DNA from: Escherichia phage vB_EcoM_EP32a
Sequence record: OR544954
Reading direction: 5' to 3' (one strand)
DNA length: 64,000 nt
The position numbers were made by a program, and so were the translations under genes. Under the pieces are notes generated by a model that was not told where the DNA came from, searched no databases, and saw only the letters and a program-made list of their open reading frames with translations. Positions 1 through 64,000 of the stretch are shown here, piece by piece; positions within the stretch are counted from its first letter, which is position 1, and each line of letters starts with the position of its first letter.

Positions 1-611
1 ATAAGAGTATCGTAGTCAATCATGTTTACGCCTAAAATATCTTGCCATACGAATACGAACTTATCACTCGCTGTAGCAAGTCCTAATTCTCTGACATATG
101 CCAAATAATCATCAAATGTGCTTGTCCAAGGAATATCAGGAACATAAGCATTAATAGTGTTTATTGGCGGAGTAATTAACGTACGGTCTTTATATATGAC
201 ACCTAACATTTCACGTATAGATTCTCCTGCGTCTGAGAAGAATGGTCGCCCAAATTTAAGGTTCTCTATAGAATGTATTGTTCCAAGCTCAATTGCAATA
301 ATATTGTCACCTTTTGAGTCCACAGACACAGAATAATGTCTACATCCGTAAATTCGAGTTCTAACTTGGAGAGGCGTGTTTGAATTTGAAACAGAGATTT
401 GAACTATCTGTCTACCATCCATTTTAGTGTGGATGTTTTTAGTGTCATAAAATTGAAGAATCCCTTCATTTCTTCCATATAGCGAATCTCGCATGGTTAA
501 AGTTGTTATTGTTGCTGCGAGTTCAACATATCTATTTTCTTGCCAAGCCGAATAATCTTGGTATAATTTAACGCTTAAGTTAGGATATCCTGGACGTTGG
601 AATACTGTCAT
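1..611 (-). CDS. 27: baseplate hub subunit gp27, N-terminal part (gene runs off the window start)
   Basis: Minus-strand ORF with ATG at 611 ([17 protein letters not shown]...), overlapping the gp51 stop by 4 nt; N-terminus closely resembles T4 gp27; 51-27 synteny. Confidence 0.85.
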
Positions 612-1360
612 TTTTTATGGTCCTTTTCTACTAATGTTAAAGCAATACCACGTTCAACAGGAATCATTTGCATAATAGAATCCAATGTGTATTGACTCTT
701 TACTAGTGAATGGTTTATCTGATAGAATGTAAAAATCTCATCAGGGTTAACTAACAATTTAAAAACCTCTAAGATATCAGTATATGTTTTAACATGACGT
801 TCACAACAACCTAATCTAAGGGTCAAATTAATAGGATTCATAGAAGCAATAACCTTCTCGAGCGAGTCAATGTCTATTGCTTCTATTACTTGGATTTGGT
901 TCTCTTCAGTCAAATCATTCCATGGGTACCATTCATCATTATAATATATTTCTTTTATGTTTTCACTTATCATTAATGCTTTATTGTCATAAAACTTTTC
1001 AGGGAAAGAAAAACGTATTTTTATACCAGCAACATCAAGTTCAGGTTCGACTAGTTCTTTTTGATATATCTCAAATGGTGCAGTTTTTTCTTTAGAGCAT
1101 TTAGGGCAAGTGAAAATAACGGGAACTTTTGTTTTGCCTATAGAGCCTGCAAAAACTTGCAGGAATATAAATGGTTGCCATGTTTTAGGGTACTCGCCAA
1201 AATAATCATCAATCAGATCGGCAATTATTTCTTTTTGTTCTTGCGGCGAACGATGTTCGATATCATTTCTAACTAGTAAAAAGTCTCTATAATCCGCTAC
1301 GGTGAACGGCTTGAAACGATGAACACCATCCGGTAATTTACAACGAATTATATTAGCCAT
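608..1360 (-). CDS. 51: baseplate hub assembly protein gp51
   Basis: 250 aa ORF; length and position (divergent from 26/25, upstream of 27) as T4 gene 51. Confidence 0.8.
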
Positions 1361-1377
1361 AATTACTCCTTTTCTAT

Positions 1378-1389
1378 TATTTATAAATA
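1378..1389. promoter_or_regulatory. overlapping divergent late promoters (TATTTATA / TATAAATA)
   Basis: Sequence tatttataaata: TATAAATA on plus strand 19 nt upstream of the gp26 ATG (RBS aaggag at 1397) and its complement on the minus strand upstream of gp51. Confidence 0.6.
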
Positions 1390-1407
1390 CACAATAAAGG
1401 AGTTAAC

Positions 1408-2034
1408 ATGTACAAATATACATTTACCGTACGTTTAGGCGATAAAGAAGTGAATTGTAGAGCTTTTACTTTAAAAGAATATTTAGGACTCATAGGTGCG
1501 CGGGCTACCGGTACTATTGAATCAGCAGTGAACAATATTATCACTAATTGCTCTAATGCTAAAAACTTGACCAAACAAGAAGCCGAGCTATTGTTGGTAA
1601 ATCTGTGGGCACATTCATTAGGTGAAGTGAATCAAGAACACACCTGGAATTGTTCCTGTGGGCATTCATTTCAAGTCTATATGAATTTATTGCACACTCA
1701 ATTAGATGAACAGGCCGATCCCTGGTATTCGTTCAGTGGTATTAAAATTAAGTTCCGTCAACCTAAATTATTTGACGATAAAAATATCGCATTAATGATT
1801 GCTTCATGTATTGAGGCCGTTTTTGTCAATGGAGAGTCCATCCCTGTTGAAGATTTAACTGAAGCAGAAATAAATGACCTTTACGGCCTTATAACAGAAG
1901 ATGACATGATCAATATTAAAAATCTTTTGGTATCGCCATCAATTTATCTGGCAACCCCTATTAAATGTCCCAAATGTGGGGCGTCACACGTTCACACAAT
2001 ACGAGGCCTCAAAGAATTCTTTGAGTTACTATAA
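1408..2034 (+). CDS. 26: baseplate hub subunit gp26
   Basis: 208 aa ORF, same length as T4 gp26; RBS aaggag; stop overlaps gp25 start. Confidence 0.8.
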   Translation: MYKYTFTVRLGDKEVNCRAFTLKEYLGLIGARATGTIESAVNNIITNCSNAKNLTKQEAELLLVNLWAHSLGEVNQEHTWNCSCGHSFQVYMNLLHTQLDEQADPWYSFSGIKIKFRQPKLFDDKNIALMIASCIEAVFVNGESIPVEDLTEAEINDLYGLITEDDMINIKNLLVSPSIYLATPIKCPKCGASHVHTIRGLKEFFELL

Positions 2035-2432
2035 TGTCTAATATCAATAAACTTTATTCAGATATCGACCCAGAAATGCGTATGGATTGGAACAAGGACG
2101 TTGCTCGTTCTGTAGGACTTCGTTCTATTAAAAATAGTCTTCTTGGCATAGTGACAACTAGAAAAGGCTCACGCCCCTTCGACCCTGAATTTGGATGCGA
2201 TTTGGTCGACGAACTTTTCGAGAACATGACACCACTTACAGCCGATACTATTGAGCGTAATATCCAGGCAGCTGTTCGTAACTATGAGCCGCGCATCGAC
2301 AAACTTTCTGTAAGTGTAACGCCAGTATATGACGACTATACGGTTATAGTAGAGATTAGATTTTCGGTCGTAGACAACCCTGACGATATTGAACAAATTA
2401 AACTTCAGTTAGCGTCAAGCAATAGAGTGTAA
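2034..2432 (+). CDS. 25: baseplate wedge subunit gp25
   Basis: 132 aa ORF (MSNINKLYSDIDPEMRMDWNKD...), same length and near-identical start to T4 gp25. Confidence 0.9.
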   Translation: MSNINKLYSDIDPEMRMDWNKDVARSVGLRSIKNSLLGIVTTRKGSRPFDPEFGCDLVDELFENMTPLTADTIERNIQAAVRNYEPRIDKLSVSVTPVYDDYTVIVEIRFSVVDNPDDIEQIKLQLASSNRV

Positions 2433-2457
2433 TGCTTCAAGGCAACCTATGTATAAT
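2431..2457 (+). promoter_or_regulatory. MotA-dependent middle promoter of uvsY (MotA box TGCTTCA plus -10 TATAAT)
   Basis: aaTGCTTCAa at 2433-2439, then a 12-nt spacer and TATAAT at 2452-2457, about 55 nt upstream of the uvsY ATG. Confidence 0.6.
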
Positions 2458-2511
2458 GGTTTTAGGTCCTTCCGATACAGCCGGGAGATTATTAGTTAAA
2501 GAGAGAATATT

Positions 2512-2925
2512 ATGAAGCTGGAAGATTTACAGGAAGAGTTAGACGCGGACTTAGCTATTGATATGACAAAGTTGCAATATGAGACGGCGAATAATGTTAA
2601 GTTATACAGCAAATGGCTACGTAAGCACTCATTTATTCGTAAAGAAATGTTGCGTATAGAGACTCAGAAGAAAACTGCTCTAAAAGCAAGATTAGACTAC
2701 TACTCGGGACGAGGTGACGGTGATGAATTCAGTATGGACCGATACGAGAAATCTGAAATGAAAACTGTCCTGGCTGCAGATAAAGATGTGCTTAAAATAG
2801 AGACTACTTTACAATACTGGGGAATTTTACTTGAGTTCTGTAGTGGTGCACTTGACGCAGTTAAGTCTCGTAGTTTTGCACTTAAACATATCCAGGATAT
2901 GCGAGAATTTGAAGCGGGGCAATAA
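2512..2925 (+). CDS. uvsY: recombination mediator UvsY
   Basis: 137 aa ORF (MKLEDLQEELDADLAIDM...), T4 UvsY length and sequence. Confidence 0.9.
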   Translation: MKLEDLQEELDADLAIDMTKLQYETANNVKLYSKWLRKHSFIRKEMLRIETQKKTALKARLDYYSGRGDGDEFSMDRYEKSEMKTVLAADKDVLKIETTLQYWGILLEFCSGALDAVKSRSFALKHIQDMREFEAGQ

Positions 2926-3149
2926 TGCGTTATTCAATTGAAGATGCCTTTAATAATGACGAAGAATTTGAAACTGAAATTAAATTCTTAATGGAAAAGT
3001 ATCGTCTACGTCGTCAGGATATTCGTATTCTGGCAGACCACCCTTGTGGTGAAGACGTCCTTTATATTAAAGGGAAGTTTGCCGGGTATCTTGATGAATA
3101 TTTTTATTCTAAAGATATGGGCATTGATATGCATATGCGAATTGTATAA
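2925..3149 (+). CDS. small protein downstream of uvsY (uvsY.-1-like)
   Basis: 74 aa ORF whose ATG overlaps the uvsY stop (ATGA-type overlap); position as T4 uvsY.-1. Confidence 0.6.
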   Translation: MRYSIEDAFNNDEEFETEIKFLMEKYRLRRQDIRILADHPCGEDVLYIKGKFAGYLDEYFYSKDMGIDMHMRIV

Positions 3150-3181
3150 ATAGATATGTAATTTCAACTTAGGAGGCAATC

Positions 3182-3349
3182 ATGTCAGATAAGATTTGTG
3201 TTGTCTGTAAAACTCCAATCGATTCTGCATTGGTTGTTGAAACAGACAAAGGTCCAGCACATCCTGGTCCTTGTTATAATTATATCCAACAAATGCCGGT
3301 TTCAGAAAGTTCAGAAGAGCAATTGAACGAAACCCAACTTTTACTATAG
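3182..3349 (+). CDS. small Cys-containing protein (uvsY.-2-like), 55 aa, absent from the ORF track
   Basis: ATG at 3182 preceded by aggagg RBS; translation MSDKICVVCKTPIDS...; the antisense 68 aa ORF 3180-3386 is probably its shadow. Confidence 0.55.
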   Translation: MSDKICVVCKTPIDSALVVETDKGPAHPGPCYNYIQQMPVSESSEEQLNETQLLL

Positions 3350-3375
3350 TGTTACCTTTTTTGCCTATGGTTTTT

Positions 3376-3408
3376 GGCCCTTCCAAAAAGGTCGGGCCTT
3401 TTTTTTAA
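3376..3408. terminator. bidirectional intrinsic terminator between uvsY.-2 (+) and uvsW.1 (-)
   Basis: GC stem ggccc...gggcc flanked by a T-run on the plus strand and an A-run (T-run on minus) upstream. Confidence 0.55.
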
Positions 3409-3639
3409 TTAGAAGTCTTCTTCCTCATCCTCATCATCGCCTTCAAGTTCGGCACGCTTACCTGCTAAGGCATCCCTGACAGAAATATCATCTGTATCTT
3501 TTAATTCCGTTTCTTTTATACGTTTCTTATAATAAGCTTCCAATTCTTCAAGCCCTTCTAAGGTATGACAACTAGCAATTTTACCCATGAATTCGTCAAT
3601 AGATGCTTCGTATAAAAATTGTTTAAATTCAAGTACCAT
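3409..3639 (-). CDS. UvsW.1 small acidic protein
   Basis: 76 aa ORF with acidic C-terminus immediately downstream of uvsW, as T4 uvsW.1. Confidence 0.7.
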   Translation of the reverse strand: MVLEFKQFLYEASIDEFMGKIASCHTLEGLEELEAYYKKRIKETELKDTDDISVRDALAGKRAELEGDDEDEEEDF

Positions 3640-3664
3640 TTTTATCTCCTAAGGGCCGAAGCCC

Positions 3665-5179
3665 TTATAAATTAATTGTTTTCATTACATAGTTAAATTT
3701 CTCATCAGCGTAACGTTGGATACGATCAATACCGTGTTTTAACAAGTAATTAAGATGAGTATACTTCTTTTTAGTATTTAATGATTTAGGTTTTACGCCT
3801 GCATCGTCGATGAGATCCCAAACTGTAGCAACAGCTTTAGAACCATGCTTGCGAAGCACACGACCTACGGTTTGAAGTACGATAATTTTTGATTTAACAC
3901 CATGAGCAAAAATAACATGATGAAGATTCTTGACTGAAATACCAGTAGAGAATACTCCATATGATGCGACAATAATAATGCCTTTACCATTTTCTGCCAT
4001 GACTTTAAGCGCGTTACGTGTTTCAGTATCAACTTCACCTGATACGTAATAAACTTTTTCGTATCCAAGCTCTTTAATAGCTTCAAATATTTCTTTACCG
4101 TGTGTAACGTGTTTAAACATTACAAAGGCGTTCTCGTCTTTCTTAGCCAATTTGACTGAAAGTTGAGCAATCCACTTTGTACGTCGTTTTAGTCCGGTAA
4201 TAATTTTAACTTCTTCTTGGTATGTTTTACCTTTTAATTTGGTGGCGAATTCGTCTGGATAACGAAGGAAAATACTATTAATCTTAAGCTCAGTTACCTG
4301 TCCATCTTCCATTAATTTAGACGTGCTAACAGGACGGAAGATTTCGCCGAACATACCTACGTACTGCATTACATTGGCTTTTCCGTCTCTTAATGAGCCA
4401 GATAAACCGAATTTAAACATACAATTATTTAATCCAGAGATGATTGAAGAAATACTTTTGCCTGTTGCTAAGTGGCATTCATCGTTCATCATCATACCGA
4501 ACTGAGAGAACCATTCTTTAGGCTGCTTAACTACTGTTTGCCATGTGCCAACAATAATTGGAGCGTCGTTTTTAGATTTGTCTGCTTTATCAGCACCACC
4601 GCCAATTTTCTTAATCATCGAATGACTAAACAAGCGATAATCAACAAAATCATTAGCCATCTGGGTTGTCAATGCTGTTGTAGGGACGATAATGAGAATT
4701 TTACCTTCATAGTTCTCTAGATAATATCGAGCTAAAAGTGCTTGGATTAGTGATTTACCTGCTGATGTCGGAAGGTTTAAAATTCGACGACGATTAACTA
4801 GTCCTTCATATACTGCATCTTTTTGATACCAATGTGGTTCGATTTTGGCGTTGCCGGAATAAATTTCTTGTTTAGAAAGCCATGCGTCAAAATCTTCCCT
4901 GGTAAGGTCTTCGGTCTCAAAGATTTTAGGGTCAATCCATACAGAATAACTCATATTGTTACAGAACTTTTTTATTTGTCCTACAAGTCCATATGGTAAC
5001 AAACGGTTGTAATCTAAAAGTCGAATTCTACCATCCCATTGCCCATAGCGATATTTTGGGTTAAATTTATACCCGTCAGCTTCAAAGCTAAAAAAGTCAC
5101 GAAGTTCGTAAAACGTACTTTCGTCGCATTCAATGCGCACGTGACTAAAATCATAAAAATGTACTTTAATGTCAGTCAT
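3665..5179 (-). CDS. uvsW: UvsW DNA/RNA helicase (SF2)
   Basis: 504 aa ORF; Walker A-like LPTSAGKS and DEAH-like MMNDECH motifs; position between inh and uvsY as in T4. Confidence 0.85.
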   Translation of the reverse strand: MTDIKVHFYDFSHVRIECDESTFYELRDFFSFEADGYKFNPKYRYGQWDGRIRLLDYNRLLPYGLVGQIKKFCNNMSYSVWIDPKIFETEDLTREDFDAWLSKQEIYSGNAKIEPHWYQKDAVYEGLVNRRRILNLPTSAGKSLIQALLARYYLENYEGKILIIVPTTALTTQMANDFVDYRLFSHSMIKKIGGGADKADKSKNDAPIIVGTWQTVVKQPKEWFSQFGMMMNDECHLATGKSISSIISGLNNCMFKFGLSGSLRDGKANVMQYVGMFGEIFRPVSTSKLMEDGQVTELKINSIFLRYPDEFATKLKGKTYQEEVKIITGLKRRTKWIAQLSVKLAKKDENAFVMFKHVTHGKEIFEAIKELGYEKVYYVSGEVDTETRNALKVMAENGKGIIIVASYGVFSTGISVKNLHHVIFAHGVKSKIIVLQTVGRVLRKHGSKAVATVWDLIDDAGVKPKSLNTKKKYTHLNYLLKHGIDRIQRYADEKFNYVMKTINL

Positions 5180-5208
5180 GTCAAATTACCATGTAATAAA
5201 TATAGTTA

Positions 5209-5216
5209 TATTTATA
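5209..5216 (-). promoter_or_regulatory. late promoter motif (TATAAATA on minus strand) upstream of uvsW
   Basis: tatttata on plus strand about 30 nt upstream of the uvsW ATG. Confidence 0.45.
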
Positions 5217-5229
5217 ATGAGGAAATATC

Positions 5230-5898
5230 ATGATCGATAAAGACTATATTGAAGAGTTACGTGCTCTTTCTGATAAAAAGGAAGCCAAAGCTAAACTGTT
5301 TGAATATGCGGAACAATTTGGCATTAGTGTTAAGAAAACAAAATCATTCGATAATATTGTTATTGATATCGAAGAAGCTCTTAACGCACTGGCTGATGAA
5401 CCATTACCTGAAACTGATGGATTATCTATCACCGATTTAATTACTGCCGCAGATGATGTAGACGGTGTTAATTTCACCAACGAAGAAGTTAAAGAAGAAG
5501 CTATTCTGTTGTTTGATTCTCCAACAGAACAAGTTGAAGTATTGGAAGTTGTCGAACAAGAAAAAGAATTCGACCACGTTAAATTCGAAGAAGCAATTAC
5601 TCAGATTGTTGAATCTGAAAAAGAGCCTGAGCCAGAGGTAAATAAAGAAGTAAAATTTGTTCTGCCTGAAAATTTTAGTCCTACACTCATTAAATTAGGC
5701 AAAGGCCCAGGATATGTTACTGTTCCTTGGTGGATTTATCAATGGATAGCCGAAACCCCAGATTGGAAATCCCGCCCGACTAGTTTTGTACATGCTTCTG
5801 CTCACCAAACATTATTTAGCTTAATTTATTATATTAATCGCGACGGATCAGTTCTAATTCGTGAAACTCGTAATTCTTCTTTCGTAACATTAAAATAA
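5230..5898 (+). CDS. inh: Inh, inhibitor of prohead protease gp21
   Basis: 222 aa ORF directly upstream of hoc, as in T4. Confidence 0.7.
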   Translation: MIDKDYIEELRALSDKKEAKAKLFEYAEQFGISVKKTKSFDNIVIDIEEALNALADEPLPETDGLSITDLITAADDVDGVNFTNEEVKEEAILLFDSPTEQVEVLEVVEQEKEFDHVKFEEAITQIVESEKEPEPEVNKEVKFVLPENFSPTLIKLGKGPGYVTVPWWIYQWIAETPDWKSRPTSFVHASAHQTLFSLIYYINRDGSVLIRETRNSSFVTLK

Positions 5899-5907
5899 GG
5901 ATAACTT

Positions 5908-7038
5908 ATGGCTTTTACAGTTGATATAACTCCTAAAACACCTACTGGAGTTATAGATGAGACTAAGCAGTTTACTGCTACTCCCAGTGGTGAAACTGGA
6001 GGTGGAACTATTACCTATGCATGGAGTGTAGACGATGCTCCTCAAGTAGGATCGGTAGAAACTTTTGATTATGTGTTAAAAGGACCTGCTGGAACAAAAA
6101 CAATTAAAGTTGTTGCAACAAATACTATTCCTGACTCTGACGCTGAAACAGCAGAAGCTAGTACAACTATTACAGTTCAAAATAAAACACAGACAACTAC
6201 ATTAGCCGTAACTCCTGGTAGTCCTTCAGCTGGAGTAATTGGAACCCCAGTTCAATTTACTGCTGCCTTAGCTTCTCAACCAGCTGGAGCGTCTGCTACG
6301 TATCAGTGGTATGTAGATGATTCACAGGTTGGTGGAGAAACTAACTCTACATTTAGCTATACTCCAACTACAAGTGGTGTAAAAAGAATTAAATGTGTAG
6401 CCCAAGTAACCGCGACAGATTATGATGCAAAGGAAGTTACTTCGAATGAAGTATCACTGACTGTTAATAAGAAGACAATGAATCCACAGATTACATTGAC
6501 TCCTCCTTCTATTAGTGTTCAACAAGATGCTTCGGCTACATTTACCGCTAATGTTACGGATGCTCCAGAAGAAGCGCAAATTGCGTATTCATGGAAGAAA
6601 GATTCTTCTCCTGTAGAAGGATCGACTAATGTGTATACAGTTGATACCTCATCTATTGGAAGTCAAACTATTGAAGTGACTGCAACTGTTACTGCAACTG
6701 ATTATGATAGCAAAACTGTTACAGCAGAAGGTCAAGTTCAGGTAACTGATAAAGTTGCTCCAGAACCAGAAGGTGAATTGCCTTATGTTCATCCTCTTCC
6801 ACATCGTACTTCAGCTTACATCTGGTGTGGTTGGTGGGTTATGGATGAAATCCAAAAAATGACCGAAGAAGGTAAAGATTGGAAAACTGAAGATCCAGAT
6901 AGTAAGTACTACTTGCATCGTTACACTCTCCAGAAGATGATGAAAGATTATCCAGAAGTTGATGTTCAAGAATCACGTAATGGATACATCATCCATAAAA
7001 CTGCTTTGGAAACTGGTATCATCTATACATATCCATAA
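5908..7038 (+). CDS. hoc: Hoc, highly immunogenic outer capsid protein (Ig-like domains)
   Basis: 376 aa ORF; repeated Ig-like Thr/Val-rich modules and conserved capsid-binding C-terminus (PYVHPLPHR...IWCGWWVMDEIQKM...). Confidence 0.9.
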   Translation: MAFTVDITPKTPTGVIDETKQFTATPSGETGGGTITYAWSVDDAPQVGSVETFDYVLKGPAGTKTIKVVATNTIPDSDAETAEASTTITVQNKTQTTTLAVTPGSPSAGVIGTPVQFTAALASQPAGASATYQWYVDDSQVGGETNSTFSYTPTTSGVKRIKCVAQVTATDYDAKEVTSNEVSLTVNKKTMNPQITLTPPSISVQQDASATFTANVTDAPEEAQIAYSWKKDSSPVEGSTNVYTVDTSSIGSQTIEVTATVTATDYDSKTVTAEGQVQVTDKVAPEPEGELPYVHPLPHRTSAYIWCGWWVMDEIQKMTEEGKDWKTEDPDSKYYLHRYTLQKMMKDYPEVDVQESRNGYIIHKTALETGIIYTYP

Positions 7039-7042
7039 TCGT

Positions 7043-7071
7043 AAGGGGCTTCGGCCCCTTTCTTCGTTTTT
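7043..7071 (+). terminator. intrinsic terminator after hoc
   Basis: aaggggc-TTCG-gcccctt hairpin followed by a T-run. Confidence 0.65.
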
Positions 7072-7133
7072 AAAGCATACAAAACACAACTTGAGATTGA
7101 TGTATATAATGGCACAAACCAAATAATACGGGA

Positions 7134-7325
7134 TTGATTATGAGAGCTGAAGTTGAAGTTTATACATTACACGAGGCGGGATTTTCATTCGTAGAAATTG
7201 CTCAAAAAATTGGTTTACAACCTAAAGAAGTTGGATTACTATGGACTAAAGCCGAGACAGCTCGGTCAAAGTTTAAAGCAAAAGAAAAAGTTGTATACCG
7301 TAAACGTTTGATTAACAAAAGGTGA
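7134..7325 (+). CDS. hypothetical small basic protein
   Basis: 63 aa ORF between hoc and rnlB; the real start may be the second Met (7140). Confidence 0.45.
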   Translation: MIMRAEVEVYTLHEAGFSFVEIAQKIGLQPKEVGLLWTKAETARSKFKAKEKVVYRKRLINKR

Positions 7326-7329
7326 AGAA

Positions 7330-7581
7330 ATGAGTTTTGCACAGGAATTAAGAGAAAGGGCTCTGGCCACTAAAGCTAATTTGTTGAGTGATTTTATTAC
7401 TAACTTCTCTGTGATGGCAGAGAAAGCTGCTGACAAAGGTCAGACACAATTCACGTACTACCCGTCAAAGAATGATTTAACTATCACTGAGCAAGTCGGT
7501 CAGTGGCTACGTGATAATGGCTTTCAGTATAAAATTAATCACGACCAGCGTGATGGCCATTGGATAGAAATCAAGTTCTAA
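7330..7581 (+). CDS. hypothetical protein
   Basis: 83 aa ORF with RBS ggtgaag upstream. Confidence 0.5.
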   Translation: MSFAQELRERALATKANLLSDFITNFSVMAEKAADKGQTQFTYYPSKNDLTITEQVGQWLRDNGFQYKINHDQRDGHWIEIKF

Positions 7582-7700
7582 TATGCTTTACATTTTTTGA
7601 TGGTATAATGAATCTAGGTTCTATCCATTCAAATTAAACATCCGGTCGGAGACAGAGTCTCTGCTAATTATTTTGATATTATTATTTATAATGGTGATTT

Positions 7701-8699
7701 ATGTTTAAGAAATACAGCAGTCTTGAAAACCACTACAACTCTAAGTTTATTGAAAAACTCTACACTAATGGTTTGACTACTGGTGTTTGGGTAGCACGTG
7801 AGAAAATCCATGGGACTAACTTCTCGTTAATAATTGAACGTGACAACGTCACATGCGCCAAGCGCACAGGCCCTATTCTTCCAGCAGAAGATTTTTATGG
7901 CTATGAAATCGTACTCAAGAAGTATGATAAAGCTATTAAAGCCGTTCAGGAATTCATGGGTAGTTCTCGAGCCGTATCATATCAAGTATTCGGTGAATTC
8001 GCTGGTGGTGGAATCCAGAAAGGTGTTGACTACGGTGAAAAAGATTTTTATGTGTTCGATATCCTTATCAATACAGAAAGTGGTGATAATACATATTTGA
8101 CTGATTACGAAATGCAAGATTTCTGTAATGAATTCGGTTTTAAAATGGCACCAATGCTTGGTCGTGGAACATTTGACGCTCTTATCATGATTCCAAACGA
8201 CCTTGATTCTGTCTTAGCCGCTTATAATGCTACTGCGTCAGAAGACCTTGTCGAAGCAAATAATTGTGTATTTGATGCTAATGTTATTGGTAATAATACT
8301 GCAGAAGGTTATGTTCTGAAGCCTTGTTTCCCTAAATGGCTGCCAAACGGTACTCGTGTAGCTATTAAGTGCAAGAACTCTAAATTCAGTGAAAAGAAAA
8401 AGTCTGATAAACCTGTTAAAACTCAGGTTCCATTAACTGAAATTGACAAAAACTTGCTTGATGTTCTAGCTTGTTATGTTACGTTAAATCGTGTTAATAA
8501 TGTGATTTCTAAGATTGGGACTGTAACACCAAAAGATTTTGGCAAAGTGATGGGATTGACTGTTCAAGATATTCTGGAAGAAACTTCTCGTGAAGGTATT
8601 GTATTAACATCATCTGATAATCCGAATCTTGTTAAGAAAGAATTAGTCCGAATGGTGCAAGATGTTCTGCGTCCTGCATGGATTGAATTAGTATCATAA
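7701..8699 (+). CDS. rnlB: RNA ligase 2 (Rnl2)
   Basis: 332 aa ORF; N-terminus [20 protein letters not shown] and the ligase KxHG motif (REKIHGTNF) as in T4 Rnl2. Confidence 0.9.
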
Positions 8700-8700
8700 C

Positions 8701-8731
8701 AAAAAAGGGACCTTACGGTCCCTTTTGTTTT
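8701..8731. terminator. bidirectional terminator between rnlB (+) and gene 24 (-)
   Basis: gggacc-ttac-ggtccc hairpin flanked by an A-run and a T-run. Confidence 0.65.
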
Positions 8732-10013
8732 ATTCATCGATGATAATTTTCGGTAGTTTAACACCTAATAAAACAGACAAGTCTGAACGTCCTGCCATTT
8801 TATCCATGTCCCCGCCATCAATTATTCTCGCTTCTTTTTCATCTTTTGCTACTGTGTAAGGATTTGCTGATAACGCATATCTAACCAATAATCCGATAGA
8901 CGGTTGCAAGCTTTCTGGATCAACTACAACTTTAAATGCACCGACATGTTCCGGGTCATCTAAATCTATTCCTTCAGTGTATGGAGCATAAAAGATGGAC
9001 CCTACAATTTCTTTTTCGCCGAGATTTTCTACAACACCCACAATAACATAATCTAACGGGCTGTTGGTATCGCAGTAAAGAGGTAATCCATTTGCCAAGA
9101 ATCCATAAGCATTTTGTGAAAGATACTTGTCATCTTCTGGCTTATGTTTTAACCAACCAGAAGCAGCAAGAATAGCAGCTGCACGGGCTGAGGCTACACA
9201 AAACGTTGCAGTATAAGTTGTTTCTTTTTGAATGTGTGATACCATTTCACACACCATTCGATATAATGAACGACCTGCTTCTGGAGCTGATGCATAACTC
9301 AAGTCAATAAATCCGGTGTCAGTAATTCCAGTAACTTTATAACGTTTCGATACAGTAATTAAAGACTGAAGAATATCTTTATTAATTTCATCTGCCATTT
9401 CAGTAGCAAGCAAATCTTCTAAGAAGTTAGGGGCATCAAATCCATTCGCTTCTAAATCTTGCGCTAATTCGACCGTTAGGCCAGTTTTAAGTTTACGAGA
9501 TTTGACTGAAGTTTGCCATTTATTAATCTGGAATCTTGCATCAGAAATTTCGCTATCAGAGCTTTCAAATTTGTTTGTTACCGCTGCATCTGAAAATAAC
9601 CGTACCTTTAAATGAACGACTGCAATCTGAAGAGCTAATTCTAGATCACTTTCTTGAATATCTGCAAATGGTGTATCTTCTAACACTTTATAGACGATAT
9701 TATTATATTTGAAAAAATCACCTTTATTTAGTGTGACTTTTGATTCTTCTGTGAGCTCAGTAATTTTTTCTCGGTCTACATATCCAGCTTCGCCTGCATA
9801 AGTAGCACCAGTTTTAAATGTGAATTCGTTATCTGGGTTAAGATATTTGATACCATAAAAAGCAGCAACAGGTTGATTAGTTCTTTGTGTTGCTACAATG
9901 TCAGAATATATTAATTTAGTCGTAGCGCGAGTCAAAGCAACGAGATTTGGGCGACCAATTGAGTTGCTAGTAGACGTTGTAGATTCACGCAATAATTTTT
10001 GGATTTTACTCAT
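8730..10013 (-). CDS. 24: capsid vertex protein gp24
   Basis: 427 aa ORF, T4 gp24 length; gp23-like fold signature; position downstream of gene 23. Confidence 0.9.
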   Translation of the reverse strand: MSKIQKLLRESTTSTSNSIGRPNLVALTRATTKLIYSDIVATQRTNQPVAAFYGIKYLNPDNEFTFKTGATYAGEAGYVDREKITELTEESKVTLNKGDFFKYNNIVYKVLEDTPFADIQESDLELALQIAVVHLKVRLFSDAAVTNKFESSDSEISDARFQINKWQTSVKSRKLKTGLTVELAQDLEANGFDAPNFLEDLLATEMADEINKDILQSLITVSKRYKVTGITDTGFIDLSYASAPEAGRSLYRMVCEMVSHIQKETTYTATFCVASARAAAILAASGWLKHKPEDDKYLSQNAYGFLANGLPLYCDTNSPLDYVIVGVVENLGEKEIVGSIFYAPYTEGIDLDDPEHVGAFKVVVDPESLQPSIGLLVRYALSANPYTVAKDEKEARIIDGGDMDKMAGRSDLSVLLGVKLPKIIIDE

Positions 10014-10040
10014 TGCATTTTTTCCTTATGTGATATAGAT

Positions 10041-10048
10041 TATTTATA
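10041..10048 (-). promoter_or_regulatory. late promoter motif upstream of gene 24
   Basis: tatttata on plus strand (TATAAATA on minus) about 28 nt upstream of the gp24 ATG. Confidence 0.5.
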
Positions 10049-10054
10049 AAGATT

Positions 10055-10114
10055 GTTTACAACGTATTTGGTATGTGATACTATAGACTTATCAACTACA
10101 GAGGAGTAAACAAA
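10055..10114 (+). promoter_or_regulatory. early-promoter cassette (GTTTAC -35, TACTAT -10, RBS GAGGAG)
   Basis: GTTTAC, 18-nt spacer, TACTAT, then tatagacttatcaactacagaggagtaaacaaaATG; near-identical copy at 45507-45565. Confidence 0.6.
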
Positions 10115-10384
10115 ATGACTAAAGCACGTTTCTTACGAGATACTTTAAAAGTTCTAGAAGCTGAAGCAGTTAAGTTAGTAGAAAAATATGGTGCAAAAGT
10201 TAATGGTAATGCCTTCAACAAAGTATGGATGAAAGTTGATTCTGAAGCTCGAGCTAAAGGTTATTGGGCCACTGATAAACTTGCATCATTCAAAAACAAA
10301 GACGGTTCTCCAGCGTATGTCCAAGAAGGTATGCCTAATTGGCAAAATATTTTGAAAACTTACATCAAAATTGCACAGAAATAA
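10115..10384 (+). CDS. hypothetical protein between genes 24 and 23
   Basis: 89 aa ORF (MTKARFLRDTLKVLEAEAVK...) on the opposite strand to the structural genes, with its own promoter cassette. Confidence 0.6.
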   Translation: MTKARFLRDTLKVLEAEAVKLVEKYGAKVNGNAFNKVWMKVDSEARAKGYWATDKLASFKNKDGSPAYVQEGMPNWQNILKTYIKIAQK

Positions 10385-10392
10385 AACCAAAA

Positions 10393-10415
10393 ATGGGAGA
10401 CCGAAGTCTCCCAAA
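10393..10415 (-). terminator. intrinsic terminator downstream of gene 23
   Basis: gggagac-cgaa-gtctccc hairpin followed by a U-run on the minus strand. Confidence 0.6.
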
Positions 10416-10436
10416 ATAAGATTTAATCAATTAAGA

Positions 10437-12005
10437 TTAGATGCCTTTTACATATACACGGCGGAAGTAAGCGTTCTTACCAAGGCTGTTCAGGATAGAC
10501 GGCATACCGGACTGGATGCGAGCACCTGGAGCCTGCAGGGAACTTTCAGCAAACGGGTTAACACCGATACCGTAACGAGTTTTAAAGCCCATTACCGGCT
10601 GGAAGTTCTTAGGATCGGAACCACGCAGTGGGGTAAGTGCAACGTAAGGAGCATAGTAAATACCTGCATCCATTTCGTTAGCGCCTTTGTAACCAACGGT
10701 GAAGTAATCCTGTTTAGCATACTGGTCGATGTACACGCGGTATTTACCACCAAGTACACCGGCAAATACAGACTTAGTAGTGTCGGTATTAAAACCAGAA
10801 GCCAGACCCTGTGCAGCGTAAGAAATACCAGTATCAACTGAAGCCAGTACGTTAACTACGTTACGGGAAGCGATAATGAAGTTACCTTCACCACGACCTG
10901 TTTGACGAGCAATTTCAACTGCTTCTTTATCAATCTGGAACAACAGAGATTTAAAGCTTTCACCGGCCCAACGAGCACCACGGATATCAATCGGGTCCTG
11001 GAAGTCAAATACACCAGCTTTAGAACCCGGAGTCAGGGTCATACCAGATTTACCAACCTGTGCTGAGTAGTTAATCCAATCAACAACTTCACGGTTGATT
11101 TCTAGCATAATTTCTGTAGCCAGAATACCGCTCAGTTCAGCATCAGCATCCATACCGTGTACTGCACGGAGGTCTTGTGCTAATTCGATAGAGTAAGCAG
11201 CTTTCAGCTGGCGAGATTTAGCTTCGATAACTTGTTTATCGATACGGAAGCCCATTTCATTCCATGGGTTATCGGTAGAACCGTTGAAACCTTCCTGGAG
11301 TTCAGCGATAGAAGTAGCCATACCTTCAGCGATTTCTACCAGTGCACCAGCTTCCATTTGTTTCTTAACTTCTGCATCTAATTTAGCTGCATCAGTTGCA
11401 CCAGAATCAAGTGTTACGATAGCAGAAGCTTGCAGATATACAGTACCAGTTTCTTGGAAGAAGTGAGTATAGATATCACCTACAACAGTAGTAGTGTCAG
11501 CAGCCAGAGCTGGGAATTTCTTAGCAGCACCCTGACCAGAGAACATCGCGTCTGGGGCATACATCGGATGGAAAGCTTCTTTAGCGCCAGCAGCGATAGG
11601 GTCTTTACCATATACTGCACGGAGAGCAAATACCTGACCGGTCGGGCTGTTCATAGGCTGAACACCACAAATATCAAAAGCGATCAGATTAGGAATAGCA
11701 CGACGAACCATACCCATAACTGCCGGCCCAATTTGGGTTACTGCACCAGAGGTTTGACCTGCTGCGATGTTCTGAGCATTATAACCATGGTCACCACCAA
11801 TTTCAGCTTCGGTCAAGAAAGAACCGAATGCCTGAGCGATTTTCTCGTCTTTATATTCAGGGGATACTTCGAAATCTTTTTCCTGGTTTTCGAAGATTTT
11901 AGCGATAATAGCCTGCTTGCTATTAGCGATTTCCGGCAGGCCTTCACCTTCCAGCAGTTCTTTCCATTTGTCTACGAGCTGAGCTTTAGTTTTGATAGTA
12001 GTCAT
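10437..12005 (-). CDS. 23: major capsid protein gp23
   Basis: 522 aa ORF (MTTIKTKAQLVDKWKELLEGEGLPEIANSKQAIIAKIFENQEKDF...), near-identical to T4 gp23. Confidence 0.95.
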   Translation of the reverse strand: MTTIKTKAQLVDKWKELLEGEGLPEIANSKQAIIAKIFENQEKDFEVSPEYKDEKIAQAFGSFLTEAEIGGDHGYNAQNIAAGQTSGAVTQIGPAVMGMVRRAIPNLIAFDICGVQPMNSPTGQVFALRAVYGKDPIAAGAKEAFHPMYAPDAMFSGQGAAKKFPALAADTTTVVGDIYTHFFQETGTVYLQASAIVTLDSGATDAAKLDAEVKKQMEAGALVEIAEGMATSIAELQEGFNGSTDNPWNEMGFRIDKQVIEAKSRQLKAAYSIELAQDLRAVHGMDADAELSGILATEIMLEINREVVDWINYSAQVGKSGMTLTPGSKAGVFDFQDPIDIRGARWAGESFKSLLFQIDKEAVEIARQTGRGEGNFIIASRNVVNVLASVDTGISYAAQGLASGFNTDTTKSVFAGVLGGKYRVYIDQYAKQDYFTVGYKGANEMDAGIYYAPYVALTPLRGSDPKNFQPVMGFKTRYGIGVNPFAESSLQAPGARIQSGMPSILNSLGKNAYFRRVYVKGI

Positions 12006-12022
12006 TTGTGTTAACCTTTAAA

Positions 12023-12835
12023 TTAGAAACGAGATGCGACTTTCGCATATAAACTTACATTAGAATTCTGTTCTACCTGAGTTGTGGTAGTGTCAACTGC
12101 TTCGGCAACAAAATTAAGACCGGCAGCGTCATTGTCAACTGTATTTATACTTTCGGTAATAGCGGCTTCTTCTTTAGTAGAACCTTTAACCATTTCTACA
12201 ATAGCAGTTAACTTAGTACCAAATGCGTCAGAATAATCCATACCTTCAACCAGGCCAATAACTTTTTCTTTCTGAGATTCAGTCAGGTCTTTTACGCTTT
12301 CATTAATAGCGGTTTCACGCTGAACGTAATTGATATATGCATCACGTTTGGTAACTTCTTCGAACAAACGAGCGGTTTCTTCTTTATGTTCGGCCAGCTC
12401 TTCTTCCATTTCTGCTACAACATCTACAGATTCTTCTGGAACAACAACGTTATGTTCAACAAACAGTTCTTTCAGACCACCAAGCATGGATTCGAACAAA
12501 TCAGCTTTAATGCCTTTATCAACTGCGATTTGGTTTTCTGCGAGCCATTCTTTTGCAAGATGGTCTAGGAATTTAGAAGCTTGTTCAGCCAATTTTTTAT
12601 CAGCTTTCTCTTCAGCATCTTCTTTAGCCTTTTCAACTTCTTCTTCGGCTTTTTCGGCGATGGCTTTGATATGAGATTCAGCCAGTTTGACTGCTTCCTG
12701 CTTAACGGTGGCTTCGAATACAGTGCTGAAATTAGCTTTAACGTCCGGAGACAGTTCTACTGATTCGAAAACACTATTAAGAGCAACTGAAGTCTCGATG
12801 TTCTGAGCTTCTTTCAAAAGTTGTTCTTTGATCAT
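12023..12835 (-). CDS. 22: prohead core scaffold protein gp22
   Basis: 270 aa acidic, coiled-coil-rich ORF directly upstream of gene 23. Confidence 0.85.
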   Translation of the reverse strand: MIKEQLLKEAQNIETSVALNSVFESVELSPDVKANFSTVFEATVKQEAVKLAESHIKAIAEKAEEEVEKAKEDAEEKADKKLAEQASKFLDHLAKEWLAENQIAVDKGIKADLFESMLGGLKELFVEHNVVVPEESVDVVAEMEEELAEHKEETARLFEEVTKRDAYINYVQRETAINESVKDLTESQKEKVIGLVEGMDYSDAFGTKLTAIVEMVKGSTKEEAAITESINTVDNDAAGLNFVAEAVDTTTTQVEQNSNVSLYAKVASRF

Positions 12836-12868
12836 TTTAGTGTCCTGTGGTTTAGATTACATTATTAT

Positions 12869-13510
12869 TTATAATGCTTTTAAACTCTCTGCGAGAGCTT
12901 TAAATGCTTCATCAGCACTGTTTTTGGTGGTTTCCACCGAATTTTCTGATTCTGATATTTGTTTAGGAGTAACCCAAGCATCTGGAGCAGAAGGTCCCCA
13001 TACGGCATCTACGCCGACGGTTAATTTAAATCCTTCGTTCACGATACGGTACCCTTTATTGGTGTCGGTTAAAGAACCAAGACCACGAGAGGAAACACCT
13101 GGAATCCAACCAGCTCGTATATTAGCAGCTAATTTATCGCCGGGACCATGGTCGCCTTCAATAATTCTAGCACGTCCATATACATCGTTTCCTTTCCACC
13201 ACATATCTTCAATAATGATAGCGGCTTGCATAGGGTCAACATTTGCACGAGGTGGATGGTTTAATTCTCCAAGGGCTTGTTTGGTTGCGACTTGTTCTTT
13301 AATATAGTCACTTACTGCTTTTTCCAAAACGCGTTTAGGATATAAACGTTTATTTCGGTTAACAACCTCTGCCTGAAGAAAAATACCTTCTATATAAAGC
13401 CCTGGTTTTAAGCCAGAATCTTTTCCATCATGAGATTCCAACATTGGAACGCCATCAATAATCTCACCGGGTTGACCCCAAGTTTCAATAAGTAACTCGG
13501 GTTTATTCAT
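12869..13510 (-). CDS. 21: prohead core protease gp21
   Basis: 213 aa ORF, T4 gp21 length and position. Confidence 0.85.
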   Translation of the reverse strand: MNKPELLIETWGQPGEIIDGVPMLESHDGKDSGLKPGLYIEGIFLQAEVVNRNKRLYPKRVLEKAVSDYIKEQVATKQALGELNHPPRANVDPMQAAIIIEDMWWKGNDVYGRARIIEGDHGPGDKLAANIRAGWIPGVSSRGLGSLTDTNKGYRIVNEGFKLTVGVDAVWGPSAPDAWVTPKQISESENSVETTKNSADEAFKALAESLKAL

Positions 13511-13935
13511 TAGCTTAATCCTAATGCTTTACGACGTTTAAGAGCTTTTTTACGCTTACGCAAGCCTTTAACTTGGCCTGAAGGGTTAGCTTTTTTAGCT
13601 TTAACGACCTTACGAGCGATTTGTCTACGTTTTGCTTTAGAAAGACCGGTGGTTTGGAACGCGTTACGTTCACGAGTTTTACGGTCTTTAGTGCGGGTGA
13701 CTTCACCACGAGAAGAAACATGTTTAACGATAAACTCATTTAACTGTTCTTCATTAATAATGGAAGCCATTGCAACAGCTAAATCCGTTTCAGTTTCAAG
13801 CATGTTCTCGATAATAGTATTTATATCGTCAATATCGAGAGCAGAAGACAATGCATCGATTCGGCCCTGTGCTTCAGGAATAAGTGCTTCGACATTTTCG
13901 AGTACCAATTCATAAGATTCAGGGATAAGATACAT
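13510..13935 (-). CDS. 68: prohead core protein gp68
   Basis: 141 aa ORF with basic C-terminus, between 67 and 21. Confidence 0.75.
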
Positions 13936-14174
13936 TATTCATCGTCCTCATCATCTTCGTCTTCGTCGTCATCGCCTTCATCAGCGTCGTCTTCCGAAGC
14001 TTTAGCTTTCTTTTCTTCTTCTTCAGGTTCTTCGCCTTCAATCAAAAATTGAGAAGCGATTTCTGCTTTGCGTGCTTCAATCAAACGAACCGTTTTTTCT
14101 GCCATTGCACTTTCAAAAAACTTTCGAGTAGCAACGAGGTCGTTTGATTTAATAGCTTGAATTAAATCGTCCAT
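13935..14174 (-). CDS. 67: prohead core protein gp67
   Basis: 79 aa ORF with acidic tail, between 20 and 68. Confidence 0.75.
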
Positions 14175-15745
14175 TAAAAATCCTCTTGTTCTTGGTCGGG
14201 GTCTTGGAAACGAGCCTCTTTCGACTCTTCTTCAATTTGCTTAGCCTCTTGTTCAATTTCCTCGTCAGACATCTGAAGAATATCTTTCATAGCTGTTCTG
14301 TGAGAAATATATTTACCAATAAATGGTTCGGCCATCTGAAGCATATTAATGCGACGCTCCAGAATCTCAGCATCCTTTAATTCCGAGAAATAACTATCCC
14401 GATGAAATTTTATCTTAATATTATTTATTTCATCATTCCACTCATCTTCTGTAATAATTCCTTTAAGAATTAAATTAGTTTTAAGCGGGTCTAGGAATAT
14501 CTCTTCAAATTTATGTTGCAGCTCACGAATAAATTTACCAAATGACAATTCATCTCGTGTAATAGAAGTACCAGCATCAAACTGTATACCACCTTGGTCA
14601 CTTGGAATACGGGTAATAGGAATACGTAAAGCCATATAAAGCGCATTACGGAACCAACGTACATCTTCCATATTTCCGGTATTATCTGCACCCGGTAATG
14701 TATCAACTTCTGTTACTGCTTTACCATCACGTCGTTGTAACCAATAATCTTCGGTCATCGACATAATATGCTGCTGGTTTTTAATCTTGCCTGTAGTGGC
14801 ATCATATGCAATACGGTTTTTCATCGTATTCATAACATGTTGCATATGTTCTGCTGCTTTTCTTGAAGGCATATTACCTGTATCAACGTACCATACACGA
14901 CGATCGGGAGCACGAGTAATACGATAAATTACGACGGCATCTTCAAGAAGTTTTAATTGGTTCGCCGGCTTAATAGCCCGATGCAAATAACCAATGATAT
15001 TTTTACCACAACAATCAACTAAACCAGAATGGGCATAAACAATCGCGGCTTTAGGGATTTTTATTTTTGTGCCAGCTTCATATATGCGACCATCACAAGC
15101 ATAAGATTCGTGTGATGTGTCATAAATGAAATATTCTTTATAACCCTTGACTATTTTAACACCAGCTTCAGTGGTTGTAATAACTTCACGGACATATTGA
15201 ACTTGACGTGGGTCTAAACGACGAAGCTCTTTAATACCTTCTTTAGGGCGTTTAGGGTCAATAATTTTATGGAAGAAAATTCGAGAATCCACATACCAAC
15301 GTCTAAAATGATCTGAACCTTTACGTTGGAAAGATAAATGATTTAACACTTCGTTAAATTCATCCAACATCATTGATTTGATATTTGGACTAAATTTTGT
15401 GTTGTCTAAATTTATAGAAACGACTTCTGTATCATCTTCATATACGATAGCATCCGAAACTATTTCAGAGACTGCATTATCCACTTCATAGTTCGTCATC
15501 AAATTTCGATACGTATCGATTAATTCACGCGTTGATTTGAGCCCTGGTTCTTGGCTACCGAACATTCTCTGAAACATAGCATTATATGTTTGCTGTGCTT
15601 CATTTTCAGATACTTCGTATTCTTTAGCGCCGTCGTCTAATTTTGGTGTGGTGATCGATTCTAAATTTTCTTTTTCTTGGTCTTTGTAATCACGTTCGTC
15701 CATTTTTGCCCATGGAGCAAACAAACTTAAGATATTAAATTTCAT
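14174..15745 (-). CDS. 20: portal vertex protein gp20
   Basis: 523 aa ORF, T4 gp20 length; position upstream of 67/68/21. Confidence 0.9.
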
Positions 15746-15773
15746 TGTATTCTCCGAATGGGAATTATAGTTA

Positions 15774-15781
15774 TATTTATA
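15774..15781 (-). promoter_or_regulatory. late promoter motif upstream of gene 20
   Basis: tatttata on plus strand about 30 nt upstream of the gp20 ATG. Confidence 0.5.
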
Positions 15782-15829
15782 TGGACTTCTCCGTCATCAC
15801 GGGAAGCTGGGGATTTCTCCCCAACCAGA

Positions 15830-16321
15830 TTATTCCCACCAATCAAGAGCAAGAGTTACTTCGAACGTTTCAATCTCGTTATTCGAATCCCAATCAAGAG
15901 ATACTTCACCAACGTTAGTAGGCCACAAGCCGACAATTTCAACTTCTTTAGTGACCGTTTTAGCATCACGAGCAAATTGACGAACGATAGCAGACTTTTT
16001 ATATTCAGCAGGTTTACCACCGGTAATTTCATTACCTTGTCCTGCTGCAATACCTTGCCAATCAACAAATTTCTGACGAATGCTATGAGCATCATCGTTC
16101 ATTACTGTAATAGTCCAATCATCGAATGTACGATCACCGGCCACGTTAATTTTACGGTTCATATAAGAAACAGGAACCTTTTCAACGATCGCAGCAGGAA
16201 GAGCCGTAGCACGACACTGGAAGCTAAAGTTTTGCCCAAGATAAGAGATTTCTACTTCGAACAGGTTAGGGCGAGCGAAATCACCTGATTCGAAGGCACG
16301 AGTTACGTCATCTACAAACAT
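15830..16321 (-). CDS. 19: tail tube protein gp19
   Basis: 163 aa ORF, T4 gp19 length, downstream of gene 18. Confidence 0.9.
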   Translation of the reverse strand: MFVDDVTRAFESGDFARPNLFEVEISYLGQNFSFQCRATALPAAIVEKVPVSYMNRKINVAGDRTFDDWTITVMNDDAHSIRQKFVDWQGIAAGQGNEITGGKPAEYKKSAIVRQFARDAKTVTKEVEIVGLWPTNVGEVSLDWDSNNEIETFEVTLALDWWE

Positions 16322-16433
16322 ATTAGCCTCTGTAGTAATATGGGCTTAGGATTAACCATATGCCCATAGAATTAATTTTTAAACGATATAGTATATTTAT
16401 ATGGGCTACCGAAATAGCCCATCAGGCGTCTTA

Positions 16434-18413
16434 TTAACTACCTACAGCACCAATCAGTTCGTCGAAATCGGCACCAGTTGCTGTTGCTACAAAGTTCAAT
16501 GTAATATAATTTATCGAGCGGGCAGGTTGTAAGTAGAAAGTAGCTACAAATTCATTACGGTCGATAACTGCTGGGGTGTTATTGGTAGTATCACAAACAA
16601 CTTTAAAGTTATATACACCACCGAGAGCTTTAATACCCTGTAGATATTGAGAAGTCTCTGTACGGAAAGAAGAACGGGTAAATGCGTTGTTCAATTCAAA
16701 CAGGCGATATTTAGATGCTGAACCAATGTTCGTTTTAACCATATTGAACAAACGACGAACGTTAATACGGTCAAATGGTGAAGGAACAGAAGTGGCAGTT
16801 TTATCACCGTACAGAACATACCCATCACCACCGGTACCAGTAACAGGGTTAATAGCTTCCTGATACAAACGATCACGCTGTGGTTGACGAGTTTCAATTG
16901 CAAGCTTAATAACGTTAAGAATTTGTCCACGGTTATAACCGGCTGGAGACATCCAAGGCTGAGAAATATTGTCTGTACGAGCACAAAGACCAGCGATATC
17001 AGCAGCTAATGGAACCCAACGATTCACGTCATTATATTTGTCATATTGATATTTATAGTTACCGTCAATAGCAGCATAAGTAGAACTTACATTAAAGTTA
17101 TTATCAGTGTAAGTTCCTGACGCAGTACGCCAATCAACCAGATTATCAACTGCACGATTAACAGGAATACCGACTATAGTTGCACGTGGTGGTGAGCAAA
17201 GAACCAAGCAATCTTGGCGAGAATCACCAATTGCTACAACATGTTTCTGAACTGTAGAAGCAACTTCTAAAGATTCACCTGCACAAGAACCAGCAATAAA
17301 CAACTGCGCATTAACAGATTCGCGGTCAGCAAACAAATCCCAAGCTTCCATTAAATCACCAGCGTCAACCGTTTCATTAGATGATAAGCCACCACCCAGT
17401 TTGATTACACCAGAGAAACCTTTTGGCCAACCTTGTGCAGTAGCGAAAATATAATTGCTTGCACCTTTAGCAAAGAAATCATCAATAAAGATATTACTAC
17501 CATAAATATCGCGTTCACCACGTTTAGTAGAAAGAACTACGCTCTGAACTACAGCATCATTACGACGAACTATAATTGCATATTGGTCATCAGACTGTGG
17601 GCCATATCCAAAGATTGCTTTAGCCGTAGATGCACGAGTACCACCATCAGGATAAATTTTTAACTGGGCTGAAGCACCTTTGTCATAGTCTGCTTTAGAT
17701 ACGATTTCAATTTCGAGCTGGTCGCCAAGTTCACCAGGATAAAGAGCAACTACGCCTGGGACACCATATTTTTTAATAGATTCTTGGAAAGTTAGAGAAG
17801 TAATAGCTTCTTCAGAAGTTTCAACTTCAGTTAACAGAATACCCGAATCGGTTACGATAGAACCAATTGTAATAACGCCAGAGAGACCAGAAGAACTGGC
17901 AACTTCGGCGGTCCAGTTAGAACCCAATGCCGGATATTCATTAATTTCTTTTGCACGAGCAATAATTTTACCGGTTGGGATATAAATGTTAAGAATTTTA
18001 CCATCGACATCAACTGAAGTGACATAACCATCTGCTTCAACAGTTTCGGTCAAATACTTAACGATAATTTTATCACCAACTGCATAGTTACTACCAGCAG
18101 CAGAGATTGTGAATTCAATATTGCCTGCTACAGGAGATGAGTTCTTAGCAGTATCACGGTCAACTGCGCGTACAACACGAAGGTCATTACCATATTGAAG
18201 GAAGTTCATAGCAGACATGAAATAATCTGCTGTATCCGTATTAGGAGTACCAAACATATCAACTAACGCAACTTCATCAGTGATTTGTTTAATCTGGAAT
18301 GCAGGTCCCCATTGGAATTTTCCAGCCAGGGCAGCAGTACCAGTGGAGTTATTAACTACAGTACTCTGTACGGTAGTTTCTTTGAGCTCAACGCCCGGAG
18401 AGAGAAGTGCCAT
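16434..18413 (-). CDS. 18: tail sheath protein gp18
   Basis: 659 aa ORF (MALLSPGVELKETTVQST...), T4 gp18 length and N-terminus. Confidence 0.95.
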   Translation of the reverse strand: MALLSPGVELKETTVQSTVVNNSTGTAALAGKFQWGPAFQIKQITDEVALVDMFGTPNTDTADYFMSAMNFLQYGNDLRVVRAVDRDTAKNSSPVAGNIEFTISAAGSNYAVGDKIIVKYLTETVEADGYVTSVDVDGKILNIYIPTGKIIARAKEINEYPALGSNWTAEVASSSGLSGVITIGSIVTDSGILLTEVETSEEAITSLTFQESIKKYGVPGVVALYPGELGDQLEIEIVSKADYDKGASAQLKIYPDGGTRASTAKAIFGYGPQSDDQYAIIVRRNDAVVQSVVLSTKRGERDIYGSNIFIDDFFAKGASNYIFATAQGWPKGFSGVIKLGGGLSSNETVDAGDLMEAWDLFADRESVNAQLFIAGSCAGESLEVASTVQKHVVAIGDSRQDCLVLCSPPRATIVGIPVNRAVDNLVDWRTASGTYTDNNFNVSSTYAAIDGNYKYQYDKYNDVNRWVPLAADIAGLCARTDNISQPWMSPAGYNRGQILNVIKLAIETRQPQRDRLYQEAINPVTGTGGDGYVLYGDKTATSVPSPFDRINVRRLFNMVKTNIGSASKYRLFELNNAFTRSSFRTETSQYLQGIKALGGVYNFKVVCDTTNNTPAVIDRNEFVATFYLQPARSINYITLNFVATATGADFDELIGAVGS

Positions 18414-18439
18414 TTTAATTCCTCTTAATTTGCTTTATT

Positions 18440-20766
<2,327 letters not shown>

Positions 20767-21591
20767 TTATTGTTTTCTAGGACCAGGAGGGGTTGGTGGA
20801 GTCGGGATTGGAATATCATGAGTATAAGTTTGTTCAACTTCACCATTCCAATCTTGTGCTTCAACGTCTCTCGGTTTAATTTCTGTATCAACTGATTCAA
20901 AAACGCTGGCGGCTGTTTGAAGGTCTCGTTCATTAGCATGAAAATCAAGATAAGTCGTTTTAATAAGGCCTTCTGCTGCGCCTACCGGAGGATACATCCA
21001 TCCATTTACTTCAAATGTTAATGACCACTCTAAACGTCGACGGGATAAATTATCACCGTCTATTTGTTCATCCATTGCTGCTGCCATCCATACGACTTTA
21101 ATATCCCTTTCAAATGGAATATCCTGCCCATATTGCTCAATCATAGTCGTATTAAAATGCGGCTGAAAATATGGAATAATTTGCTCAACGATTTGGAACA
21201 TATCATCTTCATAACGAGTAAAGATGCTCAGTTCAAAAATCATTTTAATTGGTGATGGGTTGTATTGGTCTACAATATCCTTAGTCGATTTACTCAAAAG
21301 AGAGTTATTCAATATATTCGTTTTAAACGTTGGGTTATAAACGAAATCTACCATTTGGAGATTTATACGTGGTAGAATAGTTTCGACTTTAGCCACATCT
21401 TCTTGTGAGTTTATAGAGGTCCATTTATTAAGTTTCATCATAAAGTGCTCTTTAGATGCATACGTAATAGGAACTCTAATTAATTTATTGCCTGTAGACA
21501 ATTGACGGTTAACTTGGATATTTGAAAACAAATCGCCCATCATTGTGATATATCGCCTGAACGACGAGTTGTAAAAATAACCAAACATCAT
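20767..21591 (-). CDS. 15: tail sheath stabiliser / connector gp15
   Basis: 274 aa ORF in the 13-14-15 neck/tail-completion block. Confidence 0.85.
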   Translation of the reverse strand: MMFGYFYNSSFRRYITMMGDLFSNIQVNRQLSTGNKLIRVPITYASKEHFMMKLNKWTSINSQEDVAKVETILPRINLQMVDFVYNPTFKTNILNNSLLSKSTKDIVDQYNPSPIKMIFELSIFTRYEDDMFQIVEQIIPYFQPHFNTTMIEQYGQDIPFERDIKVVWMAAAMDEQIDGDNLSRRRLEWSLTFEVNGWMYPPVGAAEGLIKTTYLDFHANERDLQTAASVFESVDTEIKPRDVEAQDWNGEVEQTYTHDIPIPTPPTPPGPRKQ

Positions 21592-21640
21592 TTCTCCTAA
21601 CCGGCCTTTCGACCGGTGTTTGCTTTATCTTATCTATTTA

Positions 21641-22405
21641 TTAATTCATAAACCCATCGTCAAATGGTGAATTTTGTCTACCACGGTTGTTAACTACTAC
21701 ATACGGCTCAACGTATTCACTTGCCTCTGAATTGATTTGCTCAACTTCAGAATATTCATCGATATTAATGTCATGGATACCATCAAGATTTCTAACAGGG
21801 TTAAGTTCCAAGTCACTAAATTCAGGTATATTGATACCTTCATTTTTCTGAAGCACCGGATTGATTTCTTCGCCAGAGTAAATAAACTTGCCTGCAGTAA
21901 TTTTACGAATCGCATTTTTACCTACTTGATAGAATGGGTCATATGGTTCAACCCAGTTAATCTCAAACAAACTGTTGTCCATTGGGAAGTATATTAAATC
22001 ACCTTCCTTGGGCTCCTGATTGTTGACCTGGTGTTTGAAAAGACCCGGGTTAATAGATAATGTAACTTCGTCTTGAACTTGCATTCCGAAGTTGCTGAAG
22101 AACGATTTCGCTCCTTCATAACCTTCAAAAGAGTTCAGATATGCAGCAAATTTCCATGCTTTAGTAAATTTATTTTTAAGGTCCTCACCAAAGATAAGGT
22201 CCACGGCAACATATTCACGTGGAACATAAAAACATTCAATACCGCGCATCTGTATGCTTTCTGCCACTAGAACATCGGCTAATGTCTGACTATTCTCATA
22301 ATTATTAAAATTGACAAATGGATTGAGGATTTCAGTCTCATTTGTCTGAGAATACCCACCACGATTTTCTAGTTTGGCGAAAAGATTTTTATCATAAGTT
22401 GCCAT
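21641..22405 (-). CDS. 14: neck protein gp14
   Basis: 254 aa ORF between 13 and 15. Confidence 0.85.
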
Positions 22406-22406
22406 A

Positions 22407-23333
22407 TTAACCTACCAAAATACCTGCAGGAGGGTCCAGTAAATATAACTCTTCTCGTAAAGCTTCTTTCTCTAAACGAGCTTCTTCAATTAATCGAACA
22501 CCATCAACAGTGACGCCACCCGGTAACATCATACCTTGATGTTTAGCAAGAATTTGTCCATTAAGCTCTTTAGCTAATGCAGTTGCATAATCTTTAACCC
22601 AGCGGTTGTTATATGCGCCTTGTTTAGTTGCAGGATCTTCACCAACTCGACGTCCGACCAAATTATGGTCTGGATTATCATAACGTTCAGAAATAGACCA
22701 TGAATCACGAGGACCAACCTGACCGTACCCTACTGTATTTCCTACCATCTTATGGGTCTCGATATAAGAGCGAACATACGATTCAACGATAATGACATCT
22801 TTCTGTCTAAAGTTACCCATTACTTTTAATTGCTCGTTTGCAGAGTTAAACCAAAAATCTGGAAGAGGAGCAATCATATCTTGAAGCATACCCATATAAG
22901 ATACTAATTGAGAATAATACCCGAGGTCAGCGCCAAAAGCGTTCGGACCGTAGAATTTACCACAATTACTACCCATACCACCTGAAACACCGGCCATTCC
23001 TAAAAGGAAATCAGTGAACCATGGATAAGTTGCATTACCATCCATTGAAGTAATAGAGCCAACGTTTGTTCTTATAATTCTTGTTACAGCAAATACGTTA
23101 GAACCACGCATATCAAATACGCCGTGACGGTATTTTTCTTCGTCATCAACAAAAAATACATGGAAACCTTTATTCAACCCGTCAAAATGGTATTCGCCAT
23201 AAAGTTCTAACGCTCGTGAAATACAATCATAAATTTGGTCTGTAGTTAATTCAACATTTACAATAGGAGCGCCTAAACGACGTAATATTACATCCTTTAA
23301 TTCTTTAGGGTTTTGTGCATTATAACCTGACAT
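22407..23333 (-). CDS. 13: neck protein gp13
   Basis: 308 aa ORF downstream of wac. Confidence 0.85.
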
Positions 23334-23365
23334 ATAAATCCTTTAGGGCCCGAAGGCCCTTTTCA

Positions 23366-24814
23366 TTAAGCTGTAGGAAGTTCAACCCATGCACCATCTT
23401 TGCGAACATAGAATTTACCGTCTGAAGGAGCATCTTCAATATATCCAGCGTCCTTAAGAGTTTGGATTTCAGCTTCTGCAGCGGCCAAATCAGTTTCAAG
23501 AGTAGCAATTCTAGAAGTTAAACCATTAATTGTCGTATCATGACTTTTAACTGTAGGCAATATACCGCGTTCTTCAACAGTCGAACCATTTGGGTTGGTG
23601 CCATTTATAAGAGTATTTAATGTGTTTACAGAACCCTTAATTCCTGTGGAATTAGTCCCAACATCAGTTTGAATGTTCTGAATGTCATTACTCAGCCCAC
23701 CGATAGTTCCTTCAAGCTCTCGAGTACGATAAAGCAAAGAGCCGTCTGGTTCCGGTTTCCCACCTGAAGCGTCAACACCAACTACGTTATTTAACCATGA
23801 CACATTAAAACGCAATCCTGACGAAGAATCAGAGCCGACAACAGTATTCAATGCTCCGATAGCATCAGTATTGAGTTTAATACGTCCTTGGATTGTAGTA
23901 GGCAAATCATCGGCGCCAATGGCAGTTTCTACTGTAGTCAAACGAGGTTTAATACCACCAGATTGATTGAGCTCAAGATTAATGTCGTTTATTGCTGAAC
24001 TATTCGCATTAGTTGTAGTAATAATAGAAGTCGTATTAGGATACCCAATAGACTGTTTAATGCCATCCAAGTCAGCATTTTGACGCGACAAAGTTAAATC
24101 AATACCGGAAAGACGACTAAACACTGGAGTAGTGAAAGAAGCGCGAGGCCCCATTTCTTCGCGCAAGTGTTCAACTTCAACAGTTAAAGAGCCGACGTCA
24201 GAATCAGCAAATTTAGTTTCCAAATCAGTTAATCGAACACCGTGGTCAACAATTACGGAGCTATTAGTCATAATACGGCGTTTCATACCAGTGCTATCAT
24301 TTCCTGGAGTAGGAACCCCATTAATATCTTGACCGGTATATTGTCCTAATTCATTTTTAATCCAAAGCAGGTCGTTACGAACCGTTCTATAAACTGAATC
24401 TGTTTCCTGATTATAAACACCAATATCGTCAGTATTCGCATCAATATGTTCATTCAAATCATTCAATTCACTAGCATGGGTTTGAACTGTGACTTTAATG
24501 ACATCGATATCTTGGGTGTTCTGGCCTATCTGTGCAAGAGCATCAACATCCCCAGAAACATCTAAAATACCTTGAATAGCTTTGATATCTTCATTGGCCG
24601 TATTCAAAGAAGATGCTATAGTTTTAATATTAACATCTAACGCTTCTACGTTACGTTGAACTTCAACAATAGGACGGTTCATTACACCTTCAGAACCGTA
24701 TTTTGTGTCAGCACCTGTTATTTCTTCATCGTTTTTAATCCATTCAATACGACTCTGACCCGCGTCTGGTGGGCCGTCAACATATGGTAAATCTACCAGA
24801 GTTATATCAGTCAT
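23366..24814 (-). CDS. wac: fibritin (whisker antigen control)
   Basis: 482 aa coiled-coil ORF with C-terminal foldon-like GYIEDAPSDGKFYVRKDGAWVELPTA. Confidence 0.9.
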   Translation of the reverse strand: MTDITLVDLPYVDGPPDAGQSRIEWIKNDEEITGADTKYGSEGVMNRPIVEVQRNVEALDVNIKTIASSLNTANEDIKAIQGILDVSGDVDALAQIGQNTQDIDVIKVTVQTHASELNDLNEHIDANTDDIGVYNQETDSVYRTVRNDLLWIKNELGQYTGQDINGVPTPGNDSTGMKRRIMTNSSVIVDHGVRLTDLETKFADSDVGSLTVEVEHLREEMGPRASFTTPVFSRLSGIDLTLSRQNADLDGIKQSIGYPNTTSIITTTNANSSAINDINLELNQSGGIKPRLTTVETAIGADDLPTTIQGRIKLNTDAIGALNTVVGSDSSSGLRFNVSWLNNVVGVDASGGKPEPDGSLLYRTRELEGTIGGLSNDIQNIQTDVGTNSTGIKGSVNTLNTLINGTNPNGSTVEERGILPTVKSHDTTINGLTSRIATLETDLAAAEAEIQTLKDAGYIEDAPSDGKFYVRKDGAWVELPTA

Positions 24815-26397
24815 TATTTTACCTTAATGATATAGTTTAAAGAAATATTCCATGGGCGAGTTTCATTTCCAATTAATTCTGGACGATTCAGGGTATATTT
24901 AGAGTTACGCTGAGACGCTGGATCAATTTCATATCCATCGTTAGTAAAATACGAACGGTTATCCCAGTCAAGTCCTTTACGAGTACCAACAAAGTTTGAA
25001 CGACGAGTATTACCGAATGCTCCTGCATCGTCACGTTCACCAAAACCGCCAGCATGCTTATGATATGACATCTGTTGTTTTTGCACCTCACCAACATATC
25101 CACCGGTACAACCTACCGCCAGACGAGGCTTACCGAATTGGTCATTACCATTAACATTAGGGTTAGTTAAATGGTTACCACGTCCTGAGCCGCGAACAAA
25201 TAATCCACGCATATCAGGCAAGCCTGGGTTAGAAGAACTACCACCATATCGTGTCCCAATTCTGGAAGCATATACCGGACATTCTGAAGCAGAAACGGTC
25301 CCACCGTGACAGAAACGCCAGTCCGAACTCGGCAAACTATCTGCAGCCCACATTGTAATAGCGCCAACTGGAAGAATTCGGTCTAATTCATTTTGAGTCA
25401 CAATACGATTGCCTTGAATATAACCACCGGTCATATTGACATTACCCGTTATATTAGCACCACCAGAACCAACCGTCAACGTATTATTAATGCGAAGCGT
25501 GCCATTAATAGTTTGACCGCCTCGTTGGTGGATAACATCAGCATTCCAAGCAAGGGCAGAAGAACCATCACCACCTGATTGGCTACCCGCTTGTGTAGTT
25601 AAACGAACAACTCCACGTAAAGAAGTTGTAGCCCCACGCCCGTTTAATGTTGCGCCGGTCACTACAACTGAAGAGTTGTTACTATTTACTTCAGTCTGTG
25701 TCCCTAGTTTAACGACACCTTTATTAGTTTCTGATGCTACTGAATTCATAAAGGTATAAGGTGAAATTGCATAGCCTTCACGCAGGGTGCCTTGTTGTGC
25801 TTGTGCAACTGTAGCTAAACGAACAACACCTGTAATAGATTCGGTGGCGTCACTATTATTTGGAGCAATTTGTGAAATAAGTTTAATTGCTAATTGTTGT
25901 GTTTTTAACGGGGTCATTGCCGTTGTATCGTCAGAACCAGCTAATGCCGCAGCAGAAGTTGAAATTTTAATTACACCATTTGTTGCTTCTGTTGATACTT
26001 TTGTCTGGAATACATTGTCTATTTTTTGATTCAATTTAAGCGGAGTAATTGATGCATCGTCAATAGCTCCGGCTACTGCTTCATCTTCAGTAGCATAACG
26101 AGTTAAACCATATTGAGTTTCGGTTGCATTAGGATATTGTAGACGAGCATTCAGTGATGCCGGAGTAACAGCTTTACTATTATCTAATCCATCAATAACT
26201 TCTTGTGGAGTGGCTATTTGAATAATTCCAGGTGTAGTAGTTGTTGCTTCCGGGACGCCGTTAACACCTGAAGGAGAAATAGCAGCTAATGCGGCTTGGA
26301 CATTAGTGACTGTATCTGGAAAATTCGACCCAGTAGGGTCGAATTCAACGTAAATAGATTCATTTGAAACGTGTTGGTATGTATTGTTATTACTCAT
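24814..26397 (-). CDS. 12: short tail fibre protein gp12
   Basis: 527 aa ORF, T4 gp12 length, between wac and 11. Confidence 0.9.
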
Positions 26398-27053
26398 GAG
26401 GCTCTCACAAAGTGGTAGAAAACGGTAGGAGTATCATGGTTATCAAGAGTAACCGTTTGGGCACCTAATAAATTCCATGTTCCGTATCCGGATTTTGCTT
26501 CAGACAAAATTTCTTGCGAAATTGTTACGCCAAACGAAGCATATGTTGGCAACACATGACGTTGGTTATCTAAATATGTCACCTGAAGTTTATTACCTTC
26601 GGATGGATGGTCTTTATAAGAAGAAATAGCGATTTGATTAGCAATGGCTTCTTGTAAAGCTATACGAACTTGTGCCGTTAATTCGTTATCAGTCATACCG
26701 ATTGTTGCTTTAACAGCAAGTCCAAATACGTTAATAACTACTGGCGTTCCAGTGGTCAAAGTATCGTCGAGAACATCACCAGAAAAAGTCCAATAATCAA
26801 CTTGTGCTGTACCTTCAGGCGATACGCCTGAAGTGTTTGTGACAACAGTACCAATATCAGCTCGTGCCATATTATGGACATCATTTATTGCAGATTCTAC
26901 GTTAGCATCATAAAAACCGCGAGCTAACTGAGAAATAGTCACGGAACCTACAGCTTGGTTGTTTAAAACATCAATTTGAGCTGGATTTTTTCTGTAATTC
27001 AAAAAATCAGCATGACGGGAAATAACTCCCGCCTTTGTATTAAGTACAGTCAT
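26394..27053 (-). CDS. 11: baseplate wedge / short-fibre attachment protein gp11
   Basis: ORF track gives 225 aa; start probably the Met at 27053 (MTVLNTKAG...), giving 219 aa with an ATGA overlap onto the gp10 stop. Confidence 0.85.
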
Positions 27054-28858
27054 TATGCAATCCTTACCCAACGGTATACAGTTATAGATGGCTGAATATT
27101 AGTTATAGAACGCGCTGGAACATGAGATCCATTAGTCTTTGCATGGTCTTCACGATATTTAGTGTAAATAGGACCTTCTTCATCCGGGTCATATTGGCAA
27201 CCGCCTATAATTACTGTACCATTATCATCAGAAATAAGAACCTTTTCATCGGTTTGTGTAGCTGGTAAATCAGCATTTTCTAATGTGATGGTTGTTACAC
27301 CAACGGTACCACCTGCGGTATGAGTAGGGTTACCATTGACGTCAAGGTCATTATTATTTAATGCAAAATTAGGATCGGATGCGTCGTCATTCCAACCTGC
27401 TAATACTTTGCCTTGTCCCCAAATTTTCCACAAACCAAAACCTAAATAAGTTGCCGGATTATTAGGGTTAACCGCATTTTCGTAAATAGTCCCGACAGGA
27501 TAAATTGTATCAAATATTGCTGAGATAGTCGAGAATTCACGTTCATACTTAGGAACAGGTTCTACATTAGGCCATCCAATTTTATCGAAATCGGTTAATG
27601 CAACGTCACCAGTAATTTCAATGTTAGACCCTTGAGAAACATATTTCTCATCAGCGACATCAAGGATTTCTTCCATTTCAAGAAGAGTTCCTAAATCGTT
27701 ATTAAACCATGTGATGGTAATAATGTCTTGGTCTTCAAATTGACGGTCAAATAGAATTGCGCTAGGGATATTATCAGTATATTCAATCGCATAATCTGTA
27801 TACGATTGAGTCCACGTCCCACCGAGATTAGCGCATGACTCTTCAGAATCAGCATCCACACCTTCACAACGGAAAATAGGAGTTCCAACAGTACCAGCTA
27901 ATTCTTGGAGAATACCATTGAAGCGAACTTCTAACGAATTAGGGTTAGGTGGTTCCGTAGGATTAATACCAAATGCTGTAAATGGAATAGACCGGAACGT
28001 ACTCAAATCAGTGACGTAAATACTTCCGTCAATAGACTTTTTAGCAGTCAATTTACTATCTAAAATGCGAACTTGGCGACGAGTATATGAACTACGCCAC
28101 TGAGAAACACCATCTAAGAATGTCTCAATTTGTACAGTGTCCCCAACATTACATGGTTGGCGTAATCTAATATTAAATCCATCAAGTGCAACCAGTTCAC
28201 CAGGATTAGCGCCTGGTGAACCAAAATCACTGTTATCACTGAATACATCACCATAGTACAATTCGTTGCCACGATGTTTTACGCGAATGTTGTTAACGTT
28301 ATAAGAGGTCCCGTTAAAAACATCCATGAAATCGGTCTGACCTTGGGTTTCAACCAGATATTCTCTACGAGCAACGTTACTAATGTCAGAGCTAACTATT
28401 TTGTCAATTTGTTTGTTCTTGATGTATTCCCAACGTCCAGGAGCACAATAAACTAATTCTAAATCAGAGAACTGAACGTTAATTTCCACCGGAGATGAAG
28501 AACCTTTAATCGTGTCTCCGTTTGCCGGAATTAAAGTAACAGGGTTAATGTTCCAAGTTGCAAATACGTCACGGGCACGAATAACTTTATTATAGTCTGC
28601 AATTGTCCCTTTAGGAAGATTTACCGAAACTCGCCCAGAAGTAGTATTAATTGCATAAGATTTACCCCAAGCAGCCTTAAGATTAAGACCATCAGCCGCA
28701 TCATAAGTCTTCCATGCACCAGCGGCATAAGGAACTTCACCATCACCTAATTCATAATAGATTTCGTCAAAGTTCTCATTTATTTTTTCACCACCTCGAC
28801 GAAGGTAATCGCCTTGTCCGTCATCAACGACGTTACCAATTTTAATATTTTGTTTCAT
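27053..28858 (-). CDS. 10: baseplate wedge protein gp10
   Basis: 601 aa ORF in the 9-10-11-12 order. Confidence 0.9.
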
Positions 28859-29730
28859 TATTGAGCGACCCCAATTTTCTGAGTTGAGATAATTTTAACT
28901 GCCGAACGTAATCCAATAATATCGGATGTAATCGTCATAGTAGCAAAGTTGTTAATAATACTAAAGCTAATATTAGCAATCTCGTCGGTTTCATCTACAT
29001 TACCAACTCGCATTACTGCAAATTCGGTAGAAAGAACTTCTGAGTTAATTGTATCTATTAGAATATTTATTTCACATGTTTTTATTTTTCTACCGTCAGC
29101 GGATTGACATGTAACAAGCAATTTAGCCATGTTATAATCTGTGCGATAAAACAGAGGAATAGAAACTGTGTTTCCTGTAAGACTCCAAGTCCCATCGACA
29201 GGAGATTCTTTCTGCCCAAACATGCTATCAGTAGAATAATTCCATACTGAAGTCGGCCCATTAATTTCAACACAACGAAGAACAACATGGGTATAAGGGG
29301 TGGAAATAACAAGATTATTAAGAACACCTTTAATTGAACCATCAGTTACTTGGATACTTAAAGGATTGTTAACAGAAATAGACCCATTAGAGTTTATGAA
29401 TTCTACAGAGTCACCTAATTCAGGACGGTCAATAATAACAATCACACCACCATCAGAAGCATCAATATCATGCATAGTGCCTGGTTTAATAGGAGTTTGA
29501 TAATCGACCGCCTTTCCTTTTTGATAATAACCTGTGGCATGAATAGTTTGACCTGTAGGTCCGGTTCCATCTGCTACGGCCATTTTACGTTGATCGCCAA
29601 ATGCATTGTAAATAGCGTTGATATCGTCATTTATTTTATTACCACCGTCGAATAAGATATCACCTGTTGAGGCATTACCAATTTCGCCGGTATCGATTAA
29701 TTGTTTAGGAGTTTGCTTAAAAAATGCCAT
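28858..29730 (-). CDS. 9: baseplate wedge protein gp9 (long tail fibre socket)
   Basis: 290 aa ORF upstream of gene 10. Confidence 0.9.
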   Translation of the reverse strand: MAFFKQTPKQLIDTGEIGNASTGDILFDGGNKINDDINAIYNAFGDQRKMAVADGTGPTGQTIHATGYYQKGKAVDYQTPIKPGTMHDIDASDGGVIVIIDRPELGDSVEFINSNGSISVNNPLSIQVTDGSIKGVLNNLVISTPYTHVVLRCVEINGPTSVWNYSTDSMFGQKESPVDGTWSLTGNTVSIPLFYRTDYNMAKLLVTCQSADGRKIKTCEINILIDTINSEVLSTEFAVMRVGNVDETDEIANISFSIINNFATMTITSDIIGLRSAVKIISTQKIGVAQ

Positions 29731-29762
29731 AATTCTGCCTTTTGTTGTCCGATATTATATTC

Positions 29763-29770
29763 TATTTATA
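29763..29770 (-). promoter_or_regulatory. late promoter motif upstream of gene 9
   Basis: tatttata on plus strand about 33 nt upstream of the gp9 ATG. Confidence 0.5.
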
Positions 29771-29778
29771 GATACAAA

Positions 29779-29800
29779 AATGGGAGCCCGAAGGCTCCCT
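29779..29800 (-). terminator. intrinsic terminator downstream of gene 8
   Basis: gggagcc-cgaa-ggctccc hairpin followed by a U-run on the minus strand. Confidence 0.55.
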
Positions 29801-29802
29801 AA

Positions 29803-30807
29803 TTAAAACATAAACAAAATGTTAATTTCTTCTGTTTGGTCCATTGCCATAATAACAGGTGGTCGGTTTTCCATATAAATCATTTCACCAGAATGACGTT
29901 GCAGGTCTCTAGGGTCGTAATAATCCTTTTCTGCTTTAACATTAGGGTCATTTGGATTTTTCTTAGCTTCTAATGGGTTTGCGATAATTGATATCTGTCT
30001 AAAACCCTTGTTACCTGGCAAAGCTGCCTCAGGGAAATAAACAGAATCAAAATATGCTTTAAACCGCATTGTATTAGCTTTAACACGATAAATCAAGCCG
30101 TAGTCGTCTTGTTGCCAAGTTAAGTTATTTTCATATCCCCAACGGGTGGGGTCTTCTTTAATTTCTTCCGGCCATGGAACTACAAGATATTCATTAGTGC
30201 AACGGTTAATTGACACATCGGCAGGAATCTCATAAAGATATTCCCAAATATATCCATCACCGGTTTCGATAACCCCATTAGCATCGCCTCTGCCTTCAGG
30301 AGGAGACATAGAACGAACAGACGGAGTCCATTTACCACCTAATTTAAGACATTCGTCTTTATTATCTAAAGATTCTATTGAACAGAGCCCTACGTCAGGG
30401 ACGTCTAAACAACGGTAAATTAACCAACCGGCTCCAACTTCTGTCGCGTTGTACGGAGCAGTATTACATGCGACTATATCGTTAATTCTAAACGTGTAAG
30501 GGTCTGGATATCGCACATCTCCCCAATCACGTCTAGGAATAACAGAATCTAACATTGAAGGTAAAACTTTAACGGTACCCATCATGTGGGTCCACATATC
30601 AGTAACACCAAGAACAGAATCTGTAGGATAAGGTGGGGCGAAGCCCACCTCATTTTCATTTGACGCCCAAGGCTCTGAACGTCCAAACGTAATATAAATG
30701 GAGTTCTTATCATCTCCATCCCCAACTGAATTATAAAAATTCAGCATTTTCTCTGTTCTAAATTTTGATGTAACTATTGCACGATAGATAACACTTGAAT
30801 CATTCAT
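29803..30807 (-). CDS. 8: baseplate wedge protein gp8
   Basis: 334 aa ORF, T4 gp8 length. Confidence 0.9.
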   Translation of the reverse strand: MNDSSVIYRAIVTSKFRTEKMLNFYNSVGDGDDKNSIYITFGRSEPWASNENEVGFAPPYPTDSVLGVTDMWTHMMGTVKVLPSMLDSVIPRRDWGDVRYPDPYTFRINDIVACNTAPYNATEVGAGWLIYRCLDVPDVGLCSIESLDNKDECLKLGGKWTPSVRSMSPPEGRGDANGVIETGDGYIWEYLYEIPADVSINRCTNEYLVVPWPEEIKEDPTRWGYENNLTWQQDDYGLIYRVKANTMRFKAYFDSVYFPEAALPGNKGFRQISIIANPLEAKKNPNDPNVKAEKDYYDPRDLQRHSGEMIYMENRPPVIMAMDQTEEINILFMF

Positions 30808-33800
30808 CTAATTTAACCTGTGGTGGATTCACGGGGTCTCTTGGATTTCCTACATTATCGATTAACCGTTGTTCAACCAAATCTCTAAATCTAGAGAATG
30901 TTGTTCCGGACGCATCAAATAATGGGCTCATCAGTTTACGTCGTTCCGATGGAAGTTGACCTTGAAATATGGAGTTATTGTTTTCAGCGTTATAATCTTC
31001 AGGTAATGGATAATCTTGACCAGCCATAGGGCCTATTTCATATATCGCTTTACCTGTAATAGGGTCAAACTCAACATTTCCTTGTGGGTCTAATTTAGCC
31101 ACTCGGTCTGCATATTTAGTCGGTAATCCAGAATCCCACTTATAGTTTTTGTATTTATTAATAATGGTTTCAACATGTTTAAGTGTTAATCCGGTGTTAA
31201 TAAACATTGTGAGAAGGGTAATTGCGATAAATCCAAATCCAACCGGATGAACAAAACGTAATACGTCTGATTTCCAACGAGATGATGGAAGTTTAGATTT
31301 AATCTTCATTACGTAGTATGCTCTACCACGATTTATGTAATCGATGTTGTTCTGAGAAAGCTCTTTACCTTTAATACCACGAACAATTTCACCTTCAAAA
31401 CCAGGGAGTCTTTCAGCTTTAACTTCCTGTCCTTGGATTAAACGACCTAAGAGGTTGTGAATTGTTACAGCCCATTGTAATTTACCTTTAGAGTAACTTC
31501 TCTCGATATACGTCACATTACAACGTCCTGTAGCGGTGTATATGGTTTGTCCGACCAAATCTTCTGTCAACGAATCAGATTCAATGATGATATCATATTC
31601 GGTCCCGGAACTAGATTCAATTTCAATTTCAACATCTTCATTATAAAGCACTTTAAACAAGAATTTATATGATGCTTCAGTTCCTTTAGTTGAATAGAAG
31701 TCATAACTTCTTGATTCAAAGAAACGAGACACTAAATCGCGTTTTTCGGCGTTTAAGTAAATGTTTCGTTTATAAATCTCAGACCATAAATATTCCCACG
31801 CATGTTCTTCTCGCGGATATTGATTTTTAATAAGATTTAAAAGGTTGTTATAATGGGTCCCATAGCCGTCAGAAAGATACTGAATATAAGCCTCGCAGAA
31901 TGCTTCGAAGTTTGTATTATCTAAAAGATAAGACTCCGGCATCATTGTAGTGAGCAATGGTCGTAAATCTGGGTCCGCAATACCGTTCTCTTCCACAGGA
32001 GACCATGTGGTATCTTTTTCTTGGTTTTGTAACGATGCTGTTAAGAATACATTAGTAGGCTTCCAAATTATAGAAACATTATCTCTAACACGGTAACTAA
32101 AATCATAATAAGAAATAATCTCACCTGATGCTTTATAGAAAATCATGCCGGATGCATATTTTTTAAATCCGGTGAAATCTACGTTAGGCATCACTATTGT
32201 ACAGTCACCGTCCTTCCAATATTCATGAACTTCACGGTCTGGAGAACTAAGTGGATGACTCTCAATAACCTTAGTGTAAAGTAAATCAGAATAAATTACA
32301 ACGACCTTGTCTGAGTTATTAATCCAACAACGAGTACCAGACTTTCTAGAATAACTAAAGAATGGCTCAGCATAGTATTCCATCGGTTGAGGAGTAAACG
32401 ATTCCCATTGAGAGTCTTCGGTTGAAATAAATGACATCATATGATAATGTTTATCAGCCAACCATTCGCGAGGATACTCGTATTTAACAGCACCGATTAA
32501 ACCGTACTTGGCTTGTGTTTTTGGGTCATCAACAATATCTGATTCTAAAAATTTAAAATTACTAGATGAAATAGATAACTCAACACCATCAGTAGACATA
32601 CTGGTGTACCCAGGTTCAATACGACGGCGTTCTTCTTCAGTATTACCAAACACACGTTTAAATGTGCCAGCATCATGGTCTAGAACGTAAACACCCTTAT
32701 CAACAGAATCAACAATAGGAGTGGTCCTCGGGTCGTCATTAAGATTAACAACTTCACCGATAATCAGTGCAAATATTTTACCACCAACAGAATCCATTTT
32801 ATAGCAAACTGCCTTAGGGTTACCTGTGATGTTAAATGTTTCTTGTTCAAACAAACGTTCGGAATATGTCGGAGATAATGGGTCCGAATCAATAGGGGCA
32901 TTACTAGTTTTAATAAAACGAACTTTATCTCGAGCAGCAACGTATACATAATCGTCATTGCAAACGATAGCTTCTGCAATACGCGATACGTTAGCAGGTA
33001 ATGATGCGTAGTTACCAAATATTTCTACATCAAATCCTAAATTTAATTGGTCGCCAATTTTAGCAAATGTTATATCTTGAGAACTAAATCTCACATCATC
33101 AGCAGACCAACGAACGTCAGTTGATTTACGGCCGTAAAATAATTTATCATACCCAAGAACATACGTGGTGTGATCTGTCTGGTAATACACTGTTCTTGAT
33201 ACAGGGTACCCTACACGGTCATTAAACAATTTAACCGATTTCCAGGTTTGTCCCTTATCATTAGAGACTTTAACCACAGGCTGGTACCGTTCAAACAAAT
33301 AAAGAATTCCTTCGGATTCCATCAAATAAACGCGGTTTATATCATGACACACCTGTTGAATCGAACCTTGAATTTCATGATACTCATTTTCGCCAATAAT
33401 GAAATTTTTAATAGATGAAATATCCGCATAAGCAGGGCTAAATTGGAACGATTCATTCATTAGAGCTGCCATTATAGTGTCGTTATTAAAATCGACATAA
33501 GTCGTGTTGTTATTTGTAAATTTTTCTCTAATAAAAGTGTTAGCCAATTGCATTTCAATCATATGTTGAAATGTATACGCGTTGGTCTGAAATGATTCAA
33601 ATATTTCGGTGTATACCCAATCAGATCTCTCGAAGCCTTCGGCGGCAGTTGATACACGAATAATATAAGAAGTTAATGGGTCTAAGCTACTTTCGAACCA
33701 ATTGCTATTAGGAGTATATCCTAAATTTATCCATCTGTAGTTGGCAGGGGGAATTATTTCCCCGTCTGCCGTTTTAGTCTCAGCGATTTCTACGAAATAG

Positions 33801-33898
33801 TAGAAATTAGCACCAACGTCATCCCAGCGTATTTGAACTTGGTTAGCGGACAACTTGGATATTCTGAGACTTGTGACTGCTGGCGCTTTTACTGTCAT
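30800..33898 (-). CDS. 7: baseplate wedge initiator gp7
   Basis: 1032 aa ORF, T4 gp7 length. Confidence 0.9.
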   Translation of the reverse strand: MTVKAPAVTSLRISKLSANQVQIRWDDVGANFYYFVEIAETKTADGEIIPPANYRWINLGYTPNSNWFESSLDPLTSYIIRVSTAAEGFERSDWVYTEIFESFQTNAYTFQHMIEMQLANTFIREKFTNNNTTYVDFNNDTIMAALMNESFQFSPAYADISSIKNFIIGENEYHEIQGSIQQVCHDINRVYLMESEGILYLFERYQPVVKVSNDKGQTWKSVKLFNDRVGYPVSRTVYYQTDHTTYVLGYDKLFYGRKSTDVRWSADDVRFSSQDITFAKIGDQLNLGFDVEIFGNYASLPANVSRIAEAIVCNDDYVYVAARDKVRFIKTSNAPIDSDPLSPTYSERLFEQETFNITGNPKAVCYKMDSVGGKIFALIIGEVVNLNDDPRTTPIVDSVDKGVYVLDHDAGTFKRVFGNTEEERRRIEPGYTSMSTDGVELSISSSNFKFLESDIVDDPKTQAKYGLIGAVKYEYPREWLADKHYHMMSFISTEDSQWESFTPQPMEYYAEPFFSYSRKSGTRCWINNSDKVVVIYSDLLYTKVIESHPLSSPDREVHEYWKDGDCTIVMPNVDFTGFKKYASGMIFYKASGEIISYYDFSYRVRDNVSIIWKPTNVFLTASLQNQEKDTTWSPVEENGIADPDLRPLLTTMMPESYLLDNTNFEAFCEAYIQYLSDGYGTHYNNLLNLIKNQYPREEHAWEYLWSEIYKRNIYLNAEKRDLVSRFFESRSYDFYSTKGTEASYKFLFKVLYNEDVEIEIESSSGTEYDIIIESDSLTEDLVGQTIYTATGRCNVTYIERSYSKGKLQWAVTIHNLLGRLIQGQEVKAERLPGFEGEIVRGIKGKELSQNNIDYINRGRAYYVMKIKSKLPSSRWKSDVLRFVHPVGFGFIAITLLTMFINTGLTLKHVETIINKYKNYKWDSGLPTKYADRVAKLDPQGNVEFDPITGKAIYEIGPMAGQDYPLPEDYNAENNNSIFQGQLPSERRKLMSPLFDASGTTFSRFRDLVEQRLIDNVGNPRDPVNPPQVKLDE

Positions 33899-35868
33899 TG
33901 TGAAATAGGCTCCAAATCTATAGTTAAGTACTGAGGACGTAAGTCATTTTCGAATACGATTAAAGAACCATCCTTTGTAAAAATAATATCATCTGCAGGG
34001 TCGGAATAAAGTTCAATTGTTTGAACTTCAAAACGGTCTGAAGTGAGGTCAATTTTAGCAATGTTCCAATAAATCGAATCGGCAGGATAATTCACTTCAC
34101 CAATTGAATAGTATTTGTTTCGTCCGTCAGTAACAGTAAGTTTATTAAAATCATTACCTGTATAAGGTTGTATATTTTCGTTTTCAACAACATCACCGTC
34201 TGCAAATGGACCAATAATAACTTGACCTATGCCACGATCATTACGGTCAGAAGATACTATGCGAACACCGTATTTAATAGTTTCGTTTGCATTTTCTGGA
34301 TTAGGTCTGTGTGAATCAAACGAGAATATATTAGATTCCATCGATCTATCTTTAATCTGATTATTGTATTTAATACCGGCCTCAGGCGTTTTATAGAAGT
34401 TTTGTACTTCGCGAACCATTTGAATAGTAGCTGAAGAACCAATAATAGAAATATCTGCATCATCGACATAAGTTAGCATTTTAGATTTTGCAAACGATGA
34501 GTTAAAAATTTCTACATCTTCAATATAATAACGGTCTATTTTATTAATAATCTGCCCTTCAAGATATTGTTCTGATTCCTGGAGTTTATTCAAAGCGTAC
34601 GTAACTTTGATATTCATTTTGATAAACAAATAATCAGGCGAAATAACAACAGGTGTAATAGTCCCTAAGTTATAATCATTTAAATAGTTTTTGATATCAT
34701 CACGTTGAACAGAAGTCAAATACAACCCAGACTTAGGTTTAGCAGCAATAAATGCGTACCCTGGTTTAGATGAATCTGTGAATGTTTGAACCGCTTGAAT
34801 AATAGAACCAAACCGCTCAGAGACGAATGTGTCATAGTCGGAAGCTGTTACACAACGTTGTTGAGTTTCGCGTTTAATTGTGCCTAATTCGCGGATACGT
34901 TCAATATCTTCAGGGTCACCACCACCATCGGCCCCGACAAAGTCCGGGTTGTTGCTAGGGTTCTCGTTAATATCGATTACCGTGATATTAGCTAATGTAT
35001 CGGCATAAGAAAATCCTACAGCTCCGTTAGCATCTGCACCATTAGTAGAAATATACTCAATTACGATTTTAGAACCCTGAACAGGTTTAAGGCCACCAAT
35101 ATAGTTAGATGTTAACGCGCCTTCTGATGTGTTAATAGAGATTTCGCCTTCGCCAAAATAAAATTCGGTATTCCCATCAACTGTTTCACGCATATAATAG
35201 ATTGTTGACGTAGAACCAGCGTGAACCATCGACTTACGAGTCCAGTTAATCCATTCTGCTCCATCAACGTATAACTTAACCAAATTACGGTCAATATTCT
35301 TATCACGAATAATGATAGGTTTTAATTTATCAAAGGTTAATTCAGTGCGAACAATACGTCCTTGAGCTAATCGAAGACGTGGAAAATATTGGTTATTTTT
35401 GTCTTTAACTACAATGACATCTTCAGTAGAAACAAAGTTATACGGGTTAACAGAAGTATCTTTAGCGTATGCTAAGAAACGAGTGCCACGTGGAATGGTG
35501 ATATAGTTTCTATTTAATGCATCCGTACATGTGAGCATAATTTCTGTTTGTGCTGCCGATTTAGATGAAGGCAGATATCCGTTATCTTGAGCCGCTTGTA
35601 CAACAGAACTACGCAAGTTTGCAGTACGCATAAAACTTTCATACACTGCACTATTACTGAACTGTTGGATATAAAGAGTGTTATATGCTAAAAGGTCGCA
35701 CAATACGTTTAAGCGTGAACCTTCAAAATCATAATCAAGAAATTCATTCTGTCCATGGAGCCATTCGATAATGTTTTGTTTGATTTCGGCAAATGTGCCC
35801 CCGATAAAAATCTCGGGAATAGCATTCGCTGTTCGGGCTAATTGATAATTTACAGGAGTGTTTGCCAT
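33895..35868 (-). CDS. 6: baseplate wedge protein gp6
   Basis: ORF track gives 676 aa; probable start at the Met at 35868 (MANTPVNYQLARTANAIPEIF...), matching the T4 gp6 N-terminus. Confidence 0.9.
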   Translation of the reverse strand: MANTPVNYQLARTANAIPEIFIGGTFAEIKQNIIEWLHGQNEFLDYDFEGSRLNVLCDLLAYNTLYIQQFSNSAVYESFMRTANLRSSVVQAAQDNGYLPSSKSAAQTEIMLTCTDALNRNYITIPRGTRFLAYAKDTSVNPYNFVSTEDVIVVKDKNNQYFPRLRLAQGRIVRTELTFDKLKPIIIRDKNIDRNLVKLYVDGAEWINWTRKSMVHAGSTSTIYYMRETVDGNTEFYFGEGEISINTSEGALTSNYIGGLKPVQGSKIVIEYISTNGADANGAVGFSYADTLANITVIDINENPSNNPDFVGADGGGDPEDIERIRELGTIKRETQQRCVTASDYDTFVSERFGSIIQAVQTFTDSSKPGYAFIAAKPKSGLYLTSVQRDDIKNYLNDYNLGTITPVVISPDYLFIKMNIKVTYALNKLQESEQYLEGQIINKIDRYYIEDVEIFNSSFAKSKMLTYVDDADISIIGSSATIQMVREVQNFYKTPEAGIKYNNQIKDRSMESNIFSFDSHRPNPENANETIKYGVRIVSSDRNDRGIGQVIIGPFADGDVVENENIQPYTGNDFNKLTVTDGRNKYYSIGEVNYPADSIYWNIAKIDLTSDRFEVQTIELYSDPADDIIFTKDGSLIVFENDLRPQYLTIDLEPISQ

Positions 35869-35876
35869 TTTAATTC

Positions 35877-36170
35877 CTATTTTATAAAGACTTTTGACGA
35901 GGCCTGAGAAACAGTATCCCCGCATGAAATTGGGTCAGCCATTTGAACGGCCTTTTTACCGGTGACGTATACTTTAGATGTACGAGGTTCAGTAACACCT
36001 CCATGAGTCTCGTATGGTTTTTTAATTTCTGTATGAGGTGTTATTTGGTCTCCTGCCACAAGAACAGGAATACCGCCGGTGAACACTTTAGATTGGGAAG
36101 CATTTATTACAGTAGGAGGCCATGCTTCATGACCTGTTGTAACGCACTTGTCGTAACTTAAGCCAGACAT
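35877..36170 (-). CDS. 5.4: PAAR-repeat spike tip protein gp5.4
   Basis: ORF track gives 115 aa; probable start [25 protein letters not shown]... (97 aa); PAAR-like motifs; between genes 5 and 6. Confidence 0.8.
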
Positions 36171-36172
36171 TT

Positions 36173-36688
36173 TCACGGCCTCACATAAACGTAGTTTCGT
36201 AATTGATGAGCCCATTTGCTCCAATTTCCTACTATAGTTTTTGTATAAACCTTAGTAAGAGTTTTTTGTACTGGAGCCGGTGGAGGTTCTGTACCAGAGT
36301 CACTTCTAGAACCGCCTGATGAACTTTCTTCTTGGTAGTTATAAATCATTTCAACCGTATAACTAAACACTTTACGAAGATTCTGAGGAGCTCTCCACAA
36401 ATATAACTGGGTTGATTCATCTTTTGGTAAATCATCCCATGAAGATGCGGTTTCAAAATTATCATTTAATCGGTATTTCAATGCGTCTGAAGAAAAGCTA
36501 AACACACTTTCATATGTTCCATATAAACGATTACCATCTACCGTAATGCCTTGTGTCGGTTCATAATCTGTTATATTTATTGACACTAAAGTTTCGGTTG
36601 TTTCTAACTGTGGAGTAAAAAGGACGTCAATAGACGCCCCTTCCATGTCTTCTCCTAAGTCGGTATTTAAAGGAAGTATTTGTGCCAT
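36173..36688 (-). CDS. hypothetical protein (gene 5.1 position)
   Basis: 171 aa ORF between gp5 and gp5.4. Confidence 0.6.
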
Positions 36689-36691
36689 ATA

Positions 36692-38425
36692 TTACCCAAT
36701 ATCAATACGAGATCCGTCAACAGTGTATTGTCCTGAAGCTACTGAGCTCATTGTAGACATTGTTTCTGCCCAATCCCCTGCAACAGTCATATCAACATTA
36801 CCGTTAACAGTCCATTTAACGTTTCCGTTGACGGTGTAATCATGATTCCCTTCGACCTGAGTTTTAGCATCACCTTTAACAAGAATATCTGCATTTCCGT
36901 CAACAACTATTTTGATATTCCCCTTAACGTAAAGAGTTCCATCACCTTCAACAGTTTTAGTTTGATTACCACGAATAAAGATTGTGTCATTGCCGTCTAT
37001 TTGATGGAGGCGGTCTGCCATGTTATAATATATTTCATTAGCGCCAACGTTAACAAGCTTATCGCCAGAAATCAAGAAGTTCCCATCACCATTAGTGATG
37101 TCATAAAGGTCTTCTACAGTTTTACGAGTACGACGCCCGGACGGAGAAACTTCCTCATATGACCCTGTTGGATGAACTAAGCGATAACGTTCATTACCTG
37201 GAGTATCGTCAAATTCTTGGATATGACCACTTTCTGTTTCCATAGCATGAACGTATGGATACTCACCACGATAACTTGATTCTGGTTCTTTAAAAAGGAT
37301 GCGTGAATCTAATGGAACAGGAGGACCAGCCGGGTCTTCTGAATCGGTATTTCTAGTAACTAAATCGGCACCAACTCCTGGTGAAGGAGGTGTTTTAACA
37401 GGAACACCGTATGATTCCATATTACCTGTTAAAATAATTGTTGTTACACGTGAAGCGCGTCCTTTAGTCTGTTGGAACCATAATGAATCGCGCCCAGATT
37501 TGTATGCAGTTTTCCAATCACCTTCGGCCATTGCTTTAAGCATAGTATTGAATTTTGCTACACCACCAACGCCCATTTGGAAGCACATGTTTTCTAATGC
37601 CATTTGGCGAGATCTGTTCATTTTAGCATAAACAGGACCCACTTTAGAATTAGAACGAATGTCTTTCTGCATCTTAGCAAGGTCTTTCTCAAATAACGCT
37701 GTTGCTTCTTCTAATGTAATAGTCCCGGGATTTCCTGTTACTTCACGCCCTACTTGATCAGATAACAATTTATTAATTCGAGACATATCTCGGGTCTTTT
37801 CCATTACGATAAGGTGTCCAATACCTACTGTAGGATACCCGAGATGGTCCCAATACACTTTATCACGAAGACCTTCGTCACGACGTAACATTTCTGTTAT
37901 TGTAAAATTAGGGTCATCATCTTCTGGAATATTTGCTAAATCTGTATCATCTGGGTTTATACCATAATCCAAGTTGTTATCTTGAATTACGTTAGAGTTC
38001 GAATAATAACCAGCTTCACCACCTTGGTTTAATACGTTCGTATCATTACCTAAACGTCGTGGATATTGACCTGTAGGGTCGGAAAAACCTTCGAGTCTAT
38101 TAGGCTTTTCGCGTACAATTCCACCGTATGTACCGAGTACAATACCGTTTGTTTTCCATTTGTCTAAGAAATGACCATATACTCTAGTTCCTTCAACAGG
38201 ACCTGTAACAGAACCACCAATACCTGACATTGACGCAGACGTAATAGGTTGAATAACAGTCATCCACGGAAGTTTTTCTGTAGGAATACCTTGTACGTCA
38301 CCTTGTGCTCTCTGTGCCGGATGAAGACCAACGACTCGAACTCGAACTCGCCCTTGTTTTAATGGGTCCATTCTGTCCTCGACAACACCAACGAACCAAT
38401 TAAGGCTACTGCTAATCATTTCCAT
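36692..38425 (-). CDS. 5: baseplate central spike / tail lysozyme gp5
   Basis: 577 aa ORF; T4-lysozyme-like domain (GLRDKVYWDHLGYPTVGIGHLI) and C-terminal beta-helix VxGxxxx repeats. Confidence 0.95.
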   Translation of the reverse strand: MEMISSSLNWFVGVVEDRMDPLKQGRVRVRVVGLHPAQRAQGDVQGIPTEKLPWMTVIQPITSASMSGIGGSVTGPVEGTRVYGHFLDKWKTNGIVLGTYGGIVREKPNRLEGFSDPTGQYPRRLGNDTNVLNQGGEAGYYSNSNVIQDNNLDYGINPDDTDLANIPEDDDPNFTITEMLRRDEGLRDKVYWDHLGYPTVGIGHLIVMEKTRDMSRINKLLSDQVGREVTGNPGTITLEEATALFEKDLAKMQKDIRSNSKVGPVYAKMNRSRQMALENMCFQMGVGGVAKFNTMLKAMAEGDWKTAYKSGRDSLWFQQTKGRASRVTTIILTGNMESYGVPVKTPPSPGVGADLVTRNTDSEDPAGPPVPLDSRILFKEPESSYRGEYPYVHAMETESGHIQEFDDTPGNERYRLVHPTGSYEEVSPSGRRTRKTVEDLYDITNGDGNFLISGDKLVNVGANEIYYNMADRLHQIDGNDTIFIRGNQTKTVEGDGTLYVKGNIKIVVDGNADILVKGDAKTQVEGNHDYTVNGNVKWTVNGNVDMTVAGDWAETMSTMSSVASGQYTVDGSRIDIG

Positions 38426-39000
38426 TATGCAATCTCCATCTCACGAATCAAATCTGTGATAAACGAGTTTATATCTTCTTTTGCAACAATTTTTATTTTA
38501 CGAAGTTTTTCATTATCTAATACTGCCGCTTCATAAGTATCTACTGCAGCTAAAGGTCCTTTATATTGCGGATACTTACGAGCTTCATCACCTTTATCGT
38601 ACCACACTAAAGGCTCGTCCGGATATGAAACCAAATTGTAAAATTTCTCACGGTTCTCGTTAATATGATAAAGAATTTGGTCTCCGCCGGCATTTGCATA
38701 TTTCTGAATAGAAGCTTGATACGCTGCTTCCTGAGATGTAATCCAACCATAATACGGGTCGTAGTTATCGTTGCACATCAAAAGAACCCAGTATAATTGT
38801 GGGTTTCCATAAATTATGTTTGCTAGTTCTTCAGGACGTGGAGAGCCTTTAATGTAATAAGAACGTAATCTATAATTGGCCGCCACACGCTTAAAGTACT
38901 CTTTATAGTTACGAAATATGTCTGTCATAGGAATAGTAGGTGCATTCTTATTAACTGTTTTAGCACTATATCCTATTGGGTCGAAGAATGTAAATAACAA
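38425..39000 (-). CDS. 53: baseplate wedge protein gp53
   Basis: 191 aa ORF upstream of gene 5, divergent from gene 4. Confidence 0.85.
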   Translation of the reverse strand: MLFTFFDPIGYSAKTVNKNAPTIPMTDIFRNYKEYFKRVAANYRLRSYYIKGSPRPEELANIIYGNPQLYWVLLMCNDNYDPYYGWITSQEAAYQASIQKYANAGGDQILYHINENREKFYNLVSYPDEPLVWYDKGDEARKYPQYKGPLAAVDTYEAAVLDNEKLRKIKIVAKEDINSFITDLIREMEIA

Positions 39001-39027
39001 GATAGTCTCCTTCCAATATGAAATTGG

Positions 39028-39050
39028 TATAAATAATAATACTATTTATA
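39028..39050. promoter_or_regulatory. divergent late promoters for gene 4 (+) and gene 53 (-)
   Basis: TATAAATA at 39028-39035 (plus; gene 4 ATG at 39062) and tatttata at 39043-39050 (TATAAATA on minus; gene 53 ATG at 39000). Confidence 0.6.
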
Positions 39051-39061
39051 AGGAGGACAAC

Positions 39062-39511
39062 ATGGCCTACTCTGGTAAATGGGTCCCAAAAAATTTAAAA
39101 AAATACCGTGGAGACCATACCAAAATAACGTATCGTTCAAACTGGGAAAAATTCTTTTTCGAATGGTTGGATAAAAATCCAGAAATTATTGCATGGGGTA
39201 GTGAAACAGCAGTAATTCCATATTTTTGTAATGCTGAAGGTAAGAAACGTCGATACTATATGGACATATGGATGAAAGATGCATCAGGCCAAGAGTTTTT
39301 TGTAGAAATAAAACCAAAGAAAGAAACTCAACCACCTATTAAGCCCGTAAATCTTACGACCGCAGCAAAGAAACGTTATATGAATGAAATCTACACGTGG
39401 TCTGTGAACTGTGACAAATGGAAAGCTGCTTCAGCTGTTGCTGAAAAGAGAAATATAAAATTTCGAGTTCTAACCGAAGATGGACTTAGGAAACTCGGAT
39501 ACAAGGGGTAA
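39062..39511 (+). CDS. 4: head completion protein gp4
   Basis: ORF track starts at 38918 but RBS aaggagg plus the Met at 39062 ([18 protein letters not shown]...) match the T4 gp4 N-terminus (150 aa). Confidence 0.9.
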
Positions 39512-39513
39512 TT

Positions 39514-40335
39514 ATGAGCATATTCCAAATTATATCTGAAGGCGTACAAGCCCCTAAGATTGCTCAGTCTATGAATGAAAGAAAATGGATTGAGATAGGA
39601 TTAGAATACAAGAAAGCTAAAGAGAAAGGAATCACTGCAAAAGCATTTGCAGAATCAAAAGGAATAAAATACTCGTCGTTTACATCTGCAATGTCTAGAT
39701 ATGCATCATCTATTAAGACTGCACAGAAAATTGAAACGCTTGAATCTAAACCTAAAAATAAACTCAATAAGCAAGAACGTCAACTTCTGATGATAAACTC
39801 GTTTCGCAGTTCAATACGAGAAAAGATTAGAAATGAAGGCGCAGCAGTAAACAACAAATCATCTAAGTGGTTTGTTGAAACAATTAAGAAAAGTGTAAAA
39901 GGTCATAAAGTAGTCAAACCTACGCCAGGCAAAATTTATACTTACGTTTATGATGCTAAACATAAAGATACTCTGCCATACTGGGACCGATATCCTTTGA
40001 TTATTTATTTAGGATTAGGTAAACATAATTTGATGTATGGGTTAAACTTGCACTATATCCCACCTAAAGCGCGTCAACAGTTTCTTGAAGAATTGCTGAA
40101 GCAATATGCTAGCACAACTACTATTACTAATAACACAAAGTTGAAAATAGACTGGAGTAAGGTGAAAGGATTTCAAGGTGCTGACAAAATGATTAAAGCA
40201 TACTTGCCAGGCCACATTAGAGGAACAATAACAGAAATAGCTCCTAAAGACTGGGCTAACATAATCATGTTACCTACTCAGCAGTTTATGTCAAAAGGAA
40301 AACGTTTCTCTGCGAATACTGTTTGGAAATCTTAA
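39514..40335 (+). CDS. 2: DNA end protector gp2
   Basis: 273 aa ORF in the 4-2-3-1 order as in T4. Confidence 0.85.
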
Positions 40336-40437
40336 TTCTATTCTCTTCCGTTCGTCTGATATTCTATTGAACCGGATTAATGGAAGAGACCTAAAACCAT
40401 TATACTGCATTTTTATTAAAGCGTTTTTGAGGTGCTT

Positions 40438-41022
40438 ATGACTCGTCCAGCGAGACAGATTTTTAACCAAACAAATATAACAAACTTTGTTGTGGATATC
40501 CCAGATAGTACACGAACTTCAGGTTTTGTGCTCAATGCCCAAACGGCTCCATTGCCAGGTGTGAGAATTCCTGTTGTTGAAACTGTGACAGGCACAATGG
40601 GGCTAGGACGTGCAATGCGTGCAGGCACCACATTTGAATATGACCCTTTTATTGTACGATTTATAGTTGATGAAGACATGACGTCCTGGATGAACATGTA
40701 TAAATGGATGCTCAGCACTAATAACTATATAACCGGCCATAATACAGCCCACTCTGATGGTCCTGAGTTTGTTACTTTGCACATTTTAAACAACAATAAG
40801 ACCGAAGTAGTTTTGACGGCAAATTTCTATAAACCATGGATTTCTGATTTGAGTGAAATTGAATTTAGTTACACTGAAGACTCCGACCCTGCCGTTACGT
40901 GCGTAGCAACTATTCATTACGCTTATATGACGATAGAAAAAGATGGTGAAGTCATTGTATCTCAACAACCACGTCAAGCGGTCGAATCTAAATCCATTTC
41001 TAGACACCCTTCCTTGCGTTAA
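40438..41022 (+). CDS. 3: tail completion / tube terminator gp3
   Basis: RBS gaggtg then ATG at 40438 (MTRPARQIFNQ...); position between genes 2 and 1. Confidence 0.8.
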   Translation: MTRPARQIFNQTNITNFVVDIPDSTRTSGFVLNAQTAPLPGVRIPVVETVTGTMGLGRAMRAGTTFEYDPFIVRFIVDEDMTSWMNMYKWMLSTNNYITGHNTAHSDGPEFVTLHILNNNKTEVVLTANFYKPWISDLSEIEFSYTEDSDPAVTCVATIHYAYMTIEKDGEVIVSQQPRQAVESKSISRHPSLR

Positions 41023-41075
41023 TCGCTTCTAGCTCCGTATGTTATAATCACTCATAAATTATATGAGGAAAACCT

Positions 41076-41810
41076 ATGGAGCTAATCTTTTTAAGCGGCA
41101 TCAAACGTAGTGGTAAAGACACCACTGCTGATTACATCAATTCAAACTTTAAATCCGTAAAATATCAATTGGCATATCCAATTAAAGACGCTCTAGCAAT
41201 AGCCTGGGGACGTAGGCATGCTGAAAATCCTGATGTATTCACAGAGTTGAAATACGAATACTTTGAAGGCATTGGATACGACCGTGAAACACCATTAAAT
41301 CTCAATAAGTTGGATGTTATTGAATTATTGGAAGAAGCGCTAATTTATTTGCAAAGCCAATATTTACCAATTAATAATGTTAAAGTATTATCATCGTTAG
41401 AAGGTGGATATTCGTATCTAGATATTAAACCATATGAAGCCCTGCGTGAAGCTATAAATAATATCAACGACACATGGTCAATCCGCCGTCTTATGCAAGC
41501 CCTCGGTACGGATGTTGTCGTTAATTTATTTGACCGTATGTATTGGGTTAAACTTTTTGCATTAAACTATATGGATTATATTGGAAGTGATTTCGATTAC
41601 TATGTCGTAACCGATACACGTCAAGTCCATGAAATGGAAACCGCTAGAGCGATGGGTGCTACAGTTATTCATGTGGTTCGCTCTGGTACGGAATCCACCG
41701 ATAAACATATTACAGAAGCTGGGTTGCCTATTGAAGAAGGCGATTTAGTTATTACAAACGACGGCTCTTTAGAAGAGCTTTATTCTAAAATTGAAACAAT
41801 CTTAAGGTAA
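41076..41810 (+). CDS. 1: deoxynucleoside monophosphate kinase gp1
   Basis: 244 aa ORF with P-loop GIKRSGKDT near the N-terminus. Confidence 0.9.
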   Translation: MELIFLSGIKRSGKDTTADYINSNFKSVKYQLAYPIKDALAIAWGRRHAENPDVFTELKYEYFEGIGYDRETPLNLNKLDVIELLEEALIYLQSQYLPINNVKVLSSLEGGYSYLDIKPYEALREAINNINDTWSIRRLMQALGTDVVVNLFDRMYWVKLFALNYMDYIGSDFDYYVVTDTRQVHEMETARAMGATVIHVVRSGTESTDKHITEAGLPIEEGDLVITNDGSLEELYSKIETILR

Positions 41811-41814
41811 TAAA

Positions 41815-42500
<686 letters not shown>

Positions 42501-42513
42501 TTTTTACAAAACA

Positions 42514-42577
42514 GTTTACATAAGGATGATGGTGTGTTACTATCATCCTATCAAATAAACAGCCTCAAGGAAATAAA
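42514..42577 (+). promoter_or_regulatory. early promoter / stem-loop cassette (PeSL-like) upstream of ipI
   Basis: GTTTACA -35, 17-18 nt spacer, TACTAT -10; 8-bp inverted repeat aggatgat/atcatcct spans the -10; A-rich leader. Confidence 0.65.
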
Positions 42578-42865
42578 ATGAAAACCTATAAAGAATTTAT
42601 ATCACCTGTTGCTAACGTTTCTACTCTGACCGAAGCATCCCTTACTTCTGAAGTTATTAAAACAAATAAAGGACGTGAGGGTAAACCAATGATTAGTCTG
42701 GTTGATGGTGAAGAAGTAAAAGGTACTGTTTACTTAGGGGATGGATGGTCTGCTAAGAAAGATGGCGCTACTATTGTTATCTCTCCGGCTGAAGAGACTG
42801 CACTGTTTAAAGCTAAGCATATTTCTGTAGCTCAGCTTAAAATTATTGCAAAAACTCTTCTGTAA
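42578..42865 (+). CDS. ipI: internal protein I-like (capsid-targeted internal protein)
   Basis: 95 aa ORF; N-terminal capsid targeting sequence MKTYKEFIS and an LTE motif that fits the gp21 cleavage pattern. Confidence 0.8.
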   Translation: MKTYKEFISPVANVSTLTEASLTSEVIKTNKGREGKPMISLVDGEEVKGTVYLGDGWSAKKDGATIVISPAEETALFKAKHISVAQLKIIAKTLL

Positions 42866-42868
42866 GTA

Positions 42869-42935
42869 GTTTACATGCTGATAGGACTATGTTATAGTAG
42901 TCCTATCAAATCAAATGAGTAAATGGAGAAATAAA
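42869..42935 (+). promoter_or_regulatory. PeSL-like early promoter cassette
   Basis: GTTTACA, spacer, TATAGT; perfect 10-bp inverted repeat gataggacta/tagtcctatc; leader caaatcaaatgagtaaatggagaaataaaATG. Confidence 0.65.
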
Positions 42936-43121
42936 ATGAAACGCGCTGAACTGATTCGTAATGTTGCTGTAGTAATTGCTTCAATGGCTTTTAGTTTTTC
43001 GATGTTTGTAGGATTCATTTGTGGACTACTGACAACAACTGAAAACTCTATCTCATTGGTAGTAGCATTTCTAATCGGCTTAATCGCTATCGTTATGGAT
43101 AAAATTGCAAAAGGTGAGTAA
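42936..43121 (+). CDS. small membrane protein (one or two TM helices)
   Basis: ORF track starts at 42915; Met at 42936 follows the conserved leader RBS; hydrophobic core AVVIASMAFSFSMFVGFICGLL. Confidence 0.6.
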   Translation: MKRAELIRNVAVVIASMAFSFSMFVGFICGLLTTTENSISLVVAFLIGLIAIVMDKIAKGE

Positions 43122-43122
43122 A

Positions 43123-43485
43123 ATGAAATATCACGTATATGCTGATTTTGAAGCAAATCCTTCTAAAGACCCGGATTGTCGTTTGATACGTAATCCGTTT
43201 GATTCAGCAGCTCAAGCATGGACTTGGATTAAATCTAAATCGCCTGGTTATATGTTCTTTGAAGTAGTCGATGACAATGGTACACTGCATCCAGAACCTA
43301 CAGAAACTATTAATTTCCTTCTGTTTGCTGGTTATGACTGTTATCCTCTTGGTGGTATTGACGACCTTGTTGCTACAGGAAAAACTGTTGAGGCTCTTCG
43401 CGAAATTTATAAAAACGCAGAAGAAAATTTTGACTGGTATCATATTGTCAGTGCACATACTTTTGAAGTGGTGGAACACTCATGA
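43123..43485 (+). CDS. hypothetical protein
   Basis: ORF track starts at 43105; Met at 43123 preceded by ggtgag RBS; 120 aa. Confidence 0.6.
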   Translation: MKYHVYADFEANPSKDPDCRLIRNPFDSAAQAWTWIKSKSPGYMFFEVVDDNGTLHPEPTETINFLLFAGYDCYPLGGIDDLVATGKTVEALREIYKNAEENFDWYHIVSAHTFEVVEHS

Positions 43486-43552
43486 TTCTTTACGCTAAAG
43501 TAAAATCTGTCGAGAACGGATATGAAAGCGACTAGTCGATGACTATGGTATT

Positions 43553-43753
43553 TTGACTAATTTTGAAGTTGAAAAGGTTTATATCGACCGTTCATCTTCG
43601 CAAGTTAAATTACTCTGTGAAGATGATAAATTTAACACAGTGAACTTTGATTTCTTTATTGAAACAGAAAAAGGCCCTCTTGAATATGATATTTTCAAGA
43701 ATCCTTTGAAATTACGTTGCATTGAATATAATTACATTAATATGGTACGGTGA
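43553..43753 (+). CDS. hypothetical ORF with non-ATG (TTG) start, possibly decayed
   Basis: 66 aa ORF, no clear RBS and no ATG start. Confidence 0.3.
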   Translation: MTNFEVEKVYIDRSSSQVKLLCEDDKFNTVNFDFFIETEKGPLEYDIFKNPLKLRCIEYNYINMVR

Positions 43754-43850
43754 TTAAATGAATATTCGTTTAGGCAGTACAATTCCTAAGGGCTACGTAA
43801 TTGATGTCACTACCTAGGAAAATGATGGTGACAACTATAAAACCAAAACA

Positions 43851-44273
43851 TTGTTTGAAGTGGAAGAGCATGAGCTCCAACAGTTTAAATATCTCTTGAA
43901 GAAATTTAAGAGTCGTCATTCTAGCACTAAAGCCGAACGTTATTGTGGTAATACACCATTCAGTGATTGCTCGCTTTTAATCTATGAATACTTGGTTGAA
44001 GGGCTGTTCTCAGACCAGCTTTATCCAGAATTTATTAAAAAGGTCTTTGATATTGAAGTCGACCTCGGTAATAAATCTGAAGAAGACGAAGCGCGTGTAT
44101 TTGACCTGTTCCATGAGAATGGATATTTAGTATCAGAAGGTCTCATTGATATTCTTGGCCATGCTTCTGAATACTATGATTACGATTTCTTGCGTGTAGT
44201 TGAACGTGTCGAATTTGCTTATATTGAAGAAGAAATCGTTTTGCCAACCGTTAAAATGGTTGATTTGCTTTAA
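43851..44273 (+). CDS. hypothetical acidic protein, TTG start or frameshifted
   Basis: 140 aa ORF with no in-frame ATG near the 5' end; a short out-of-frame ATG ORF (from 43822) runs into it. Confidence 0.35.
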   Translation: MFEVEEHELQQFKYLLKKFKSRHSSTKAERYCGNTPFSDCSLLIYEYLVEGLFSDQLYPEFIKKVFDIEVDLGNKSEEDEARVFDLFHENGYLVSEGLIDILGHASEYYDYDFLRVVERVEFAYIEEEIVLPTVKMVDLL

Positions 44274-44352
44274 GAATTATGTGTTATTATTAATTCATAC
44301 CCTCTATTACCAAAGGTGCTCTAAAGTGCCTTTCATAATAGAAAGTTATTTA

Positions 44353-44426
44353 GGCCCTGTAGCTCAATGGTTAGCAGCAGTCCCCTCATAAGGGAAAGGT
44401 TACCAGTTCGAATCTGGTCTGGGTCA
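44353..44426 (+). tRNA. tRNA with anticodon CAU (Met or Ile2-type)
   Basis: Hand-folded cloverleaf: acceptor ggccctg pairs with ctgggtc (one U-U), D-loop with GG, anticodon loop cuCAUaa, T-arm accag-TTCGAAT-ctggt; D-stem only 3 bp. Confidence 0.6.
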
Positions 44427-44432
44427 TATATT

Positions 44433-44509
<77 letters not shown>

Positions 44510-44527
44510 ACTTTAAGTGAGGAAAAT

Positions 44528-44923
44528 ATGAAAGGCAATGTTTATCTGGTAGTTCATGATTTAACGTTTTATTTTAACGAACGTGAAACAGTTATTTCCG
44601 ACCGGTTGATTAATTCGTTATATCAACACGCTGATTACGTTTATTTCCAAAATGAATTTGGCCATTGGAAGTTCATTAAAAACCGTTCTGGGTTAACTAG
44701 TTTTGAATACTTTGACCGTAAAGACCTTTTAAACGAAATCCCATTGCAACATCGGTTCCAGAAACGCGAATCATTATATTATTGCCGTCATATATCAAAT
44801 GCTGAATGTGTTGATGAAGTAATTAATCTATGGCGTAGACGTAGAGAAAACAAATTGATGATATGTCAAAATAAGAAGCCGGGTCGCTACCGGCAAGTCG
44901 TCGGACTGATGTTCCCTGAGTAA
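44528..44923 (+). CDS. hypothetical basic protein embedded in the tRNA cluster
   Basis: ORF track starts at 44480 inside tRNA-Arg; RBS gaggaaa plus Met at 44528 (MKGNVYLVVHDL...), 131 aa; no GIY-YIG or HNH motif seen. Confidence 0.55.
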   Translation: MKGNVYLVVHDLTFYFNERETVISDRLINSLYQHADYVYFQNEFGHWKFIKNRSGLTSFEYFDRKDLLNEIPLQHRFQKRESLYYCRHISNAECVDEVINLWRRRRENKLMICQNKKPGRYRQVVGLMFPE

Positions 44924-45042
44924 GGACTGGTCTTAATAAATCTTTACGATTTGTTAATATCCCCTTACATCACAGCAGAAACGGCGCACCGAATTATCGA
45001 TTCGAGGAAATATCTTTGCCGTAAGCCGAGTAGCGTTTTTGA

Positions 45043-45134
45043 CGGAACGTTCGGATATGGTCGAGATATGGCCTTTTAAAAATATTGAGTAGCGTCAACT
45101 GCTTAATAACCGGGTTCGAATCCCGGCGTTTCGT
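45043..45134 (+). ncRNA. tRNA-like element (canonical T-arm and 7-bp acceptor stem, non-canonical interior)
   Basis: ccggg-TTCGAAT-cccgg T-arm; cggaacg pairs 7/7 with cgtttcg; D and anticodon arms could not be folded canonically by eye. Possible type II tRNA, pseudo-tRNA or stable RNA. Confidence 0.35.
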
Positions 45135-45186
45135 ACAAACACTTTGCCTTAGTAGGTGGAACCCCGACAAGGTTGCCGCAAGGCTT

Positions 45187-45214
45187 AGCCCCTTCCGAAA
45201 GGTCGGGGCTTTTT
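45187..45214 (+). terminator. intrinsic terminator with GAAA tetraloop
   Basis: agcccc-ttCC-GAAA-GGtc-ggggct followed by TTTTT, directly upstream of the next RBS. Confidence 0.6.
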
Positions 45215-45226
45215 GAGGAAAATGTT

Positions 45227-45529
45227 ATGAGTCTTTACACTGAACTGAATAAAAAATCTGAAGAATCTGCTGAAACTATTTTTAAAAACGTGCAAAAGCG
45301 TATTTTAGAAAAGATGTATAACGCTGCAGCTAAAGGTGAAAAATCTTGCCGGTTTCCGATTAGGTGTTCTTCCGATTTATGCGCAAATACTATTGAATGG
45401 TTGGAAAGTGAAGGTCTTACGGTAGAGAAAAACCCGGCGACTTCTATTGGCAGTGAATCATATATTAGTATTTCTTGGGATAAATCAACAAAATTAAAAA
45501 TAATGATGTACAAGCACCAAGGATGGTGA
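45227..45529 (+). CDS. hypothetical protein
   Basis: ORF track starts at 45173; RBS gaggaaaa plus Met at 45227 (MSLYTELNKK...), about 100 aa. Confidence 0.6.
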   Translation: MSLYTELNKKSEESAETIFKNVQKRILEKMYNAAAKGEKSCRFPIRCSSDLCANTIEWLESEGLTVEKNPATSIGSESYISISWDKSTKLKIMMYKHQGW

Positions 45530-45565
45530 TACTATAGACTTATCAACTACAAAGGAGTAAACAAA
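45507..45565 (+). promoter_or_regulatory. early promoter cassette, near-duplicate of 10055-10114
   Basis: TGTACA -35, 17-nt spacer, TACTAT -10, then tagacttatcaactacaaaggagtaaacaaaATG. Confidence 0.6.
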
Positions 45566-45730
45566 ATGACTACTTTAATTATTTGGTTCGATGAAAATGA
45601 AGAAACATACTGTGTGAATATTGGTGAAAGTCCAATGCCTGAATTTGAATCCTCAGATAAAAACTCTGTTGTATCTTGGGCTGAAGGTTATAAAGCCGCT
45701 AAAGGTGACGTTGAAATAATTTACATCTAA
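45566..45730 (+). CDS. hypothetical small protein (54 aa), absent from the ORF track
   Basis: ATG at 45566 after the conserved leader and RBS aaggag; MTTLIIWFDENEETYCVNIG... Confidence 0.5.
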   Translation: MTTLIIWFDENEETYCVNIGESPMPEFESSDKNSVVSWAEGYKAAKGDVEIIYI

Positions 45731-45776
45731 GTAAGTTTATGTTATAGTAATCACATCAAATAAAGAGGAAAACAAA
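45720..45776 (+). promoter_or_regulatory. early promoter (TTTACA, 17 nt, TATAGT)
   Basis: Sigma70-type -35/-10 with 17-nt spacing, then RBS agagga and ATG at 45777. Confidence 0.55.
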
Positions 45777-46004
45777 ATGGCTAAAGTTAGTATTGATGTC
45801 GTTGATTATGAATACACCGAAGAAGTTATTCGCAACCGACACCCTGAAGTTCGTATCGATTCAGTCCAAGATTCCAAGTTCTGGACAACTGAGCTTAATC
45901 TGAGTGGTCCTTATGAAGCTGTTAAGAAGTTCATGGTTGAAGAATACTGCGAAGGCATGCACCCTGAAGATGCAGAATTTTATGTCAACTTGATTAAAAA
46001 ATAA
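45777..46004 (+). CDS. hypothetical protein
   Basis: 75 aa ORF with RBS agaggaaaa. Confidence 0.6.
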   Translation: MAKVSIDVVDYEYTEEVIRNRHPEVRIDSVQDSKFWTTELNLSGPYEAVKKFMVEEYCEGMHPEDAEFYVNLIKK

Positions 46005-46074
46005 TTTACAAACTCTCGAGAGCAGAGTATAATGCTCTCGTTGGATAATAAACCACCAATTGAAAGGTAATAAT
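46005..46074 (+). promoter_or_regulatory. early promoter / stem-loop cassette
   Basis: TTTACA, 17 nt, TATAAT; inverted repeat ctcgagagc/gctctcg around the -10. Confidence 0.6.
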
Positions 46075-46668
46075 ATGAACACACTGAAGAAACTTGTTGA
46101 ATTCATCCGCACTAAACTGGGTACTGCTATGGCTAAAAATCTGACTGTCGAAGAACAGTATAACGCAGCTGCAGATAAGTTGATTACCCAAATCAAAGAA
46201 CTAAAAACGGCTTCTGTTAAATCTATTAATGAAGAAAAACGTATTCGCGAACTTGTTAATGAAAAGAATAAGCAAGCCGCTTCTAAGGAACGTGAAATTC
46301 GTAAGCTCCTGGCTGAAGGACAAGATGTTACTATGCATGCTAAGCTTGGTCTTCTGTATCGTCGAACTGCCGAACAACTTAATACAAAAGCTGACGGGTA
46401 TGCCGCTATGCGAATTGAAATTGCTCGTAAGGTGGTTGAACTTGATGATGCTCGTCAGAATCTGGCAATCAAACTCGAATACATTCGTGAAACTCGAGCA
46501 GCCAATGCCCTTGGTATCTCTACGGCTGATGATGTAATTGAAATCGCTGCACTGACTAAGGTTGATATCGAAGACACTCTGACTCGTGTTGAAACGTTCA
46601 ATGGCACTCCAGCCGGTGTCGAAACCACTTCTGCTGATGTACAAGAATATATTAACTCTTTGAAATAA
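46075..46668 (+). CDS. coiled-coil protein, possibly PspA/IM30-like
   Basis: ORF track starts at 46060; Met at 46075 ([14 protein letters not shown]...); about 197 aa, predicted long helices; weak by-eye resemblance to PspA. Confidence 0.5.
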
Positions 46669-46717
46669 AATAATACGGAGGACTCCGGTCCTCCTTTTGG
46701 ATAATAAAGGAGTTAAC

Positions 46718-47320
46718 ATGCGAAACCAAAATAATGATATTGACTCAATGTTCGAAGAGTTCCGAAATAAGGTAAATCCACCTACGTCTTTAGTTGATTC
46801 ATTACGATATGTTGCAACTGGACGTAAATGGTACTGGTCGTCTTCTTATGAGACTACTGAGAAAACGGCCAGCCATAGCAGAAAATCTTTATTAGCCCCA
46901 GGTATTATGATTCATGATATCGGAGCTATTGCTAAACTAGTTGCAGACCATGATATTAGATTCACTGATTTCGTTGCTCCTACGTGGTCTGTTTGTTGTT
47001 TAAACACTGAATGGGAATATATCAGCGAACGCTCTAAAGATTATTATGGTTTTAGAGACAAGCTTTTAAGGTCTAACATGTTTTATATTGATACAGAAGT
47101 TCTGGTCAATAATAAAAAATACTACTTCACTTTAATCATCGATTCTGAAACTATGTATGAAGGCAAGCCTTTGCTTAAGAGAGTTGATGCTTTAAGTGCT
47201 ATTGATGCGCTTTATGAAACTATGGTTGTTAGTCCTAATTTCACTAACAATTTAATCCTTGAGCAATTTATTATGGAATGTAGAGAATATGTCAAAGCCA
47301 ACCCTATACATGCCAAGTAA
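46718..47320 (+). CDS. hypothetical protein
   Basis: ORF track starts at 46697; RBS aaggag plus Met at 46718 (same taaaggagttaacATG context as gene 26). Confidence 0.6.
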   Translation: MRNQNNDIDSMFEEFRNKVNPPTSLVDSLRYVATGRKWYWSSSYETTEKTASHSRKSLLAPGIMIHDIGAIAKLVADHDIRFTDFVAPTWSVCCLNTEWEYISERSKDYYGFRDKLLRSNMFYIDTEVLVNNKKYYFTLIIDSETMYEGKPLLKRVDALSAIDALYETMVVSPNFTNNLILEQFIMECREYVKANPIHAK

Positions 47321-47684
47321 GCCCTGGGCGTATGAATACAAGCGTAAATTAATCCCAAATGAAGTACTATTTGGCCCTATTTTAGCTTTAGCATTTTTAA
47401 TCTTTATGATTATAGGAGCTGTTTTAGATTCTAGTGAAGTTATATCGTCTGATGCAGCATTTTCATTAATGTTCGTCGCACCACTTATTGTACCGTTTTT
47501 ATTAATGCCTATTAATTGGGTAGGATATTGGCACCAAGGCCGTCATCACAGAGCCCGATTAAGAGAATGGAAAGTTCAGTGCGCAAAAGCCCAAGCTCAG
47601 TATGATGAAGCTGTTAAAAAGTATGAATATGAAGAAGCTATGGAATTCGTTAAGGAAATAAGATGCAAAAGCCTCAACTCTTAA
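47289..47684 (+). CDS. small membrane protein, C-terminal EFVKEIRCK family member
   Basis: Start ambiguous (Met at 47289 or 47310); two predicted TM helices; C-terminal motif shared with 47663, 50440 and 51347 ORFs. Confidence 0.55.
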   Translation: MSKPTLYMPSKPWAYEYKRKLIPNEVLFGPILALAFLIFMIIGAVLDSSEVISSDAAFSLMFVAPLIVPFLLMPINWVGYWHQGRHHRARLREWKVQCAKAQAQYDEAVKKYEYEEAMEFVKEIRCKSLNS

Positions 47685-48022
47685 CCGTATGGCCTTCTCT
47701 TGGTGAGAACATTCTAATTTTTATTATGAGTATTGGCATGGGATTTGCCTTTGGATTAGTTGGATTTCTTATTGACGGCGTTGTGTTAGGATTTATAGGG
47801 AACACTGGTGGATTCACAGACCAATGGCAGGACTTACGGTACACCCAAGCCTTTGCATCCATCGCATCATTTTGTACTGTAGTCTATTTTTACTACGATT
47901 TTATAAACCACAACAAGAAAAATAAAAAGGTTTACGCTTCTCAAATGATTAGTTATAATGAACTCCTAGCTAGACGTGAAAATGAAACAATCGAAAACTT
48001 TATTAAGGAATGTAGAAAATGA
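47663..48022 (+). CDS. small membrane protein, C-terminal ENFIKECRK family member
   Basis: 119 aa, RBS aagga; TM helices; C-terminus ...ETIENFIKECRK. Confidence 0.6.
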   Translation: MQKPQLLTVWPSLGENILIFIMSIGMGFAFGLVGFLIDGVVLGFIGNTGGFTDQWQDLRYTQAFASIASFCTVVYFYYDFINHNKKNKKVYASQMISYNELLARRENETIENFIKECRK

Positions 48023-48324
48023 GTAAGATTATTGAAATTAAAGTACCAGAGTTTAATGATGCCAAATCCGCTTCAGATGCAATTTATAAACTTCTGAATC
48101 AAGCTGAACGTATCGAAGAAGAAGCAACAAAGATCGCAGACCAATATGCCGTATCATTTTCTGTAGGTGATTATGGTAGCGGTCGTACTTATTATCCTAA
48201 GGGTGAAATCGTATCCCAGTGGATGAAAGATGAAATTGAAAATAATGGCGGCGATGTTAAGCGTGAAGGTAATGGATACGTTATTACTGAAGGTGCTTGG
48301 GTTTCGTCTTCTGCGTTGTGCTAA
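48019..48324 (+). CDS. hypothetical protein, tandem paralog 1 (C-terminal GAWVSSSALC)
   Basis: 101 aa; shares a GxGxTYxxPG-like middle motif and the C-terminal GWV[SA]SSxxC motif with the next two ORFs. Confidence 0.6.
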   Translation: MSKIIEIKVPEFNDAKSASDAIYKLLNQAERIEEEATKIADQYAVSFSVGDYGSGRTYYPKGEIVSQWMKDEIENNGGDVKREGNGYVITEGAWVSSSALC

Positions 48325-48333
48325 GGAATCATT

Positions 48334-48606
48334 ATGTCTAAAGAACAAACCGAACTGGCTGAAGCTGTAGCAAAAATCTATGCAGCTATTGAGGCTGCCA
48401 AAGAAATTGCTGATAAACAAAACACAACATTCAACTTGTACCCAGCTTATGGTATGGGTGGAACCTATCATTCACCCGGACATCTTAAAGCCGATCTTGA
48501 ACGTTGTACAAAAAACGGCTATGCTGAATGGGCTGACGTTTACCAATACGACTACAACCTGAGCCTCGAAACTGGTGGTTGGGTCGCATCTTCTCACACT
48601 TGCTAA
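48334..48606 (+). CDS. hypothetical protein, tandem paralog 2 (C-terminal GGWVASSHTC)
   Basis: 90 aa; RBS ctaaggaa; same family. Confidence 0.6.
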   Translation: MSKEQTELAEAVAKIYAAIEAAKEIADKQNTTFNLYPAYGMGGTYHSPGHLKADLERCTKNGYAEWADVYQYDYNLSLETGGWVASSHTC

Positions 48607-48615
48607 GGAAACAAT

Positions 48616-48813
48616 ATGTCTCGTGAATTAGATTGTGCTGTACGTACGGCAGTAGCTGCTCTGGAAAACCTGTTCCAAATTGCAACAGAAGAACGCGAAG
48701 AAGTTACATTATGGATTGAAGATAACGCAGGTCTGAATCTCCAGGACGCGATCTCATTATCCCACAATAGTATCACTGTTCAAGGCTGGGTATCATCTAG
48801 TTATTCTTGCTAA
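48616..48813 (+). CDS. hypothetical protein, tandem paralog 3 (C-terminal QGWVSSSYSC)
   Basis: 65 aa; RBS ctaaggaa; same family, shortest member. Confidence 0.55.
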   Translation: MSRELDCAVRTAVAALENLFQIATEEREEVTLWIEDNAGLNLQDAISLSHNSITVQGWVSSSYSC

Positions 48814-48817
48814 AACA

Positions 48818-48875
48818 GTTTACAACAAGATAGGGCTATGTTATAGTAGTCCTATCAAAACAAATGGAGTCCACA
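48818..48875 (+). promoter_or_regulatory. PeSL-like early promoter cassette
   Basis: GTTTACA, spacer, TATAGT; inverted repeat gatagggcta/tagtcctatc (one mismatch); leader caaaacaaatggag. Confidence 0.65.
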
Positions 48876-49115
48876 ATGATTTATTACGAAAGTATCGGAA
48901 CCAAAGTGGTTGGCAAAACCATTACTCGTGAAAAGTTTGCAAAGATATTCGATATGCGTTATAAAAAATCTGAACACAAAGGCATCCGATTCGAAGATGC
49001 GCACTGTACAATTTGCCCTTATAATGAAGACATAAACGGTACAATCGTTCCATTGGTAGAAGCTTCACATGATGACCTCTGGGATGAATATAATATCGCA
49101 TGTCGTGAAATTTAA
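48876..49115 (+). CDS. hypothetical protein
   Basis: ORF track starts at 48864; Met at 48876 after the conserved leader; about 79 aa. Confidence 0.55.
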   Translation: MIYYESIGTKVVGKTITREKFAKIFDMRYKKSEHKGIRFEDAHCTICPYNEDINGTIVPLVEASHDDLWDEYNIACREI

Positions 49116-49143
49116 GTTAATGAATTAATCCGAGGAAAATATT

Positions 49144-50100
49144 ATGATGTTAGTTATTGGTTCTCGTGCACTTCACTATCACGGTCTTATTGATTCTAGC
49201 GCTATCAAAAATAGTGATTGGGACTTTATTGCGGACCAAGGTTCTTGGAATGCATTCAAAAATCAAATGATGGGTGTATATGTCCACCAAGATAACCCTG
49301 ATGTCCAAGTTTTCAAATGCTTCCATAATGGTCGCGAAACTCATTTTGAAGCATATATTGTTCCGGCAATCACTAATGTCCGTGAATTAGTCGGTGAACT
49401 CACTCCTGAAGATTTCACATCTTCTTATGACCTTTTAAAATACGCCAAGAAAAATTTGACTAAAGACCGTTTGAACGGGTTTTACTGGGCAACTCCTGAG
49501 ATATGTCTTGCAATTAAGATGTCTCATCGTTTCAAGAAAAATAATCCATTCTTTTTAAAGACTATGAACCATATTCAGTATCTTCGTGGTAAAGGTGTTA
49601 CACTGAACGATGAACTTACTGAAATTATGCTGAAACGCCAAAAAGAAACTTTGAACTATGCTCACCCTGTTCTTGACACTTCTAAAAGTGCGTTCTTTAA
49701 AGATGACATCTATACATATGACCATGATACTATTCACGAAGCCATTGCACTAACAGACCGTCCGGCTTATATGTTTTACATGAAAGATGGTTCTGAAGTC
49801 ATGACCTCACGCGAGAAGTTCGAATCATTACCGGAAATGGTCAAATTGGCCGGTGTATATGAAGAATCATGTGTACTAGCATTAGAACGTTCTCAGATTC
49901 CTAACGACTTTAAAATCCATCCACGTGATAGTTTTATGATGGCCCTTGAAAAGGTCTGTACATCAATCACATCAGGATGGTTCCGTGAGTTCGCTTGGGA
50001 AAATTATAGCAAAGTAGTAAGTATGTACCAAAGCTTAGGACACGACGATTACGTCAAGCGTTTCAAACAAAACTTTCATATGGTAAAACCTTTCAAATAA
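49144..50100 (+). CDS. hypothetical 318 aa protein, possible nucleotidyltransferase-like N-terminus
   Basis: RBS gaggaaaa; N-terminal IGSRALHYHGL...SDWDF loosely resembles the GS-x(n)-DxD pattern of Pol-beta-superfamily nucleotidyltransferases (spacing longer than canonical). Confidence 0.5.
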   Translation: MMLVIGSRALHYHGLIDSSAIKNSDWDFIADQGSWNAFKNQMMGVYVHQDNPDVQVFKCFHNGRETHFEAYIVPAITNVRELVGELTPEDFTSSYDLLKYAKKNLTKDRLNGFYWATPEICLAIKMSHRFKKNNPFFLKTMNHIQYLRGKGVTLNDELTEIMLKRQKETLNYAHPVLDTSKSAFFKDDIYTYDHDTIHEAIALTDRPAYMFYMKDGSEVMTSREKFESLPEMVKLAGVYEESCVLALERSQIPNDFKIHPRDSFMMALEKVCTSITSGWFREFAWENYSKVVSMYQSLGHDDYVKRFKQNFHMVKPFK

Positions 50101-50112
50101 TTTCACAAAACA

Positions 50113-50180
50113 GTTTACAAGGTCTGTAGTTGTTGATACTATAGACCTATCAAAACAAATGAGTGAATGGAGATATAAAA
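50113..50180 (+). promoter_or_regulatory. PeSL-like early promoter cassette
   Basis: GTTTACA, spacer, TACTAT; inverted repeat ggtctgtag/ctatagacc; leader caaaacaaatgagtgaatggagatataaaaATG. Confidence 0.65.
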
Positions 50181-50381
50181 ATGACTACTTTGAATAAACG
50201 TTTCGGTAAAGCTAAACCTGGTTGTGCAGCAGAACGTCGTTATGTTTTCGCTCAGTTAGAAGATGTAGAGTATCAGATTAATCAAGTTCACATTACTGGT
50301 ATCGAGCCTATGTGTGGCCTTGAAGCTCTTCGTGAAGTTCGTGATGGGTATCGTCGTGACATCGAAGAAATGTCAAAATAA
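50181..50381 (+). CDS. hypothetical small protein
   Basis: ORF track starts at 50163; Met at 50181 after the conserved leader; 66 aa. Confidence 0.55.
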   Translation: MTTLNKRFGKAKPGCAAERRYVFAQLEDVEYQINQVHITGIEPMCGLEALREVRDGYRRDIEEMSK

Positions 50382-50382
50382 G

Positions 50383-50439
50383 TGTACAAACTGATAGGAC
50401 TATGTTATAGTAGTCCTATTAAAACATGAGGAGAATATT
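50383..50439 (+). promoter_or_regulatory. PeSL-like early promoter cassette
   Basis: GTGTACA, spacer, TATAGT; 9-bp inverted repeat ataggacta/tagtcctat as in the 42869 copy; RBS gaggag. Confidence 0.65.
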
Positions 50440-50745
50440 ATGAAATTAGGCGAAACCAACCGAATTGGTCTTTTAACAATATTTGTATCACTTTTTTACG
50501 CAGCTCTTTCTGTTGCAGTATTACAAAAGGCTTACAGTATGGATGGTGTTCCTGGTTGTATATTTTTATCACCATTTTTGCTATTCGTTGGAGCTTTGTT
50601 ATTATATGCCACGTCTGGTTTCGACAATAATGTCTGGGTCAATTATAAACGTAAATTGTCTGAAGAAGAACACGCAGAAGCTCGTAAAAAAGCTATTGAA
50701 TCTACCAATCTAGAAAATTTCATTAAAGAATGTCGAGGAAAATAA
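50440..50745 (+). CDS. small membrane protein, C-terminal ENFIKECRGK family member
   Basis: 101 aa; two TM helices; C-terminus ...STNLENFIKECRGK. Confidence 0.6.
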   Translation: MKLGETNRIGLLTIFVSLFYAALSVAVLQKAYSMDGVPGCIFLSPFLLFVGALLLYATSGFDNNVWVNYKRKLSEEEHAEARKKAIESTNLENFIKECRGK

Positions 50746-50789
50746 TATGAATAGTTCTAAAGTGTTTAATAGTCAAGCTCGTGCAGTAG

Positions 50790-51347
50790 GTGGTTTTGCT
50801 CACGCGATTAAAAATGACCAGATTAAAAACGAGCCTATGTTCTTCAACTGTAGTATTTGATTCACGAGTCCATATGCTGATGCCTGGTTGGTATCCTGCT
50901 ATTCCAGGTTATCACCATGACGATGTACCACGCCCGGATATTCCAGTTGGTCAACACTTTATTACTGCAGGACAACCTGACTATGACAATCCTCGCTATT
51001 TGTCTGAACACATTCTTGGTCTTGTTAACGCTGATGTGTGTCCTACTCATTTTGCAACAGGAACTGCAGAGTTCAGTCAGATTCCTGATGGCGAACTTAT
51101 CTATCGCCAGTGGCACAAAGAAGTCCTCGAAAAAATCGAAAAAGGTGAACTAGAGAAATGGGAAGCTCCGGACCGTACTCTTCTTCAGTTTGATTGGCAA
51201 ACATGGCACACTGGTTCTCGTGCAATTAGTAATGGATGGCGTTGGTTCGGACGTGTATCTCGTAATACAGACCGAGTTAAAAAGATTACCAATGAAATTC
51301 GTGTCAATGCTCAAGTTTATCTGGAATTCCCTATGGAAGGCTGGTAA
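50790..51347 (+). CDS. hypothetical protein, possibly frameshifted
   Basis: 185 aa ORF whose 5' end overlaps, in another frame, a 37-codon ORF (50747-50860) that starts 1 nt after the upstream stop; no RBS for internal Mets. Confidence 0.4.
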   Translation: MVLLTRLKMTRLKTSLCSSTVVFDSRVHMLMPGWYPAIPGYHHDDVPRPDIPVGQHFITAGQPDYDNPRYLSEHILGLVNADVCPTHFATGTAEFSQIPDGELIYRQWHKEVLEKIEKGELEKWEAPDRTLLQFDWQTWHTGSRAISNGWRWFGRVSRNTDRVKKITNEIRVNAQVYLEFPMEGW

Positions 51348-51838
51348 TGATTAACAAAACATATTGGTCTAATATTGACGACGGCAATGAAGGTATTTCA
51401 TACTATTCAGTAGATTGGACAGGATGTCCATCCTACTTAGTGAAACGTATTTGCCAAGAATTTAAAATCGACCAGCCAGCAGGTATTATCGTGAACAGAT
51501 ACATTAATGGATATCAACCTATCGATGAAGTAATACGAACAACTCAAGCTGAGCTTGAAAAGTTTTTCAATAAGTGCCAATGGATAACAGGATGGATTAT
51601 ATTTGTACCGTCTATATGGTTTTTCAGTACTAAGGTGAGTTCTTTCGGTTTTGTTGATATTATTGCTATCTTATTAGCATCTACTATCGTAAGTATTATT
51701 GGCGGTATAATTGGTGGAGGTACTGTAGGCATCATTATTAATCTTATTAAAAGTAGTTTACAAGAACATAAAGACAAGATAAAAGCCAAGAATAATGAAG
51801 TTGAACGTTTTATTACCGAATGCAGGAATTTGAGATGA
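51347..51838 (+). CDS. membrane protein, C-terminal ERFITECRNLR family member
   Basis: 163 aa; TM helices with GGIIGGGTVGIII segment; ATGA overlap with upstream stop; C-terminal motif as family. Confidence 0.6.
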   Translation: MINKTYWSNIDDGNEGISYYSVDWTGCPSYLVKRICQEFKIDQPAGIIVNRYINGYQPIDEVIRTTQAELEKFFNKCQWITGWIIFVPSIWFFSTKVSSFGFVDIIAILLASTIVSIIGGIIGGGTVGIIINLIKSSLQEHKDKIKAKNNEVERFITECRNLR

Positions 51839-52071
51839 GTATAGCAATTTACATTAAATCAGAATCATGTGATAGTTATCTGTACACATACGATAAAGAT
51901 GTGTCAGAAGAAAAAATCAAAGACGACCTTAATACGGATCTTGATATGTTCTGTCCTATTGCAGATTACAAACTTGCGGTCTCTAATAGTGAAAGTCCAT
52001 CTAAAGAAACGCGCATTGAAGAATTTATGTCCGAATTAATGGCCAAATCATGGGACCGAGATGATGAGTAA
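51835..52071 (+). CDS. hypothetical acidic protein
   Basis: ORF track starts at 51820; Met at 51835 overlaps the upstream stop (ATGA). Confidence 0.5.
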   Translation: MSIAIYIKSESCDSYLYTYDKDVSEEKIKDDLNTDLDMFCPIADYKLAVSNSESPSKETRIEEFMSELMAKSWDRDDE

Positions 52072-52519
52072 GAAAAATAAAGTGAAAGAACTATCAGCCG
52101 GTATTATTTTCCTTACCGAAGATAAAGAATTATTCATGGGGCGTGTAACTGGTTCTCGTCCTAAAGGTTCTTTAGCTCATCGCTGGGATATTCCTAAAGG
52201 ACGTGTCGAGCCCGGTGAATCTCCTATTGAAGCCGCTATTCGCGAATGCGAAGAAGAAACTGGGTTTACACAATATGACCCTGCCTTCCTGAAAGACCTA
52301 GGTGAACATCATTACTCAGACAATAAGAATATTCATCTGTTCCTATATACCATCCCTGTAGAGCACGAGCAATTCAGAAACAGTGCTTGTAATTCCTATC
52401 ATACATTCCCAGACGGACGACAGATTCCTGAATTTGATGCGTTCGCTTTAATTAAACCTTCTCAATGGGAATATGTAATGGGCAAATCATTATATAAGGT
52501 GCTCACTACCCTCCTATAA
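52064..52519 (+). CDS. nudE: Nudix hydrolase NudE (e.1)
   Basis: Nudix box GRVEPGESPIEAAIRECEEETGF; immediately upstream of lysozyme e as in T4. Confidence 0.9.
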   Translation: MSKKNKVKELSAGIIFLTEDKELFMGRVTGSRPKGSLAHRWDIPKGRVEPGESPIEAAIRECEEETGFTQYDPAFLKDLGEHHYSDNKNIHLFLYTIPVEHEQFRNSACNSYHTFPDGRQIPEFDAFALIKPSQWEYVMGKSLYKVLTTLL

Positions 52520-52525
52520 GTAATA

Positions 52526-52553
52526 AATACCTCCTATAAACGTGGGAGGTATT
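52526..52553 (+). promoter_or_regulatory. RBS-sequestering hairpin with late-promoter-like TATAAA in the loop, upstream of e
   Basis: 9-bp perfect inverted repeat aatacctcc / ggaggtatt; the 3' arm contains the Shine-Dalgarno ggagg and ends 1 nt before the e ATG. Confidence 0.65.
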
Positions 52554-53042
52554 ATGAATATATTTGAAATGCTTCGTAATGACGAAGGTCTTAGACTGAC
52601 TTTATACAAAGACACTGAAGGCTTTTGGACGATTGGCATAGGCCATTTAGTAACAAAGAACCCATCTTTAGCCGTAGCTAAAGCTGAACTTGACAGAATG
52701 ATCGGACGTAAATGCAACGGTACAATTACCCTTGATGAGGCTGAAAAGCTATTTAATGAAGACGTTGATAAAGCTGTTCGCGGAATCTTGGGTAATGCTA
52801 AACTTAAACCGGTATATGATTCTTTAGATGCAGTTCGTCGATGTGCATTGGTCAATATGGTCTTCCAAATGGGTGTAACAGGCGTCGCCGGTTTTACTAA
52901 TTCTCTTCGTATGCTTCAACAGAAACGTTGGGACGAGGCGGCAGTAAATCTAGCCCAATCTAAATGGTACCGTCAGACACCTAATCGCGCGAAACGCGTA
53001 ATCTCAACATTTAAAACAGGAACTTGGAAAGCGTATATATGA
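52554..53042 (+). CDS. e: endolysin (T4 lysozyme, gene e)
   Basis: ORF track starts at 52542; Met at 52554 gives [32 protein letters not shown]..., near-identical to T4 lysozyme including the catalytic E11/D20 region. Confidence 0.95.
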
Positions 53043-53320
53043 AAACATATAGTGAATTTTTATCAGAATCTATTCTTAACGAAGCTACTGACACATTTGC
53101 AACTAAGCTAGGTGCAGCTTTGGTTGAAGCTGAAAGTCTATTAGCACGTATTTCTGAACTTGCTAGTAAGATAGATACTCGCAAATTTGAACGTACCAGC
53201 GATATCGCTAAGCTTGAAGCCTTGTTGCGTATGTGTGATAAACCGGAAGAAATCGCTAAGAACGGCTCGCTGATGAAACAACGTCTTGAAAAATATATTT
53301 CAGGCGCTTCAGAAAAATAG
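53039..53320 (+). CDS. internal protein (IPII/IPIII-like)
   Basis: ORF track starts at 53024; Met at 53039 overlaps the e stop (ATGA); N-terminal capsid targeting sequence [10 protein letters not shown] followed by ILNE, which fits a gp21 cleavage site. Confidence 0.7.
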
Positions 53321-53321
53321 T

Positions 53322-53378
53322 GTTTACTTCCTCCAAGGGTTTTGATACTATACATTCATCAACTACTTGGAGGAAATT
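53322..53378 (+). promoter_or_regulatory. early promoter with RBS-sequestering hairpin upstream of denV
   Basis: GTTTAC, 18-nt spacer, TACTAT; 10-bp perfect inverted repeat ttcctccaag / cttggaggaa; the 3' arm contains the denV Shine-Dalgarno. Confidence 0.65.
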
Positions 53379-53792
53379 ATGACTCGTATCAATTTAACAC
53401 TTGTTTCTGAACTGACCGACCAACATCTTATGGCTGAGTATCGTGAATTACCACGCGTATTTGGTGCAGTCCGTAAACATGTTCAAAACGGTAAACGTGT
53501 AAAGGATTTTAAAATCTCTCCAACATTTATCTTAGGCACAGGTCACGTAACATTCTTTTACGACAAACTCGAATTTTTACGTTTACGTCAAATCGAGCTA
53601 ATCGCTGAATGCTTGAAACGTGGTTTCAAAATCAAGGACACGACTGTTCAGGATATTTCCGACATCCCTGCCGAATTTCGTAATAATTACGTCCCGTCCG
53701 AAGCGTCCATTGCGATAAGTCAAGCACGCTTAGATGAAAAAATTGCTCAACGTCCGACTTGGTACAAATACTATGGTAAATCAATTTACTAA
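53379..53792 (+). CDS. denV: endonuclease V (pyrimidine dimer DNA glycosylase)
   Basis: ORF track starts at 53367; Met at 53379 gives [35 protein letters not shown]..., near-identical to T4 DenV. Confidence 0.95.
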
Positions 53793-53799
53793 GGAAAAA

Positions 53800-54060
53800 A
53801 TGAAAATGTATCAAGAATTTATCATTGAAGCAGATGCCAAAGACCCTAAATTTAAAGTTAAAGCTTTCATTGGTGATGCGGAAGACTTTGGCTCATTAAA
53901 ACGTAATGGGTATTCTTTCTTAGGTGGTGATGGTAAAGAAATCAACACCTATGCAAAACGTAGTGAAATTGCTTATGTTGTAGTAAGTCCTAAAGTAGAT
54001 GTTGACGATATTGGATACGATTTTAACAACTTCGGAATTATTTCTGGCGGTAAAGCTTAA
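53800..54060 (+). CDS. internal protein (IP-like)
   Basis: ORF track starts at 53734; RBS aagga plus Met at 53800; capsid targeting sequence MKMYQEFIIE; 86 aa. Confidence 0.65.
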   Translation: MKMYQEFIIEADAKDPKFKVKAFIGDAEDFGSLKRNGYSFLGGDGKEINTYAKRSEIAYVVVSPKVDVDDIGYDFNNFGIISGGKA

Positions 54061-54063
54061 ATT

Positions 54064-54123
54064 GTTTACGCTTAAGTATTAATATGGTATAATTACTCTA
54101 TCAAAACAAACAAGGAAACAAAA
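54064..54123 (+). promoter_or_regulatory. early promoter cassette (GTTTAC, 18 nt, TATAAT)
   Basis: Consensus-like -35/-10 followed by the conserved leader ctatcaaaacaaacaaggaaacaaaaATG. Confidence 0.65.
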
Positions 54124-54201
54124 ATGAAAACATATAAAGAATTTATCGCCGATCCAACCTGTAATAAGGTCGAGCCCAAGTGCGGTAATGGGTTTACATA
54201 G
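54124..54201 (+). pseudogene. truncated internal-protein gene remnant (25 codons)
   Basis: ORF starts with the capsid targeting sequence MKTYKEFIA but stops after 25 codons (MKTYKEFIADPTCNKVEPKCGNGFT*). Confidence 0.5.
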
Positions 54202-54257
54202 CGAGTCGAAGGACCTAACATGTGCCACGGAATGGCCCAAACCTTAAGAGAAATAAT

Positions 54258-54428
54258 ATGAGAACATTTTTAACTGGACCTTATCTATCCCTGATGAATG
54301 CTTTTACACACCATTCTGATGCTAGAGTAGAAGAAATTTGTAAGAACGGTTATGTCCCGCCATTTGAAGAAGTACTCAAGCAGTACTGTACACTTCGTTT
54401 AGACGGCGGCCGACAATCCGGTAAATAA
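54258..54428 (+). CDS. hypothetical small protein
   Basis: ORF track starts at 54222; Met at 54258 (MRTFLTGPYLSL...) preceded by an A-rich RBS-like region. Confidence 0.45.
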   Translation: MRTFLTGPYLSLMNAFTHHSDARVEEICKNGYVPPFEEVLKQYCTLRLDGGRQSGK

Positions 54429-54434
54429 ATTGCT

Positions 54435-54797
54435 GTGACTAACTTTGCTGCTAATTGGCTGTATGATGGTGGAACAGTTATTGTTCTTTCTAATACTTCA
54501 GCTTATGCTAAAATTTCTGCTGGCAACATTAAAAAAGAATTTTCTCGTTATTCTAGCGATGATATTCGATTCCGTTTATTTACTGATTCTGTTCGTAGTT
54601 TTATTGGCAATGAAGGTTCTAAATTCCGTGGATTAACGCTTTCTCGTATTCTGTATATAATTGACGAGCCTATTAAAGCTCCTGATATGGATAAGATTTA
54701 CAATGTACATATTAAAACAGTCCAACACTGTTGCAAAAGCAAATATTGCATCGGCGGTAATGCTCGTCCTCAATTTTTTGTGATTGGAATGCAATGA
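54435..54797 (+). CDS. hypothetical protein, GTG start
   Basis: 120 aa ORF; only GTG available as start, 7 nt after the upstream stop. Confidence 0.4.
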   Translation: MTNFAANWLYDGGTVIVLSNTSAYAKISAGNIKKEFSRYSSDDIRFRLFTDSVRSFIGNEGSKFRGLTLSRILYIIDEPIKAPDMDKIYNVHIKTVQHCCKSKYCIGGNARPQFFVIGMQ

Positions 54798-55102
54798 TGA
54801 CCACTATTGAAGTTTTTGAGTATTGTTATAACAGTCCAGTATGCAATAAAAGGGCCCTTGTAGAAAATTACGAGATTTACCATTTTAAACCTAAACGATA
54901 TCGTTTGACTAAAGGTCCGTTCGCAGGGCAGCAGGTTCTTTGTACTGCTCCTAATGCACGACTGATGACTAGTATTCCACATTTCAAAATGGAATTTATT
55001 GATGGGCCATTTAAGGGATTAATCACTCAAAGTTTAATGGCGTTTAATTCCGACCCATTTTTGATTAAAGAAAAATCTTGGATAAATTTATTTTCTAATT
55101 GA
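54794..55102 (+). CDS. hypothetical protein
   Basis: 102 aa; ATGATGA overlap with the upstream stop. Confidence 0.5.
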   Translation: MMTTIEVFEYCYNSPVCNKRALVENYEIYHFKPKRYRLTKGPFAGQQVLCTAPNARLMTSIPHFKMEFIDGPFKGLITQSLMAFNSDPFLIKEKSWINLFSN

Positions 55103-55108
55103 GGTTAT

Positions 55109-55471
55109 ATGAAAGCATATCAAATTCTTGAAGGTGCACATAAAGGCACTATTTATTTTGAAGACGGTACTCAAGCCAGGATTATTGTCTCTAAGACTTT
55201 TAAAGAAGACGCTATTGTAGACCCGGAAATTTTCTACGGTTTGAATGCCCGTGAAATTGAAATTGAACATCAACCTAAAGTTAAAATTGAAGGTGGACAA
55301 CATCTGAACGTTAACGTTCTGCGTCGTGAAACTCTAGAAGATGCAGTTAAGCATCCAGAAAAATATCCGCAGCTGACCATCCGTGTATCTGGTTATGCAG
55401 TTCGCTTTAACTCTCTGACTCCGGAACAGCAGCGTGACGTTATCGCTCGCACCTTTACTGAGAGTCTATAA
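55109..55471 (+). CDS. autonomous glycyl radical cofactor (GrcA/YfiD-like; T4 Y06I-type)
   Basis: C-terminal glycyl-radical domain [62 protein letters not shown], essentially the E. coli GrcA / PflB C-terminus. Confidence 0.85.
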
Positions 55472-55695
55472 TGGCTAAATTGATTATAGAAGGGTCTGAA
55501 GATGTTTTAAAATGTTTTGCCGCCTGGTTTAGTTGCTCAGGCGAGCAATCATTCACTGAAGCATTTAGAATGGGTGATATTACTGGAAACTATCCGACAA
55601 CTGATATCACTGTACGTGGATATGGTATTAATGAGCCTATCCAATTGGTCGAATATGACCTTGCCACCGATGAGGAAATTCCTTATGTCGATTGA
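55471..55695 (+). CDS. hypothetical protein
   Basis: 74 aa; ATG overlaps the grcA-like stop. Confidence 0.5.
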   Translation: MAKLIIEGSEDVLKCFAAWFSCSGEQSFTEAFRMGDITGNYPTTDITVRGYGINEPIQLVEYDLATDEEIPYVD

Positions 55696-55817
55696 AGACA
55701 TCAAAGGCTACAAGCCGCATACCGATGATAAAATCAGTAAAGTGAACGCTATTAAAGATGCAGAAGTTCGTGTCGTGCAGTATTTCGACCTGAGGAAAAA
55801 TACTAATGGCTAGAGTA

Positions 55818-55874
55818 GTTTACTTCTCCTCTAGTTGTGTTACTATAGACCTGTCAACTAGAGGAGAAATCAAA
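55818..55874 (+). promoter_or_regulatory. early promoter with 14-bp RBS-sequestering hairpin upstream of regB
   Basis: GTTTAC, spacer, TACTAT; perfect 14-bp inverted repeat ttctcctctagttg / caactagaggagaa; the 3' arm contains the SD gaggag. Confidence 0.65.
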
Positions 55875-56333
55875 ATGACTATCAATTCAGACGTTTTTAT
55901 CCGTCGTAATAAACTCCGTCGAATCTTTGAAACGGAGTTCCGCAAAATAAATGCCGGTATAAAAGATGCTGCAAAGTCTCTTGGACTACCAGGCTTTCAT
56001 ATCAAGTATTCTCAACATCTCTTAGATCGTGCCATCCAGAGAGAAATAGATGAGAATTACGTTTTTGAATTATTTCATAAAGTAAAAAATCACGTTAAAG
56101 AAGTTGCAGAATTTTTATCAATGCCGGCACGTCCAGATGTTGATGAAGATTTTGTCGAAGGTGTCGAGTATCGTCCAGGCCGTTTAGAAATAACTGACGG
56201 AAATCTTTGGTTAGGACTTACAGTTTGTCGCGAAAATCCGACATTCAAAATGAAGACTCTTCAATGTAGAATGGCTATTATTAACAGTAAACGACTACCA
56301 GGAAAAGCTTCTAAAGCAGTGATTAAAATCTAG
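55875..56333 (+). CDS. regB: RegB site-specific endoribonuclease
   Basis: ORF track starts at 55806; Met at 55875 gives MTINSDVFIRRNKLRR...FHIKYSQHLLDRAIQREIDE..., closely matching T4 RegB (about 153 aa). Confidence 0.9.
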   Translation: MTINSDVFIRRNKLRRIFETEFRKINAGIKDAAKSLGLPGFHIKYSQHLLDRAIQREIDENYVFELFHKVKNHVKEVAEFLSMPARPDVDEDFVEGVEYRPGRLEITDGNLWLGLTVCRENPTFKMKTLQCRMAIINSKRLPGKASKAVIKI

Positions 56334-56341
56334 AGGTAAAC

Positions 56342-56884
56342 ATGAGAAAAGCACTACTCGCTGGTCTATTTGCTCTTTCATTATCAGCACATAGCTCCGA
56401 GCATACTTTTAGTAATGTCCAACTCGATAACTTGAATTATGCTTATCAGTTTGGGGAACAGTTTTCTAAGGACGGAAAATTTAAAACGCATGAAAATATG
56501 CATAAGAAAGGACTTGGATACATAATGGCCGCAATACTATGGCAAGAATCATCTGCCGGTATTAATCTTAAAGATAAGAAAGGTCACCATGCGTATGGAA
56601 TGTTCCAAAATTATCTACCAACAATGAGGGCAAGAATTAACCAGCTTGGTTATAATATGACTGATGCCCAAATTAAGAAAATGCTATCTAAGCGGTCTAA
56701 TTCAGCCAGATGGGCTTATATCGAATTTTCTTATTGGTTAAATATACATAACGGGGATATAAGAAAAGCTATATCCTCATATAATGCGGGATGGAAGACA
56801 AGTGCTGGAAGTAAATATGCTTCTGAAGTCCTAGAAAAGGCTAATTACCTTAAATCAAATAAACTACTGGAAATAAAAGAATGA
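56342..56884 (+). CDS. secreted lytic transglycosylase-like protein (SLT domain)
   Basis: Signal-peptide-like N-terminus MRKALLAGLFALSLSAHS; SLT family motifs WQESSAG, AYGMFQ, SSYNAGW. Confidence 0.55.
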   Translation: MRKALLAGLFALSLSAHSSEHTFSNVQLDNLNYAYQFGEQFSKDGKFKTHENMHKKGLGYIMAAILWQESSAGINLKDKKGHHAYGMFQNYLPTMRARINQLGYNMTDAQIKKMLSKRSNSARWAYIEFSYWLNIHNGDIRKAISSYNAGWKTSAGSKYASEVLEKANYLKSNKLLEIKE

Positions 56885-57228
56885 CCAAAATGTTGGCTTT
56901 AATAGTTAGCTTGGTTTCATTTAACGCTCTTGCTAATACTACATATACTGATGTAACGGAGTATACAAACAGAACGGCGTCTGATTATTGTGGTAAAAGT
57001 CAAGAGTGTAAAGTAGATTTTTCACAAAAATTGTTATACGCGTATAAAGACGGAGAAAAAGATGGGGCGTCTAGTAGGTTCAAGGCGTCTACCTTAATTA
57101 AAAGATACTATAAAAAATGGCAAATATTAGAATGCTCGGTGGCGGAACCTAAAGATAAGGCAGCATGCAATTCTATGGTGGACCGTCTAGTTGACTCTTA
57201 TAATAGAGGACTTGCAGCAAGTGATTAA
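56881..57228 (+). CDS. hypothetical secreted/periplasmic Cys-containing protein
   Basis: 115 aa; signal-peptide-like MTKMLALIVSLVSFNALA; 4 Cys; ATGA overlap with upstream stop. Confidence 0.5.
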   Translation: MTKMLALIVSLVSFNALANTTYTDVTEYTNRTASDYCGKSQECKVDFSQKLLYAYKDGEKDGASSRFKASTLIKRYYKKWQILECSVAEPKDKAACNSMVDRLVDSYNRGLAASD

Positions 57229-57688
57229 AAACTACATCAAGGGCGATATTGTCGCCCTGTTTTCTAAAGGTAATAATATTGCTCATGGGTGTAATTGTTT
57301 TCATACAATGGGCGCCGGTGTAGCAGGCCAATTAGCAAAGGCTTATCCAAAAATTTTAGAAGCCGATAAACTTCAAACCGAATTCGGAGACGAGTCTAAA
57401 CTCGGGTCTTATTCGGTTTATGAAAAATATTTTAAGACCCATAAAGCTTATTGCTTTAATCTTTATACGCAGTTTGAGCCTGGACCTAATTTTGAGTACT
57501 CTGCTTTAATGAATTGTATAATAGAATTAAATGAATTCGGAAAGAATAAGATAACAAAGCCTGTAATTTATATGCCAAGAATTGGTGCAGGTATCGGTGG
57601 TGGAAACTGGGATGTCATCGAAGAGATTTTAGATACGTATTCCACTAAACTAGAAATTGTGATTGTTGATTGGGAACCATTATTATGA
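57191..57688 (+). CDS. macro-domain protein (TARG1/OARD1-like ADP-ribose hydrolase fold)
   Basis: Motifs GDIVALFSKGNNIAHGCNCFHTMGAGVAG and YMPRIGAGIGGGNW match the two glycine-rich signature segments of TARG1-type macro domains. Start is non-ATG (TTG at 57191 or GTG at 57221), overlapping the upstream gene. Confidence 0.6.
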   Translation: MTLIIEDLQQVIKNYIKGDIVALFSKGNNIAHGCNCFHTMGAGVAGQLAKAYPKILEADKLQTEFGDESKLGSYSVYEKYFKTHKAYCFNLYTQFEPGPNFEYSALMNCIIELNEFGKNKITKPVIYMPRIGAGIGGGNWDVIEEILDTYSTKLEIVIVDWEPLL

Positions 57689-57897
57689 ATATACATTATC
57701 CACATCCATATGACCCAAAGAATAAGGCAGTAATTATTCGTCAATGGGAACGCATTTGCCGTACCAAATGTCCAATTAATAGTCTACATGATGTAGATAA
57801 AGACTACATTGGAACATTCGTTGAATATACCTTTATTGATAAGAAAGGTCGTAAACAGCATGTAGAAGAATACTGCTTAAAGGTGACATGGTTATGA
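57685..57897 (+). CDS. hypothetical protein
   Basis: ORF track starts at 57670; Met at 57685 overlaps the upstream stop (ATGA). Confidence 0.5.
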   Translation: MNIHYPHPYDPKNKAVIIRQWERICRTKCPINSLHDVDKDYIGTFVEYTFIDKKGRKQHVEEYCLKVTWL

Positions 57898-58100
57898 GTC
57901 AAACAAAAATTCTTACAGGTGCTAAATGCGAAAAATGCGAATGGCCTGTAGTTTTTGCTTTATGCAATGACGAAATGGCTTGTGATTTTGATTATTGGTG
58001 TTACTGTTCGAACAAAGGTTGTAGCAATCATAAAGGTGAAGGGTTTTACTCAGGATTTTACCCTTACCCGGATTTCGTTAAAGAAGGTGAACCTAAATGA
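57894..58100 (+). CDS. Cys-rich small protein (putative zinc-binding)
   Basis: CEKCEW...CNDEMACDFDYWCYCSNKGC: 9 Cys in 68 aa; ATGA overlap. Confidence 0.5.
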   Translation: MSQTKILTGAKCEKCEWPVVFALCNDEMACDFDYWCYCSNKGCSNHKGEGFYSGFYPYPDFVKEGEPK

Positions 58101-58279
58101 AATTGACTAAAGAAGAGAAAACTAAACTGTTCGAACTTATCCATGACCTATTGGACGAGCAAGCAGCCACCAATGCGTACGATGAATATGCTCCTTTAAC
58201 AGATGAAGAATATCAAGCATTGATGGAATCATTTGACAGGAAAGAACAAGAACTCATTGACTACGTGAATTCACTATAA
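58097..58279 (+). CDS. hypothetical acidic small protein
   Basis: 60 aa; ATGA overlap with upstream stop. Confidence 0.5.
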   Translation: MKLTKEEKTKLFELIHDLLDEQAATNAYDEYAPLTDEEYQALMESFDRKEQELIDYVNSL

Positions 58280-58288
58280 GGGACTCTT

Positions 58289-58870
58289 ATGGCTAGTTTA
58301 ATTTTTACATATGCCGCTATGAATGCTGGTAAGTCTGCTTCATTACTTACTGCCGCACATAACTATAAAGAACGTGGCATGGGTGTATTAGTTCTTAAAC
58401 CGGCTATTGATACTCGCGATTCAAAAGGTGAAATAGTCTCTCGTATTGGTATTCGTCAGGATGCCAATATAATTACAAAAGACATGGATATCTTTGAATT
58501 CTATAAATGGGCTGCAGCACAAAAGGATATTCACTGTGTATTTGTTGACGAAGCTCAGTTCTTAACTACTGAAAAGGTGTATCAACTTAGTCGTATTGTT
58601 GACGTATACAATGTGCCGGTAATGGCATATGGACTACGAACAGATTTTAAAGGTAATCTATTTGAAGGTTCTCAAGCATTAATGGCTATTGCCGATAAGC
58701 TTGTTGAACTTAAAGGTGTCTGTCATTGTGGTAAAAAGGCCACAATGGTAGCTAGAGTCACGGAAGACGGACTTCCAATTACAGATGGCAGCCAAATTGA
58801 AATTGGTGATACCGATAGATATGTGTCATTATGCCGGAAGCATTGGAATGATTTGACAGGGTTGTTATAA
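58289..58870 (+). CDS. tk: thymidine kinase
   Basis: 193 aa; P-loop MNAGKS, Cys cluster CHCGKKA...C; T4 Tk length. Confidence 0.9.
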   Translation: MASLIFTYAAMNAGKSASLLTAAHNYKERGMGVLVLKPAIDTRDSKGEIVSRIGIRQDANIITKDMDIFEFYKWAAAQKDIHCVFVDEAQFLTTEKVYQLSRIVDVYNVPVMAYGLRTDFKGNLFEGSQALMAIADKLVELKGVCHCGKKATMVARVTEDGLPITDGSQIEIGDTDRYVSLCRKHWNDLTGLL

Positions 58871-58897
58871 ATACTAATATCTAACCAAGAGGTATAT

Positions 58898-59110
58898 ATG
58901 CAGCAATTAAACGAAAGACAACTTCGTAATCTTACTGTAACCCAATTGGATGAAATCCGAAGAGAATTAGGACATTCTATTTCTCATTTAAACGAGGATA
59001 TCCGTCAAACTGGTTCTAAAGCTGATTATACACGCAAGCGCAAGCTGGAAAAATACCTCGCAGATGTTAAGGCCGTCCAAAGGCGAAAAATAAATACTGG
59101 CCAAAATTAA
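58898..59110 (+). CDS. hypothetical basic protein
   Basis: 70 aa; RBS agaggta. Confidence 0.5.
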
Positions 59111-59122
59111 CAGGAGGCCTAT

Positions 59123-59425
59123 ATGGCCTTAAGAGCGATAGCTGTCATGGCGATGCTGGGGTTTTTTGCAGCAACAACTCCTATCGTTGGTACTGCATAT
59201 ATCGACCCATATTTTGATAACTTTATGGAATCAGGGATTAAAAACGTATATACTTTGTTTGAAATTCAAAATGTTGAGAATTCTGAAAAATTCTATAAGT
59301 ATATGGCAAAGCATTACAAAAATAGTCCCTGTGATGATGCATTTGAATGTCATGAACAAGGCATAAAAACCGCCAGACAATTTGCTGAGTTCATGAAAAT
59401 AAAATTAGAGCCTACATCTATCTAA
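59123..59425 (+). CDS. rI: lysis inhibition regulator rI (membrane-anchored)
   Basis: 100 aa; N-terminal anchor MALRAIAVMAMLGFF...; FMESGIKNVYTLFE and KNSPCDDAFEC motifs resemble T4 RI. Confidence 0.8.
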   Translation: MALRAIAVMAMLGFFAATTPIVGTAYIDPYFDNFMESGIKNVYTLFEIQNVENSEKFYKYMAKHYKNSPCDDAFECHEQGIKTARQFAEFMKIKLEPTSI

Positions 59426-59470
59426 TTTACTAGCCCCTTCCTTATGGTTGGGGCTTTTTGGCATTTAGCA

Positions 59471-59526
59471 GTTTACTTTTCCTCAGGTTGTGTTATAGTA
59501 GTCCTTACTTACTAGAGGAGAACATT
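59471..59526 (+). promoter_or_regulatory. early promoter cassette (GTTTAC, 17 nt, TATAGT)
   Basis: -35/-10 then leader ctagaggagaacattATG. Confidence 0.6.
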
Positions 59527-59706
59527 ATGACACGTAAAGAAAAAATTTCTAAGTTAATGTTTTTGATTGAAGAGTACGCTAATGCGGTATCTGATTGGGA
59601 AAATGCTCATGGTTGCGAAGATGGAGACATCGACATTAACAGAGCTATGAAAAAGATGGCTGACGCCCACACCGAATTGCAAATGTATGTTAACGAGATT
59701 ATGTGA
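59527..59706 (+). CDS. hypothetical small protein
   Basis: ORF track starts at 59458 (across the promoter); Met at 59527 after RBS gaggag; 59 aa. Confidence 0.5.
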   Translation: MTRKEKISKLMFLIEEYANAVSDWENAHGCEDGDIDINRAMKKMADAHTELQMYVNEIM

Positions 59707-59713
59707 GGATATT

Positions 59714-59920
59714 ATGCTTTACGATTATACTGGAAAATCTGAAGACGGTGTACTTGAGCTTTTATCTGAAAGCGCTGAAGATGACGATACGGTGGTGATG
59801 TTTTGTAAAAATGGTCCTGGGGATAAGGGATGGATTTATCTTCGCCAAGAAAATGACCTAATTGTTTTGGACCCTAAACAAGTTGAAGAACTTTATCAAC
59901 ATTTAAAACACAATCGGTAG
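59714..59920 (+). CDS. hypothetical acidic protein
   Basis: ORF track starts at 59687; Met at 59714 after RBS gagga. Confidence 0.5.
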   Translation: MLYDYTGKSEDGVLELLSESAEDDDTVVMFCKNGPGDKGWIYLRQENDLIVLDPKQVEELYQHLKHNR

Positions 59921-59977
59921 TTTACGTCTTGGTAGGACTATGATATAGTAATCCTACCAAAACAAATGGAGAACAAA
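59920..59977 (+). promoter_or_regulatory. PeSL-like early promoter cassette
   Basis: GTTTAC, spacer, TATAGT; inverted repeat ggtaggacta / taatcctacc; leader aaaacaaatggagaacaaaATG. Confidence 0.65.
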
Positions 59978-60088
59978 ATGAAACTTTTGCTTATCGCTTA
60001 TGTTGTAGTACAATATAATTATCCGATGTTTACTTATAACATGGTAAACGGCATAGTGAATCTTATTGAAACGAGTATGGTAAAATGA
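59978..60088 (+). CDS. small hydrophobic peptide (36 aa), absent from the ORF track
   Basis: ATG at 59978 directly after the cassette leader; MKLLLIAYVVVQYNYPMFTYNMVNGIVNLIETSMVK. Confidence 0.4.
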   Translation: MKLLLIAYVVVQYNYPMFTYNMVNGIVNLIETSMVK

Positions 60089-60264
60089 CCCGTGAACAAG
60101 CTAATAAATTGATGGACCTTATCCATGACTTACGTGAAGCCGATTCAGATTTGAATGATGTAGCTTATCATGCGGTAAATGATAACGGAGACTTTTATGA
60201 AAATCAGGTTGATGCTTGCCAGAATGCTTTGGTGAATTTTGTTGAAACTTTAATTGGTGAATAA
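60085..60264 (+). CDS. hypothetical acidic protein (59 aa), absent from the ORF track
   Basis: ATGA overlap with the upstream peptide stop; MTREQANKLMDLIHDLREADSDL... Confidence 0.4.
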   Translation: MTREQANKLMDLIHDLREADSDLNDVAYHAVNDNGDFYENQVDACQNALVNFVETLIGE

Positions 60265-60265
60265 T

Positions 60266-60796
60266 ATGAAAACTGTAATTGAAACAACCGAGTTGTTTGG
60301 CGATTTATGTATCGAAAAACGTGGTTATGCTTACGTTCTGACACAAGAAGATGATGCTGTTACTATTCTTCCTATGGAACTGGACAAGATTTTGAAACTC
60401 AATCCGCCCGGCCATGCATCTGTAATTAACATTGATGAAGACCTTCAAGTTCGTTTTTATCACGGTCTTTATAGTGGGGTTAATATCGAAACAGAAGATG
60501 AATGCCTTTCTATCAATAATTGGAAAACATTCGTCACTAAGGTGAAAGAATTCATAGAATCTGAAACTGCCAAAAAGGCCAAACTTCAATGGGCTAAATG
60601 CCGTAATGCTTTTATTACAAATCAGGACCGCCCTGACTATACAACAGTCCTAGGCGTTAATCCTTCTTATGAAGACGGTGATGTCGTAGTTATTCGCCAA
60701 ATTGATGACCTTCGTCAACATATCGTTACATTAGACAAAGATGAAGCAGTTGCTCTTAAAGCTTATCTTGATTCTATTATCCCGACTTTGAAATAA
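60266..60796 (+). CDS. hypothetical protein
   Basis: ORF track starts at 60254; Met at 60266 overlaps the upstream stop (TAATATG); about 176 aa. Confidence 0.55.
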   Translation: MKTVIETTELFGDLCIEKRGYAYVLTQEDDAVTILPMELDKILKLNPPGHASVINIDEDLQVRFYHGLYSGVNIETEDECLSINNWKTFVTKVKEFIESETAKKAKLQWAKCRNAFITNQDRPDYTTVLGVNPSYEDGDVVVIRQIDDLRQHIVTLDKDEAVALKAYLDSIIPTLK

Positions 60797-60806
60797 GGAA
60801 ATTATT

Positions 60807-61280
60807 ATGATTATCAATGAAAACTCTTGGCACTTTAAAATTTATGCCGCGTTCAATAGTACGTGGAATCGTCCGAAAACATTATGTGCTTATTTTTGGA
60901 AAACGCTAATCCCGGTATTGGCTGCTTCAATTATTGGATTTGCGATTTTAGCAGCAGTCACAATCATTGGCCAGGAAATTTTAACTAAATTCTTTGTTTT
61001 TAGCAGTCTATGGACATTAGTTCCAGCCTCAATTGGTGTAGGCATTTTGATTGTAGCAGTCATGGCTTTTATTGCTACCGGGGCGGTAATTGGTCCGTCT
61101 TGGTTGTTAGACAAATATAACGACAGAAAATATTATAAAGAAATTGAGTTCATTGCACAAAACCAAGAACGAATTAAAAATGGACTTGAGCCTATTGAAC
61201 GTAAGAAATCATTAATAGGTGAATACCTTAAAGCTCGTAAAGAAAAAGTCTGTCCTACTCTTGAATATAAGGCTAAATGA
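60807..61280 (+). CDS. membrane protein (about three TM helices)
   Basis: 157 aa; hydrophobic segments LIPVLAASIIGFAILAAVTIIG and VGILIVAVMAFIATGAVIG. Confidence 0.55.
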   Translation: MIINENSWHFKIYAAFNSTWNRPKTLCAYFWKTLIPVLAASIIGFAILAAVTIIGQEILTKFFVFSSLWTLVPASIGVGILIVAVMAFIATGAVIGPSWLLDKYNDRKYYKEIEFIAQNQERIKNGLEPIERKKSLIGEYLKARKEKVCPTLEYKAK

Positions 61281-62266
61281 TGAAAACAATTATGAAAGGC
61301 TACTTTGGTAGCCACCTTTATGGAACGTCTACTCCTGAATCTGACGTCGATTTTAAAGAAATTTATGTCCCTCATGCTCGTGATATCTTGACCGGTAACG
61401 TTAAAGAACACATGAGCAAGAACACGAATAACACATCTTCTAAGAACACAAAAGACGACGTGGACCACGAGTTGTATAGTCTCAAATATTTCTTTAAACT
61501 AGCTGCGGATGGTGAAACCGTCGCATTAGATATGCTTCACACTCCACAAAGTCTAGTAGTTAAATCTGATTTGCCTGATGTATGGAAGTATATTCAAGAT
61601 AACAGGTCTCGTTTCTATACCACTAACATGAAATCTTATTTAGGGTATGTCCGTAAGCAAGCTTCTAAATATGGTGTCAAGGGTTCTCGACTGGCTGTTC
61701 TTCGTCAAGCCCTTAAACGTTCTAATGAATGGGGACGATACTTTGATAATGGTGCCGTAATTCGTTTATCACATATGAAGAACGTTCTGCCTGTAGGTGA
61801 ATTTGCTTTGTGGGTTGAAACCGAAAACGAGAAAACAGGTAAGCAAACATTCTATAATCTGTTAGACCGTAAATTCCAAGACACATTAACCAATAAAGAG
61901 TTCAATGCCATCCTGGTTAAACTAGAAGAGAACTATGGTGAACGTGCTCGTAAGGCAGAAGCTAACGAAGGTATTGACTGGAAAGCATTGAGTCATGCAT
62001 GTCGTGGTGGACTTCAATTATTGGAAATTTACAAAACCGGCGACCTGGTTTACCCACTTCAGGATGCTCCGTTTATTCTCGATGTTAAGCTTGGTAAACA
62101 TACGTTTAAAACCGTACAAGAATTCCTAGAAGATATCGTTGACCAAGTTGAACATGCGTCAGAACAAGCTGCCAAGAACGGTATGCAACAAAAAGTAGAT
62201 ATGAGTTTCTGGGATGATTTCCTTGAGCAAGTCTATCTCGAAAATCATAATTCTTACTATAAATAA
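61277..62266 (+). CDS. predicted nucleotidyltransferase (Pol-beta superfamily motif)
   Basis: 329 aa; N-terminal GSHLYGTSTPESDVDF fits hG[GS]-x(9-13)-Dh[DE]; ATGA overlap with upstream membrane protein. Confidence 0.55.
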   Translation: MMKTIMKGYFGSHLYGTSTPESDVDFKEIYVPHARDILTGNVKEHMSKNTNNTSSKNTKDDVDHELYSLKYFFKLAADGETVALDMLHTPQSLVVKSDLPDVWKYIQDNRSRFYTTNMKSYLGYVRKQASKYGVKGSRLAVLRQALKRSNEWGRYFDNGAVIRLSHMKNVLPVGEFALWVETENEKTGKQTFYNLLDRKFQDTLTNKEFNAILVKLEENYGERARKAEANEGIDWKALSHACRGGLQLLEIYKTGDLVYPLQDAPFILDVKLGKHTFKTVQEFLEDIVDQVEHASEQAAKNGMQQKVDMSFWDDFLEQVYLENHNSYYK

Positions 62267-62297
62267 GTAGATAAATAACCCTTAACTTGAGGTAAAT

Positions 62298-62579
62298 ATG
62301 AAAAAATTAGCAATTGGTTTATTCGCAGTAATGATGGCATTCTCTGTTGGTGCTACCACGGGTGCAGCCAGCGGTAGTGCAGGAGCTGGTGGTAACCAGT
62401 CTTCTGGGCCTTCCAACGGTTCGGTAAATGCATCACATTCTCAGGGTATTGAGAATATCAAATCGAGCTATATTAATAGCACGGCCGGACAAGCAACTGA
62501 AGCATGGTCAAAGGGTCGAGTAGTTACTCGCTCCGTATTCTGTGATATGCCTAATTATGTTGCTAAGTGCGATAAGTAA
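62298..62579 (+). CDS. small secreted Gly/Ser-rich protein
   Basis: 93 aa; signal-peptide-like MKKLAIGLFAVMMAFSVGA; low-complexity Gly/Ser segment; two C-terminal Cys. Confidence 0.5.
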   Translation: MKKLAIGLFAVMMAFSVGATTGAASGSAGAGGNQSSGPSNGSVNASHSQGIENIKSSYINSTAGQATEAWSKGRVVTRSVFCDMPNYVAKCDK

Positions 62580-62584
62580 ATGTG

Positions 62585-62604
62585 GGGACCTTCGGGTCCC
62601 TTTA
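62585..62604 (+). terminator. intrinsic terminator (UUCG tetraloop)
   Basis: gggacc-TTCG-ggtccc followed by ttta. Confidence 0.6.
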
Positions 62605-62630
62605 GGGGGTTAAAATATTTTTAAAAAGTA

Positions 62631-62697
62631 GTGTACATGCTTTTAGGATATGTTATTATAGACCTATCGAAACGAAATGAGTAAATTGGAGAATAAA
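62631..62697 (+). promoter_or_regulatory. early promoter cassette with MotA-box-like TGCTTTT
   Basis: GTGTACA, 17 nt, TATTAT; leader ctatcgaaacgaaatgagtaaattggagaataaaATG. Confidence 0.55.
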
Positions 62698-63678
62698 ATG
62701 TTCAACGTTCAAATCAAAAAAGGTATCTATCGTAATAACGAAATCTCTGGTTCTTATGTTGCCACAAAGACCTGGTTCCCGGCAAAGCTTAATCCTGAAT
62801 GTTCCCACTTAGGTGATGGTAAAATTTTCGTTATGATTGATGGTTCTGAACGTGGAGTATGGGTCTTCAAATCAGACATCGTAATGGAAGGAGTTGAGAC
62901 GTCGCCAGTTGCAGTTGTTGAAAGCACTGAAGATATGAAAACTCGTATCAACAAACGCTTTAAAGTAATGAACATGATGACGAATGGCATTATCGATGGC
63001 AAAATTCGTTCACTCATTATTTCAGGTGCAGCTGGTATTGGTAAGACGTATTCTCTGGATAAAGCACTTAATAATGCTAATGATAATGGTTTCATCAAAT
63101 ACAAAAGCATTAATGGTAAAATCTCCGGTATTGGCCTTTACGAACAACTTTGGCTCAACCGTGATGCAGATAGCGTTCTCTTAATCGACGACGTTGATGT
63201 ATTCTCGGATATGGATATCTTAAACCTTCTTAAAGCAGCATTAGATACCGGAGATAAACGCAAAGTTTGTTGGAGCACTGCGTCATCTTATCTCGAGGAT
63301 AAGGGTATTGATAAAGAATTTGAGTTTGAAGGTACTATCGTTTTCATTACAAACGTTGATATCGATAAAGAGTTAGAACGGGGTTCGAAACTTGCTCCAC
63401 ACCTTCAAGCTTTAGTATCTCGTTCAGTGTATCTCGACCTTGGAGTACACTCTAATGAAGAGATTATGGTTCGAGTTGAAGATGTAATATTATCTACTGA
63501 CATGATGCAGAAACGTGGTCTGACGGATGCAGAAACGTATAAAGCATTGTCCTGGATGAAGGCTAACGTATCTCGTCTTCGCAATGTATCATTACGTACG
63601 GCTCTTTATGTAGCAGATTTTATTTCAACCGATAAAGATGGTTGGGAGGAAATCTCGGAAGTTACTTTACTGAAATAA
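62698..63678 (+). CDS. P-loop ATPase (Walker A and B motifs; AAA-like)
   Basis: ORF track starts at 62677; Met at 62698 after the cassette leader; Walker A GAAGIGKT, Walker B VLLIDDVD. Confidence 0.6.
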   Translation: MFNVQIKKGIYRNNEISGSYVATKTWFPAKLNPECSHLGDGKIFVMIDGSERGVWVFKSDIVMEGVETSPVAVVESTEDMKTRINKRFKVMNMMTNGIIDGKIRSLIISGAAGIGKTYSLDKALNNANDNGFIKYKSINGKISGIGLYEQLWLNRDADSVLLIDDVDVFSDMDILNLLKAALDTGDKRKVCWSTASSYLEDKGIDKEFEFEGTIVFITNVDIDKELERGSKLAPHLQALVSRSVYLDLGVHSNEEIMVRVEDVILSTDMMQKRGLTDAETYKALSWMKANVSRLRNVSLRTALYVADFISTDKDGWEEISEVTLLK

Positions 63679-63816
63679 GCTTATAGGAAGTTCTTAGGTA
63701 ACAAAAGCCATAAAGATGAATAATCATATGGCTTACCTCAAAGAAGGACACCAGGAACCTACTGAGGGCATAGAAATATTTAAAATAACGATGTACAAAT
63801 CAAAGAGGATATGTTA

Positions 63817-64000
63817 TGGATTTTATGCAAAAAATTAAAGCCGCAGTCGAACTGTATGCTCATCGTATGGTTAGTTCTACGATGCAATATAGTGAGGAGG
63901 TTCGCCATGACTCTTCCTTGAAAGGAAAAACTAAAGCCTTAATTACCTTAGATCGTTTGCAAAAGAATGCCATAGAGATGCTCCAGTACGACAAGGGTGT
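63817..64000 (+). CDS. hypothetical protein, 5' part (runs off the window end)
   Basis: ATG at 63817 (MDFMQKIKAAVELYAHRMVSS...), open to the end of the window. Confidence 0.4.

Follow-up and report, generated by a model that had tools for sequence, protein, structure and literature searches.

The question raised by this locus is how a small gene behind an early-type promoter comes to lie, on the opposite strand, between two late capsid genes of a T4-like phage, and what it might do there. The window, that is, the whole 64,000-nt stretch of Escherichia phage vB_EcoM_EP32a (OR544954) that was analysed, is part of a Mosigvirus (RB69-like Tevenvirinae) genome, and its positions 9900–10600 match Escherichia phages vB_EcoM_SA79RD and SA35RD with 100% identity and HX01, JS09, PhAPEC2, ST0 and others with 99%, all of them Mosigvirus. 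In the open reading frame (ORF) list, hoc and then rnlB, both on the plus strand, come before a minus-strand block consisting of gp24 (gene 24; 8730–10013, start codon at complement 10011–10013), gp23 (gene 23; 10437–12005, stop codon at complement 10437–10439), gp22 and gp21. Between gp24 and gp23, on the plus strand, lies an ORF of 89 aa (10115–10384, ATG at 10115, stop codon at 10382–10384). An earlier note on this DNA had described such an ORF with an early-type promoter at this place, and the ORF list, a promoter consensus scan and the annotation of SA79RD all agree with that description. Gene and promoter are already in GenBank: the SA79RD record has five features at matching positions, including the early promoter and the 89-aa ORF, whose product is given as a hypothetical protein.

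The left border of the slot is the late promoter of gene 24 (TATAAATA, 10041–10048, minus strand), which was read from the sequence, is annotated as T4-late in SA79RD, is kept in every T4-like phage compared and stands back to back with the early promoter. The latter (10055–10084, plus strand) has GTTTACA at 10055–10061, a 17-nt spacer and TG-a-TACTAT at 10076–10084; it is annotated as an early promoter in SA79RD and was called as sigma-70 type by the consensus scan (TTTACA-17-TACTAT with upstream TG, 10056–10084, plus strand), with a score of 9/12 plus TG that shuffled sequence reaches equally often. The distance of the −35 element from the late promoter of gene 24 is the same in T4, in JS98, VR20 and 04086 (all three with GTTTACA), and likewise in the metagenomic phages that encode the homologues P0004, P0005, P0006 and P0016. 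An ad hoc pattern for early-type promoters matched 11 places in the window, all on the plus strand, ten of them within 42.5–60 kb and the 23–24 promoter being the sole one outside that range. The region upstream of the promoter is AT-rich, the leader is about 21–24 nt long and a GAGGAG Shine-Dalgarno sequence (the GGAG ribosome site) is present at 10101–10106.

The right border is a GC-rich hairpin (GGGAGACC-GAAG-GTCTCCC, 10394–10413), the intrinsic terminator of gene 23 on the minus strand, with folding z values of about −4.6 to −4.9 on the two strands. On the minus strand it is followed by the U tract UUUUUGGUUUU, as in a classic gene 23 terminator, and on the plus strand by AAAAUAAG, which has no U tract; a scan for intrinsic terminators called the minus strand alone (10413–10394), while SA79RD has terminators annotated on both strands at about 10384–10423 (window numbering). 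Since the plus strand has no U tract, the hairpin may only partly stop early plus-strand transcripts. Related hairpins terminate gene 23 in the T4-like phages compared, including those in which the slot is empty. An Rfam search of 9900–10500 returned no RNA family. A 78% identical copy of the terminator region 10381–10430 is present at 29768–29817 (ATAnAnACAAAAATGGGAGnCCGAAGnCTCCC), which suggests a late-gene terminator motif in reuse.

The 89-aa protein and its family

Substitution rates indicate that the ORF is a real coding gene under purifying selection, with dN/dS of 0.13 (window versus P0004) and 0.14 (JS98 versus 04086), both taken within one sequence type (A or B, see below), where synonymous sites are unsaturated. 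The protein (about 10 kDa, pI 9.8) has a sole family match, phrog_6003 (E = 2.9e-45, residues 1–89 on positions 1–90 of 90), to which no function is attached and whose members, including JS98 orf173, VR7 gp190, RB69ORF188c/189c and SA79RD_184, are about 84–93 aa long, basic (all with pI 9.3–9.8) and all annotated as hypothetical. With no named family matched, the earlier description of the protein as unrecognised stands. AlphaFold2, run on a 15-sequence alignment, predicted with pLDDT 90.7 and pTM 0.77 a fold of helix 3–25, helix 31–48, a beta-hairpin 52–60/66–70 and helix 76–88, on which the BFVD model of a 32%-identical family member superposes with a TM score of 0.85. Among the invariant residues are the motif NGNAxN at 30–35, which extends over the helix 1–helix 2 loop into the beginning of helix 2, and W51 and Q70.

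No known relative of the predicted structure was found, and no match above threshold came from Pfam, NCBIfam or PADLOC, either for the window protein or for distant members; PDB sequences, searched with a profile, returned chance-level matches only, and no characterised T4 early protein showed homology. Matches to Pfam DUF4859 (17.9 bits against a cutoff of 22.6, with only 3 of 15 family members at E < 0.1) and to Ca_bind_SSO6904 were weak and inconsistent and were rejected. An exhaustive profile search of 1.8 billion representatives matched only 10 proteins. Matches to the two large proteins among them, P0022 (dominated by Big_2 Ig-like and leucine-rich repeats) and P0024 (filamin-type Ig repeats), were sums of weak repeat matches and were discarded as spurious because the predicted fold of the family is helical, and P0020, which looks like a chimeric metagenome ORF, was also set aside. 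Full-length distant members were found in P0021 and P0023, which lie among small ORFs on contigs of non-T4-like phages, and the Vequintavirinae phage ABPH49 encodes a homologue 61% identical to P0021; the homologues in Vequintavirinae and on these other contigs do not adjoin capsid genes, and they speak for mobility of the gene outside the T4-like phages.

The gene is frameshifted in the RB69 reference genome and in phage mogra. In RB69 (NC_004928; locus L019, 5292–5532) it is split into RB69ORF188c and RB69ORF189c by one +1 and one −1 indel along with a mutated patch, and in mogra (locus L005, 1501–1769) it is split through a 1-nt deletion in an A run. These frameshifts are consistent either with dispensability (pseudogenisation) or with sequencing errors; together with the absence of the gene from many T4-like phages, they are consistent with a non-essential gene. 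Our tentative suggestion is that this basic three-helix-plus-hairpin protein might be a dispensable host-directed binder, which would act in host takeover or counter-defence through a host protein or nucleic acid and would not be a component of the virion or of its assembly. It is more doubtful that phrog_6003 represents a new-fold early effector that binds a host target for takeover or the neutralisation of defence, in which case swaps between types A and B could be an arms-race exchange of alleles. The practical value of these results is modest; phrog_6003 is a small, phage-only family with a confidently predicted fold, present in hundreds of therapeutic-candidate coliphages.

An unlikely alternative to a role of the protein is that the locus works mainly through antisense RNA, early readthrough of the hairpin into anti-gene 23 sequence damping premature capsid expression and the ORF being secondary. 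Such readthrough would fit the call of the terminator on the minus strand only, with AAAAUAAG on the plus side, and a promoter-like site at the same position upstream of T4 segD suggests that the promoter is kept whatever the cargo. However, purifying selection clearly acts on the ORF, its ribosome-binding site is strong and its fold is predicted with confidence, and phages with an empty slot do without such a promoter.

Occupants of the slot between genes 24 and 23

A tblastn search with the protein matched 239 phage records, about 120 of them at 80–100% identity (Mosigvirus) and 119 at <60%, compared with 2463 records for gp23. Diverged homologues (31–37% identity) occur in Dhakavirus, Gaprivervirus and unclassified T4-like phages; those of JS98 (Dhakavirus), VR20 (Gaprivervirus) and 04086 (Dhakavirus) occupy the 23–24 slot on the equal relative strand, and the genes for the metagenomic P0004, P0005, P0006 and P0016 also lie between gp24 and gp23. 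Because the gene is found in about 120 Mosigvirus records and has diverged homologues in the same slot elsewhere, we regard it as an old resident of the slot in several genera and not as a recent insertion.

The small gene is absent from the slot in T4 (Tequatrovirus), where segD lies antisense to genes 23 and 24; in NM4.3 (Moonvirus), which has a homologue 64% identical to SegD oriented as in T4; in KP27 (Slopekvirus), where a SegD homologue has the other orientation; in KMB43 (Krischvirus), where about 740 nt of other sequence are found; and in T2, JD18, KMB19 and PS2, whose slot is empty, the whole intergenic gap measuring 81–87 nt and the late promoter being directly followed by the terminator hairpin. 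In 04086 the small ORF is followed after 3 nt by a gene for a 223-aa protein 57% identical to SegD. The slot is thus multi-state (empty, SegD, type A, type B, or type B plus SegD), and within the otherwise conserved capsid block of T4-like phages the 23–24 gap is a place where gene content varies especially often. Since the slot is empty or otherwise filled in several T4-like phages, the gene is not a core gene. The earlier note, which took the ORF for an insertion and named its conservation in all T4-like phages as the finding that would speak against this, was borne out as to the variability of the slot, with the gene missing from T2, JD18, KMB19 and PS2; a recent insertion is not supported.

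In the same region of 04086 (OR842557; locus L004, 2501–3442), the type-B ORF is accompanied by the segD homologue as an unannotated gene, and gp23 is annotated as a truncated coding sequence (3502–4611), yet the full 519-aa ORF is present (3502–5061). In JS98, VR20 and the loci L015 and L023 the vertex gene 24 is present as a tandem pair of paralogues (24a and 24b), and the window, T4 and T2 have a single copy.

Strict synteny between genes 23 and 24 over three genera, together with purifying selection, could be taken to mean a conserved T4-like core gene with a role in head assembly, placed beside the capsid genes for that reason. We consider this very improbable, as T2, JD18, KMB19 and PS2 have no gene in the slot and T4 has SegD there, the promoter is of the early and not the late type, the copies in RB69 and mogra are frameshifted, and the homologues in the Vequintavirinae phage and on other contigs lie away from capsid genes. 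It is scarcely credible that a Seg-type homing endonuclease formerly occupied the slot and that the ORF is what is left of it in degenerate form, or an accessory domain of it: the slot is a landing site of SegD in four lineages, the ORF directly precedes a segD homologue in 04086 and one weak 17-residue BLASTP match to SegD was obtained (E = 0.022), but hhalign gave a probability of 0.6% for the family against a SegD alignment, Pfam found no GIY-YIG or other nuclease domain, and the structure prediction gives a bundle of helices plus a hairpin.

T4 has segD, which encodes a free-standing homing endonuclease of the GIY-YIG family, between its genes 23 and 24 (Edgell et al. 2010, PMC2988022), and the T4 record and this paper agree with the earlier note on its position, which is the same slot on the same relative strand. 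Both segD and the window gene run antisense to the two capsid genes, and their borders agree: on the left the late promoter of gene 24, followed by a TTTACA −35, and on the right the terminator hairpin of gene 23. In contrast, segD encodes 223 aa with a GIY-YIG domain, whereas the window gene encodes an unrelated protein of 89 aa without a nuclease motif and has no sign of self-mobility. A more speculative possibility is that occupancy of the slot, or the protein itself, shields the 23–24 region from SegD-type invasion or cleavage in mixed infection. According to the 2010 review no segD-specific promoter had been identified (PMC2988022). In T4 (AF158101; locus L006, 4834–4806, minus strand) a TTTACA-17-TATTAT match with upstream TG (10/12) lies on the segD strand; it is the best match in the region, lies as far from the late promoter of gene 24 as the early promoter of the window does and is a candidate promoter for segD.

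The leader shared with the 45.5-kb locus

A 47-nt patch at 10075–10121 (plus strand), covering the −10 element, the leader, the GAGGAG Shine-Dalgarno sequence and ATGACTA, is identical at 46 of 47 positions to 45526–45572 (plus strand), upstream of a 54-aa early ORF (45566–45730, phrog_5461). A 43-nt pattern made from the patch matched exactly at 10075–10117, with one mismatch at 45526–45568 and nowhere else in the window, against 0 matches expected from shuffles. The other early-promoter copies in the window are only 61–74% identical to the patch pair, which is therefore a true outlier. On either side the likeness ends, with 8 of 20 positions matching in the −35 element and spacer (10055–10074 versus 45506–45525) and 17 of 60 in the next 60 nt of coding sequence. 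A relationship between the 89-aa protein and the 54-aa protein that shares its leader was considered and rejected, hhalign giving no relation. The second locus was analysed directly and through ST0 and T2, window coordinates drifting relative to SA79RD around 45 kb.

The earlier note had called the two promoter cassettes near-identical and took this to imply movement of a regulatory cassette between distant loci. The near-identity is confirmed for the 47-nt patch and fails for the −35 element and spacer; the proposed movement is contradicted by the −35 element, which is at one and the same offset across genera, and by the patch being all that the two loci have in common. Nor is the wider reading tenable to any appreciable degree, in which the gene would be a recent, genome-specific insertion that arrived along with a promoter cassette copied from 45.5 kb. 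An opposite-strand gene does interrupt the late-gene block, and its 47-nt leader is common to a distant locus; against this, the gene is present at 95–100% identity in about 120 records of Mosigvirus, other genera have diverged homologues at this very place, and the −35 element, constant in its offset across genera, is not common to the 45.5-kb locus.

Comparison with other phages suggests how the patch may have been composed. The T2 orthologue of the second locus has the −35 element, spacer and −10 region in common up to TATAGACTTATCAA (TATCAA), after which its leader is different and 7 nt longer, the patch being only partly present. The contigs encoding P0004, P0005, P0006 and P0016 have GTTTACA in place, followed by TGTTATTATGCTTCTA... 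instead of the patch; they represent the nearest homologues outside Mosigvirus at the 23–24 locus, and none of their leaders has the full patch. The leader of P0004, CAACTAAGGAGAGTAAAATGACTAAA, is similar to the patch in its right half. Judged by its likeness to the T2 second locus, the left half of the patch seems to belong originally to the 45.5-kb locus; the right half, judged by its likeness to the P0004 leader, possibly belongs to the 23–24 locus. The patch is present in RB69 with 3 substitutions, and the second-locus copy of ST0 is identical to the first-locus copy of the window, which implies either an event before the diversification of Mosigvirus or ongoing homogenisation. The most fitting reading of the patch is that two early leaders underwent a crossover or a gene conversion over a short tract, and not that a whole promoter was transferred, and the pattern points to short-patch recombination between these leaders in an ancestor of Mosigvirus.

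Near the second locus, some 600 nt downstream of a tRNA-Met and tRNA-Arg pair (44353–44509), the stretch 45085–45215 contains what resembles the 3' end of a tRNA (GGTTCGAATCCCGGC), together with a GC-rich hairpin that has a U tract; ARAGORN and Rfam called nothing at 45085–45215. Around this element the window is not collinear with SA79RD, and no phage record spans 45180–45800 as one aligned piece.

Exchange between promoter and terminator

The slot proteins fall into type A, comprising Mosigvirus, P0004, P0005 and P0006 (the metagenomic proteins being 62–71% identical to the window protein), and type B, comprising JS98, 04086, VR20 and P0016 (31–36% identity to the window protein). P0006 is carried by a 173-kb JS98-like metagenomic phage, which shares with JS98 the tandem duplication of gene 24, with identities of 94% for gp24 and 92% for gp23; its slot protein is 30% identical to that of JS98 and 62% identical to that of the window. 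At the DNA level, the P0006 phage and JS98 are 85–95% identical through gene 24, the late promoter and the −35 element, about 50% identical from the spacer through the −10 element and the entire ORF, and near 100% identical again from AAACAAGAATGGGAGACCGAAGTCTCCCA, the terminator. As this alignment reads, the difference is a promoter-to-terminator module replacement of the kind proposed for ORFans bounded by PeSL cassettes, a clean exchange inside the T4-like core structural block with visible breakpoints. The discordance of types A and B could instead reflect old alleles sorted by ordinary recombination of the capsid genes, with no special role for promoter and terminator.

The closest parallel to the replacement reading is offered by the promoter-early stem-loop (PeSL) cassettes described from T4-type phages (Arbiol et al. 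2010, PMC2839356; Comeau et al. 2014, PMC4122927). The window promoter fits the T4/PST-type early promoter consensus TTTACW-N17-TAYWAT (PMC4122927) and adjoins a variable ORFan; the breakpoints between the P0006 phage and JS98 are at the promoter and at the terminator hairpin, as for ORFans bounded by PeSLs; and the homogenised 47-nt tract covers the −10 to Shine-Dalgarno interval in which PeSL mini-circle crossovers have been mapped (Arbiol et al., PMC2839356). The module in the window would likewise be transcriptionally insulated. Unlike PeSLs, the 23–24 promoter has no adjoining stem-loop: 10050–10120 folds at −13.1 kcal/mol with z = −1.65, 13 of 200 shuffles folding as well, against z = −4.92 for a canonical PeSL-like copy at 42864–42914, and no hairpin is closer than the terminator of gene 23, which lies some 300 nt further on, beyond the ORF. 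A further difference is the placement of the module in the core capsid block and not in a hyperplastic region, for which PeSL-type shuffling has so far mainly been described (PMC2839356, PMC4122927). The promoter having no stem-loop, we take the module to behave in the manner of a PeSL but do not class it among the canonical ones. The gene also resembles the small non-essential early ORFans of the T4 hyperplastic regions, in general accessory genes of host takeover and anti-defence, which are likewise driven by early promoters (predicted for the window gene), about 10 kDa in product size, dispensable, patchy in occurrence and horizontally exchanged; it differs from them in its position in a late capsid operon region.

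We consider it probable that the gene is a self-contained early-gene module lodged in the 23–24 gap and exchanged through short homology. The linkers would be the repeated early promoter and leader sequences together with the conserved flanks (the late promoter, the terminator, or genes 23 and 24 themselves), and T4-type homologous recombination, for which short patches of homology would be enough, would join them, as has been proposed for PeSL cassettes. Immediately after infection, unmodified host sigma-70 RNA polymerase would transcribe the gene; transcription of the late genes 23 and 24 would then run antisense across the ORF and switch it off, possibly aided by cleavage at the GGAG ribosome site, a plausible target of RegB-type activity. 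Antisense late transcription and RegB-type cleavage would together confine expression to the first minutes. These expectations for the expression of the gene derive from established T4 biology.

All the ingredients of this locus are of a known kind: T4-type early promoters, ORFans among the early genes, modular shuffling in the style of PeSLs, and the slot that holds segD in T4. What may be new is in the detail: the multi-state 23–24 slot, the swap of types A and B within the capsid block and the chimeric 47-nt leader patch.

Canonical stem-loop-bearing copies are found elsewhere in the window, within 42.5–60 kb. About eight early promoters of the form GTTTACA ... TATAGT lie there on the plus strand (42509–42559, 42864–42914, 45714–45764, 48813–48863, 50108–50158, 50377–50427, 54059–54109 and 59915–59965), several of them with a 10–11 bp inverted repeat (for example GATAGGACTA / TAGTCCTATC) bracketing the −10 element, and the strongly folding copy at 42864–42914 mentioned above is one of them. 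By their layout, this family of promoters looks like the Mosigvirus version of the PeSL promoter/stem-loop cassettes.

Follow-up and report, generated by a model that had tools for sequence, protein, structure and literature searches.

Probable PeSL-type early promoters, many with a built-in hairpin, in the accessory early region of an RB69-group coliphage

Early promoters of phage T4 consist of an UP element, a -35 element, a TGn motif and a -10 element (PMC2988021), and in RB69 57 early promoters have been predicted, with GTTTAC and C at -3 to -1 (PMC1524935). Promoter-early-stem-loop elements, or PeSLs, have been defined in T4-like phages (Arbiol 2010, PMC2839356; Comeau 2014, PMC4122927), and the stem of the RB49 element PeSL211/210 lowered lacZ expression to the same extent as the rrnB T1 terminator (Arbiol 2010, PMC2839356). 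The RegB site and hairpins that sequester a Shine-Dalgarno (SD) sequence have also been described (PMC3014915).

Here we analyse a window of 64,000 nucleotides from Escherichia phage vB_EcoM_EP32a (record OR544954), a Mosigvirus of the RB69/APCEc01 kind and thus a T4-like coliphage of the RB69 group. From their sequence, we consider it very likely that 15 cassettes in this window are sigma-70 T4-type early promoters of the RB69-group accessory early region and belong to the PeSL type. Accessory early genes would thus be preceded by apparently strong early promoters, often containing a hairpin, that double as recombination joints between related phages. Elements of this sort are known from other T4-like phages, which makes the finding for the most part ordinary; the modest addition is a set of conserved, co-varying hairpins that hide the SD of two nuclease genes, denV and regB. 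All 15 copies listed in the initial annotation were recovered, four of them shifted by 1 nt because that count had begun at TTTACA/TGTACA. The cassettes are as follows:

10055-10114, + strand, cassette 1, outside the main array, between the - strand late genes 24 and 23; serves a lone 89-aa ORF (10115-10384); weight-matrix score 44.5
42514-42577, + strand, cassette 2, 5' of an ipI-type internal protein gene (42578-42865)
42869-42935, + strand, cassette 3, 5' of tRNA.4 (42936-43121)
45506-45565, + strand, cassette 4, variant -35 ATGTAC, 5' of a 54-aa ORF (45566-45730); no significant hairpin
45719-45776, + strand, cassette 5, 5' of frd.3 (45777-46004); no significant hairpin
46004-46074, + strand, cassette 6, 5' of e.6 (46075-46668); the sole copy without TGn
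48818-48875, + strand, cassette 7, 5' of an RB69ORF135c-like ORF (48876-49115); weight-matrix score 53.9
50113-50180, + strand, cassette 8, 5' of a 66-aa ORF (50181-50381)
50382-50439, + strand, cassette 9, variant -35 GTGTAC, 5' of an RB69ORF133c-like ORF (50440-50745)
53322-53378, + strand, cassette 10, 5' of denV (53379-53792)
54064-54123, + strand, cassette 11, serving only a remnant (54124-54201) of 25 codons of an internal-protein gene; no significant hairpin
55818-55874, + strand, cassette 12, 5' of regB (55875-56333)
59471-59526, + strand, cassette 13, 5' of mobD.2a (59527-59706)
59920-59977, + strand, cassette 14, 5' of a 36-aa ORF (59978-60088)
62631-62697, + strand, cassette 15, variant -35 GTGTAC, 5' of nrdC.10 (62698-63678); weight-matrix score 50.5; no significant hairpin

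The cassettes are intergenic and correctly oriented, with cassette 4 overlapping the 3' end of the preceding ORF, and 14 of the 15 occupy gaps of the 57B–ipI–e–denV–regB–tk–nrdC accessory early (hyperplastic) region, where nearly all + strand gaps of at least 45 nt between 42.5 and 62.7 kb contain one. Each is about 60-70 bp long and combines a promoter with its gene's leader and ribosome-binding site. An A/T-rich, UP-like stretch (73% AT against a background of 62%, p 1.5e-4) is followed by GTTTAC, 17-18 nt, TGn (in 14 of 15), a -10 element (TAYTAT, TATAGT or TATAAT), the discriminator (A/T)G(A/T)CCTAT, a predicted start at the A of ATCAA, a leader of 21-35 nt, usually a GGAG SD, and ATG. GGAG is present in 11 cassettes, where 8-11 of 11 positions fit GGAGRAYARAA, and the SD regions of cassettes 14 and 15 fit the RegB/S1 site consensus at 11/11; SD contexts here are A-rich, which is the kind of site that RegB cuts. 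The leader proposed earlier, caaaacaaatgagtRaatggag...aaaATG, holds for three copies (42908, 50152 and 62670; repeat family D8) and fails in the others, whose common sequence is limited to a CAA-rich stretch and GGAG/GAGG.

[quoted passage not shown] By identity of their consensus with T4 and RB69 early promoters, host RNA polymerase would start at every cassette immediately after infection; start sites, strength and timing are all predictions of this kind.

Inverted repeats had been said to occur often, which is accurate, since nine of the 15 copies (42514, 42869, 46004, 48818, 50113, 50382, 53322, 55818 and 59920) fold with z of -3 or below against their own shuffles. The other six show no significant fold in the same comparison (10055, with z -1.5, and 45506, 45719, 54064, 59471 and 62631), so the hairpin is not obligatory. 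In the class A geometry, found in seven copies, the stem encloses the -10, as had been proposed for the repeat in general; three copies pair the spacer with the SD region instead, and in this class B geometry, significant in denV and regB, an arm after the -35 pairs with the SD. The hairpins are given as 5' arm / 3' arm:

42523-42534 / 42538-42549, class A, cassette 2, AGGATGATGGTG / TACTATCATCCT, z -3.45
42879-42890 / 42897-42908, class A, cassette 3, 12 bp, the -10 lying mostly in the loop, z -3.5
46017-46024 / 46033-46040, class A, cassette 6, CGAGAGCA / TGCTCTCG, z -3.5
48829-48839 / 48846-48856, class A, cassette 7, one G.T pair, z -3.8
50120-50130 / 50138-50148, class A, cassette 8, z -3.5
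50392-50403 / 50410-50421, class A, cassette 9, z -4.2
59929-59937 / 59952-59960, class A, cassette 14, z -3.1
53328-53337 / 53366-53375, class B, cassette 10 (denV), TTCCTCCAAG / CTTGGAGGAA, SD inside the 3' arm, z -4.3
55824-55837 / 55855-55868, class B, cassette 12 (regB), TTCTCCTCTAGTTG / CAACTAGAGGAGAA, 14 bp, SD GGAG inside the 3' arm, z -4.7
59477-59484 / 59515-59522, weak class B pairing, cassette 13, TTTTCCTC / GAGGAGAA, one G.U, z -0.15

The pairing in cassette 13 is by itself not significant against shuffles, but its orthologue in LF82-5 pairs perfectly (TTCTCCTC). The stems at 42881, 48830 and 50391, reported as identical, are near-identical, each with one position different (GATAGGGCTA at 48829; ...CCTATT at 50412).

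Comparison with other phages shows that the pairing itself is under selection. For class A, 32% of 142 distinct cassettes form a helix of at least 8 bp with their own arm, against 3.3% with non-cognate arms, and 21 different discriminators are represented; e.6 orthologues of other lineages form a hairpin at the corresponding position from other arms (GTGTAGGAG / CTCCTACAC). The T4-type regB cassette was found in 502 records, and across 21 distinct regB cassettes the cognate helix measures 10.1 bp compared to 6.5 bp for non-cognate arms (p <= 1e-4). Sequestration of the denV SD recurs, with varying geometry, in almost every one of some 36 T4-like contigs. Mismatches of the G.T and A.C types stand at 39:26 (p 0.07), or 9:4 in a strict set (p 0.13), which is a trend only; such an asymmetry would point to sense-strand RNA.

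The 5' arms stop 15-22 nt short of the predicted start site; given this start, only read-through RNA could fold and never the cassette's own transcript. Taking T4 e, soc, 49 and I-TevI as precedents, we propose that in denV and regB, where the 3' arm is the SD, read-through RNA would not be translated and would be shielded from RegB, whereas the immediate-early transcript started locally would stay translatable. The seven class A hairpins most likely act on read-through RNA as well, perhaps as an attenuator, a processing barrier or a 3' stabiliser.

It is possible, although we think it doubtful, that the stems are instead transcription terminators or attenuators against upstream polymerase, with insulation being transcriptional rather than translational or through RNA processing. 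The RB49 stem was both proposed and assayed as a terminator (Arbiol 2010, PMC2839356), and of the hairpin-less copies 59471 and 62631 are already preceded by a terminator-type hairpin while 10055 has no adjacent co-directional gene; hairpins occur in none of these three copies against nine of the 12 others (Fisher p 0.044, on a small sample with a debatable classification). The elements upstream of these two copies are:

59431-59460, + strand, intrinsic terminator (GCCCCTTCC...GGTTGGGGCTTTTT) immediately before cassette 13; one of a three-copy repeat family, D10, with others at 3375-3404 and 45186-45215
about 62584-62600, terminator-like hairpin preceding cassette 15

However, the stems lack a T-run and are thus not canonical terminators, A-rich leaders of the CAAAACAAA type come next, and none was flagged in a terminator scan that did flag real terminators at 46677-46694 and 45193-45208, so that the published terminator role is unsupported by the sequence here. 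The U-run is likewise absent in other lineages, and regB and denV conserve the SD within the helix in three geometries, whereas a terminator needs no SD.

Turning to recombination, we compared indel breakpoints between the window and eight close relatives. Insertions, deletions and replacements associate with cassettes: 10 of the 46 unique breakpoints lie inside them, in 5.2% of the sequence (p 1e-4), and 10 of 14 cassette junctions carry a breakpoint, compared with 15 of the 47 other gene junctions (p 0.01). Differences at or near cassettes and terminator copies include:

42600, replacement breakpoint just past the conserved MKTYKEF leader of the ipI-type gene (cassette 2)
cassette 3, 362-bp insertion in SHSML-52-1 and LF82-5, an additional internal-protein gene that brings its own cassette
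45214, breakpoint common to all relatives, marked by the terminator copy 45186-45215
45488, near cassette 4, breakpoints in APCEc01, SHSML-52-1, phiE142 and RPN187
45755, cassette 5, right breakpoint of a replacement in SHSML-52-1 and phiE142
54146-54219, cassette 11, extra DNA in all eight relatives (354-1068 bp more)
cassette 12 (regB), all relatives differ by 371-472 bp, with the right breakpoint here
59431-59460, 594-bp insertion in LF82-5 flanked by duplicates of this terminator
62638, cassette 15, right breakpoint of a replacement in ST2, SHSML-52-1 and phiE142

Cassette-pattern matches number about 1.3 per kb in DNA found only in relatives and 0.64 per kb in the window, in a count that is not de-duplicated across relatives and includes matches at segment edges. 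In the clearest case, ORF 50181-50381 (+ strand) is flanked by cassettes 8 and 9, the textbook PeSL topology, and ST2, LF82-5, phiE142 and RPN187 have in its place one chimeric cassette with the upstream flank of cassette 8 and the hairpin and leader of cassette 9, the crossover falling at the -35 in only about 7-8 bp of homology. Recent duplication or recombination between cassettes, as suggested earlier, gains further support from 10075-10121 and 45526-45572, which are 98% identical along 47 nt (family D4, from the -10 to just past the ATG); this identity extends to leader positions outside the consensus and to the first two codons, and then stops abruptly. The comparisons with relatives show that ORF-plus-cassette units are gained, lost and swapped among them, and phage recombination probably uses the cassettes and the repeated terminator as joints because they are the region's only sizeable repeated DNA.

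Against such copying, the cassettes could be ordinary early promoters only, their likeness reflecting functional constraint on strong sigma-70/Alt-responsive promoters and good ribosome-binding sites, with breakpoints intergenic since viable indels must be; we regard this as unlikely. RB69 equivalents were taken simply as early promoters (Nolan 2006, PMC1524935), and conservation within cassettes peaks at the functional positions (-35, TGn, -10, discriminator and SD). Many breakpoints also fall at ordinary gene junctions, the repeated terminator and the conserved internal-protein leader, some ORFs are cleanly deleted at overlapping stop/start junctions (51838-52058 and 57899-58281), and, with 15 of 47 non-cassette junctions affected, the association could partly reflect selection for viable intergenic joints. 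Yet constraint would not account for identity that includes non-consensus positions and ends abruptly, for chimeric single cassettes in relatives, for the per-junction enrichment, or for cassettes that are mosaics of -10 modules and leader modules (families D1-D5 and D8).

It is very improbable that the inverted repeats act as DNA, either as operators through which a dimeric regulator would shut off early promoters or as cruciform or hairpin targets of a recombinase or endonuclease that would mobilise cassettes site-specifically. The palindromes have their centres at or close to the -10, where operators classically lie, a stem-binding recombination protein has been speculated on (Arbiol 2010, PMC2839356) and T4 early promoter shut-off is incompletely explained (PMC3014915). 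However, at least 21 different arm sequences co-vary with pairing kept, whereas an operator would conserve sequence rather than complementarity, and the stem register relative to the -10 differs among copies. Moreover, class B and the related denV geometry pair the SD or AUG, which is relevant in RNA only, non-Watson-Crick positions lean to G.T over A.C, and crossovers occur at various places (-35, leader, terminator) rather than at one site.

Finally, a strict pattern ([GAT]TTTAC/GTGTAC/nTGTAC, 16-19 nt, TAYTAT/TATAGT/TATAAT/TATTAT) matched 18 times on the + strand of the whole window and three times on the - strand, where 100 dinucleotide-preserving shuffles gave means of 1.2 and 1.5 and maxima of 4 and 5, respectively; its matches at 7213, 41362 and 47930 consist of the hexamers only and fall below the threshold of the weight matrix. 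This matrix, of two blocks built from the 15 copies with a threshold of 9.6 (the 95th percentile of shuffle maxima), had been suggested as a check and returned exactly these 15, with nothing above threshold on the - strand; when each copy was left out in turn, 13 of 15 still exceeded the threshold, with 46004 scoring 5.7 and 59471 scoring 9.2. That the pattern arose by chance in AT-rich DNA is practically negligible as an explanation, for although a scan for generic sigma-70 hexamers shows no enrichment relative to shuffles (76 found, 67.6 expected), which makes the extended consensus the distinguishing feature, the strict pattern far exceeds expectation with a strong strand bias, matrix scores run from 24 to 54 against a shuffle maximum of 12.6, and the copies are intergenic and correctly oriented with orthologues conserved in hundreds of phages. 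A repeat finder run on the whole window with no motif assumed likewise ranked the cassette families, D1-D5 and D8, above all other repeats.

Across 42000-64000 the sequence is 96-98% identical to the Mosigvirus Escherichia phages APCEc01, vB_EcoM_SCS57, JS09 and mar005P1 (RB69 group), and gene names in the flagged region were transferred from the APCEc01 and JS09 annotation, according to which it is the + strand early accessory region. Specifically, its + strand genes are gene 1, 57A, 57B, ipI, tRNA.4-.2, two tRNAs, frd.3, e.6-e.2, nudE, e, denV, internal-protein genes, vs.8-.3, regB, vs.1, vs, tk, rI, mobD.2a, mobD.1, nrdC.11 and nrdC.10, while 1-42000 holds chiefly late structural genes on the - strand. 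Fourteen of the 15 promoter/hairpin cassettes lie in this hyperplastic 57B-ipI-tRNA-e-denV-regB-tk-nrdC region, and nearly all + strand intergenic gaps of at least 45 nt between 42.5 and 62.7 kb hold one; the main gap that does not, 46668-46718, has a genuine terminator instead. We name the cassettes by their start coordinates and distinguish a class A hairpin, whose stem encloses the -10, from a class B hairpin, in which an arm after the -35 pairs with the Shine-Dalgarno (SD) sequence:

10055, + strand: cassette with a non-core ORF (89 aa) within the late structural module, between genes 24 and 23
42514, + strand: cassette, class A hairpin
42869, + strand: cassette, class A hairpin
45506, + strand: cassette
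45719, + strand: cassette
46004, + strand: cassette, class A hairpin
48818, + strand: cassette, class A hairpin
50113, + strand: cassette, class A hairpin
50382, + strand: cassette, class A hairpin
53322, + strand: cassette before denV, strong class B hairpin (10 bp)
54064, + strand: cassette
55818, + strand: cassette before regB, strong class B hairpin (14 bp)
59471, + strand: cassette, weak class B hairpin
59920, + strand: cassette, class A hairpin
62631, + strand: cassette

All 15 copies named by the initial annotation were found in place. A strict two-box regular expression gave 18 matches on the + strand and 3 on the - strand, where the expectation from 100 dinucleotide-preserving shuffles was 1.2 and 1.5. 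A two-block weight matrix (PWM) built from the 15 copies recovered precisely those 15 (scores 24-54) and none on the - strand, at a threshold of 9.6 set by the 95th percentile of shuffle maxima (top shuffle score 12.6), and 13/15 copies stayed above threshold in leave-one-out scoring. Promoters were not enriched in a generic sigma-70 scan (TTGACA/TATAAT; 76 versus 67.6), so the signal is carried by the extended consensus. Moreover, a repeat finder blind to promoters returned the cassettes as the largest repeat families of the 64 kb (families D1-D5 and D8). The feature is real and highly non-random, and the interpretation first given to it is right. The strict-pattern matches at 7213, 41362 and 47930 and the three on the - strand were rejected, as they consist of hexamers only and score under the PWM threshold; one of these promoter-like sites, 47930-47959 (GTTTACG...TATAAT), lies inside an ORF and is the exact right breakpoint of a 250-bp deletion in the relatives LF82-5 and phiE142.

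The 25 nt upstream of the -35 are 73% AT against a background of 62% (Mann-Whitney p 1.5e-4), with an A fraction of 41% versus 32%. The -35 is exactly GTTTAC in 9/15 copies and one of the one-base variants ATTTAC, GTGTAC and ATGTAC in the other six, the -10 follows after 18 nt in 12 copies and after 17 nt in the remaining three, and a TGn extended -10 occurs in 14/15. The -10 reads TACTAT, TATAGT, TATAAT or TATTAT, with TAnnnT (A at position 2, T at position 6) in all 15, and is typically followed by an AG(A/T)CCTAT discriminator. Transcription is predicted to begin at the A of ATCAA, set at 7 nt past the -10, and in cassette order this places the predicted starts at 10091, 42550, 42905, 45542, 45755, 46040, 48854, 50149, 50418, 53358, 54100, 55853, 59506, 59956 and 62666. 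From there a leader of 21-35 nt leads to an SD and a start codon at the 3' end of every copy. The SD is GGAG in 11/15 leaders, with 8-11 of 11 positions matching GG*AGRAYARAA, the consensus of strong RegB/S1 sites (PMC3014915), and the perfect matches, at 59968 and 62688, are sites predicted from sequence. Some particulars first reported for the array needed correction: the three stems described as identical are shared, but differ by one base in each; the long leader consensus is present, but common to three copies only; and in three copies the inverted repeat, instead of only spanning the -10, reaches the SD. The shared ATGAGTRAATGGAG leader was considered as a coding N-terminus and rejected, being in frame with the real start once, and not in 50113.

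These are the sequence features of T4-type early promoters, as given by the UP/-35/TGn/-10 architecture in T4 (PMC2988021) and by the RB69 logo, which shows GTTTAC and a C at -3 to -1; the 57 RB69 promoters of this kind predicted by Nolan et al. (PMC1524935) include 13 that precede novel ORFs. The cassettes share with the predicted RB69 promoters (PMC1524935) and the mapped T4 promoters (PMC2988021) the GTTTAC -35, TGn and -10, the C-rich -3 to -1, the AT-rich UP region and a position upstream of T4 early-gene orthologues and novel ORFs, and they are almost certainly the same promoters as those of RB69, in a close relative. On this consensus match they would fire as immediate-early promoters, used by unmodified host RNA polymerase, with transcription probably starting 7 nt after the -10. 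The two promoter papers differ from our description in leaving embedded inverted repeats and a recombination role unmentioned; the terms stem-loop, palindrome and inverted repeat do not occur in the RB69 promoter paper (PMC1524935).

Nine of the 15 copies fold with z <= -3 against their own shuffles, the energies being -15 to -22 kcal/mol for ~60 nt, and six have no significant stem, so that the stem-loop of a promoter-early stem-loop (PeSL) is present for the array and not for each copy. In class A the stem is 8-12 bp, its 5' arm lying in the spacer and its 3' arm running from the -10 to about +3. In class B the 5' arm begins immediately downstream of the -35, and the SD region serves as the 3' arm, as with TTCTCCTCTAGTTG/CAACTAGAGGAGAA at regB (55818). 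All hairpin copies have a 5' arm that stops 15-22 nt before the predicted start, outside the predicted local transcript, and the hairpin is therefore possible only in RNA from an upstream promoter.

Loci for comparison were taken from IMG/VR T4-like contigs, comprising 43 for regB (RegB 40-97% identical), ~36 for denV and 11 for e.6. Column-wise pair counting on a MAFFT alignment of the regB cassettes was dropped because the SD register shifts between lineages, and cognate and non-cognate helices were compared instead. The class B design is kept in 17/21 distinct regB cassettes with RegB at least 55% identical, and the changes in the outer stem are compensatory (CTAGTTG/CAACTAG, CTTTATG/CATAAAG, TGTAAGT/ACTTACA, TTTTAGT/ACTAAAA, CATTTG/CAAATG). 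A regB 5' arm forms a mean helix of 10.1 bp with its own SD region, against 6.5 bp, the conserved CTCC/GGAG core, with those of other lineages (permutation p <= 1e-4); the T4-type version of this cassette is found in 502 phage records at 95% identity or more. The denV SD is sequestered in almost every lineage among the ~36 loci, by a 5' arm that lies directly after the -35 or over -10/+1 and always upstream of the predicted start. For class A, spacer and discriminator of the same cassette form a helix of at least 8 bp in 32% of 142 distinct cassettes versus 3.3% for non-cognate pairs, and of at least 10 bp in 22% versus 0.6%, in a test that takes in 21 different discriminator sequences. At the e.6 promoter, for example, the arms are CGAGAGCA/TGCTCTCG here, and a lineage with ~65% identity in the e.6 protein has GTGTAGGAG/CTCCTACAC.

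That the arms co-vary while their sequence is not conserved points to a folded nucleic acid and away from a protein operator, and the involvement of SD and AUG argues for RNA. A strand test on G·T versus A·C mismatches gave a trend that is suggestive only (39:26, p 0.07; strict set 9:4, p 0.13). As to the stems being terminators, no cassette has a T-run after its stem and a terminator scan, generic but useful against this reading, flagged none of them; canonical termination finds no support in the sequences, and any attenuation would be non-canonical. Hairpins are found only where no terminator precedes (p 0.044), which, with 15 copies and a debatable classification, is a hint. Overall, the comparative evidence argues against a simple terminator and for control of read-through RNA, and it suggests that selection maintains the embedded stems as structures that act on such RNA, among them a conserved hairpin hiding the SD around the regB and denV early promoters; this evidence goes beyond the literature surveyed.

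A precedent for control of read-through RNA is provided by the hairpins of T4 e, soc, 49 and I-TevI (Uzan and Miller, 2010, PMC3014915), where transcripts started upstream are silent and those from a nearby promoter are translatable. As in that set, at 53322 and 55818 the SD and/or AUG lies in the helix of upstream-started transcripts, the 5' arm of which stops 16-22 nt before the predicted start of the nearby promoter, so that the local transcript would be unable to form it, and the targets are likewise often nucleases or a lysis enzyme. However, the internal promoter there is late (gp55), giving an early-off, late-on switch, whereas here it is an early sigma-70 promoter. Class B would thus work like the e/soc/49/I-TevI set without being a member, and its early internal promoter would give an immediate-early switch open to the gene's own promoter only. 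In read-through RNA, class B hairpins may silence translation and block RegB cleavage, and class A hairpins may attenuate, process or stabilise the RNA.

We propose, tentatively and at slightly less than an even chance, that the embedded hairpins are a general insulation device of T4-like early regions, which restricts expression to a gene's own promoter and is kept by compensatory evolution. The early promoter would sit inside an RNA hairpin, such that only transcripts started there avoid being folded. What it hides at regB and denV, both nuclease genes, would be the SD itself, with translation and RegB self-cleavage limited to immediate-early transcripts and read-through RNA left silent, and compensatory changes would have preserved the device among phages with RegB proteins only 55% identical. 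If true, this would give early promoters a counterpart of the switches known for late promoters at e, soc, 49 and I-TevI, and the control proposed for regB and denV, translation coupled to the gene's own early promoter, is directly testable. We found no description of such a device in reviews, nor of an early-promoter switch hiding the SD at regB or denV in the literature surveyed, primary regB papers lying outside it.

The cassettes probably also serve as recombination joints between related genomes. When blastn alignments of 42000-64000 were chained against eight relatives (APCEc01, JS09, ST2, SHSML-52-1, LF82-5, phiE142, RPN187 and BEU50), 46 unique breakpoints were obtained, ten of which fall inside cassettes and the 20 nt upstream of them, making up 5.2% of the sequence (binomial p 1e-4); by junction, 10/14 at cassettes have a breakpoint versus 15/47 at other gene junctions (Fisher p 0.01). 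The ORF 50181-50381, between cassettes 50113 and 50382, is missing from ST2, LF82-5, phiE142 and RPN187, where it is replaced by one chimeric cassette made of the upstream flank of 50113 and the hairpin and leader of 50382, with the crossover at the -35. In SHSML-52-1 and LF82-5 cassette 42869 is interrupted by an additional internal-protein gene and the cassette belonging to it, and the cassette downstream has a compensated variant stem, GATAGGGTA/TACCCTATC. In three relatives segments between cassettes 45506/45719 and 45506/46004 are replaced, and the differences 55771-55811 and 62264-62638 terminate at cassettes 55818 and 62631. DNA found only in the relatives has ~1.3 cassette-pattern matches/kb versus 0.64/kb in the window, the former count including segment-edge matches and repeats of the same segment in several relatives. 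Duplication or recombination between cassettes, as originally suggested, is borne out by 10075-10121 and 45526-45572, which are 98% identical over 47 nt, up to just past the ATG, and this identity indicates copying between distant sites. Phage homologous recombination, which needs <50 bp of homology (Arbiol 2010, PMC2839356), may use the cassettes as linkers.

Cassettes are not the sole joints, as a repeated terminator, an internal-protein leader and overlapping stop/start junctions, the last with several clean ORF deletions, serve as well. The terminator, TAGCCCCTTCCGAAAGGTCGGGGCTTTTTG (repeat family D10), is intrinsic and has three copies 77-87% identical, at 3375-3404, 45186-45215 and 59431-59460, two of which coincide with indel breakpoints; the 45186 copy marks the 45214 difference common to all relatives, and LF82-5 has a 594-bp insertion between duplicates of this terminator. 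The leader, ATGAAAAC(A/C)TATAAAGAATTTAT (MKTY(K/Q)EF, family D7), opens four genes, at 42575-42600, 53036-53061, 53797-53822 and 54121-54146, and since breakpoints 42600 and 54152 lie just past it, this coding leader is a second recombination linker beside the promoter cassette. All that cassette 54064 now drives is a 25-codon chimeric remnant at 54124-54201 (MKTYKEFIADPTCNKVEPKCGNGFT*), where all eight relatives have 354-1068 bp more DNA, with one to three internal-protein genes.

The array had been likened to PeSLs, and it has every sequence-level feature by which these are defined. In function, published PeSLs are further characterised by a stem-loop that attenuates or terminates transcription from upstream, by strong promoter activity in vivo and by ORF-carrying mini-circles, which form when neighbouring cassettes recombine. 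Those of RB49 and phi1 (Arbiol, Comeau, Kutateladze, Adamia and Krisch, 2010, PMC2839356), whose stem-loops form five positional subclasses, are likewise composed of an AT-rich region, a sigma-70 promoter, a stem-loop, an SD and an ATG, with the commonest stem between the -35 and -10 or overlapping the -10; they cluster in hyperplastic regions made up of small accessory ORFs, and close relatives show two cassettes versus one chimeric cassette at indels. They differ in a TTGACA -35, where the T4-type GTTTAC is found here, and in stems of G-runs and C-runs, where those here are of mixed sequence (e.g., GATAGGACTAT); moreover, 6/15 copies here are without a significant stem, and two or three have a stem pairing with the SD. 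The PeSLs of PST and T4 (Comeau, Arbiol and Krisch, 2014, PMC4122927) are similar in promoter consensus (TTTACW N17 TAYWAT) and in association with internal-protein and other variable loci, but their stem-loop is drawn just upstream of the promoter (terminator-then-promoter), whereas most stems here are inside it; the former arrangement is seen here only at 59431-59526 and perhaps 62584-62697. The array resembles the RB49/phi1 type in geometry and the PST/T4 type in promoter sequence. Lambdoid morons (Hendrix et al., 2000, as discussed in PMC2839356) are also accessory genes with their own promoter, and sometimes a terminator, inserted between conserved genes, as is the 10055 cassette with its 89-aa ORF between genes 24 and 23, but they have no conserved flanking linker, whereas here the promoter cassette is a repeated linker.

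A literature search found no PeSLs described in RB69-group phages, only Krisch-laboratory work and a cyanophage report. The array is ordinary for a T4-like phage, early promoters having been predicted in RB69 in 2006 and PeSLs described in three other lineages in 2010 and 2014, and the picture of T4-like phages is unchanged in outline. It does extend the PeSL idea to a fourth T4-like lineage, gives annotators a ready transcription map of the Mosigvirus accessory early region, and provides joints that explain differences in gene content between near-identical therapeutic or typing phages.

Several minor observations were made on the way. ST2 (OM982647.1) is filed as Guernseyvirinae/Kagunavirus and phiE142 (NC_055709.1) as Carettavirus; as both show 95-96% identity to the Mosigvirus region studied here, these taxonomy lines look inconsistent with the sequences. 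The tRNA array (44353-44509) differs widely among near-identical phages, with two tRNAs here, three in ST2 and ten in RPN187. Downstream of the tRNA genes, ~290 nt at 44924-45215 have no convincing ORF and a terminator at the end, and could be a counterpart of RNA C/D, small stable RNAs that T4 has in its tRNA region (PMC3014915); at the Rfam gathering threshold the two tRNAs were the only hits, with no family for the cassettes or for this 44.9-45.2 kb non-coding stretch.

Three genes of the accessory region are altered. A tRNA.2-like ORF at 43482-43760 is frameshifted relative to APCEc01_154, the frame being lost after MILYAKVKSVENGYESD and resuming in another frame at ...LVDDYGILTNF, so that the ORF is a pseudogene unless the shift is a sequencing error. 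An RB69ORF151c-like ORF has TAG at 43815-43817 where APCEc01_155 has a Trp codon (…VIDVTT*ENDGDNY versus …VIDVTTWENDGDNY), an in-frame amber in an otherwise intact 172-codon gene. The RB69ORF132c-like gene at 50747-51347 lacks ~84 nt found in 7/8 relatives, and a frame change at ~50850 splits it into pieces of 37 and 157 aa. Finally, the hairpin GGGAGACCGAAGTCTCCC at 10395-10412, which follows the lone + strand ORF of the late region, has its T-run on the - strand and therefore looks like the terminator of gene 23, and a copy 78% similar to it (family D14) is present at 29768-29817.

Follow-up and report, generated by a model that had tools for sequence, protein, structure and literature searches.

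Which internal-protein (IP) genes does a relative of T4 carry in its IP loci, and what remains where one of them has been lost? The question arises in the window analysed here, a stretch of 64,000 nucleotides from Escherichia phage vB_EcoM_EP32a (record OR544954). Open reading frames (ORFs) at 42578, 53039 and 53800 begin there with a capsid targeting sequence (CTS) of the T4 type, and a 25-codon ORF at 54124 begins in the same way and then terminates. The phage is a Mosigvirus (RB69-like, T4-family) with about 97% identity to APCEc01, JS09 and SA79RD. The region very probably comprises both IP loci of this RB69-like phage, with three CTS genes and a deletion stump, an anti-defence mechanism like that of T4, and loss of Ip3. 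This biology, the deletion included, is already known, and there is little new in the finding itself.

ORF calls and a six-frame scan of the window agree with the earlier note on the CTS-type N-termini at 42578, 53039 and 53800 and on the sequence MKTYKEFIA at the start of the 54124 ORF. All four N-termini fit M-K-[T/M]-Y-x-E-F-[I/L]. The scan found no others in the window, which reduces the "four genes plus a remnant" of that note to three intact genes and the remnant. At the DNA level, the motif ATGAAAAYNTATMARGAATTTAT (up to three mismatches allowed) occurs four times in the window, each time at the start of an IP ORF, against a chance expectation of 0.04, and the promoter-leader-CTS segment is present in the region in about four copies (83-92% identity over 33-47 nt). 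Within the CTS, Tyr4 and Phe7 matter for targeting, and a 10-residue CTS suffices for packaging (PMC9026906). That the three intact ORFs encode internal proteins is supported by their matches to IPI_T4, phrog_4363, phrog_3499 and phrog_2667, families that already bear the annotation of internal head protein or virion protein.

By gene order relative to T4 and other relatives, all four CTS ORFs sit in known IP loci (57B-trna.4 and e-denV-vs.8). The order in the window is e-IP-denV-IP-remnant-vs.8, with ipI lying apart, between 57B and trna.4. The T4 order is e-ipIII-ipII-denV-vs.8, in agreement with the earlier note on the genes between e and denV, and the window is indeed arranged differently; the difference is not unusual, however, as IP genes flank denV in many T4-like phages. 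About 40 T4-like loci were examined, and about 17 CTS-bearing sequence families were found, on both sides of denV. The genes are gained and lost between close relatives, as accessory genes are. Polymorphism of the IP loci has been reported since Repoila 1994, according to the papers that cite that work (PMC12373910, PMC4122927).

By analogy with T4, the targeting peptide (the first 10-19 residues) would serve to dock the protein in the prohead, within its gp22 scaffolding core, and the gp21 protease would cut at an L/I-x-E motif, on the C-terminal side of the Glu. The mature IPs would then remain in the head beside the DNA, be injected together with it and neutralise first-line defences in the cell. 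The window has genes for the scaffolding core protein (gene 22, 12026..12835, minus strand; 77% identity by tblastn with T4 gp22) and for the prohead protease (gene 21, 12878..13510, minus strand; 88% over residues 1-209 with T4 gp21). Genes 67, 68, 20, 23 and 24 are near gene 22, with tblastn identities to T4 of 60% for gp67 and 81% for gp68. Removal of the targeting peptides would be expected to fall to the gp21 of the window. Candidate [L/I]-x-E sites are present in all three intact ORFs (the slash marks the cut): LTE/AS at residue 19 in the 42578 product, LSE/S at residue 10 or LNE/A at residue 15 in the 53039 product, and IIE/AD at residue 10 in the 53800 product. They match the positions of the single sites in T4 IPI, IPII and IPIII (10, or 19 in IPI). 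Together with the genes for gp21 and gp22, the sites support the suggestion of a probable cleavage by gp21.

The gene at 42578..42865 (plus strand) is the ipI orthologue, by Pfam, PDB and synteny. Its 95-residue product has a predicted propeptide of residues 1-19 and a mature form, IPI*, of 76 residues. Residues 20-95 match Pfam PF11634 (IPI_T4) over model positions 1-76 of 76 (E=2.6e-49; 165.5 bits, gathering cut-off 25) and PDB 2JUB (E=7e-41). As in T4 IPI, with which the product aligns end to end, the 19-residue propeptide ends in x-T-E/A. Mature residues are identical at 70 of 76 positions, and the six substitutions are T21S, A29T, I47V, A84V, H86Q and N93T. Describing this gene as a divergent copy was therefore mistaken. 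Upstream, at 42515..42553 (plus strand), lies an element resembling a promoter-early stem-loop (PeSL), an early-promoter-like site (TTTACA-17-TACTAT with TG, 42515-42543) with an 8-bp inverted repeat AGGATGAT/ATCATCCT inside it; in SA79RD an early promoter and a terminator are annotated overlapping the equivalent of this element. A second promoter-like site (TTTACA-17-TATAGT with TG) lies just 3' of ipI at 42870..42898 (plus strand), with an inverted repeat, TAGGACTA/TAGTCCTA, beyond it. The gene is flanked, cassette-like, by promoter/inverted-repeat sites. At these two sites the inverted repeats were read by eye, and the regional count of promoter-like sites, a third being at 54065-54093, is not above shuffled expectation.

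The other two intact genes are on the plus strand on either side of denV. The gene at 53039..53320 (93 aa), between e and denV, has an ATG that shares bases with the stop of e (ATGA) and matches phrog_3499 (E=2e-46); its homologues are 89-99% identical. The gene at 53800..54060 (86 aa), directly 3' of denV, matches phrog_2667 (E=1.5e-21) and has homologues in twelve clusters. The database name of both families, "internal head protein", rests on the N-terminal motif, and no virion proteomic report for either family was found in the literature. The mature form of the 53039 protein is uncertain because two more L/I-x-E motifs lie in its interior. The predicted mature pI is 6.3-8.1 for the 53039 protein and about 5.2 (acidic) for the 53800 protein, whereas T4 IPII and IPIII are basic. 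Neither protein has a match in PDB or Pfam. Structure prediction gave no functional lead: the AlphaFold model of the 53039 protein (pLDDT 72.6) is all-helical, with three helices, and the structure model of the 53800 protein (pLDDT 48) is unusable. The late promoter TATAAATA is absent from the plus strand between 41453 and 58866, so that this consensus does not account for expression of the e-denV IP genes late in infection.

The remnant ORF (54124..54201, plus strand) was described as keeping promoter, leader and targeting sequence before a stop codon, and this is what is found. The retained promoter-like site at 54065..54093 (plus strand) is of the T4 early type (TTTACG-17-TATAAT, 10/12 matches, TG-extended -10), and an AAGGA Shine-Dalgarno sequence is present 5' of the ORF. 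The first 29 nt (54124-54152) are the start of ipIII in the relatives vB_EQ1 and Av-05, and promoter, leader and these 29 nt are identical to theirs. From 54153 on, the ORF is downstream non-coding DNA read out of frame. In alignment with the Av-05 locus, window positions 50849-54152 correspond to 971-4273 and 54153-55771 to 5251-6870. The two blocks abut exactly in the window, which places the junction at 54152..54153 and leaves 977 bp absent relative to Av-05; relative to vB_EQ1, 617 bp are absent. Comparison with three relatives fixes the deletion at single-base precision, with flanks colinear at 96-98% and zero leftover bases. The earlier note had expected replacement of the IP body by unrelated DNA; the sequence from 54153, however, is the native downstream sequence of the relatives, and the alignments indicate that the remnant is a stump after a clean deletion.

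Within these 977 bp, Av-05 has the body of ipIII, another IP-like gene, of 109 codons, and a portion of the downstream element. The missing genes are thus an ipIII orthologue (phrog_5341, E=1.7e-117), which in vB_EQ1 and Av-05 closely resembles T4 IPIII in sequence, and the CTS-bearing phrog_3966 gene. From an Av-05-type arrangement, the deletion would have taken the ipIII body, the phrog_3966 gene and the 5' half of a structured RNA, and would have left the promoter, the ribosome-binding site and the first nine codons. The exact parent may differ from Av-05. One breakpoint is inside the CTS and the other inside the downstream RNA element; neither is at a PeSL, and no microhomology or repeat was seen at the junction. 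Considered as a member of the Ip3 family, which has a mature domain of about 180 residues, the remnant was rejected, its body being deleted and only 29 nt of the gene being left. Unlike T4 ipIII, then, it has no Ip3 product, and in the lineage of the window ipIII is positioned after denV, whereas in T4 it lies between e and denV. With the ipIII body deleted, Ip3-type protection is lost. T4 depends on Ip3 to withstand the GmrSD of E. coli ECOR17, the target being the GmrS1/GmrSD2 system of that strain. The window phage can be taken as a natural case of Ip3 loss, and from this loss a reduced host range is predicted where strains carry an ECOR17-type GmrSD.

Could the real phage have an intact ipIII-type cassette, the remnant being an artefact of assembly or sequencing? 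The fourfold promoter-leader-CTS repeat can mislead short-read assemblers, and an unusual nonsense codon lies just about 275 bp downstream. Nevertheless, we regard an artefact as highly improbable. The missing 617-977 bp are far beyond a base error, with no frameshift or single-base error involved, so the loss of an IP body is genuine as originally proposed. The right-hand breakpoint is outside any repeat, and the colinear flanks leave nothing over. Somewhat less improbable, although still unlikely, is that the remnant has been kept as useful, its strong early promoter driving the vs.8-vs.7-vs.6 operon, which it now faces, and its 25-residue peptide being possibly packaged. Promoter-like site and Shine-Dalgarno sequence are intact, as are Y4 and F7. 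The remnant has Asp at position 10 and no [LIV]-x-E site; in T4 IPIII, Asp10 blocks processing without abolishing targeting to the capsid (Mullaney and Black 1996, in the summary of PMC9026906). However, the first downstream gene is broken by a stop codon, and the tail of the peptide is non-coding DNA in the wrong frame. In addition, none of 50,697 phage records covers at least 80% of a 65-nt query spanning the junction, which is therefore unique to one genome and gives no sign of selection.

The anti-defence role has been established beyond IPI. IPI* is known to inhibit type IV restriction enzymes of the GmrSD type, as shown for T4, and RB69 IPI is reported to protect against GmrSD (PMC6024577). 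Each of Ip1, Ip2 and Ip3 acts against a different GmrSD enzyme as its inhibitor, and whole IP loci have been argued to serve an anti-GmrSD role (PMC12373910). The view of these genes as anti-defence candidates thus holds, and is already published, for the three T4 families; it is an extrapolation for the families of the 53039 and 53800 proteins, which would most likely inhibit other GmrSD-type variants. A rival possibility, to which we give limited credence, is that these two proteins are packaged with no anti-defence role, as DNA-condensing proteins or ejection helpers, or that they inhibit something other than type IV enzymes. They have no known target and no PDB or Pfam match, and the 53039 family is 89-99% conserved where denV is just 77% identical, a sign of purifying and not diversifying selection. 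On the other hand, all three T4 IPs tested are specific GmrSD inhibitors, neutral or acidic mature proteins argue against a role as DNA counter-ions, and the coming and going of the genes between close relatives is accessory-like. We continue to favour GmrSD-variant inhibition, and phrog_3499 and phrog_2667 are reasonable next candidates for such inhibitors. For the well-described anti-restriction arsenal, the window phage adds one more natural allele set.

The right-hand side of the junction leads to a different subject. The GC-rich segment 54153..54238 (plus strand), comprising a P1-P2-P3 core and a terminal hairpin, appears, on a covariance model and covariation counts, somewhat more likely than otherwise to belong, as its 3' half, to a conserved structured RNA about 100-150 nt long that has not been described before. 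The model (R1) matches 54079-54210 with E=1e-12, and only the part from 54153 on is homologous, the deletion having removed the 5' domain (helix Pa and hairpin H1). In the full architecture, an outer helix Pa surrounds a variable hairpin and is followed by a three-way core consisting of P1, a hairpin of invariant sequence (ACCU-GUAAUA-AGGU) and a further hairpin, CGAGC...GYGCG, which UAA closes. The candidate is found in many Tequatrovirus and Mosigvirus phages, in other Straboviridae and in Vequintavirus. In T4 it is at about 64844-64943 of NC_000866, within the annotated 5' end (N-terminus) of vs.8. The Vequintavirus copy has a sigma-70-like promoter of its own and occupies an intergenic gap that carries no annotation, about 0.5 kb 5' of tRNA-Arg and tRNA-Tyr. 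Rfam 15 has no relevant match in the window, vB_EQ1 or NHEP10, or at the element in Vequintavirus-like loci. If the assignment is true, a strongly conserved RNA has been mis-annotated as coding in T4 and would count as a new non-coding RNA of phages, one that could matter more than the IP finding and is open to study in the best-understood phage system.

Downstream, the vs.8 homologue (54258..54797, plus strand; phrog_1488, P-loop-like) is broken by a nonsense codon, an in-frame TAA at 54429-54431 in place of the Ser in its Walker A motif, GGRQSGKS. Its halves match phrog_1488 positions 1-54 and 59-177, and the same codon is TCA in T4, SA79RD and vB_EQ1. The intact homologue weakly resembles the ATPase domain of terminase. 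Like the IP cassette and the RNA candidate's 5' half, vs.8 is inactivated in this phage, and the three may form, or may have decayed as, one accessory module.

How do these loci compare with known systems? The ipI locus, between 57B and trna.4 with candidate promoter/stem-loops on its flanks, is as in T4, but the phage that carries it is a Mosigvirus, and the genus type RB69 has arabinosyl-hmC DNA, not glucosyl-hmC (PMC6024577). Alternative IPs sharing a common promoter-leader-CTS and occupying the same slots are reminiscent of PeSL cassette shuffling as presented in accounts by Repoila 1994, Arbiol 2010 and Comeau 2014 (PMC4122927), and ipI is bordered by candidate promoter/stem-loop elements. 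The deletion does not follow that pattern, its breakpoints being in the CTS and the RNA element instead of at two PeSLs, with no junction repeat. The RNA candidate is like T4 rnaC and rnaD (species 1 and 2) in being a small phage-encoded RNA, near tRNA genes in some phages. However, it has no sequence similarity to them and is built differently, and its place in T4-like phages is the denV/IP-vs.8 junction and not the tRNA cluster. For the deletion the closest parallel is laboratory-evolved T4, in which a deletion of about 1 kb of accessory genome spontaneously removes ipIII, and with it the host ECOR17 is lost (Srikant et al. 2022, PMC9391042). In evolved T4 the deletions offset genome amplification and are flanked by microhomologies of 6-10 bp; neither feature was seen in the window. 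The expected result is the same in both, namely, loss of hosts with the matching GmrSD.

The region 42000-55000 of the window matches 908 phage records by megablast, the closest being those of Mosigvirus APCEc01, SCS57, SA79RD, mar005P1 and JS09 (96-98% identity over the full length). The gene map, drawn from annotated relatives and T4, runs on the + strand from gene 1 (41076-41810) through 57A, 57B (42045-42500), an internal protein (IP) gene that is the ipI orthologue (42578-42865), trna.4 to trna.2, the genes of tRNA-Met and tRNA-Arg (44353-44509) and the e.x genes to nudE (52061-52519) and the lysozyme gene e (52554-53042). There follow an IP gene (53039-53320), denV (53379-53792), another IP gene (53800-54060), a 25-codon ORF (54124-54201), a vs.8 homologue (54258-54797), vs.7 and vs.6. 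The window is without several small accessory segments of SA79RD (at about 45215, 46000, 50850 and 55771-55811), and the IP cassette is also absent. An earlier note on this DNA counted four IP genes plus a truncated remnant. A six-frame regular-expression scan of the window for the N-terminal capsid targeting sequence (CTS), M-K-x-[Y/F]-x-[E/D]-F-[I/L/V], finds exactly four ORFs starting in this way, at 42578, 53039, 53800 and 54124, and the CTS DNA motif occurs 4 times against 0.04 expected from shuffles; the count is therefore three intact IP genes and one remnant. Apart from this miscount the observation is real and its interpretation is broadly right, but the biology is already published. 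The IP finding itself is ordinary, and the item worth follow-up is the neighbouring RNA element.

The arrangement had also been described as unlike that of T4. T4 has the order e-ipIII-ipII-denV-vs.8, in agreement with the note, and the order in the window, e-IP-denV-IP-remnant-vs.8, does differ from it. However, the difference is not unusual: in 36 IMG/VR T4-like loci around denV and in GenBank relatives, CTS-bearing ORFs are found upstream of denV, downstream, or both. BLASTP clustering of the mature parts in this sample gives about 17 CTS-ORF sequence families, those of the 53039 and 53800 proteins having 10 and 9 members, respectively; no second short remnant is seen in the sample. One of the SA79RD segments that the window lacks holds another gene with a CTS-like start, close to the tRNAs (SA79RD_146, 154 codons, MKSYAEFLTEQ, phrog_2280), which may represent a third IP locus in relatives. 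In vB_EQ1 (PQ516281; positions 841-1521 of locus L003), the stop codon of denV is CAA, not TAA, so that denV is annotated as an in-frame fusion with the downstream IP gene (...YGKSIYQGKMKMYQEFIIE...).

Judged from comparison with three relatives, SA79RD, vB_EQ1 and Av-05, the 25-codon ORF is the remnant of a deletion of an ipIII-type cassette. Relative to SA79RD, the window misses 688 bp, comprising a 104-codon CTS-bearing gene and an IpII gene; relative to vB_EQ1, it misses 617 bp, corresponding to the body of an ipIII orthologue of 192 codons (phrog_5341, E=1.7e-117). The best fit is to Av-05 (L008), in which window 50849-54152 corresponds to 971-4273 and window 54153-55771 to 5251-6870. The two blocks abut with zero unexplained bases, and exactly 977 bp are missing from the window. 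These hold the body of ipIII and an IP-like gene of 109 codons (phrog_3966) and extend into a downstream element. Left behind are the promoter-like TTTACG-17-TATAAT (54065-54093), the leader and the initial 29 nt of ipIII; the remaining codons of the ORF are native downstream DNA read out of frame. The earlier note thus saw correctly that the promoter, leader and CTS are kept and the IP body is lost, but the body was not replaced by unrelated DNA, since the downstream DNA is native to the relatives. The note had allowed that the ORF might instead belong to a longer gene broken by an error. Such a frameshifted gene is rejected, because the IP body is absent downstream in every frame and 617-977 bp are missing. 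Recombination between CTS repeats is likewise rejected as the mechanism of deletion, the right breakpoint being outside any CTS, and no microhomology is seen at the junction (54152/54153) in the Av-05 comparison. A 65-nt query across the junction reaches at least 80% coverage in 0 of 50,697 phage records, which makes the lesion private to the vB_EcoM_EP32a genome. The deletion also turned CTS codon 10 from Glu into Asp (MKTYKEFIAD, 54124-54153). In T4 IPIII, Asp10 blocks processing by the prohead protease gp21 and still allows capsid targeting (PMC9026906), and one may speculate that the remnant peptide, if made, could be packaged uncleaved.

The 66 bp past the junction are part of a GC-rich element whose copy in the window (54153-54238) has no 5' half. 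Full-length copies are present in vB_EQ1 (L003 2186-2287) and in T4 (L005 3845-3944, - strand; about 64844-64943 of NC_000866), where the annotation places the element in the N-terminus of vs.8 (MRDSRQPVIRSSPSAVMG...). A frameshift in vB_EQ1 and a stop codon in another relative interrupt this N-terminal frame, indicating that the element is not coding. Between T4 and vB_EQ1, an 80-nt segment spanning the 5' part and core is 97.5% identical; for the neighbours e, denV and vs.8 the value is 76-87%. The carriers are T4, many Straboviridae and also Vequintavirus. In IMG/VR, 30 contigs carry the 17-mer CCTGTAATAAGGTCGAG, each of them exactly once. A related gapped pattern of 20 bases (GTAATAAGGTCGAG, then CGGTAA after 7-10 nt) is present in 28 contigs from metagenomes, and the covariance model of the element described below matches 26 of these. 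Among 185,579 genomes of bacteria and archaea, 0 match a stricter gapped pattern with the 17-mer, and no E. coli counterpart of the element was found. The Vequintavirus copy is in an unannotated gap of ~250 nt, has its own TTGACA-17-TATACT promoter and precedes tRNA-Arg and tRNA-Tyr by ~0.5 kb; in one further contig, the element is within a tRNA cluster. In three IMG/VR T4-like contigs (L092, L094 and L100), the next gene is not vs.8 but a further IP gene with a CTS, which ties the element to the IP slot and not strictly to vs.8. The element has no Rfam match, and nothing on it was found in the literature, including by core sequence, by vs.8/denV and under T4 small RNAs. A tRNA or tmRNA is ruled out, and T4 rnaC and rnaD are rejected, as they show no resemblance.

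The sequences suggest an element in the order Pa, a variable hairpin H1, Pa', P1, P2 (ACCU-GUAAUA-AGGU), P3 (CGAGC..GYGCG), UAA and P1', with P1, P2 and P3 making up a three-way core. Across alignments, the Pa helix forms as GGGAA/UUCCC, GGGAG/CUCCC, AAAGG/CCUUU, AAAGCU/AGCUUU, AAAGA/UCUUU, GGGG/CCCC or GGAAC/GUUCC. One P1 pair varies (A-U, U-A, U-G or C-G), and the H1 stems are wholly different between groups. Covariation is supported in three alignments. In 15 type-B sequences, 96% of the cells are paired (12-53% in slid controls), with a covariation of 0.130 against a shuffled mean of 0.063. The other two alignments were fitted to a covariance model, built from type-B copies only, so that their pair counts lean towards the structure: pairing is 92.8% (slid controls 23-49%) and covariation 0.191 against 0.079 for the non-seed sequences, and 96.1% (21-51%) and 0.210 against 0.084 for the metagenome matches. 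The observed covariation is reached by 0 of 500 shuffles in each alignment, and in both model-aligned sets each of the five Pa pairs varies in both of its bases. The type-B model also picks up the T4-type copies (E about 1e-11 to 1e-15) and those of Vequintavirus (about 1e-7), and in the window it detects one copy only. The searches, as built, keep P2 invariant; a degenerate scan with a variable P2 stem gave, beyond the 30 known contigs, chance matches only. The single-sequence fold of the element is no better than shuffles (z = 0.3), and 3'-tail helices drawn by eye (ACAU/AUGU) were dropped when variants gave no support. We regard the element as a candidate for a conserved structured RNA. Because the deletion took Pa and H1, the copy of this RNA in the window is almost certainly dead.

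The vs.8 homologue has an in-frame TAA at 54429-54431, which is TCA in T4, SA79RD and vB_EQ1 and stands in place of the Ser in the Walker-A-like GGRQSGKS. The two halves match phrog_1488 at positions 1-54 and 59-177, and the intact homologue weakly resembles a terminase ATPase domain. The TAA reflects a true knock-out or else a sequencing error. With vs.8, the IP cassette and the RNA, three neighbouring features are inactivated in the vB_EcoM_EP32a genome, which may be a coincidence, may include a sequencing error in the case of vs.8, or may reflect decay of one module.

That the three intact ORFs encode internal proteins, as first proposed, is supported by family matches, gp21-type motifs and the presence of protease and scaffold genes. 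The 42578-42865 product matches Pfam IPI_T4 (PF11634, E=2.6e-49) and the solved IPI* structure 2JUB (E=7e-41), both over residues 20-95, and its gene occupies the T4 ipI slot, with promoter-like sites bearing inverted repeats on its flanks. It had been taken for a divergent copy; with 6 of 76 mature positions changed relative to T4, it is an IPI orthologue. The 53039-53320 and 53800-54060 products match phrog_3499 (E=2e-46) and phrog_2667 (E=1.5e-21), both 'internal head protein'. They have no Pfam or PDB relative, PDB sequence and profile searches being only at chance level, and their homologues are few and closely related (5 clusters for the 53039 and 12 for the 53800 protein). The AlphaFold model of the 53800 protein is unusable (pLDDT 48); that of the 53039 protein (pLDDT 72.6) is all-helical, with no Foldseek match in PDB. 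The 53039 ATG overlaps the TGA stop of e (ATGA, 53039-53042), suggesting translational coupling, and the 53800 gene starts 8 nt past denV with AAGGA in front; neither has a promoter-like site of its own. Near the IP genes, the T4 late-promoter consensus TATAAATA occurs only once on the + strand, at 41453-41460, inside gene 1 and upstream of 57A, 57B and ipI. Since there is none on that strand in 41461-58865, late expression of the e-denV IP genes, at the time of prohead assembly, is not evident from the consensus.

T4 internal proteins are injected together with the DNA. A 10-residue CTS suffices for entry into the prohead core, and gp21 then removes it (PMC9026906; PMC3012670). Ip1, Ip2 and Ip3 are inhibitors of type IV restriction enzymes of the GmrSD family, each acting on a different one and giving no cross-protection, and it was proposed that every gene of the two Ip loci targets GmrSD variants (PMC12373910). 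RB69, the type Mosigvirus, has arabinosyl-hmC DNA, which GmrSD cuts and the phage's own IPI protects (PMC6024577). In evolved T4, deletions readily remove ipIII, and ECOR17 is then lost as a host (PMC9391042). By analogy, the CTS would bring the IPs of the window into the prohead core and be cleaved by gp21, and the mature proteins would be injected with the DNA and inhibit GmrSD-family enzymes. The 53039 and 53800 proteins are thus likely anti-restriction factors, and vB_EcoM_EP32a has presumably lost Ip3-type protection. In mature form, the 53039 and 53800 proteins have neutral to acidic pI values (6.3-8.1 and 5.2, respectively), which argues against a simple role as DNA counter-ions. The evidence in the window for such a system comes from its sequence, namely the CTS motif, cleavage sites, family membership, and protease and scaffold genes. 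The same window encodes gp21 (12878-13510, - strand; 88% identity to T4) as well as gp22, gp67, gp68, gp20, gp23 and gp24. T4 IPI, IPII and IPIII have one [L/I/V]-x-E motif each, at the known gp21 cleavage site (ITE|A at 19, IAE|A at 10 and IAE|A at 10, respectively). The corresponding putative sites in the window are LTE|A at 19 in the 42578 protein and IIE|A at 10 in the 53800 protein; the 53039 protein has two candidates, LSE|S at 10 and LNE|A at 15, and two additional internal motifs of this kind.

Follow-up and report, generated by a model that had tools for sequence, protein, structure and literature searches.

Within the window, the whole 64 kb stretch of DNA that was analysed, we identified five neighbouring genes whose products share a C-terminal tail, more than the four proposed in the initial annotation. 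The features of the locus are as follows.

46005..46033, + strand: sigma-70-type promoter-like site, TTTACA-17-TATAAT, 11/12, upstream of the e.6 homologue (consensus match only)
46075..46668, + strand: e.6 homologue, 197 aa, all-helical, PspA/IM30/ESCRT-III-like; constant neighbour to the left of the tail-bearing genes, and proposed partner of their products
46677..46694, + strand: terminator-like GC-rich hairpin of 7 pairs, then a T-run, between the e.6 stop and the e.5 start
46718..47320, + strand: e.5 homologue, 200 aa, soluble, tail LILEQFIMECREYVKANPIHAK up to the stop, motif 47261-47284, phrog_2607 (E 8.6e-96)
47289..47684, + strand: e.4 homologue, 131 aa, TM 26-44 and 57-75, tail EAMEFVKEIRCKSLNS up to the stop, motif 47643-47663, phrog_2604 (E 2.7e-64)
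47663..48022, + strand: e.3 homologue, 119 aa, tail TIENFIKECRK up to the stop, motif 47993-48016, phrog_2330 (E 4.5e-50)
50440..50745, + strand: RB69 ORF133c-type protein, 101 aa, TM 9-27 and 37-55, tail NLENFIKECRGK up to the stop, motif 50713-50736, phrog_9798 (E 2.7e-64)
51347..51838, + strand: full-length e.2 homologue, 163 aa, tail EVERFITECRNLR up to the stop, motif 51803-51826, phrog_2203 (E 3.7e-55)

Promoter-like sites in this region showed no significant excess over shuffles. The ORFs at 47289-47684, 47663-48022, 50440-50745 and 51347-51838, already described, were all confirmed with their reported ends (EFVKEIRCKSLNS, ENFIKECRK, ENFIKECRGK and ERFITECRNLR, respectively); the soluble 200-aa ORF at 46718-47320, which carries the strict motif (LEQFIMECREYVKANPIHAK up to the stop), had been missed. 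The description of the group as small membrane proteins thus holds for four members, which have TM-like segments by hydropathy, and not for the fifth, soluble tail-bearer, the family being wider. Two clear TM segments are present in each of ORFs 47289 and 50440, and one long hydrophobic stretch with a weaker aromatic one in each of ORFs 47663 and 51347. In the e.3 homologue these span residues 17-45 and 62-80, the second being the weaker, and in the e.2 homologue an N-terminal soluble domain (W..[IL]DDGDEGI..VDW.GC) precedes a hydrophobic region at 78-134. The e.5 homologue is 47% identical to T4 e.5 and has a precomputed Pfam family (PF26876); structure prediction for e.5 gave no usable model (pLDDT 40). 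The ORF133c-type protein additionally matched phrog_2203 weakly, and its 149 tblastn records were all at least 80% identical and only Mosigvirus-like.

When the 64 kb window is translated in six frames, the motif in its strict form, E-x-F-[IV]-x-E-[CI]-R, is matched 4 times; composition would predict 0.006 matches, and no residue shuffle out of 300 gave more than 1. All 4 lie on the + strand within a span of 4.6 kb, with a stop 9-19 residues further on; ORF 47289-47684 bears the variant EFVKEIRC. Scored with a position matrix built without the window tails, from those of other genera only, the five window proteins reached 17.7-26.4 bits, compared to about 10 bits for the top unrelated C-terminus among the 776 ORFs of T4 and the window. 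A matrix of 28 tails gave 15-29 bits for members and at most 9.2 bits for all other C-termini of the same ORFs. The motif was found outside the e cluster neither in T4 nor in the window, and in the T4 genome it lies near a real ORF end only in e.5, e.4 and e.3, together with the out-of-frame tail of e.2.

Direct homologues of the five genes are T4 e.5, e.4, e.3 and e.2 and RB69 ORF133c (PHROGs 2607, 2604, 2330, 2203/35263 and 9798), in the same gene order, lying between the tRNA/e.8-e.6 genes and nudE/e. The T4 tails read EKFVKECREY (e.5), KFVKESRC (e.4) and EFVIDCRKIK (e.3), whereas the T4 reference e.2 is truncated relative to the intact 163-aa form of the window. Annotations call these homologues hypothetical proteins or predicted membrane proteins, without an assigned function, and we found no account of the common tail or of its link to e.6. 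The five window proteins likewise gave no Pfam, NCBIfam or PADLOC matches, although PHROG families exist, in agreement with their initial description as an uncharacterised family.

The tail is a widely conserved, protein-level feature, and the most conserved part of the proteins that carry it. Similarity is not confined to the four ORFs first described, as tails were identified in Tequatrovirus, Mosigvirus, Gaprivervirus, Dhakavirus, Jiaodavirus, Moonvirus, Roskildevirus, Biquartavirus, Pseudotevenvirus and related metagenomic contigs, usually 6-13 residues from the C-terminus. In the consensus, position -3 is hydrophobic, 0 is F/W, +1 is I/V, +4 is Cys or some other hydrophobic residue and +5 is Arg/Lys; across 28 tails the hydrophobic share was 79% at -3, 100% at 0 and +1 and 96% at +4, position +5 was basic in all, and the periodicity is helical. 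In an alignment of e.5-like proteins from 8 genera (13-47% identity), F184 and C188 of the tail were, with the start Met, the sole columns without variation. The tail is likewise the conserved core of the e.4, e.3 and e.2 families, with F120 and R125 invariant in the e.4 alignment (A7), and F, I, E, C and R of the tail invariant among Tequatrovirus and Gaprivervirus homologues of e.2 at 31-39% identity (A1). A K/R-rich stretch precedes every tail, predicting a cytoplasmic location, and the conservation fits the earlier suggestion of a shared cytoplasmic partner or site.

Other origins of the similarity must be weighed against these data. The tail codons overlap or abut the Shine-Dalgarno sequence and ATG of the next gene in 5/5 window genes, with AAGGAA encoding K-E in two, and neighbouring window genes overlap by 4-32 nt, so that the tail might be a by-product of translational coupling. 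However, Phe is encoded by TTT 19 and TTC 7 times, Cys by TGT and TGC 10 times each and Arg by all six codons, and this freedom of synonymous codons indicates selection on the protein rather than on overlapping ribosome-binding sites. The spacing from tail to next ATG is variable (5-16 nt from the Cys codon), the Shine-Dalgarno sequence falls on different residues, and the motif is retained where the next gene is distant, as in Biquartavirus and Pseudotevenvirus, or where the tail lies away from the gene end; the helical periodicity of hydrophobic residues is also against a nucleotide constraint, which is largely refuted and, in our estimation, extremely improbable.

We consider it very unlikely that the tail has no function and is only what recent tandem duplication and recombination left behind among paralogues. 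The e.4 and e.3 families matched in hhalign with 94% probability (E 1.3e-7), from TM2 through the juxtamembrane stretch to the tail, and the group of ORF133c and short e.2 proteins matched the e.3 family with 92% probability; these three are paralogous beyond the tail. In hhalign the long e.2-type proteins resemble the short ones only in the tail, so the paralogy first proposed for all four extends only in part. The junction of e.5 tail and e.4 start resembles that of e.4 tail and e.3 start, and some Gaprivervirus genomes lack e.4 through apparent tail-to-tail recombination. Against a relic, orthologues at 13-25% identity keep the tail where all else has changed, and it is borne by unrelated N-terminal domains, including the soluble e.5-like proteins of 184-328 aa, the most widespread carriers, and a 95-aa soluble protein of phage Moon. 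A Cys-centred signal (a degron, or a disulfide, metal, lipidation or other processing site) is unlikely too: the tail is C-terminal and exposed, with Cys-Arg nearly constant (Cys in 20/28 tails), but the conserved Cys-Arg end of the initial annotation does not hold throughout, since the e.4 lineage and a few others have I, S, V, M or L instead while keeping F, I/V and R. Moreover, a lone Cys in the reducing cytoplasm would hardly form a disulfide or metal site, and we know of no degron with this pattern.

The e.6 proteins (approximately 200 aa) begin with an amphipathic helix, which is followed by a long helical hairpin and, at the C-terminus, by short helices. Their profile aligns colinearly with Vipp1, one family member exceeds the gathering score of Pfam PspA_IM30, and a homologue is named 'phage shock protein A' in its JGI source. 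The top Foldseek matches were Vipp1, PspA and CdvB2, and PDB matches included the Vipp1 F197K/L200K interface mutant. These lines are individually weak and concordant, and e.6 probably belongs to the PspA/IM30/ESCRT-III superfamily. The C-terminus of e.6 is itself loosely tail-like; the idea that the tail mimics its last helix was without statistical support (0.8 bits, rank 59/776).

Outside T4 and the window, the gene directly 3' of e.6 was tail-bearing in 10 of 11 contexts (one in a looser form), these being seven named genera, two Pseudotevenvirus-like contigs and the contigs L043 and L044. A tail gene follows e.6 in Dhakavirus, Jiaodavirus, Moonvirus, Roskildevirus, Biquartavirus, Pseudotevenvirus, Gaprivervirus and both Pseudotevenvirus-like contigs. 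In the distant contig L043, a PspA_IM30-positive e.6 homologue precedes four genes all ending in I-[LVI]-x-x-[AT]-[RK], a loose pattern with a background of 3.4% among T4 ORF C-termini. In L044 the gene directly 3' of e.6 lacks even a loose tail, which is found on an overlapping gene upstream of e.6 and on a gene about 1.6 kb downstream. Acinetobacter phage 133, a negative control, has neither an e.6 homologue nor a tail-bearing ORF (top matrix score 8.5 bits). Gene adjacency is a weak sign of physical interaction in the tightly packed early region of phages.

Adjoining a PspA-like gene as they do, the tail genes may form an undescribed phage membrane module. We tentatively propose that the five proteins belong to a single module within the T4-type e cluster, and that the short cytoplasmic amphipathic helix at the end of each may be the peptide by which they dock on one shared partner. 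The likeliest candidate would be the product of e.6, which heads the cluster and is an apparent membrane-remodelling protein. The two-TM proteins e.4, e.3, ORF133c and e.2 would act as inner-membrane anchors or nucleators, as PspB/PspC may for PspA and LiaI for LiaH, and the soluble e.5-like protein as a regulator or cargo through the same tail, so that in infected cells the module would bring an e.6 polymer to the host inner membrane or control it there. This whole reading is possible, if doubtful; we give somewhat more credence, though still less than an even chance, to binding of the tail by e.6 as opposed to some other protein of phage or host, and we infer a role in membrane maintenance. 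Knock-down of T4 e.2-e.6 caused no laboratory fitness defect, the genes being dispensable (PMC11879866 supplement), which leaves the docking model without a phenotype to anchor it.

A docking or recognition motif for a partner other than e.6 is, in our estimation, as likely as this reading, and no more than possible. Candidates would be inner-membrane or cytoplasmic proteins of the host, such as PspA/PspF, FtsH or a different AAA+ machine, or the divisome, and also other phage proteins; the tail-bearers might then serve host takeover, superinfection exclusion, anti-defence or the timing of lysis. The conservation of a C-terminal motif at the protein level speaks equally for such a partner, the small size and membrane character of the proteins and the non-essential, accessory nature of their region are consistent with it, and the motif variant common to the paralogues of one genome fits any single co-evolving partner. 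Nonetheless, it leaves the strict adjacency of a tail gene to e.6 unexplained, from Tevenvirinae to Biquartavirus and Pseudotevenvirus and across hosts from Escherichia to Aeromonas, and if the target were a conserved host protein there would be no obvious reason to expect another motif variant in L043 and L044.

Docking on e.6 has parallels in known systems. PspB/PspC of E. coli and Yersinia and LiaI of Bacillus subtilis are, like the phage set, small inner-membrane proteins whose genes adjoin one of the PspA/IM30 type, and they are believed to bring the PspA-like polymer to the membrane, or to regulate it there, through cytoplasmic segments. The phage proteins have no Pfam PspB, PspC or LiaI match and no sequence similarity to them, and differ in including soluble tail-bearers, in having up to five paralogues per genome and in that binding to e.6 is putative. 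ESCRT-III MIM motifs and helix alpha5 of Vipp1/PspA, which docks on the neighbouring subunit, are short C-terminal amphipathic docking helices ending in basic residues. The phage tail resembles them in form and basic end, a likeness we treat as a lead only; it misfits the MIM1 consensus (D/E)xxLxxRLxxL(K/R) and sits on proteins that are not ESCRT-III-like. Finally, the initial annotation had guessed at superinfection exclusion or immunity, and Imm and Sp are, like the e-cluster proteins, small T4 early-region proteins, acting at the cell envelope. Nothing supported this guess: imm and sp map to other parts of the T4 genome, and the tail-bearers share no motif with them and no similarity with these or any defence or anti-defence family. 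The constant PspA-like neighbour indicates instead a membrane function other than superinfection exclusion.

We assigned ORF identities in the window by PHROG profiles and tblastn. The source of the window is a T-even phage with about 98% identity to phages of the Mosigvirus type (JK42, APCEc01 and phage 55), and its 45-53 kb region is the counterpart of the T4 'e cluster', flanked by tRNA genes and by nudE, e (lysozyme) and denV. The genes run in the order e.6, e.5, e.4, e.3, an inserted block, ORF133c, a phrog_1843 gene, e.2, a small ORF, nudE and e, with names taken from T4 and, for ORF133c, from RB69. Five of the encoded proteins carry a common C-terminal motif, hereafter the tail, and all five ORFs lie between e.6 and nudE/e on the same strand. 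These ORFs are themselves known hypothetical genes, with significant, full-length PHROG matches; the ORF133c type was recovered by tblastn in Mosigvirus-like records only (149 records).

Features of the e cluster in the window
46005-46033: strong promoter-like site upstream of the e.6 homologue
46075-46668: e.6 homologue, 197 aa (PHROG profiles/tblastn)
46677-46694: GC-rich hairpin, 3' of the e.6 homologue
46718-47320: e.5 homologue, soluble, 200 aa (phrog_2607, 8.6e-96; 47% identity to T4 e.5 by tblastn)
47289-47684: e.4 homologue (phrog_2604, 2.7e-64)
47663-48022: e.3 homologue (phrog_2330, 4.5e-50)
50440-50745: RB69 ORF133c-type protein (phrog_9798, 2.7e-64)
51347-51838: intact form of e.2 (phrog_2203, 3.7e-55)

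A six-frame translation of the whole window contained four matches to the strict pattern E.F[IV].E[CI]R, against 0.006 expected from composition and a maximum of one over 300 residue shuffles. The four lie on the + strand inside 4.6 kb, and each is followed by a stop codon 9-19 residues further on. The initial annotation had described four membrane-protein ORFs with this tail (e.4, e.3, ORF133c and e.2), and both the ORFs and their quoted C-termini were confirmed. Its list was incomplete, as one strict match falls in the soluble 200-aa e.5 homologue (ending in LEQFIMECREYVKANPIHAK), and its first ORF, e.4, carries the tail as the variant EFVKEIR-C. Of the one to three transmembrane segments ascribed to each protein, hydropathy gave two clear ones in e.4 and ORF133c, and one long hydrophobic stretch with a weaker aromatic segment in e.3 and e.2. 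The tail is in every case preceded by a K/R-rich juxtamembrane stretch, and is therefore predicted to be cytoplasmic by hydropathy and the positive-inside rule.

We defined the tail by a hydrophobic residue at position -3, F/W at 0, I/V at +1, C or a hydrophobic residue at +4 and R/K at +5, with membership set at 15 bits or more on a position matrix inside the last 24 residues. All five window proteins scored 21.1-28.6 bits on the full 28-tail matrix, and 17.7-26.4 bits on a matrix built without Mosigvirus sequences. Among the 776 ORFs of T4 and the window, the top non-member C-terminus on the full matrix was that of thymidine kinase (DRYVSLCR, 9.2 bits), a chance match. The end of T4 e.7 (NC_000866 69968-70303; AINAFIDELDEE) resembles the tail weakly, at 6.5 bits and rank 16 of 776, probably also by chance. 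A possible sixth member, the 83-aa window ORF at 48864-49115 (ending in LWDEYNIACREI, ..DEYNIACREI), is degenerate at -5.1 bits and was not counted; small proteins with the tail motif occupy the same position in phages Moon (ELFIMQCRMRKTECC) and P896 (KLFLEYCRSSIQV).

In T4, tails were identified in e.5 (LEKFVKECREYVKAITIPSK), e.4 (MKFVKESRCKSQS) and e.3 (KEFVIDCRKIK), and in a six-frame scan of the complete genome these three were the only real ORFs with the motif close to the end. The sole further case was a frame immediately 5' of nudE ending in NNFITECRKLK, which is the tail of e.2. Compared with an intact Tequatrovirus homologue of 162 aa, the T4 reference e.2 (102 aa; NC_000866 67491-67960, - strand) has two in-gene stops, with an indel of -1 in an A-run and of +1 77 nt later, after which the tail is in frame again before nudE. 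Either the reference carries a sequencing error here or the double frameshift is real.

Homologue searches based on e.5 gave 3 and then 12 clusters, with IMG/VR loci that were few and closely related, and wider sampling used the GenBank phage collection with the widely conserved e.6 as anchor (1109 phage records). We identified tails in Gaprivervirus and Dhakavirus (..RFIAECREY.., ..EFIKEVRNGTA, ..TFIKECKS, ..SFIEECRK), in proteins of Jiaodavirus and Roskildevirus, in Moonvirus proteins that include the 95-aa soluble one ending in ELFIMQCRMRKTECC, on a 289-aa protein of the Aeromonas Biquartavirus (ELFIDYCRRTAPKRD), and on Pseudotevenvirus proteins of 301-328 aa (..EKFIHSCKK.., ..EQFINECKE..), where 23-30 more residues follow. 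Thus, the similarity is not confined to the four ORFs in which it was noticed, and extends to T4 and to many genera of phages infecting Escherichia, Klebsiella, Citrobacter, Erwinia and Aeromonas. The 28 tails were located by a regex inside proteins picked by homology and synteny, which partly fixes the counts at position 0 (F in 26, W in 2), +1 (I in 20, V in 8) and +5 (R in 24, K in 4). The other two positions are free of the regex: -3 is hydrophobic in 79% of the tails, and +4 is hydrophobic in 96%, with Cys in 20 of the 28. F stands at a median of nine residues from the C-terminus.

In each of the five window genes, the next gene's Shine-Dalgarno sequence and start codon overlap the codons of the tail, so that a nucleotide-level explanation of the conservation needed testing. 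Synonymous sites in the tail vary freely (TTT 19 and TTC 7; TGT 10 and TGC 10; all six Arg codons), the Cys codon lies 5-16 nt from the next ATG with the Shine-Dalgarno on differing residues, the motif is retained where the following gene is distant or the tail is not terminal, and the conserved positions show helical periodicity. A translation-initiation artefact was rejected on the synonymous codons and variable spacing, and on these four grounds together a nucleotide-level explanation fails. In an alignment of e.5-like proteins from eight genera (13-47% identity), no column is invariant apart from the start Met and the F and C of the tail, which is likewise the conserved core of the e.4, e.3 and e.2 families. 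The constraint on the tail is thus one on the protein.

Profile-profile comparison supported homology between the families of e.4 and e.3 from TM2 through the basic juxtamembrane stretch into the tail (probability 94%, E 1.3e-7), and between e.3 and the short e.2/ORF133c group (92%, E 7e-7). ORF133c also had a weak match to the e.2 PHROG. The long e.2 proteins matched the short group in the tail only (hhalign), and the e.5-like proteins have soluble domains unrelated to the other carriers. The family thus combines paralogues arranged in tandem with at least one domain that gained the tail. The e.5-tail/e.4-start and e.4-tail/e.3-start junctions are alike, both downstream proteins beginning M-[SQ]-K-P-x-L, and several Gaprivervirus genomes lack e.4, their e.5 ending in a hybrid tail (FIAECREYAKEVQNGTA) that combines the e.5 tail with the e.4 tail (EEFIKEVRNGTA). 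This suggests that e.4 was lost by deletion through recombination between two tail-coding segments, which would thus double as recombination points.

Gaprivervirus-like IMG/VR contigs without an e.4-like gene
L014, L016, L019, L020 and L022, at about 1.8-2.7 kb: e.5-like end FIAECREYAKEVQNGTA

Besides T4 and the window, we read the surroundings of e.6 in 11 genomes or contigs. The gene directly 3' of e.6 is tail-bearing in ten of these, namely Gaprivervirus, Dhakavirus, Jiaodavirus, Moonvirus, Roskildevirus, Biquartavirus, Pseudotevenvirus, two Pseudotevenvirus-like contigs and the metagenomic contig L043. In L043 all four genes after the e.6 homologue carry a looser form, I-[LVI]-x-x-[AT]-[RK] (SILANARER, AIVHRARLE, RIVFITRQR, TIIARAKSS), which has a background of 3.4% among T4 ORF C-termini. 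In the eleventh context, contig L044, the gene directly 3' of e.6 is without the tail, and the looser form (KIIETAKKR, NIIEEAKSR) is present on an overlapping upstream gene and on one gene about 1.6 kb downstream. Judged by sequence, the looser motif appears to be a lineage-specific form of the tail.

Looser-tail genes of metagenomic T4-like contigs, flanking distant PspA_IM30-positive e.6 homologues
L043 4661-6293
L044 3315-4004 and 6236-6778

In every e.6-bearing genome read, tail genes adjoin e.6 or lie at most 5 kb downstream. Neither an e.6 homologue nor a tail-bearing ORF was found in Acinetobacter phage 133, of which 130 of 160 kb, including all early regions, were scanned (best tail score 8.5 bits).

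We consider e.6 likely to be PspA-like. Its AF2 model (pLDDT 75) is all-helical, with helices at 3-17, 25-80, 86-145, 151-160, 166-173 and 186-196, and this layout, a long hairpin (25-80 and 86-145) between a short N-terminal helix and short helices at the C-terminus, matches the PspA/Vipp1/ESCRT-III architecture of an N-terminal amphipathic helix, an alpha1-alpha2/3 hairpin, alpha4 and alpha5. The nine best Foldseek matches of the model in the PDB were all Vipp1, PspA or CdvB2. In a viral structure library, e.6 homologues and one unnamed protein came first, followed by matches that include, at rank 7, a protein of the Snf7 family and, at rank 13, a phage protein of the PspA/IM30 family. At the sequence level, the e.6 profile, from residue 2 to about 140, is colinear with Vipp1/IM30 with weak E-values (0.25-2), one of eight aligned e.6 homologues matched Pfam PspA_IM30 (E 4.2e-4), and a homologue carries the name 'phage shock protein A' in its JGI source. 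Against PF04012 (gathering score 33.9), the more distant e.6-family member P0139 scored 35.1 bits (E 1.4e-8; residues 7-146 on profile positions 3-143), and P0163 scored 26.9 bits, below the gathering score. The window e.6 was below Pfam thresholds, with no match to PF04012 at E<=0.1; the hhalign comparison of e.6 with E. coli PspA was weak; and an exhaustive e.6 profile search of 1.84 billion proteins returned only a compact family, with 51 representatives and no canonical PspA among them. In the searchable literature we found no T4 PspA homologue and no paper giving e.6 as PspA-like. Only if e.6 is accepted as PspA-like are the tail genes encoded beside a PspA-family gene.

We conclude with high confidence that the tail is an amphipathic C-terminal docking helix, predicted to be cytoplasmic and common to membrane-anchored and soluble proteins. 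The shared cytoplasmic partner proposed in the initial annotation is a reasonable suggestion, strengthened by the present results. The most economical partner is e.6, because tail genes accompany it and are missing where it is missing, and we infer that the tail may dock on it; that it binds a different common partner, of host or phage, is about equally likely. Statistics lend no support to an imitation, by the tail, of the last helix of e.6 itself (..VQEYINSLK; pattern Y-I-N-S-L-K): this sequence scored 0.8 bits (rank 59 of 776) and is not claimed as a member. An AF2 model of the e.5 homologue (pLDDT 40, from a shallow alignment) was unusable.

If the tail docks on e.6, the two-TM proteins would anchor or nucleate a PspA-like e.6 polymer at the inner membrane, with the e.5-like protein acting as soluble regulator or client. 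PspB/PspC and LiaI belong to systems in which PspA proteins have membrane partners, and the two-TM proteins could be their phage counterparts. However, the five tail proteins gave no Pfam or NCBIfam match to the PspB, PspC or LiaI-LiaF-TM families and stand outside them, the likeness of neighbours resting on e.6 being PspA-like. A more doubtful extension is that Straboviridae possibly carry their own PspA/ESCRT-III-type membrane-remodelling system, in which e.6 and variable adaptors (the soluble e.5-like protein and up to four two-TM proteins), all docking via a C-terminal F-I-x-x-C-R helix, would stabilise or reshape the host inner membrane in infection, for example in lysis inhibition, superinfection stress or envelope damage. 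If the putative e.6 link holds, the finding would be a PspA-type membrane module with novel adaptors.

The further guess that these are superinfection-exclusion or immunity proteins gained no support: we found no similarity to Imm, Sp or defence-related families in Pfam, PHROG or PADLOC, the five tail proteins had no PADLOC or NCBIfam matches, and T4 imm and sp are at other loci than e.2-e.6. In supplementary files 8 and 15 of PMC11879866, T4 e.2-e.6 are listed as of unknown function and as 'Not Fit' in the CRISPRi-ART screen, that is, with no knock-down fitness defect, so that any role would be conditional. The main-text discussions of T4 omics and essentiality papers do not treat e.2-e.6, and in the searchable literature we found nothing on these genes, the shared tail, its breadth, its soluble carriers or its exclusive linkage to e.6.

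Five anonymous ORFs and their neighbour thus become one testable module, with an eight-residue handle defined for mutagenesis and pull-downs and e.6 as candidate partner, in T4, the best-studied lytic phage, roughly half of whose genes, e.2-e.6 included, are without function. If the e.6 link is true, large lytic phages would come equipped with a membrane-stress or remodelling machinery of their own and with adaptors dedicated to it, which would broaden the biology known for the PspA/Vipp1/ESCRT-III superfamily and the understanding of how phages keep the host envelope energised until lysis. If it fails, the tail is still a conserved short linear motif with a partner worth seeking.

We additionally noted two features of the intervening genes. 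At 50747-51347 of the window, the highly conserved phrog_1843 gene (228 aa, containing PGYHHDDVPRPDIP) has lost 86 nt (at 50852/50853) by comparison with phage 55, and is split into an ORF of 37 aa and a frameshifted one of 185 aa. A second shared C-terminal motif, G-x-W-V-[SA]-S-S-x-x-C, occurs in three tandem paralogous small soluble proteins at 48019-48324, 48334-48606 and 48616-48813 (ending in GAWVSSSALC, GGWVASSHTC and QGWVSSSYSC), and recurs five times in Gaprivervirus P896 (L009 1658-2926) and three times in phage Moon (L036 9066-9835); the 'FRD3 protein' annotation on some records of this region may be meant for these proteins.
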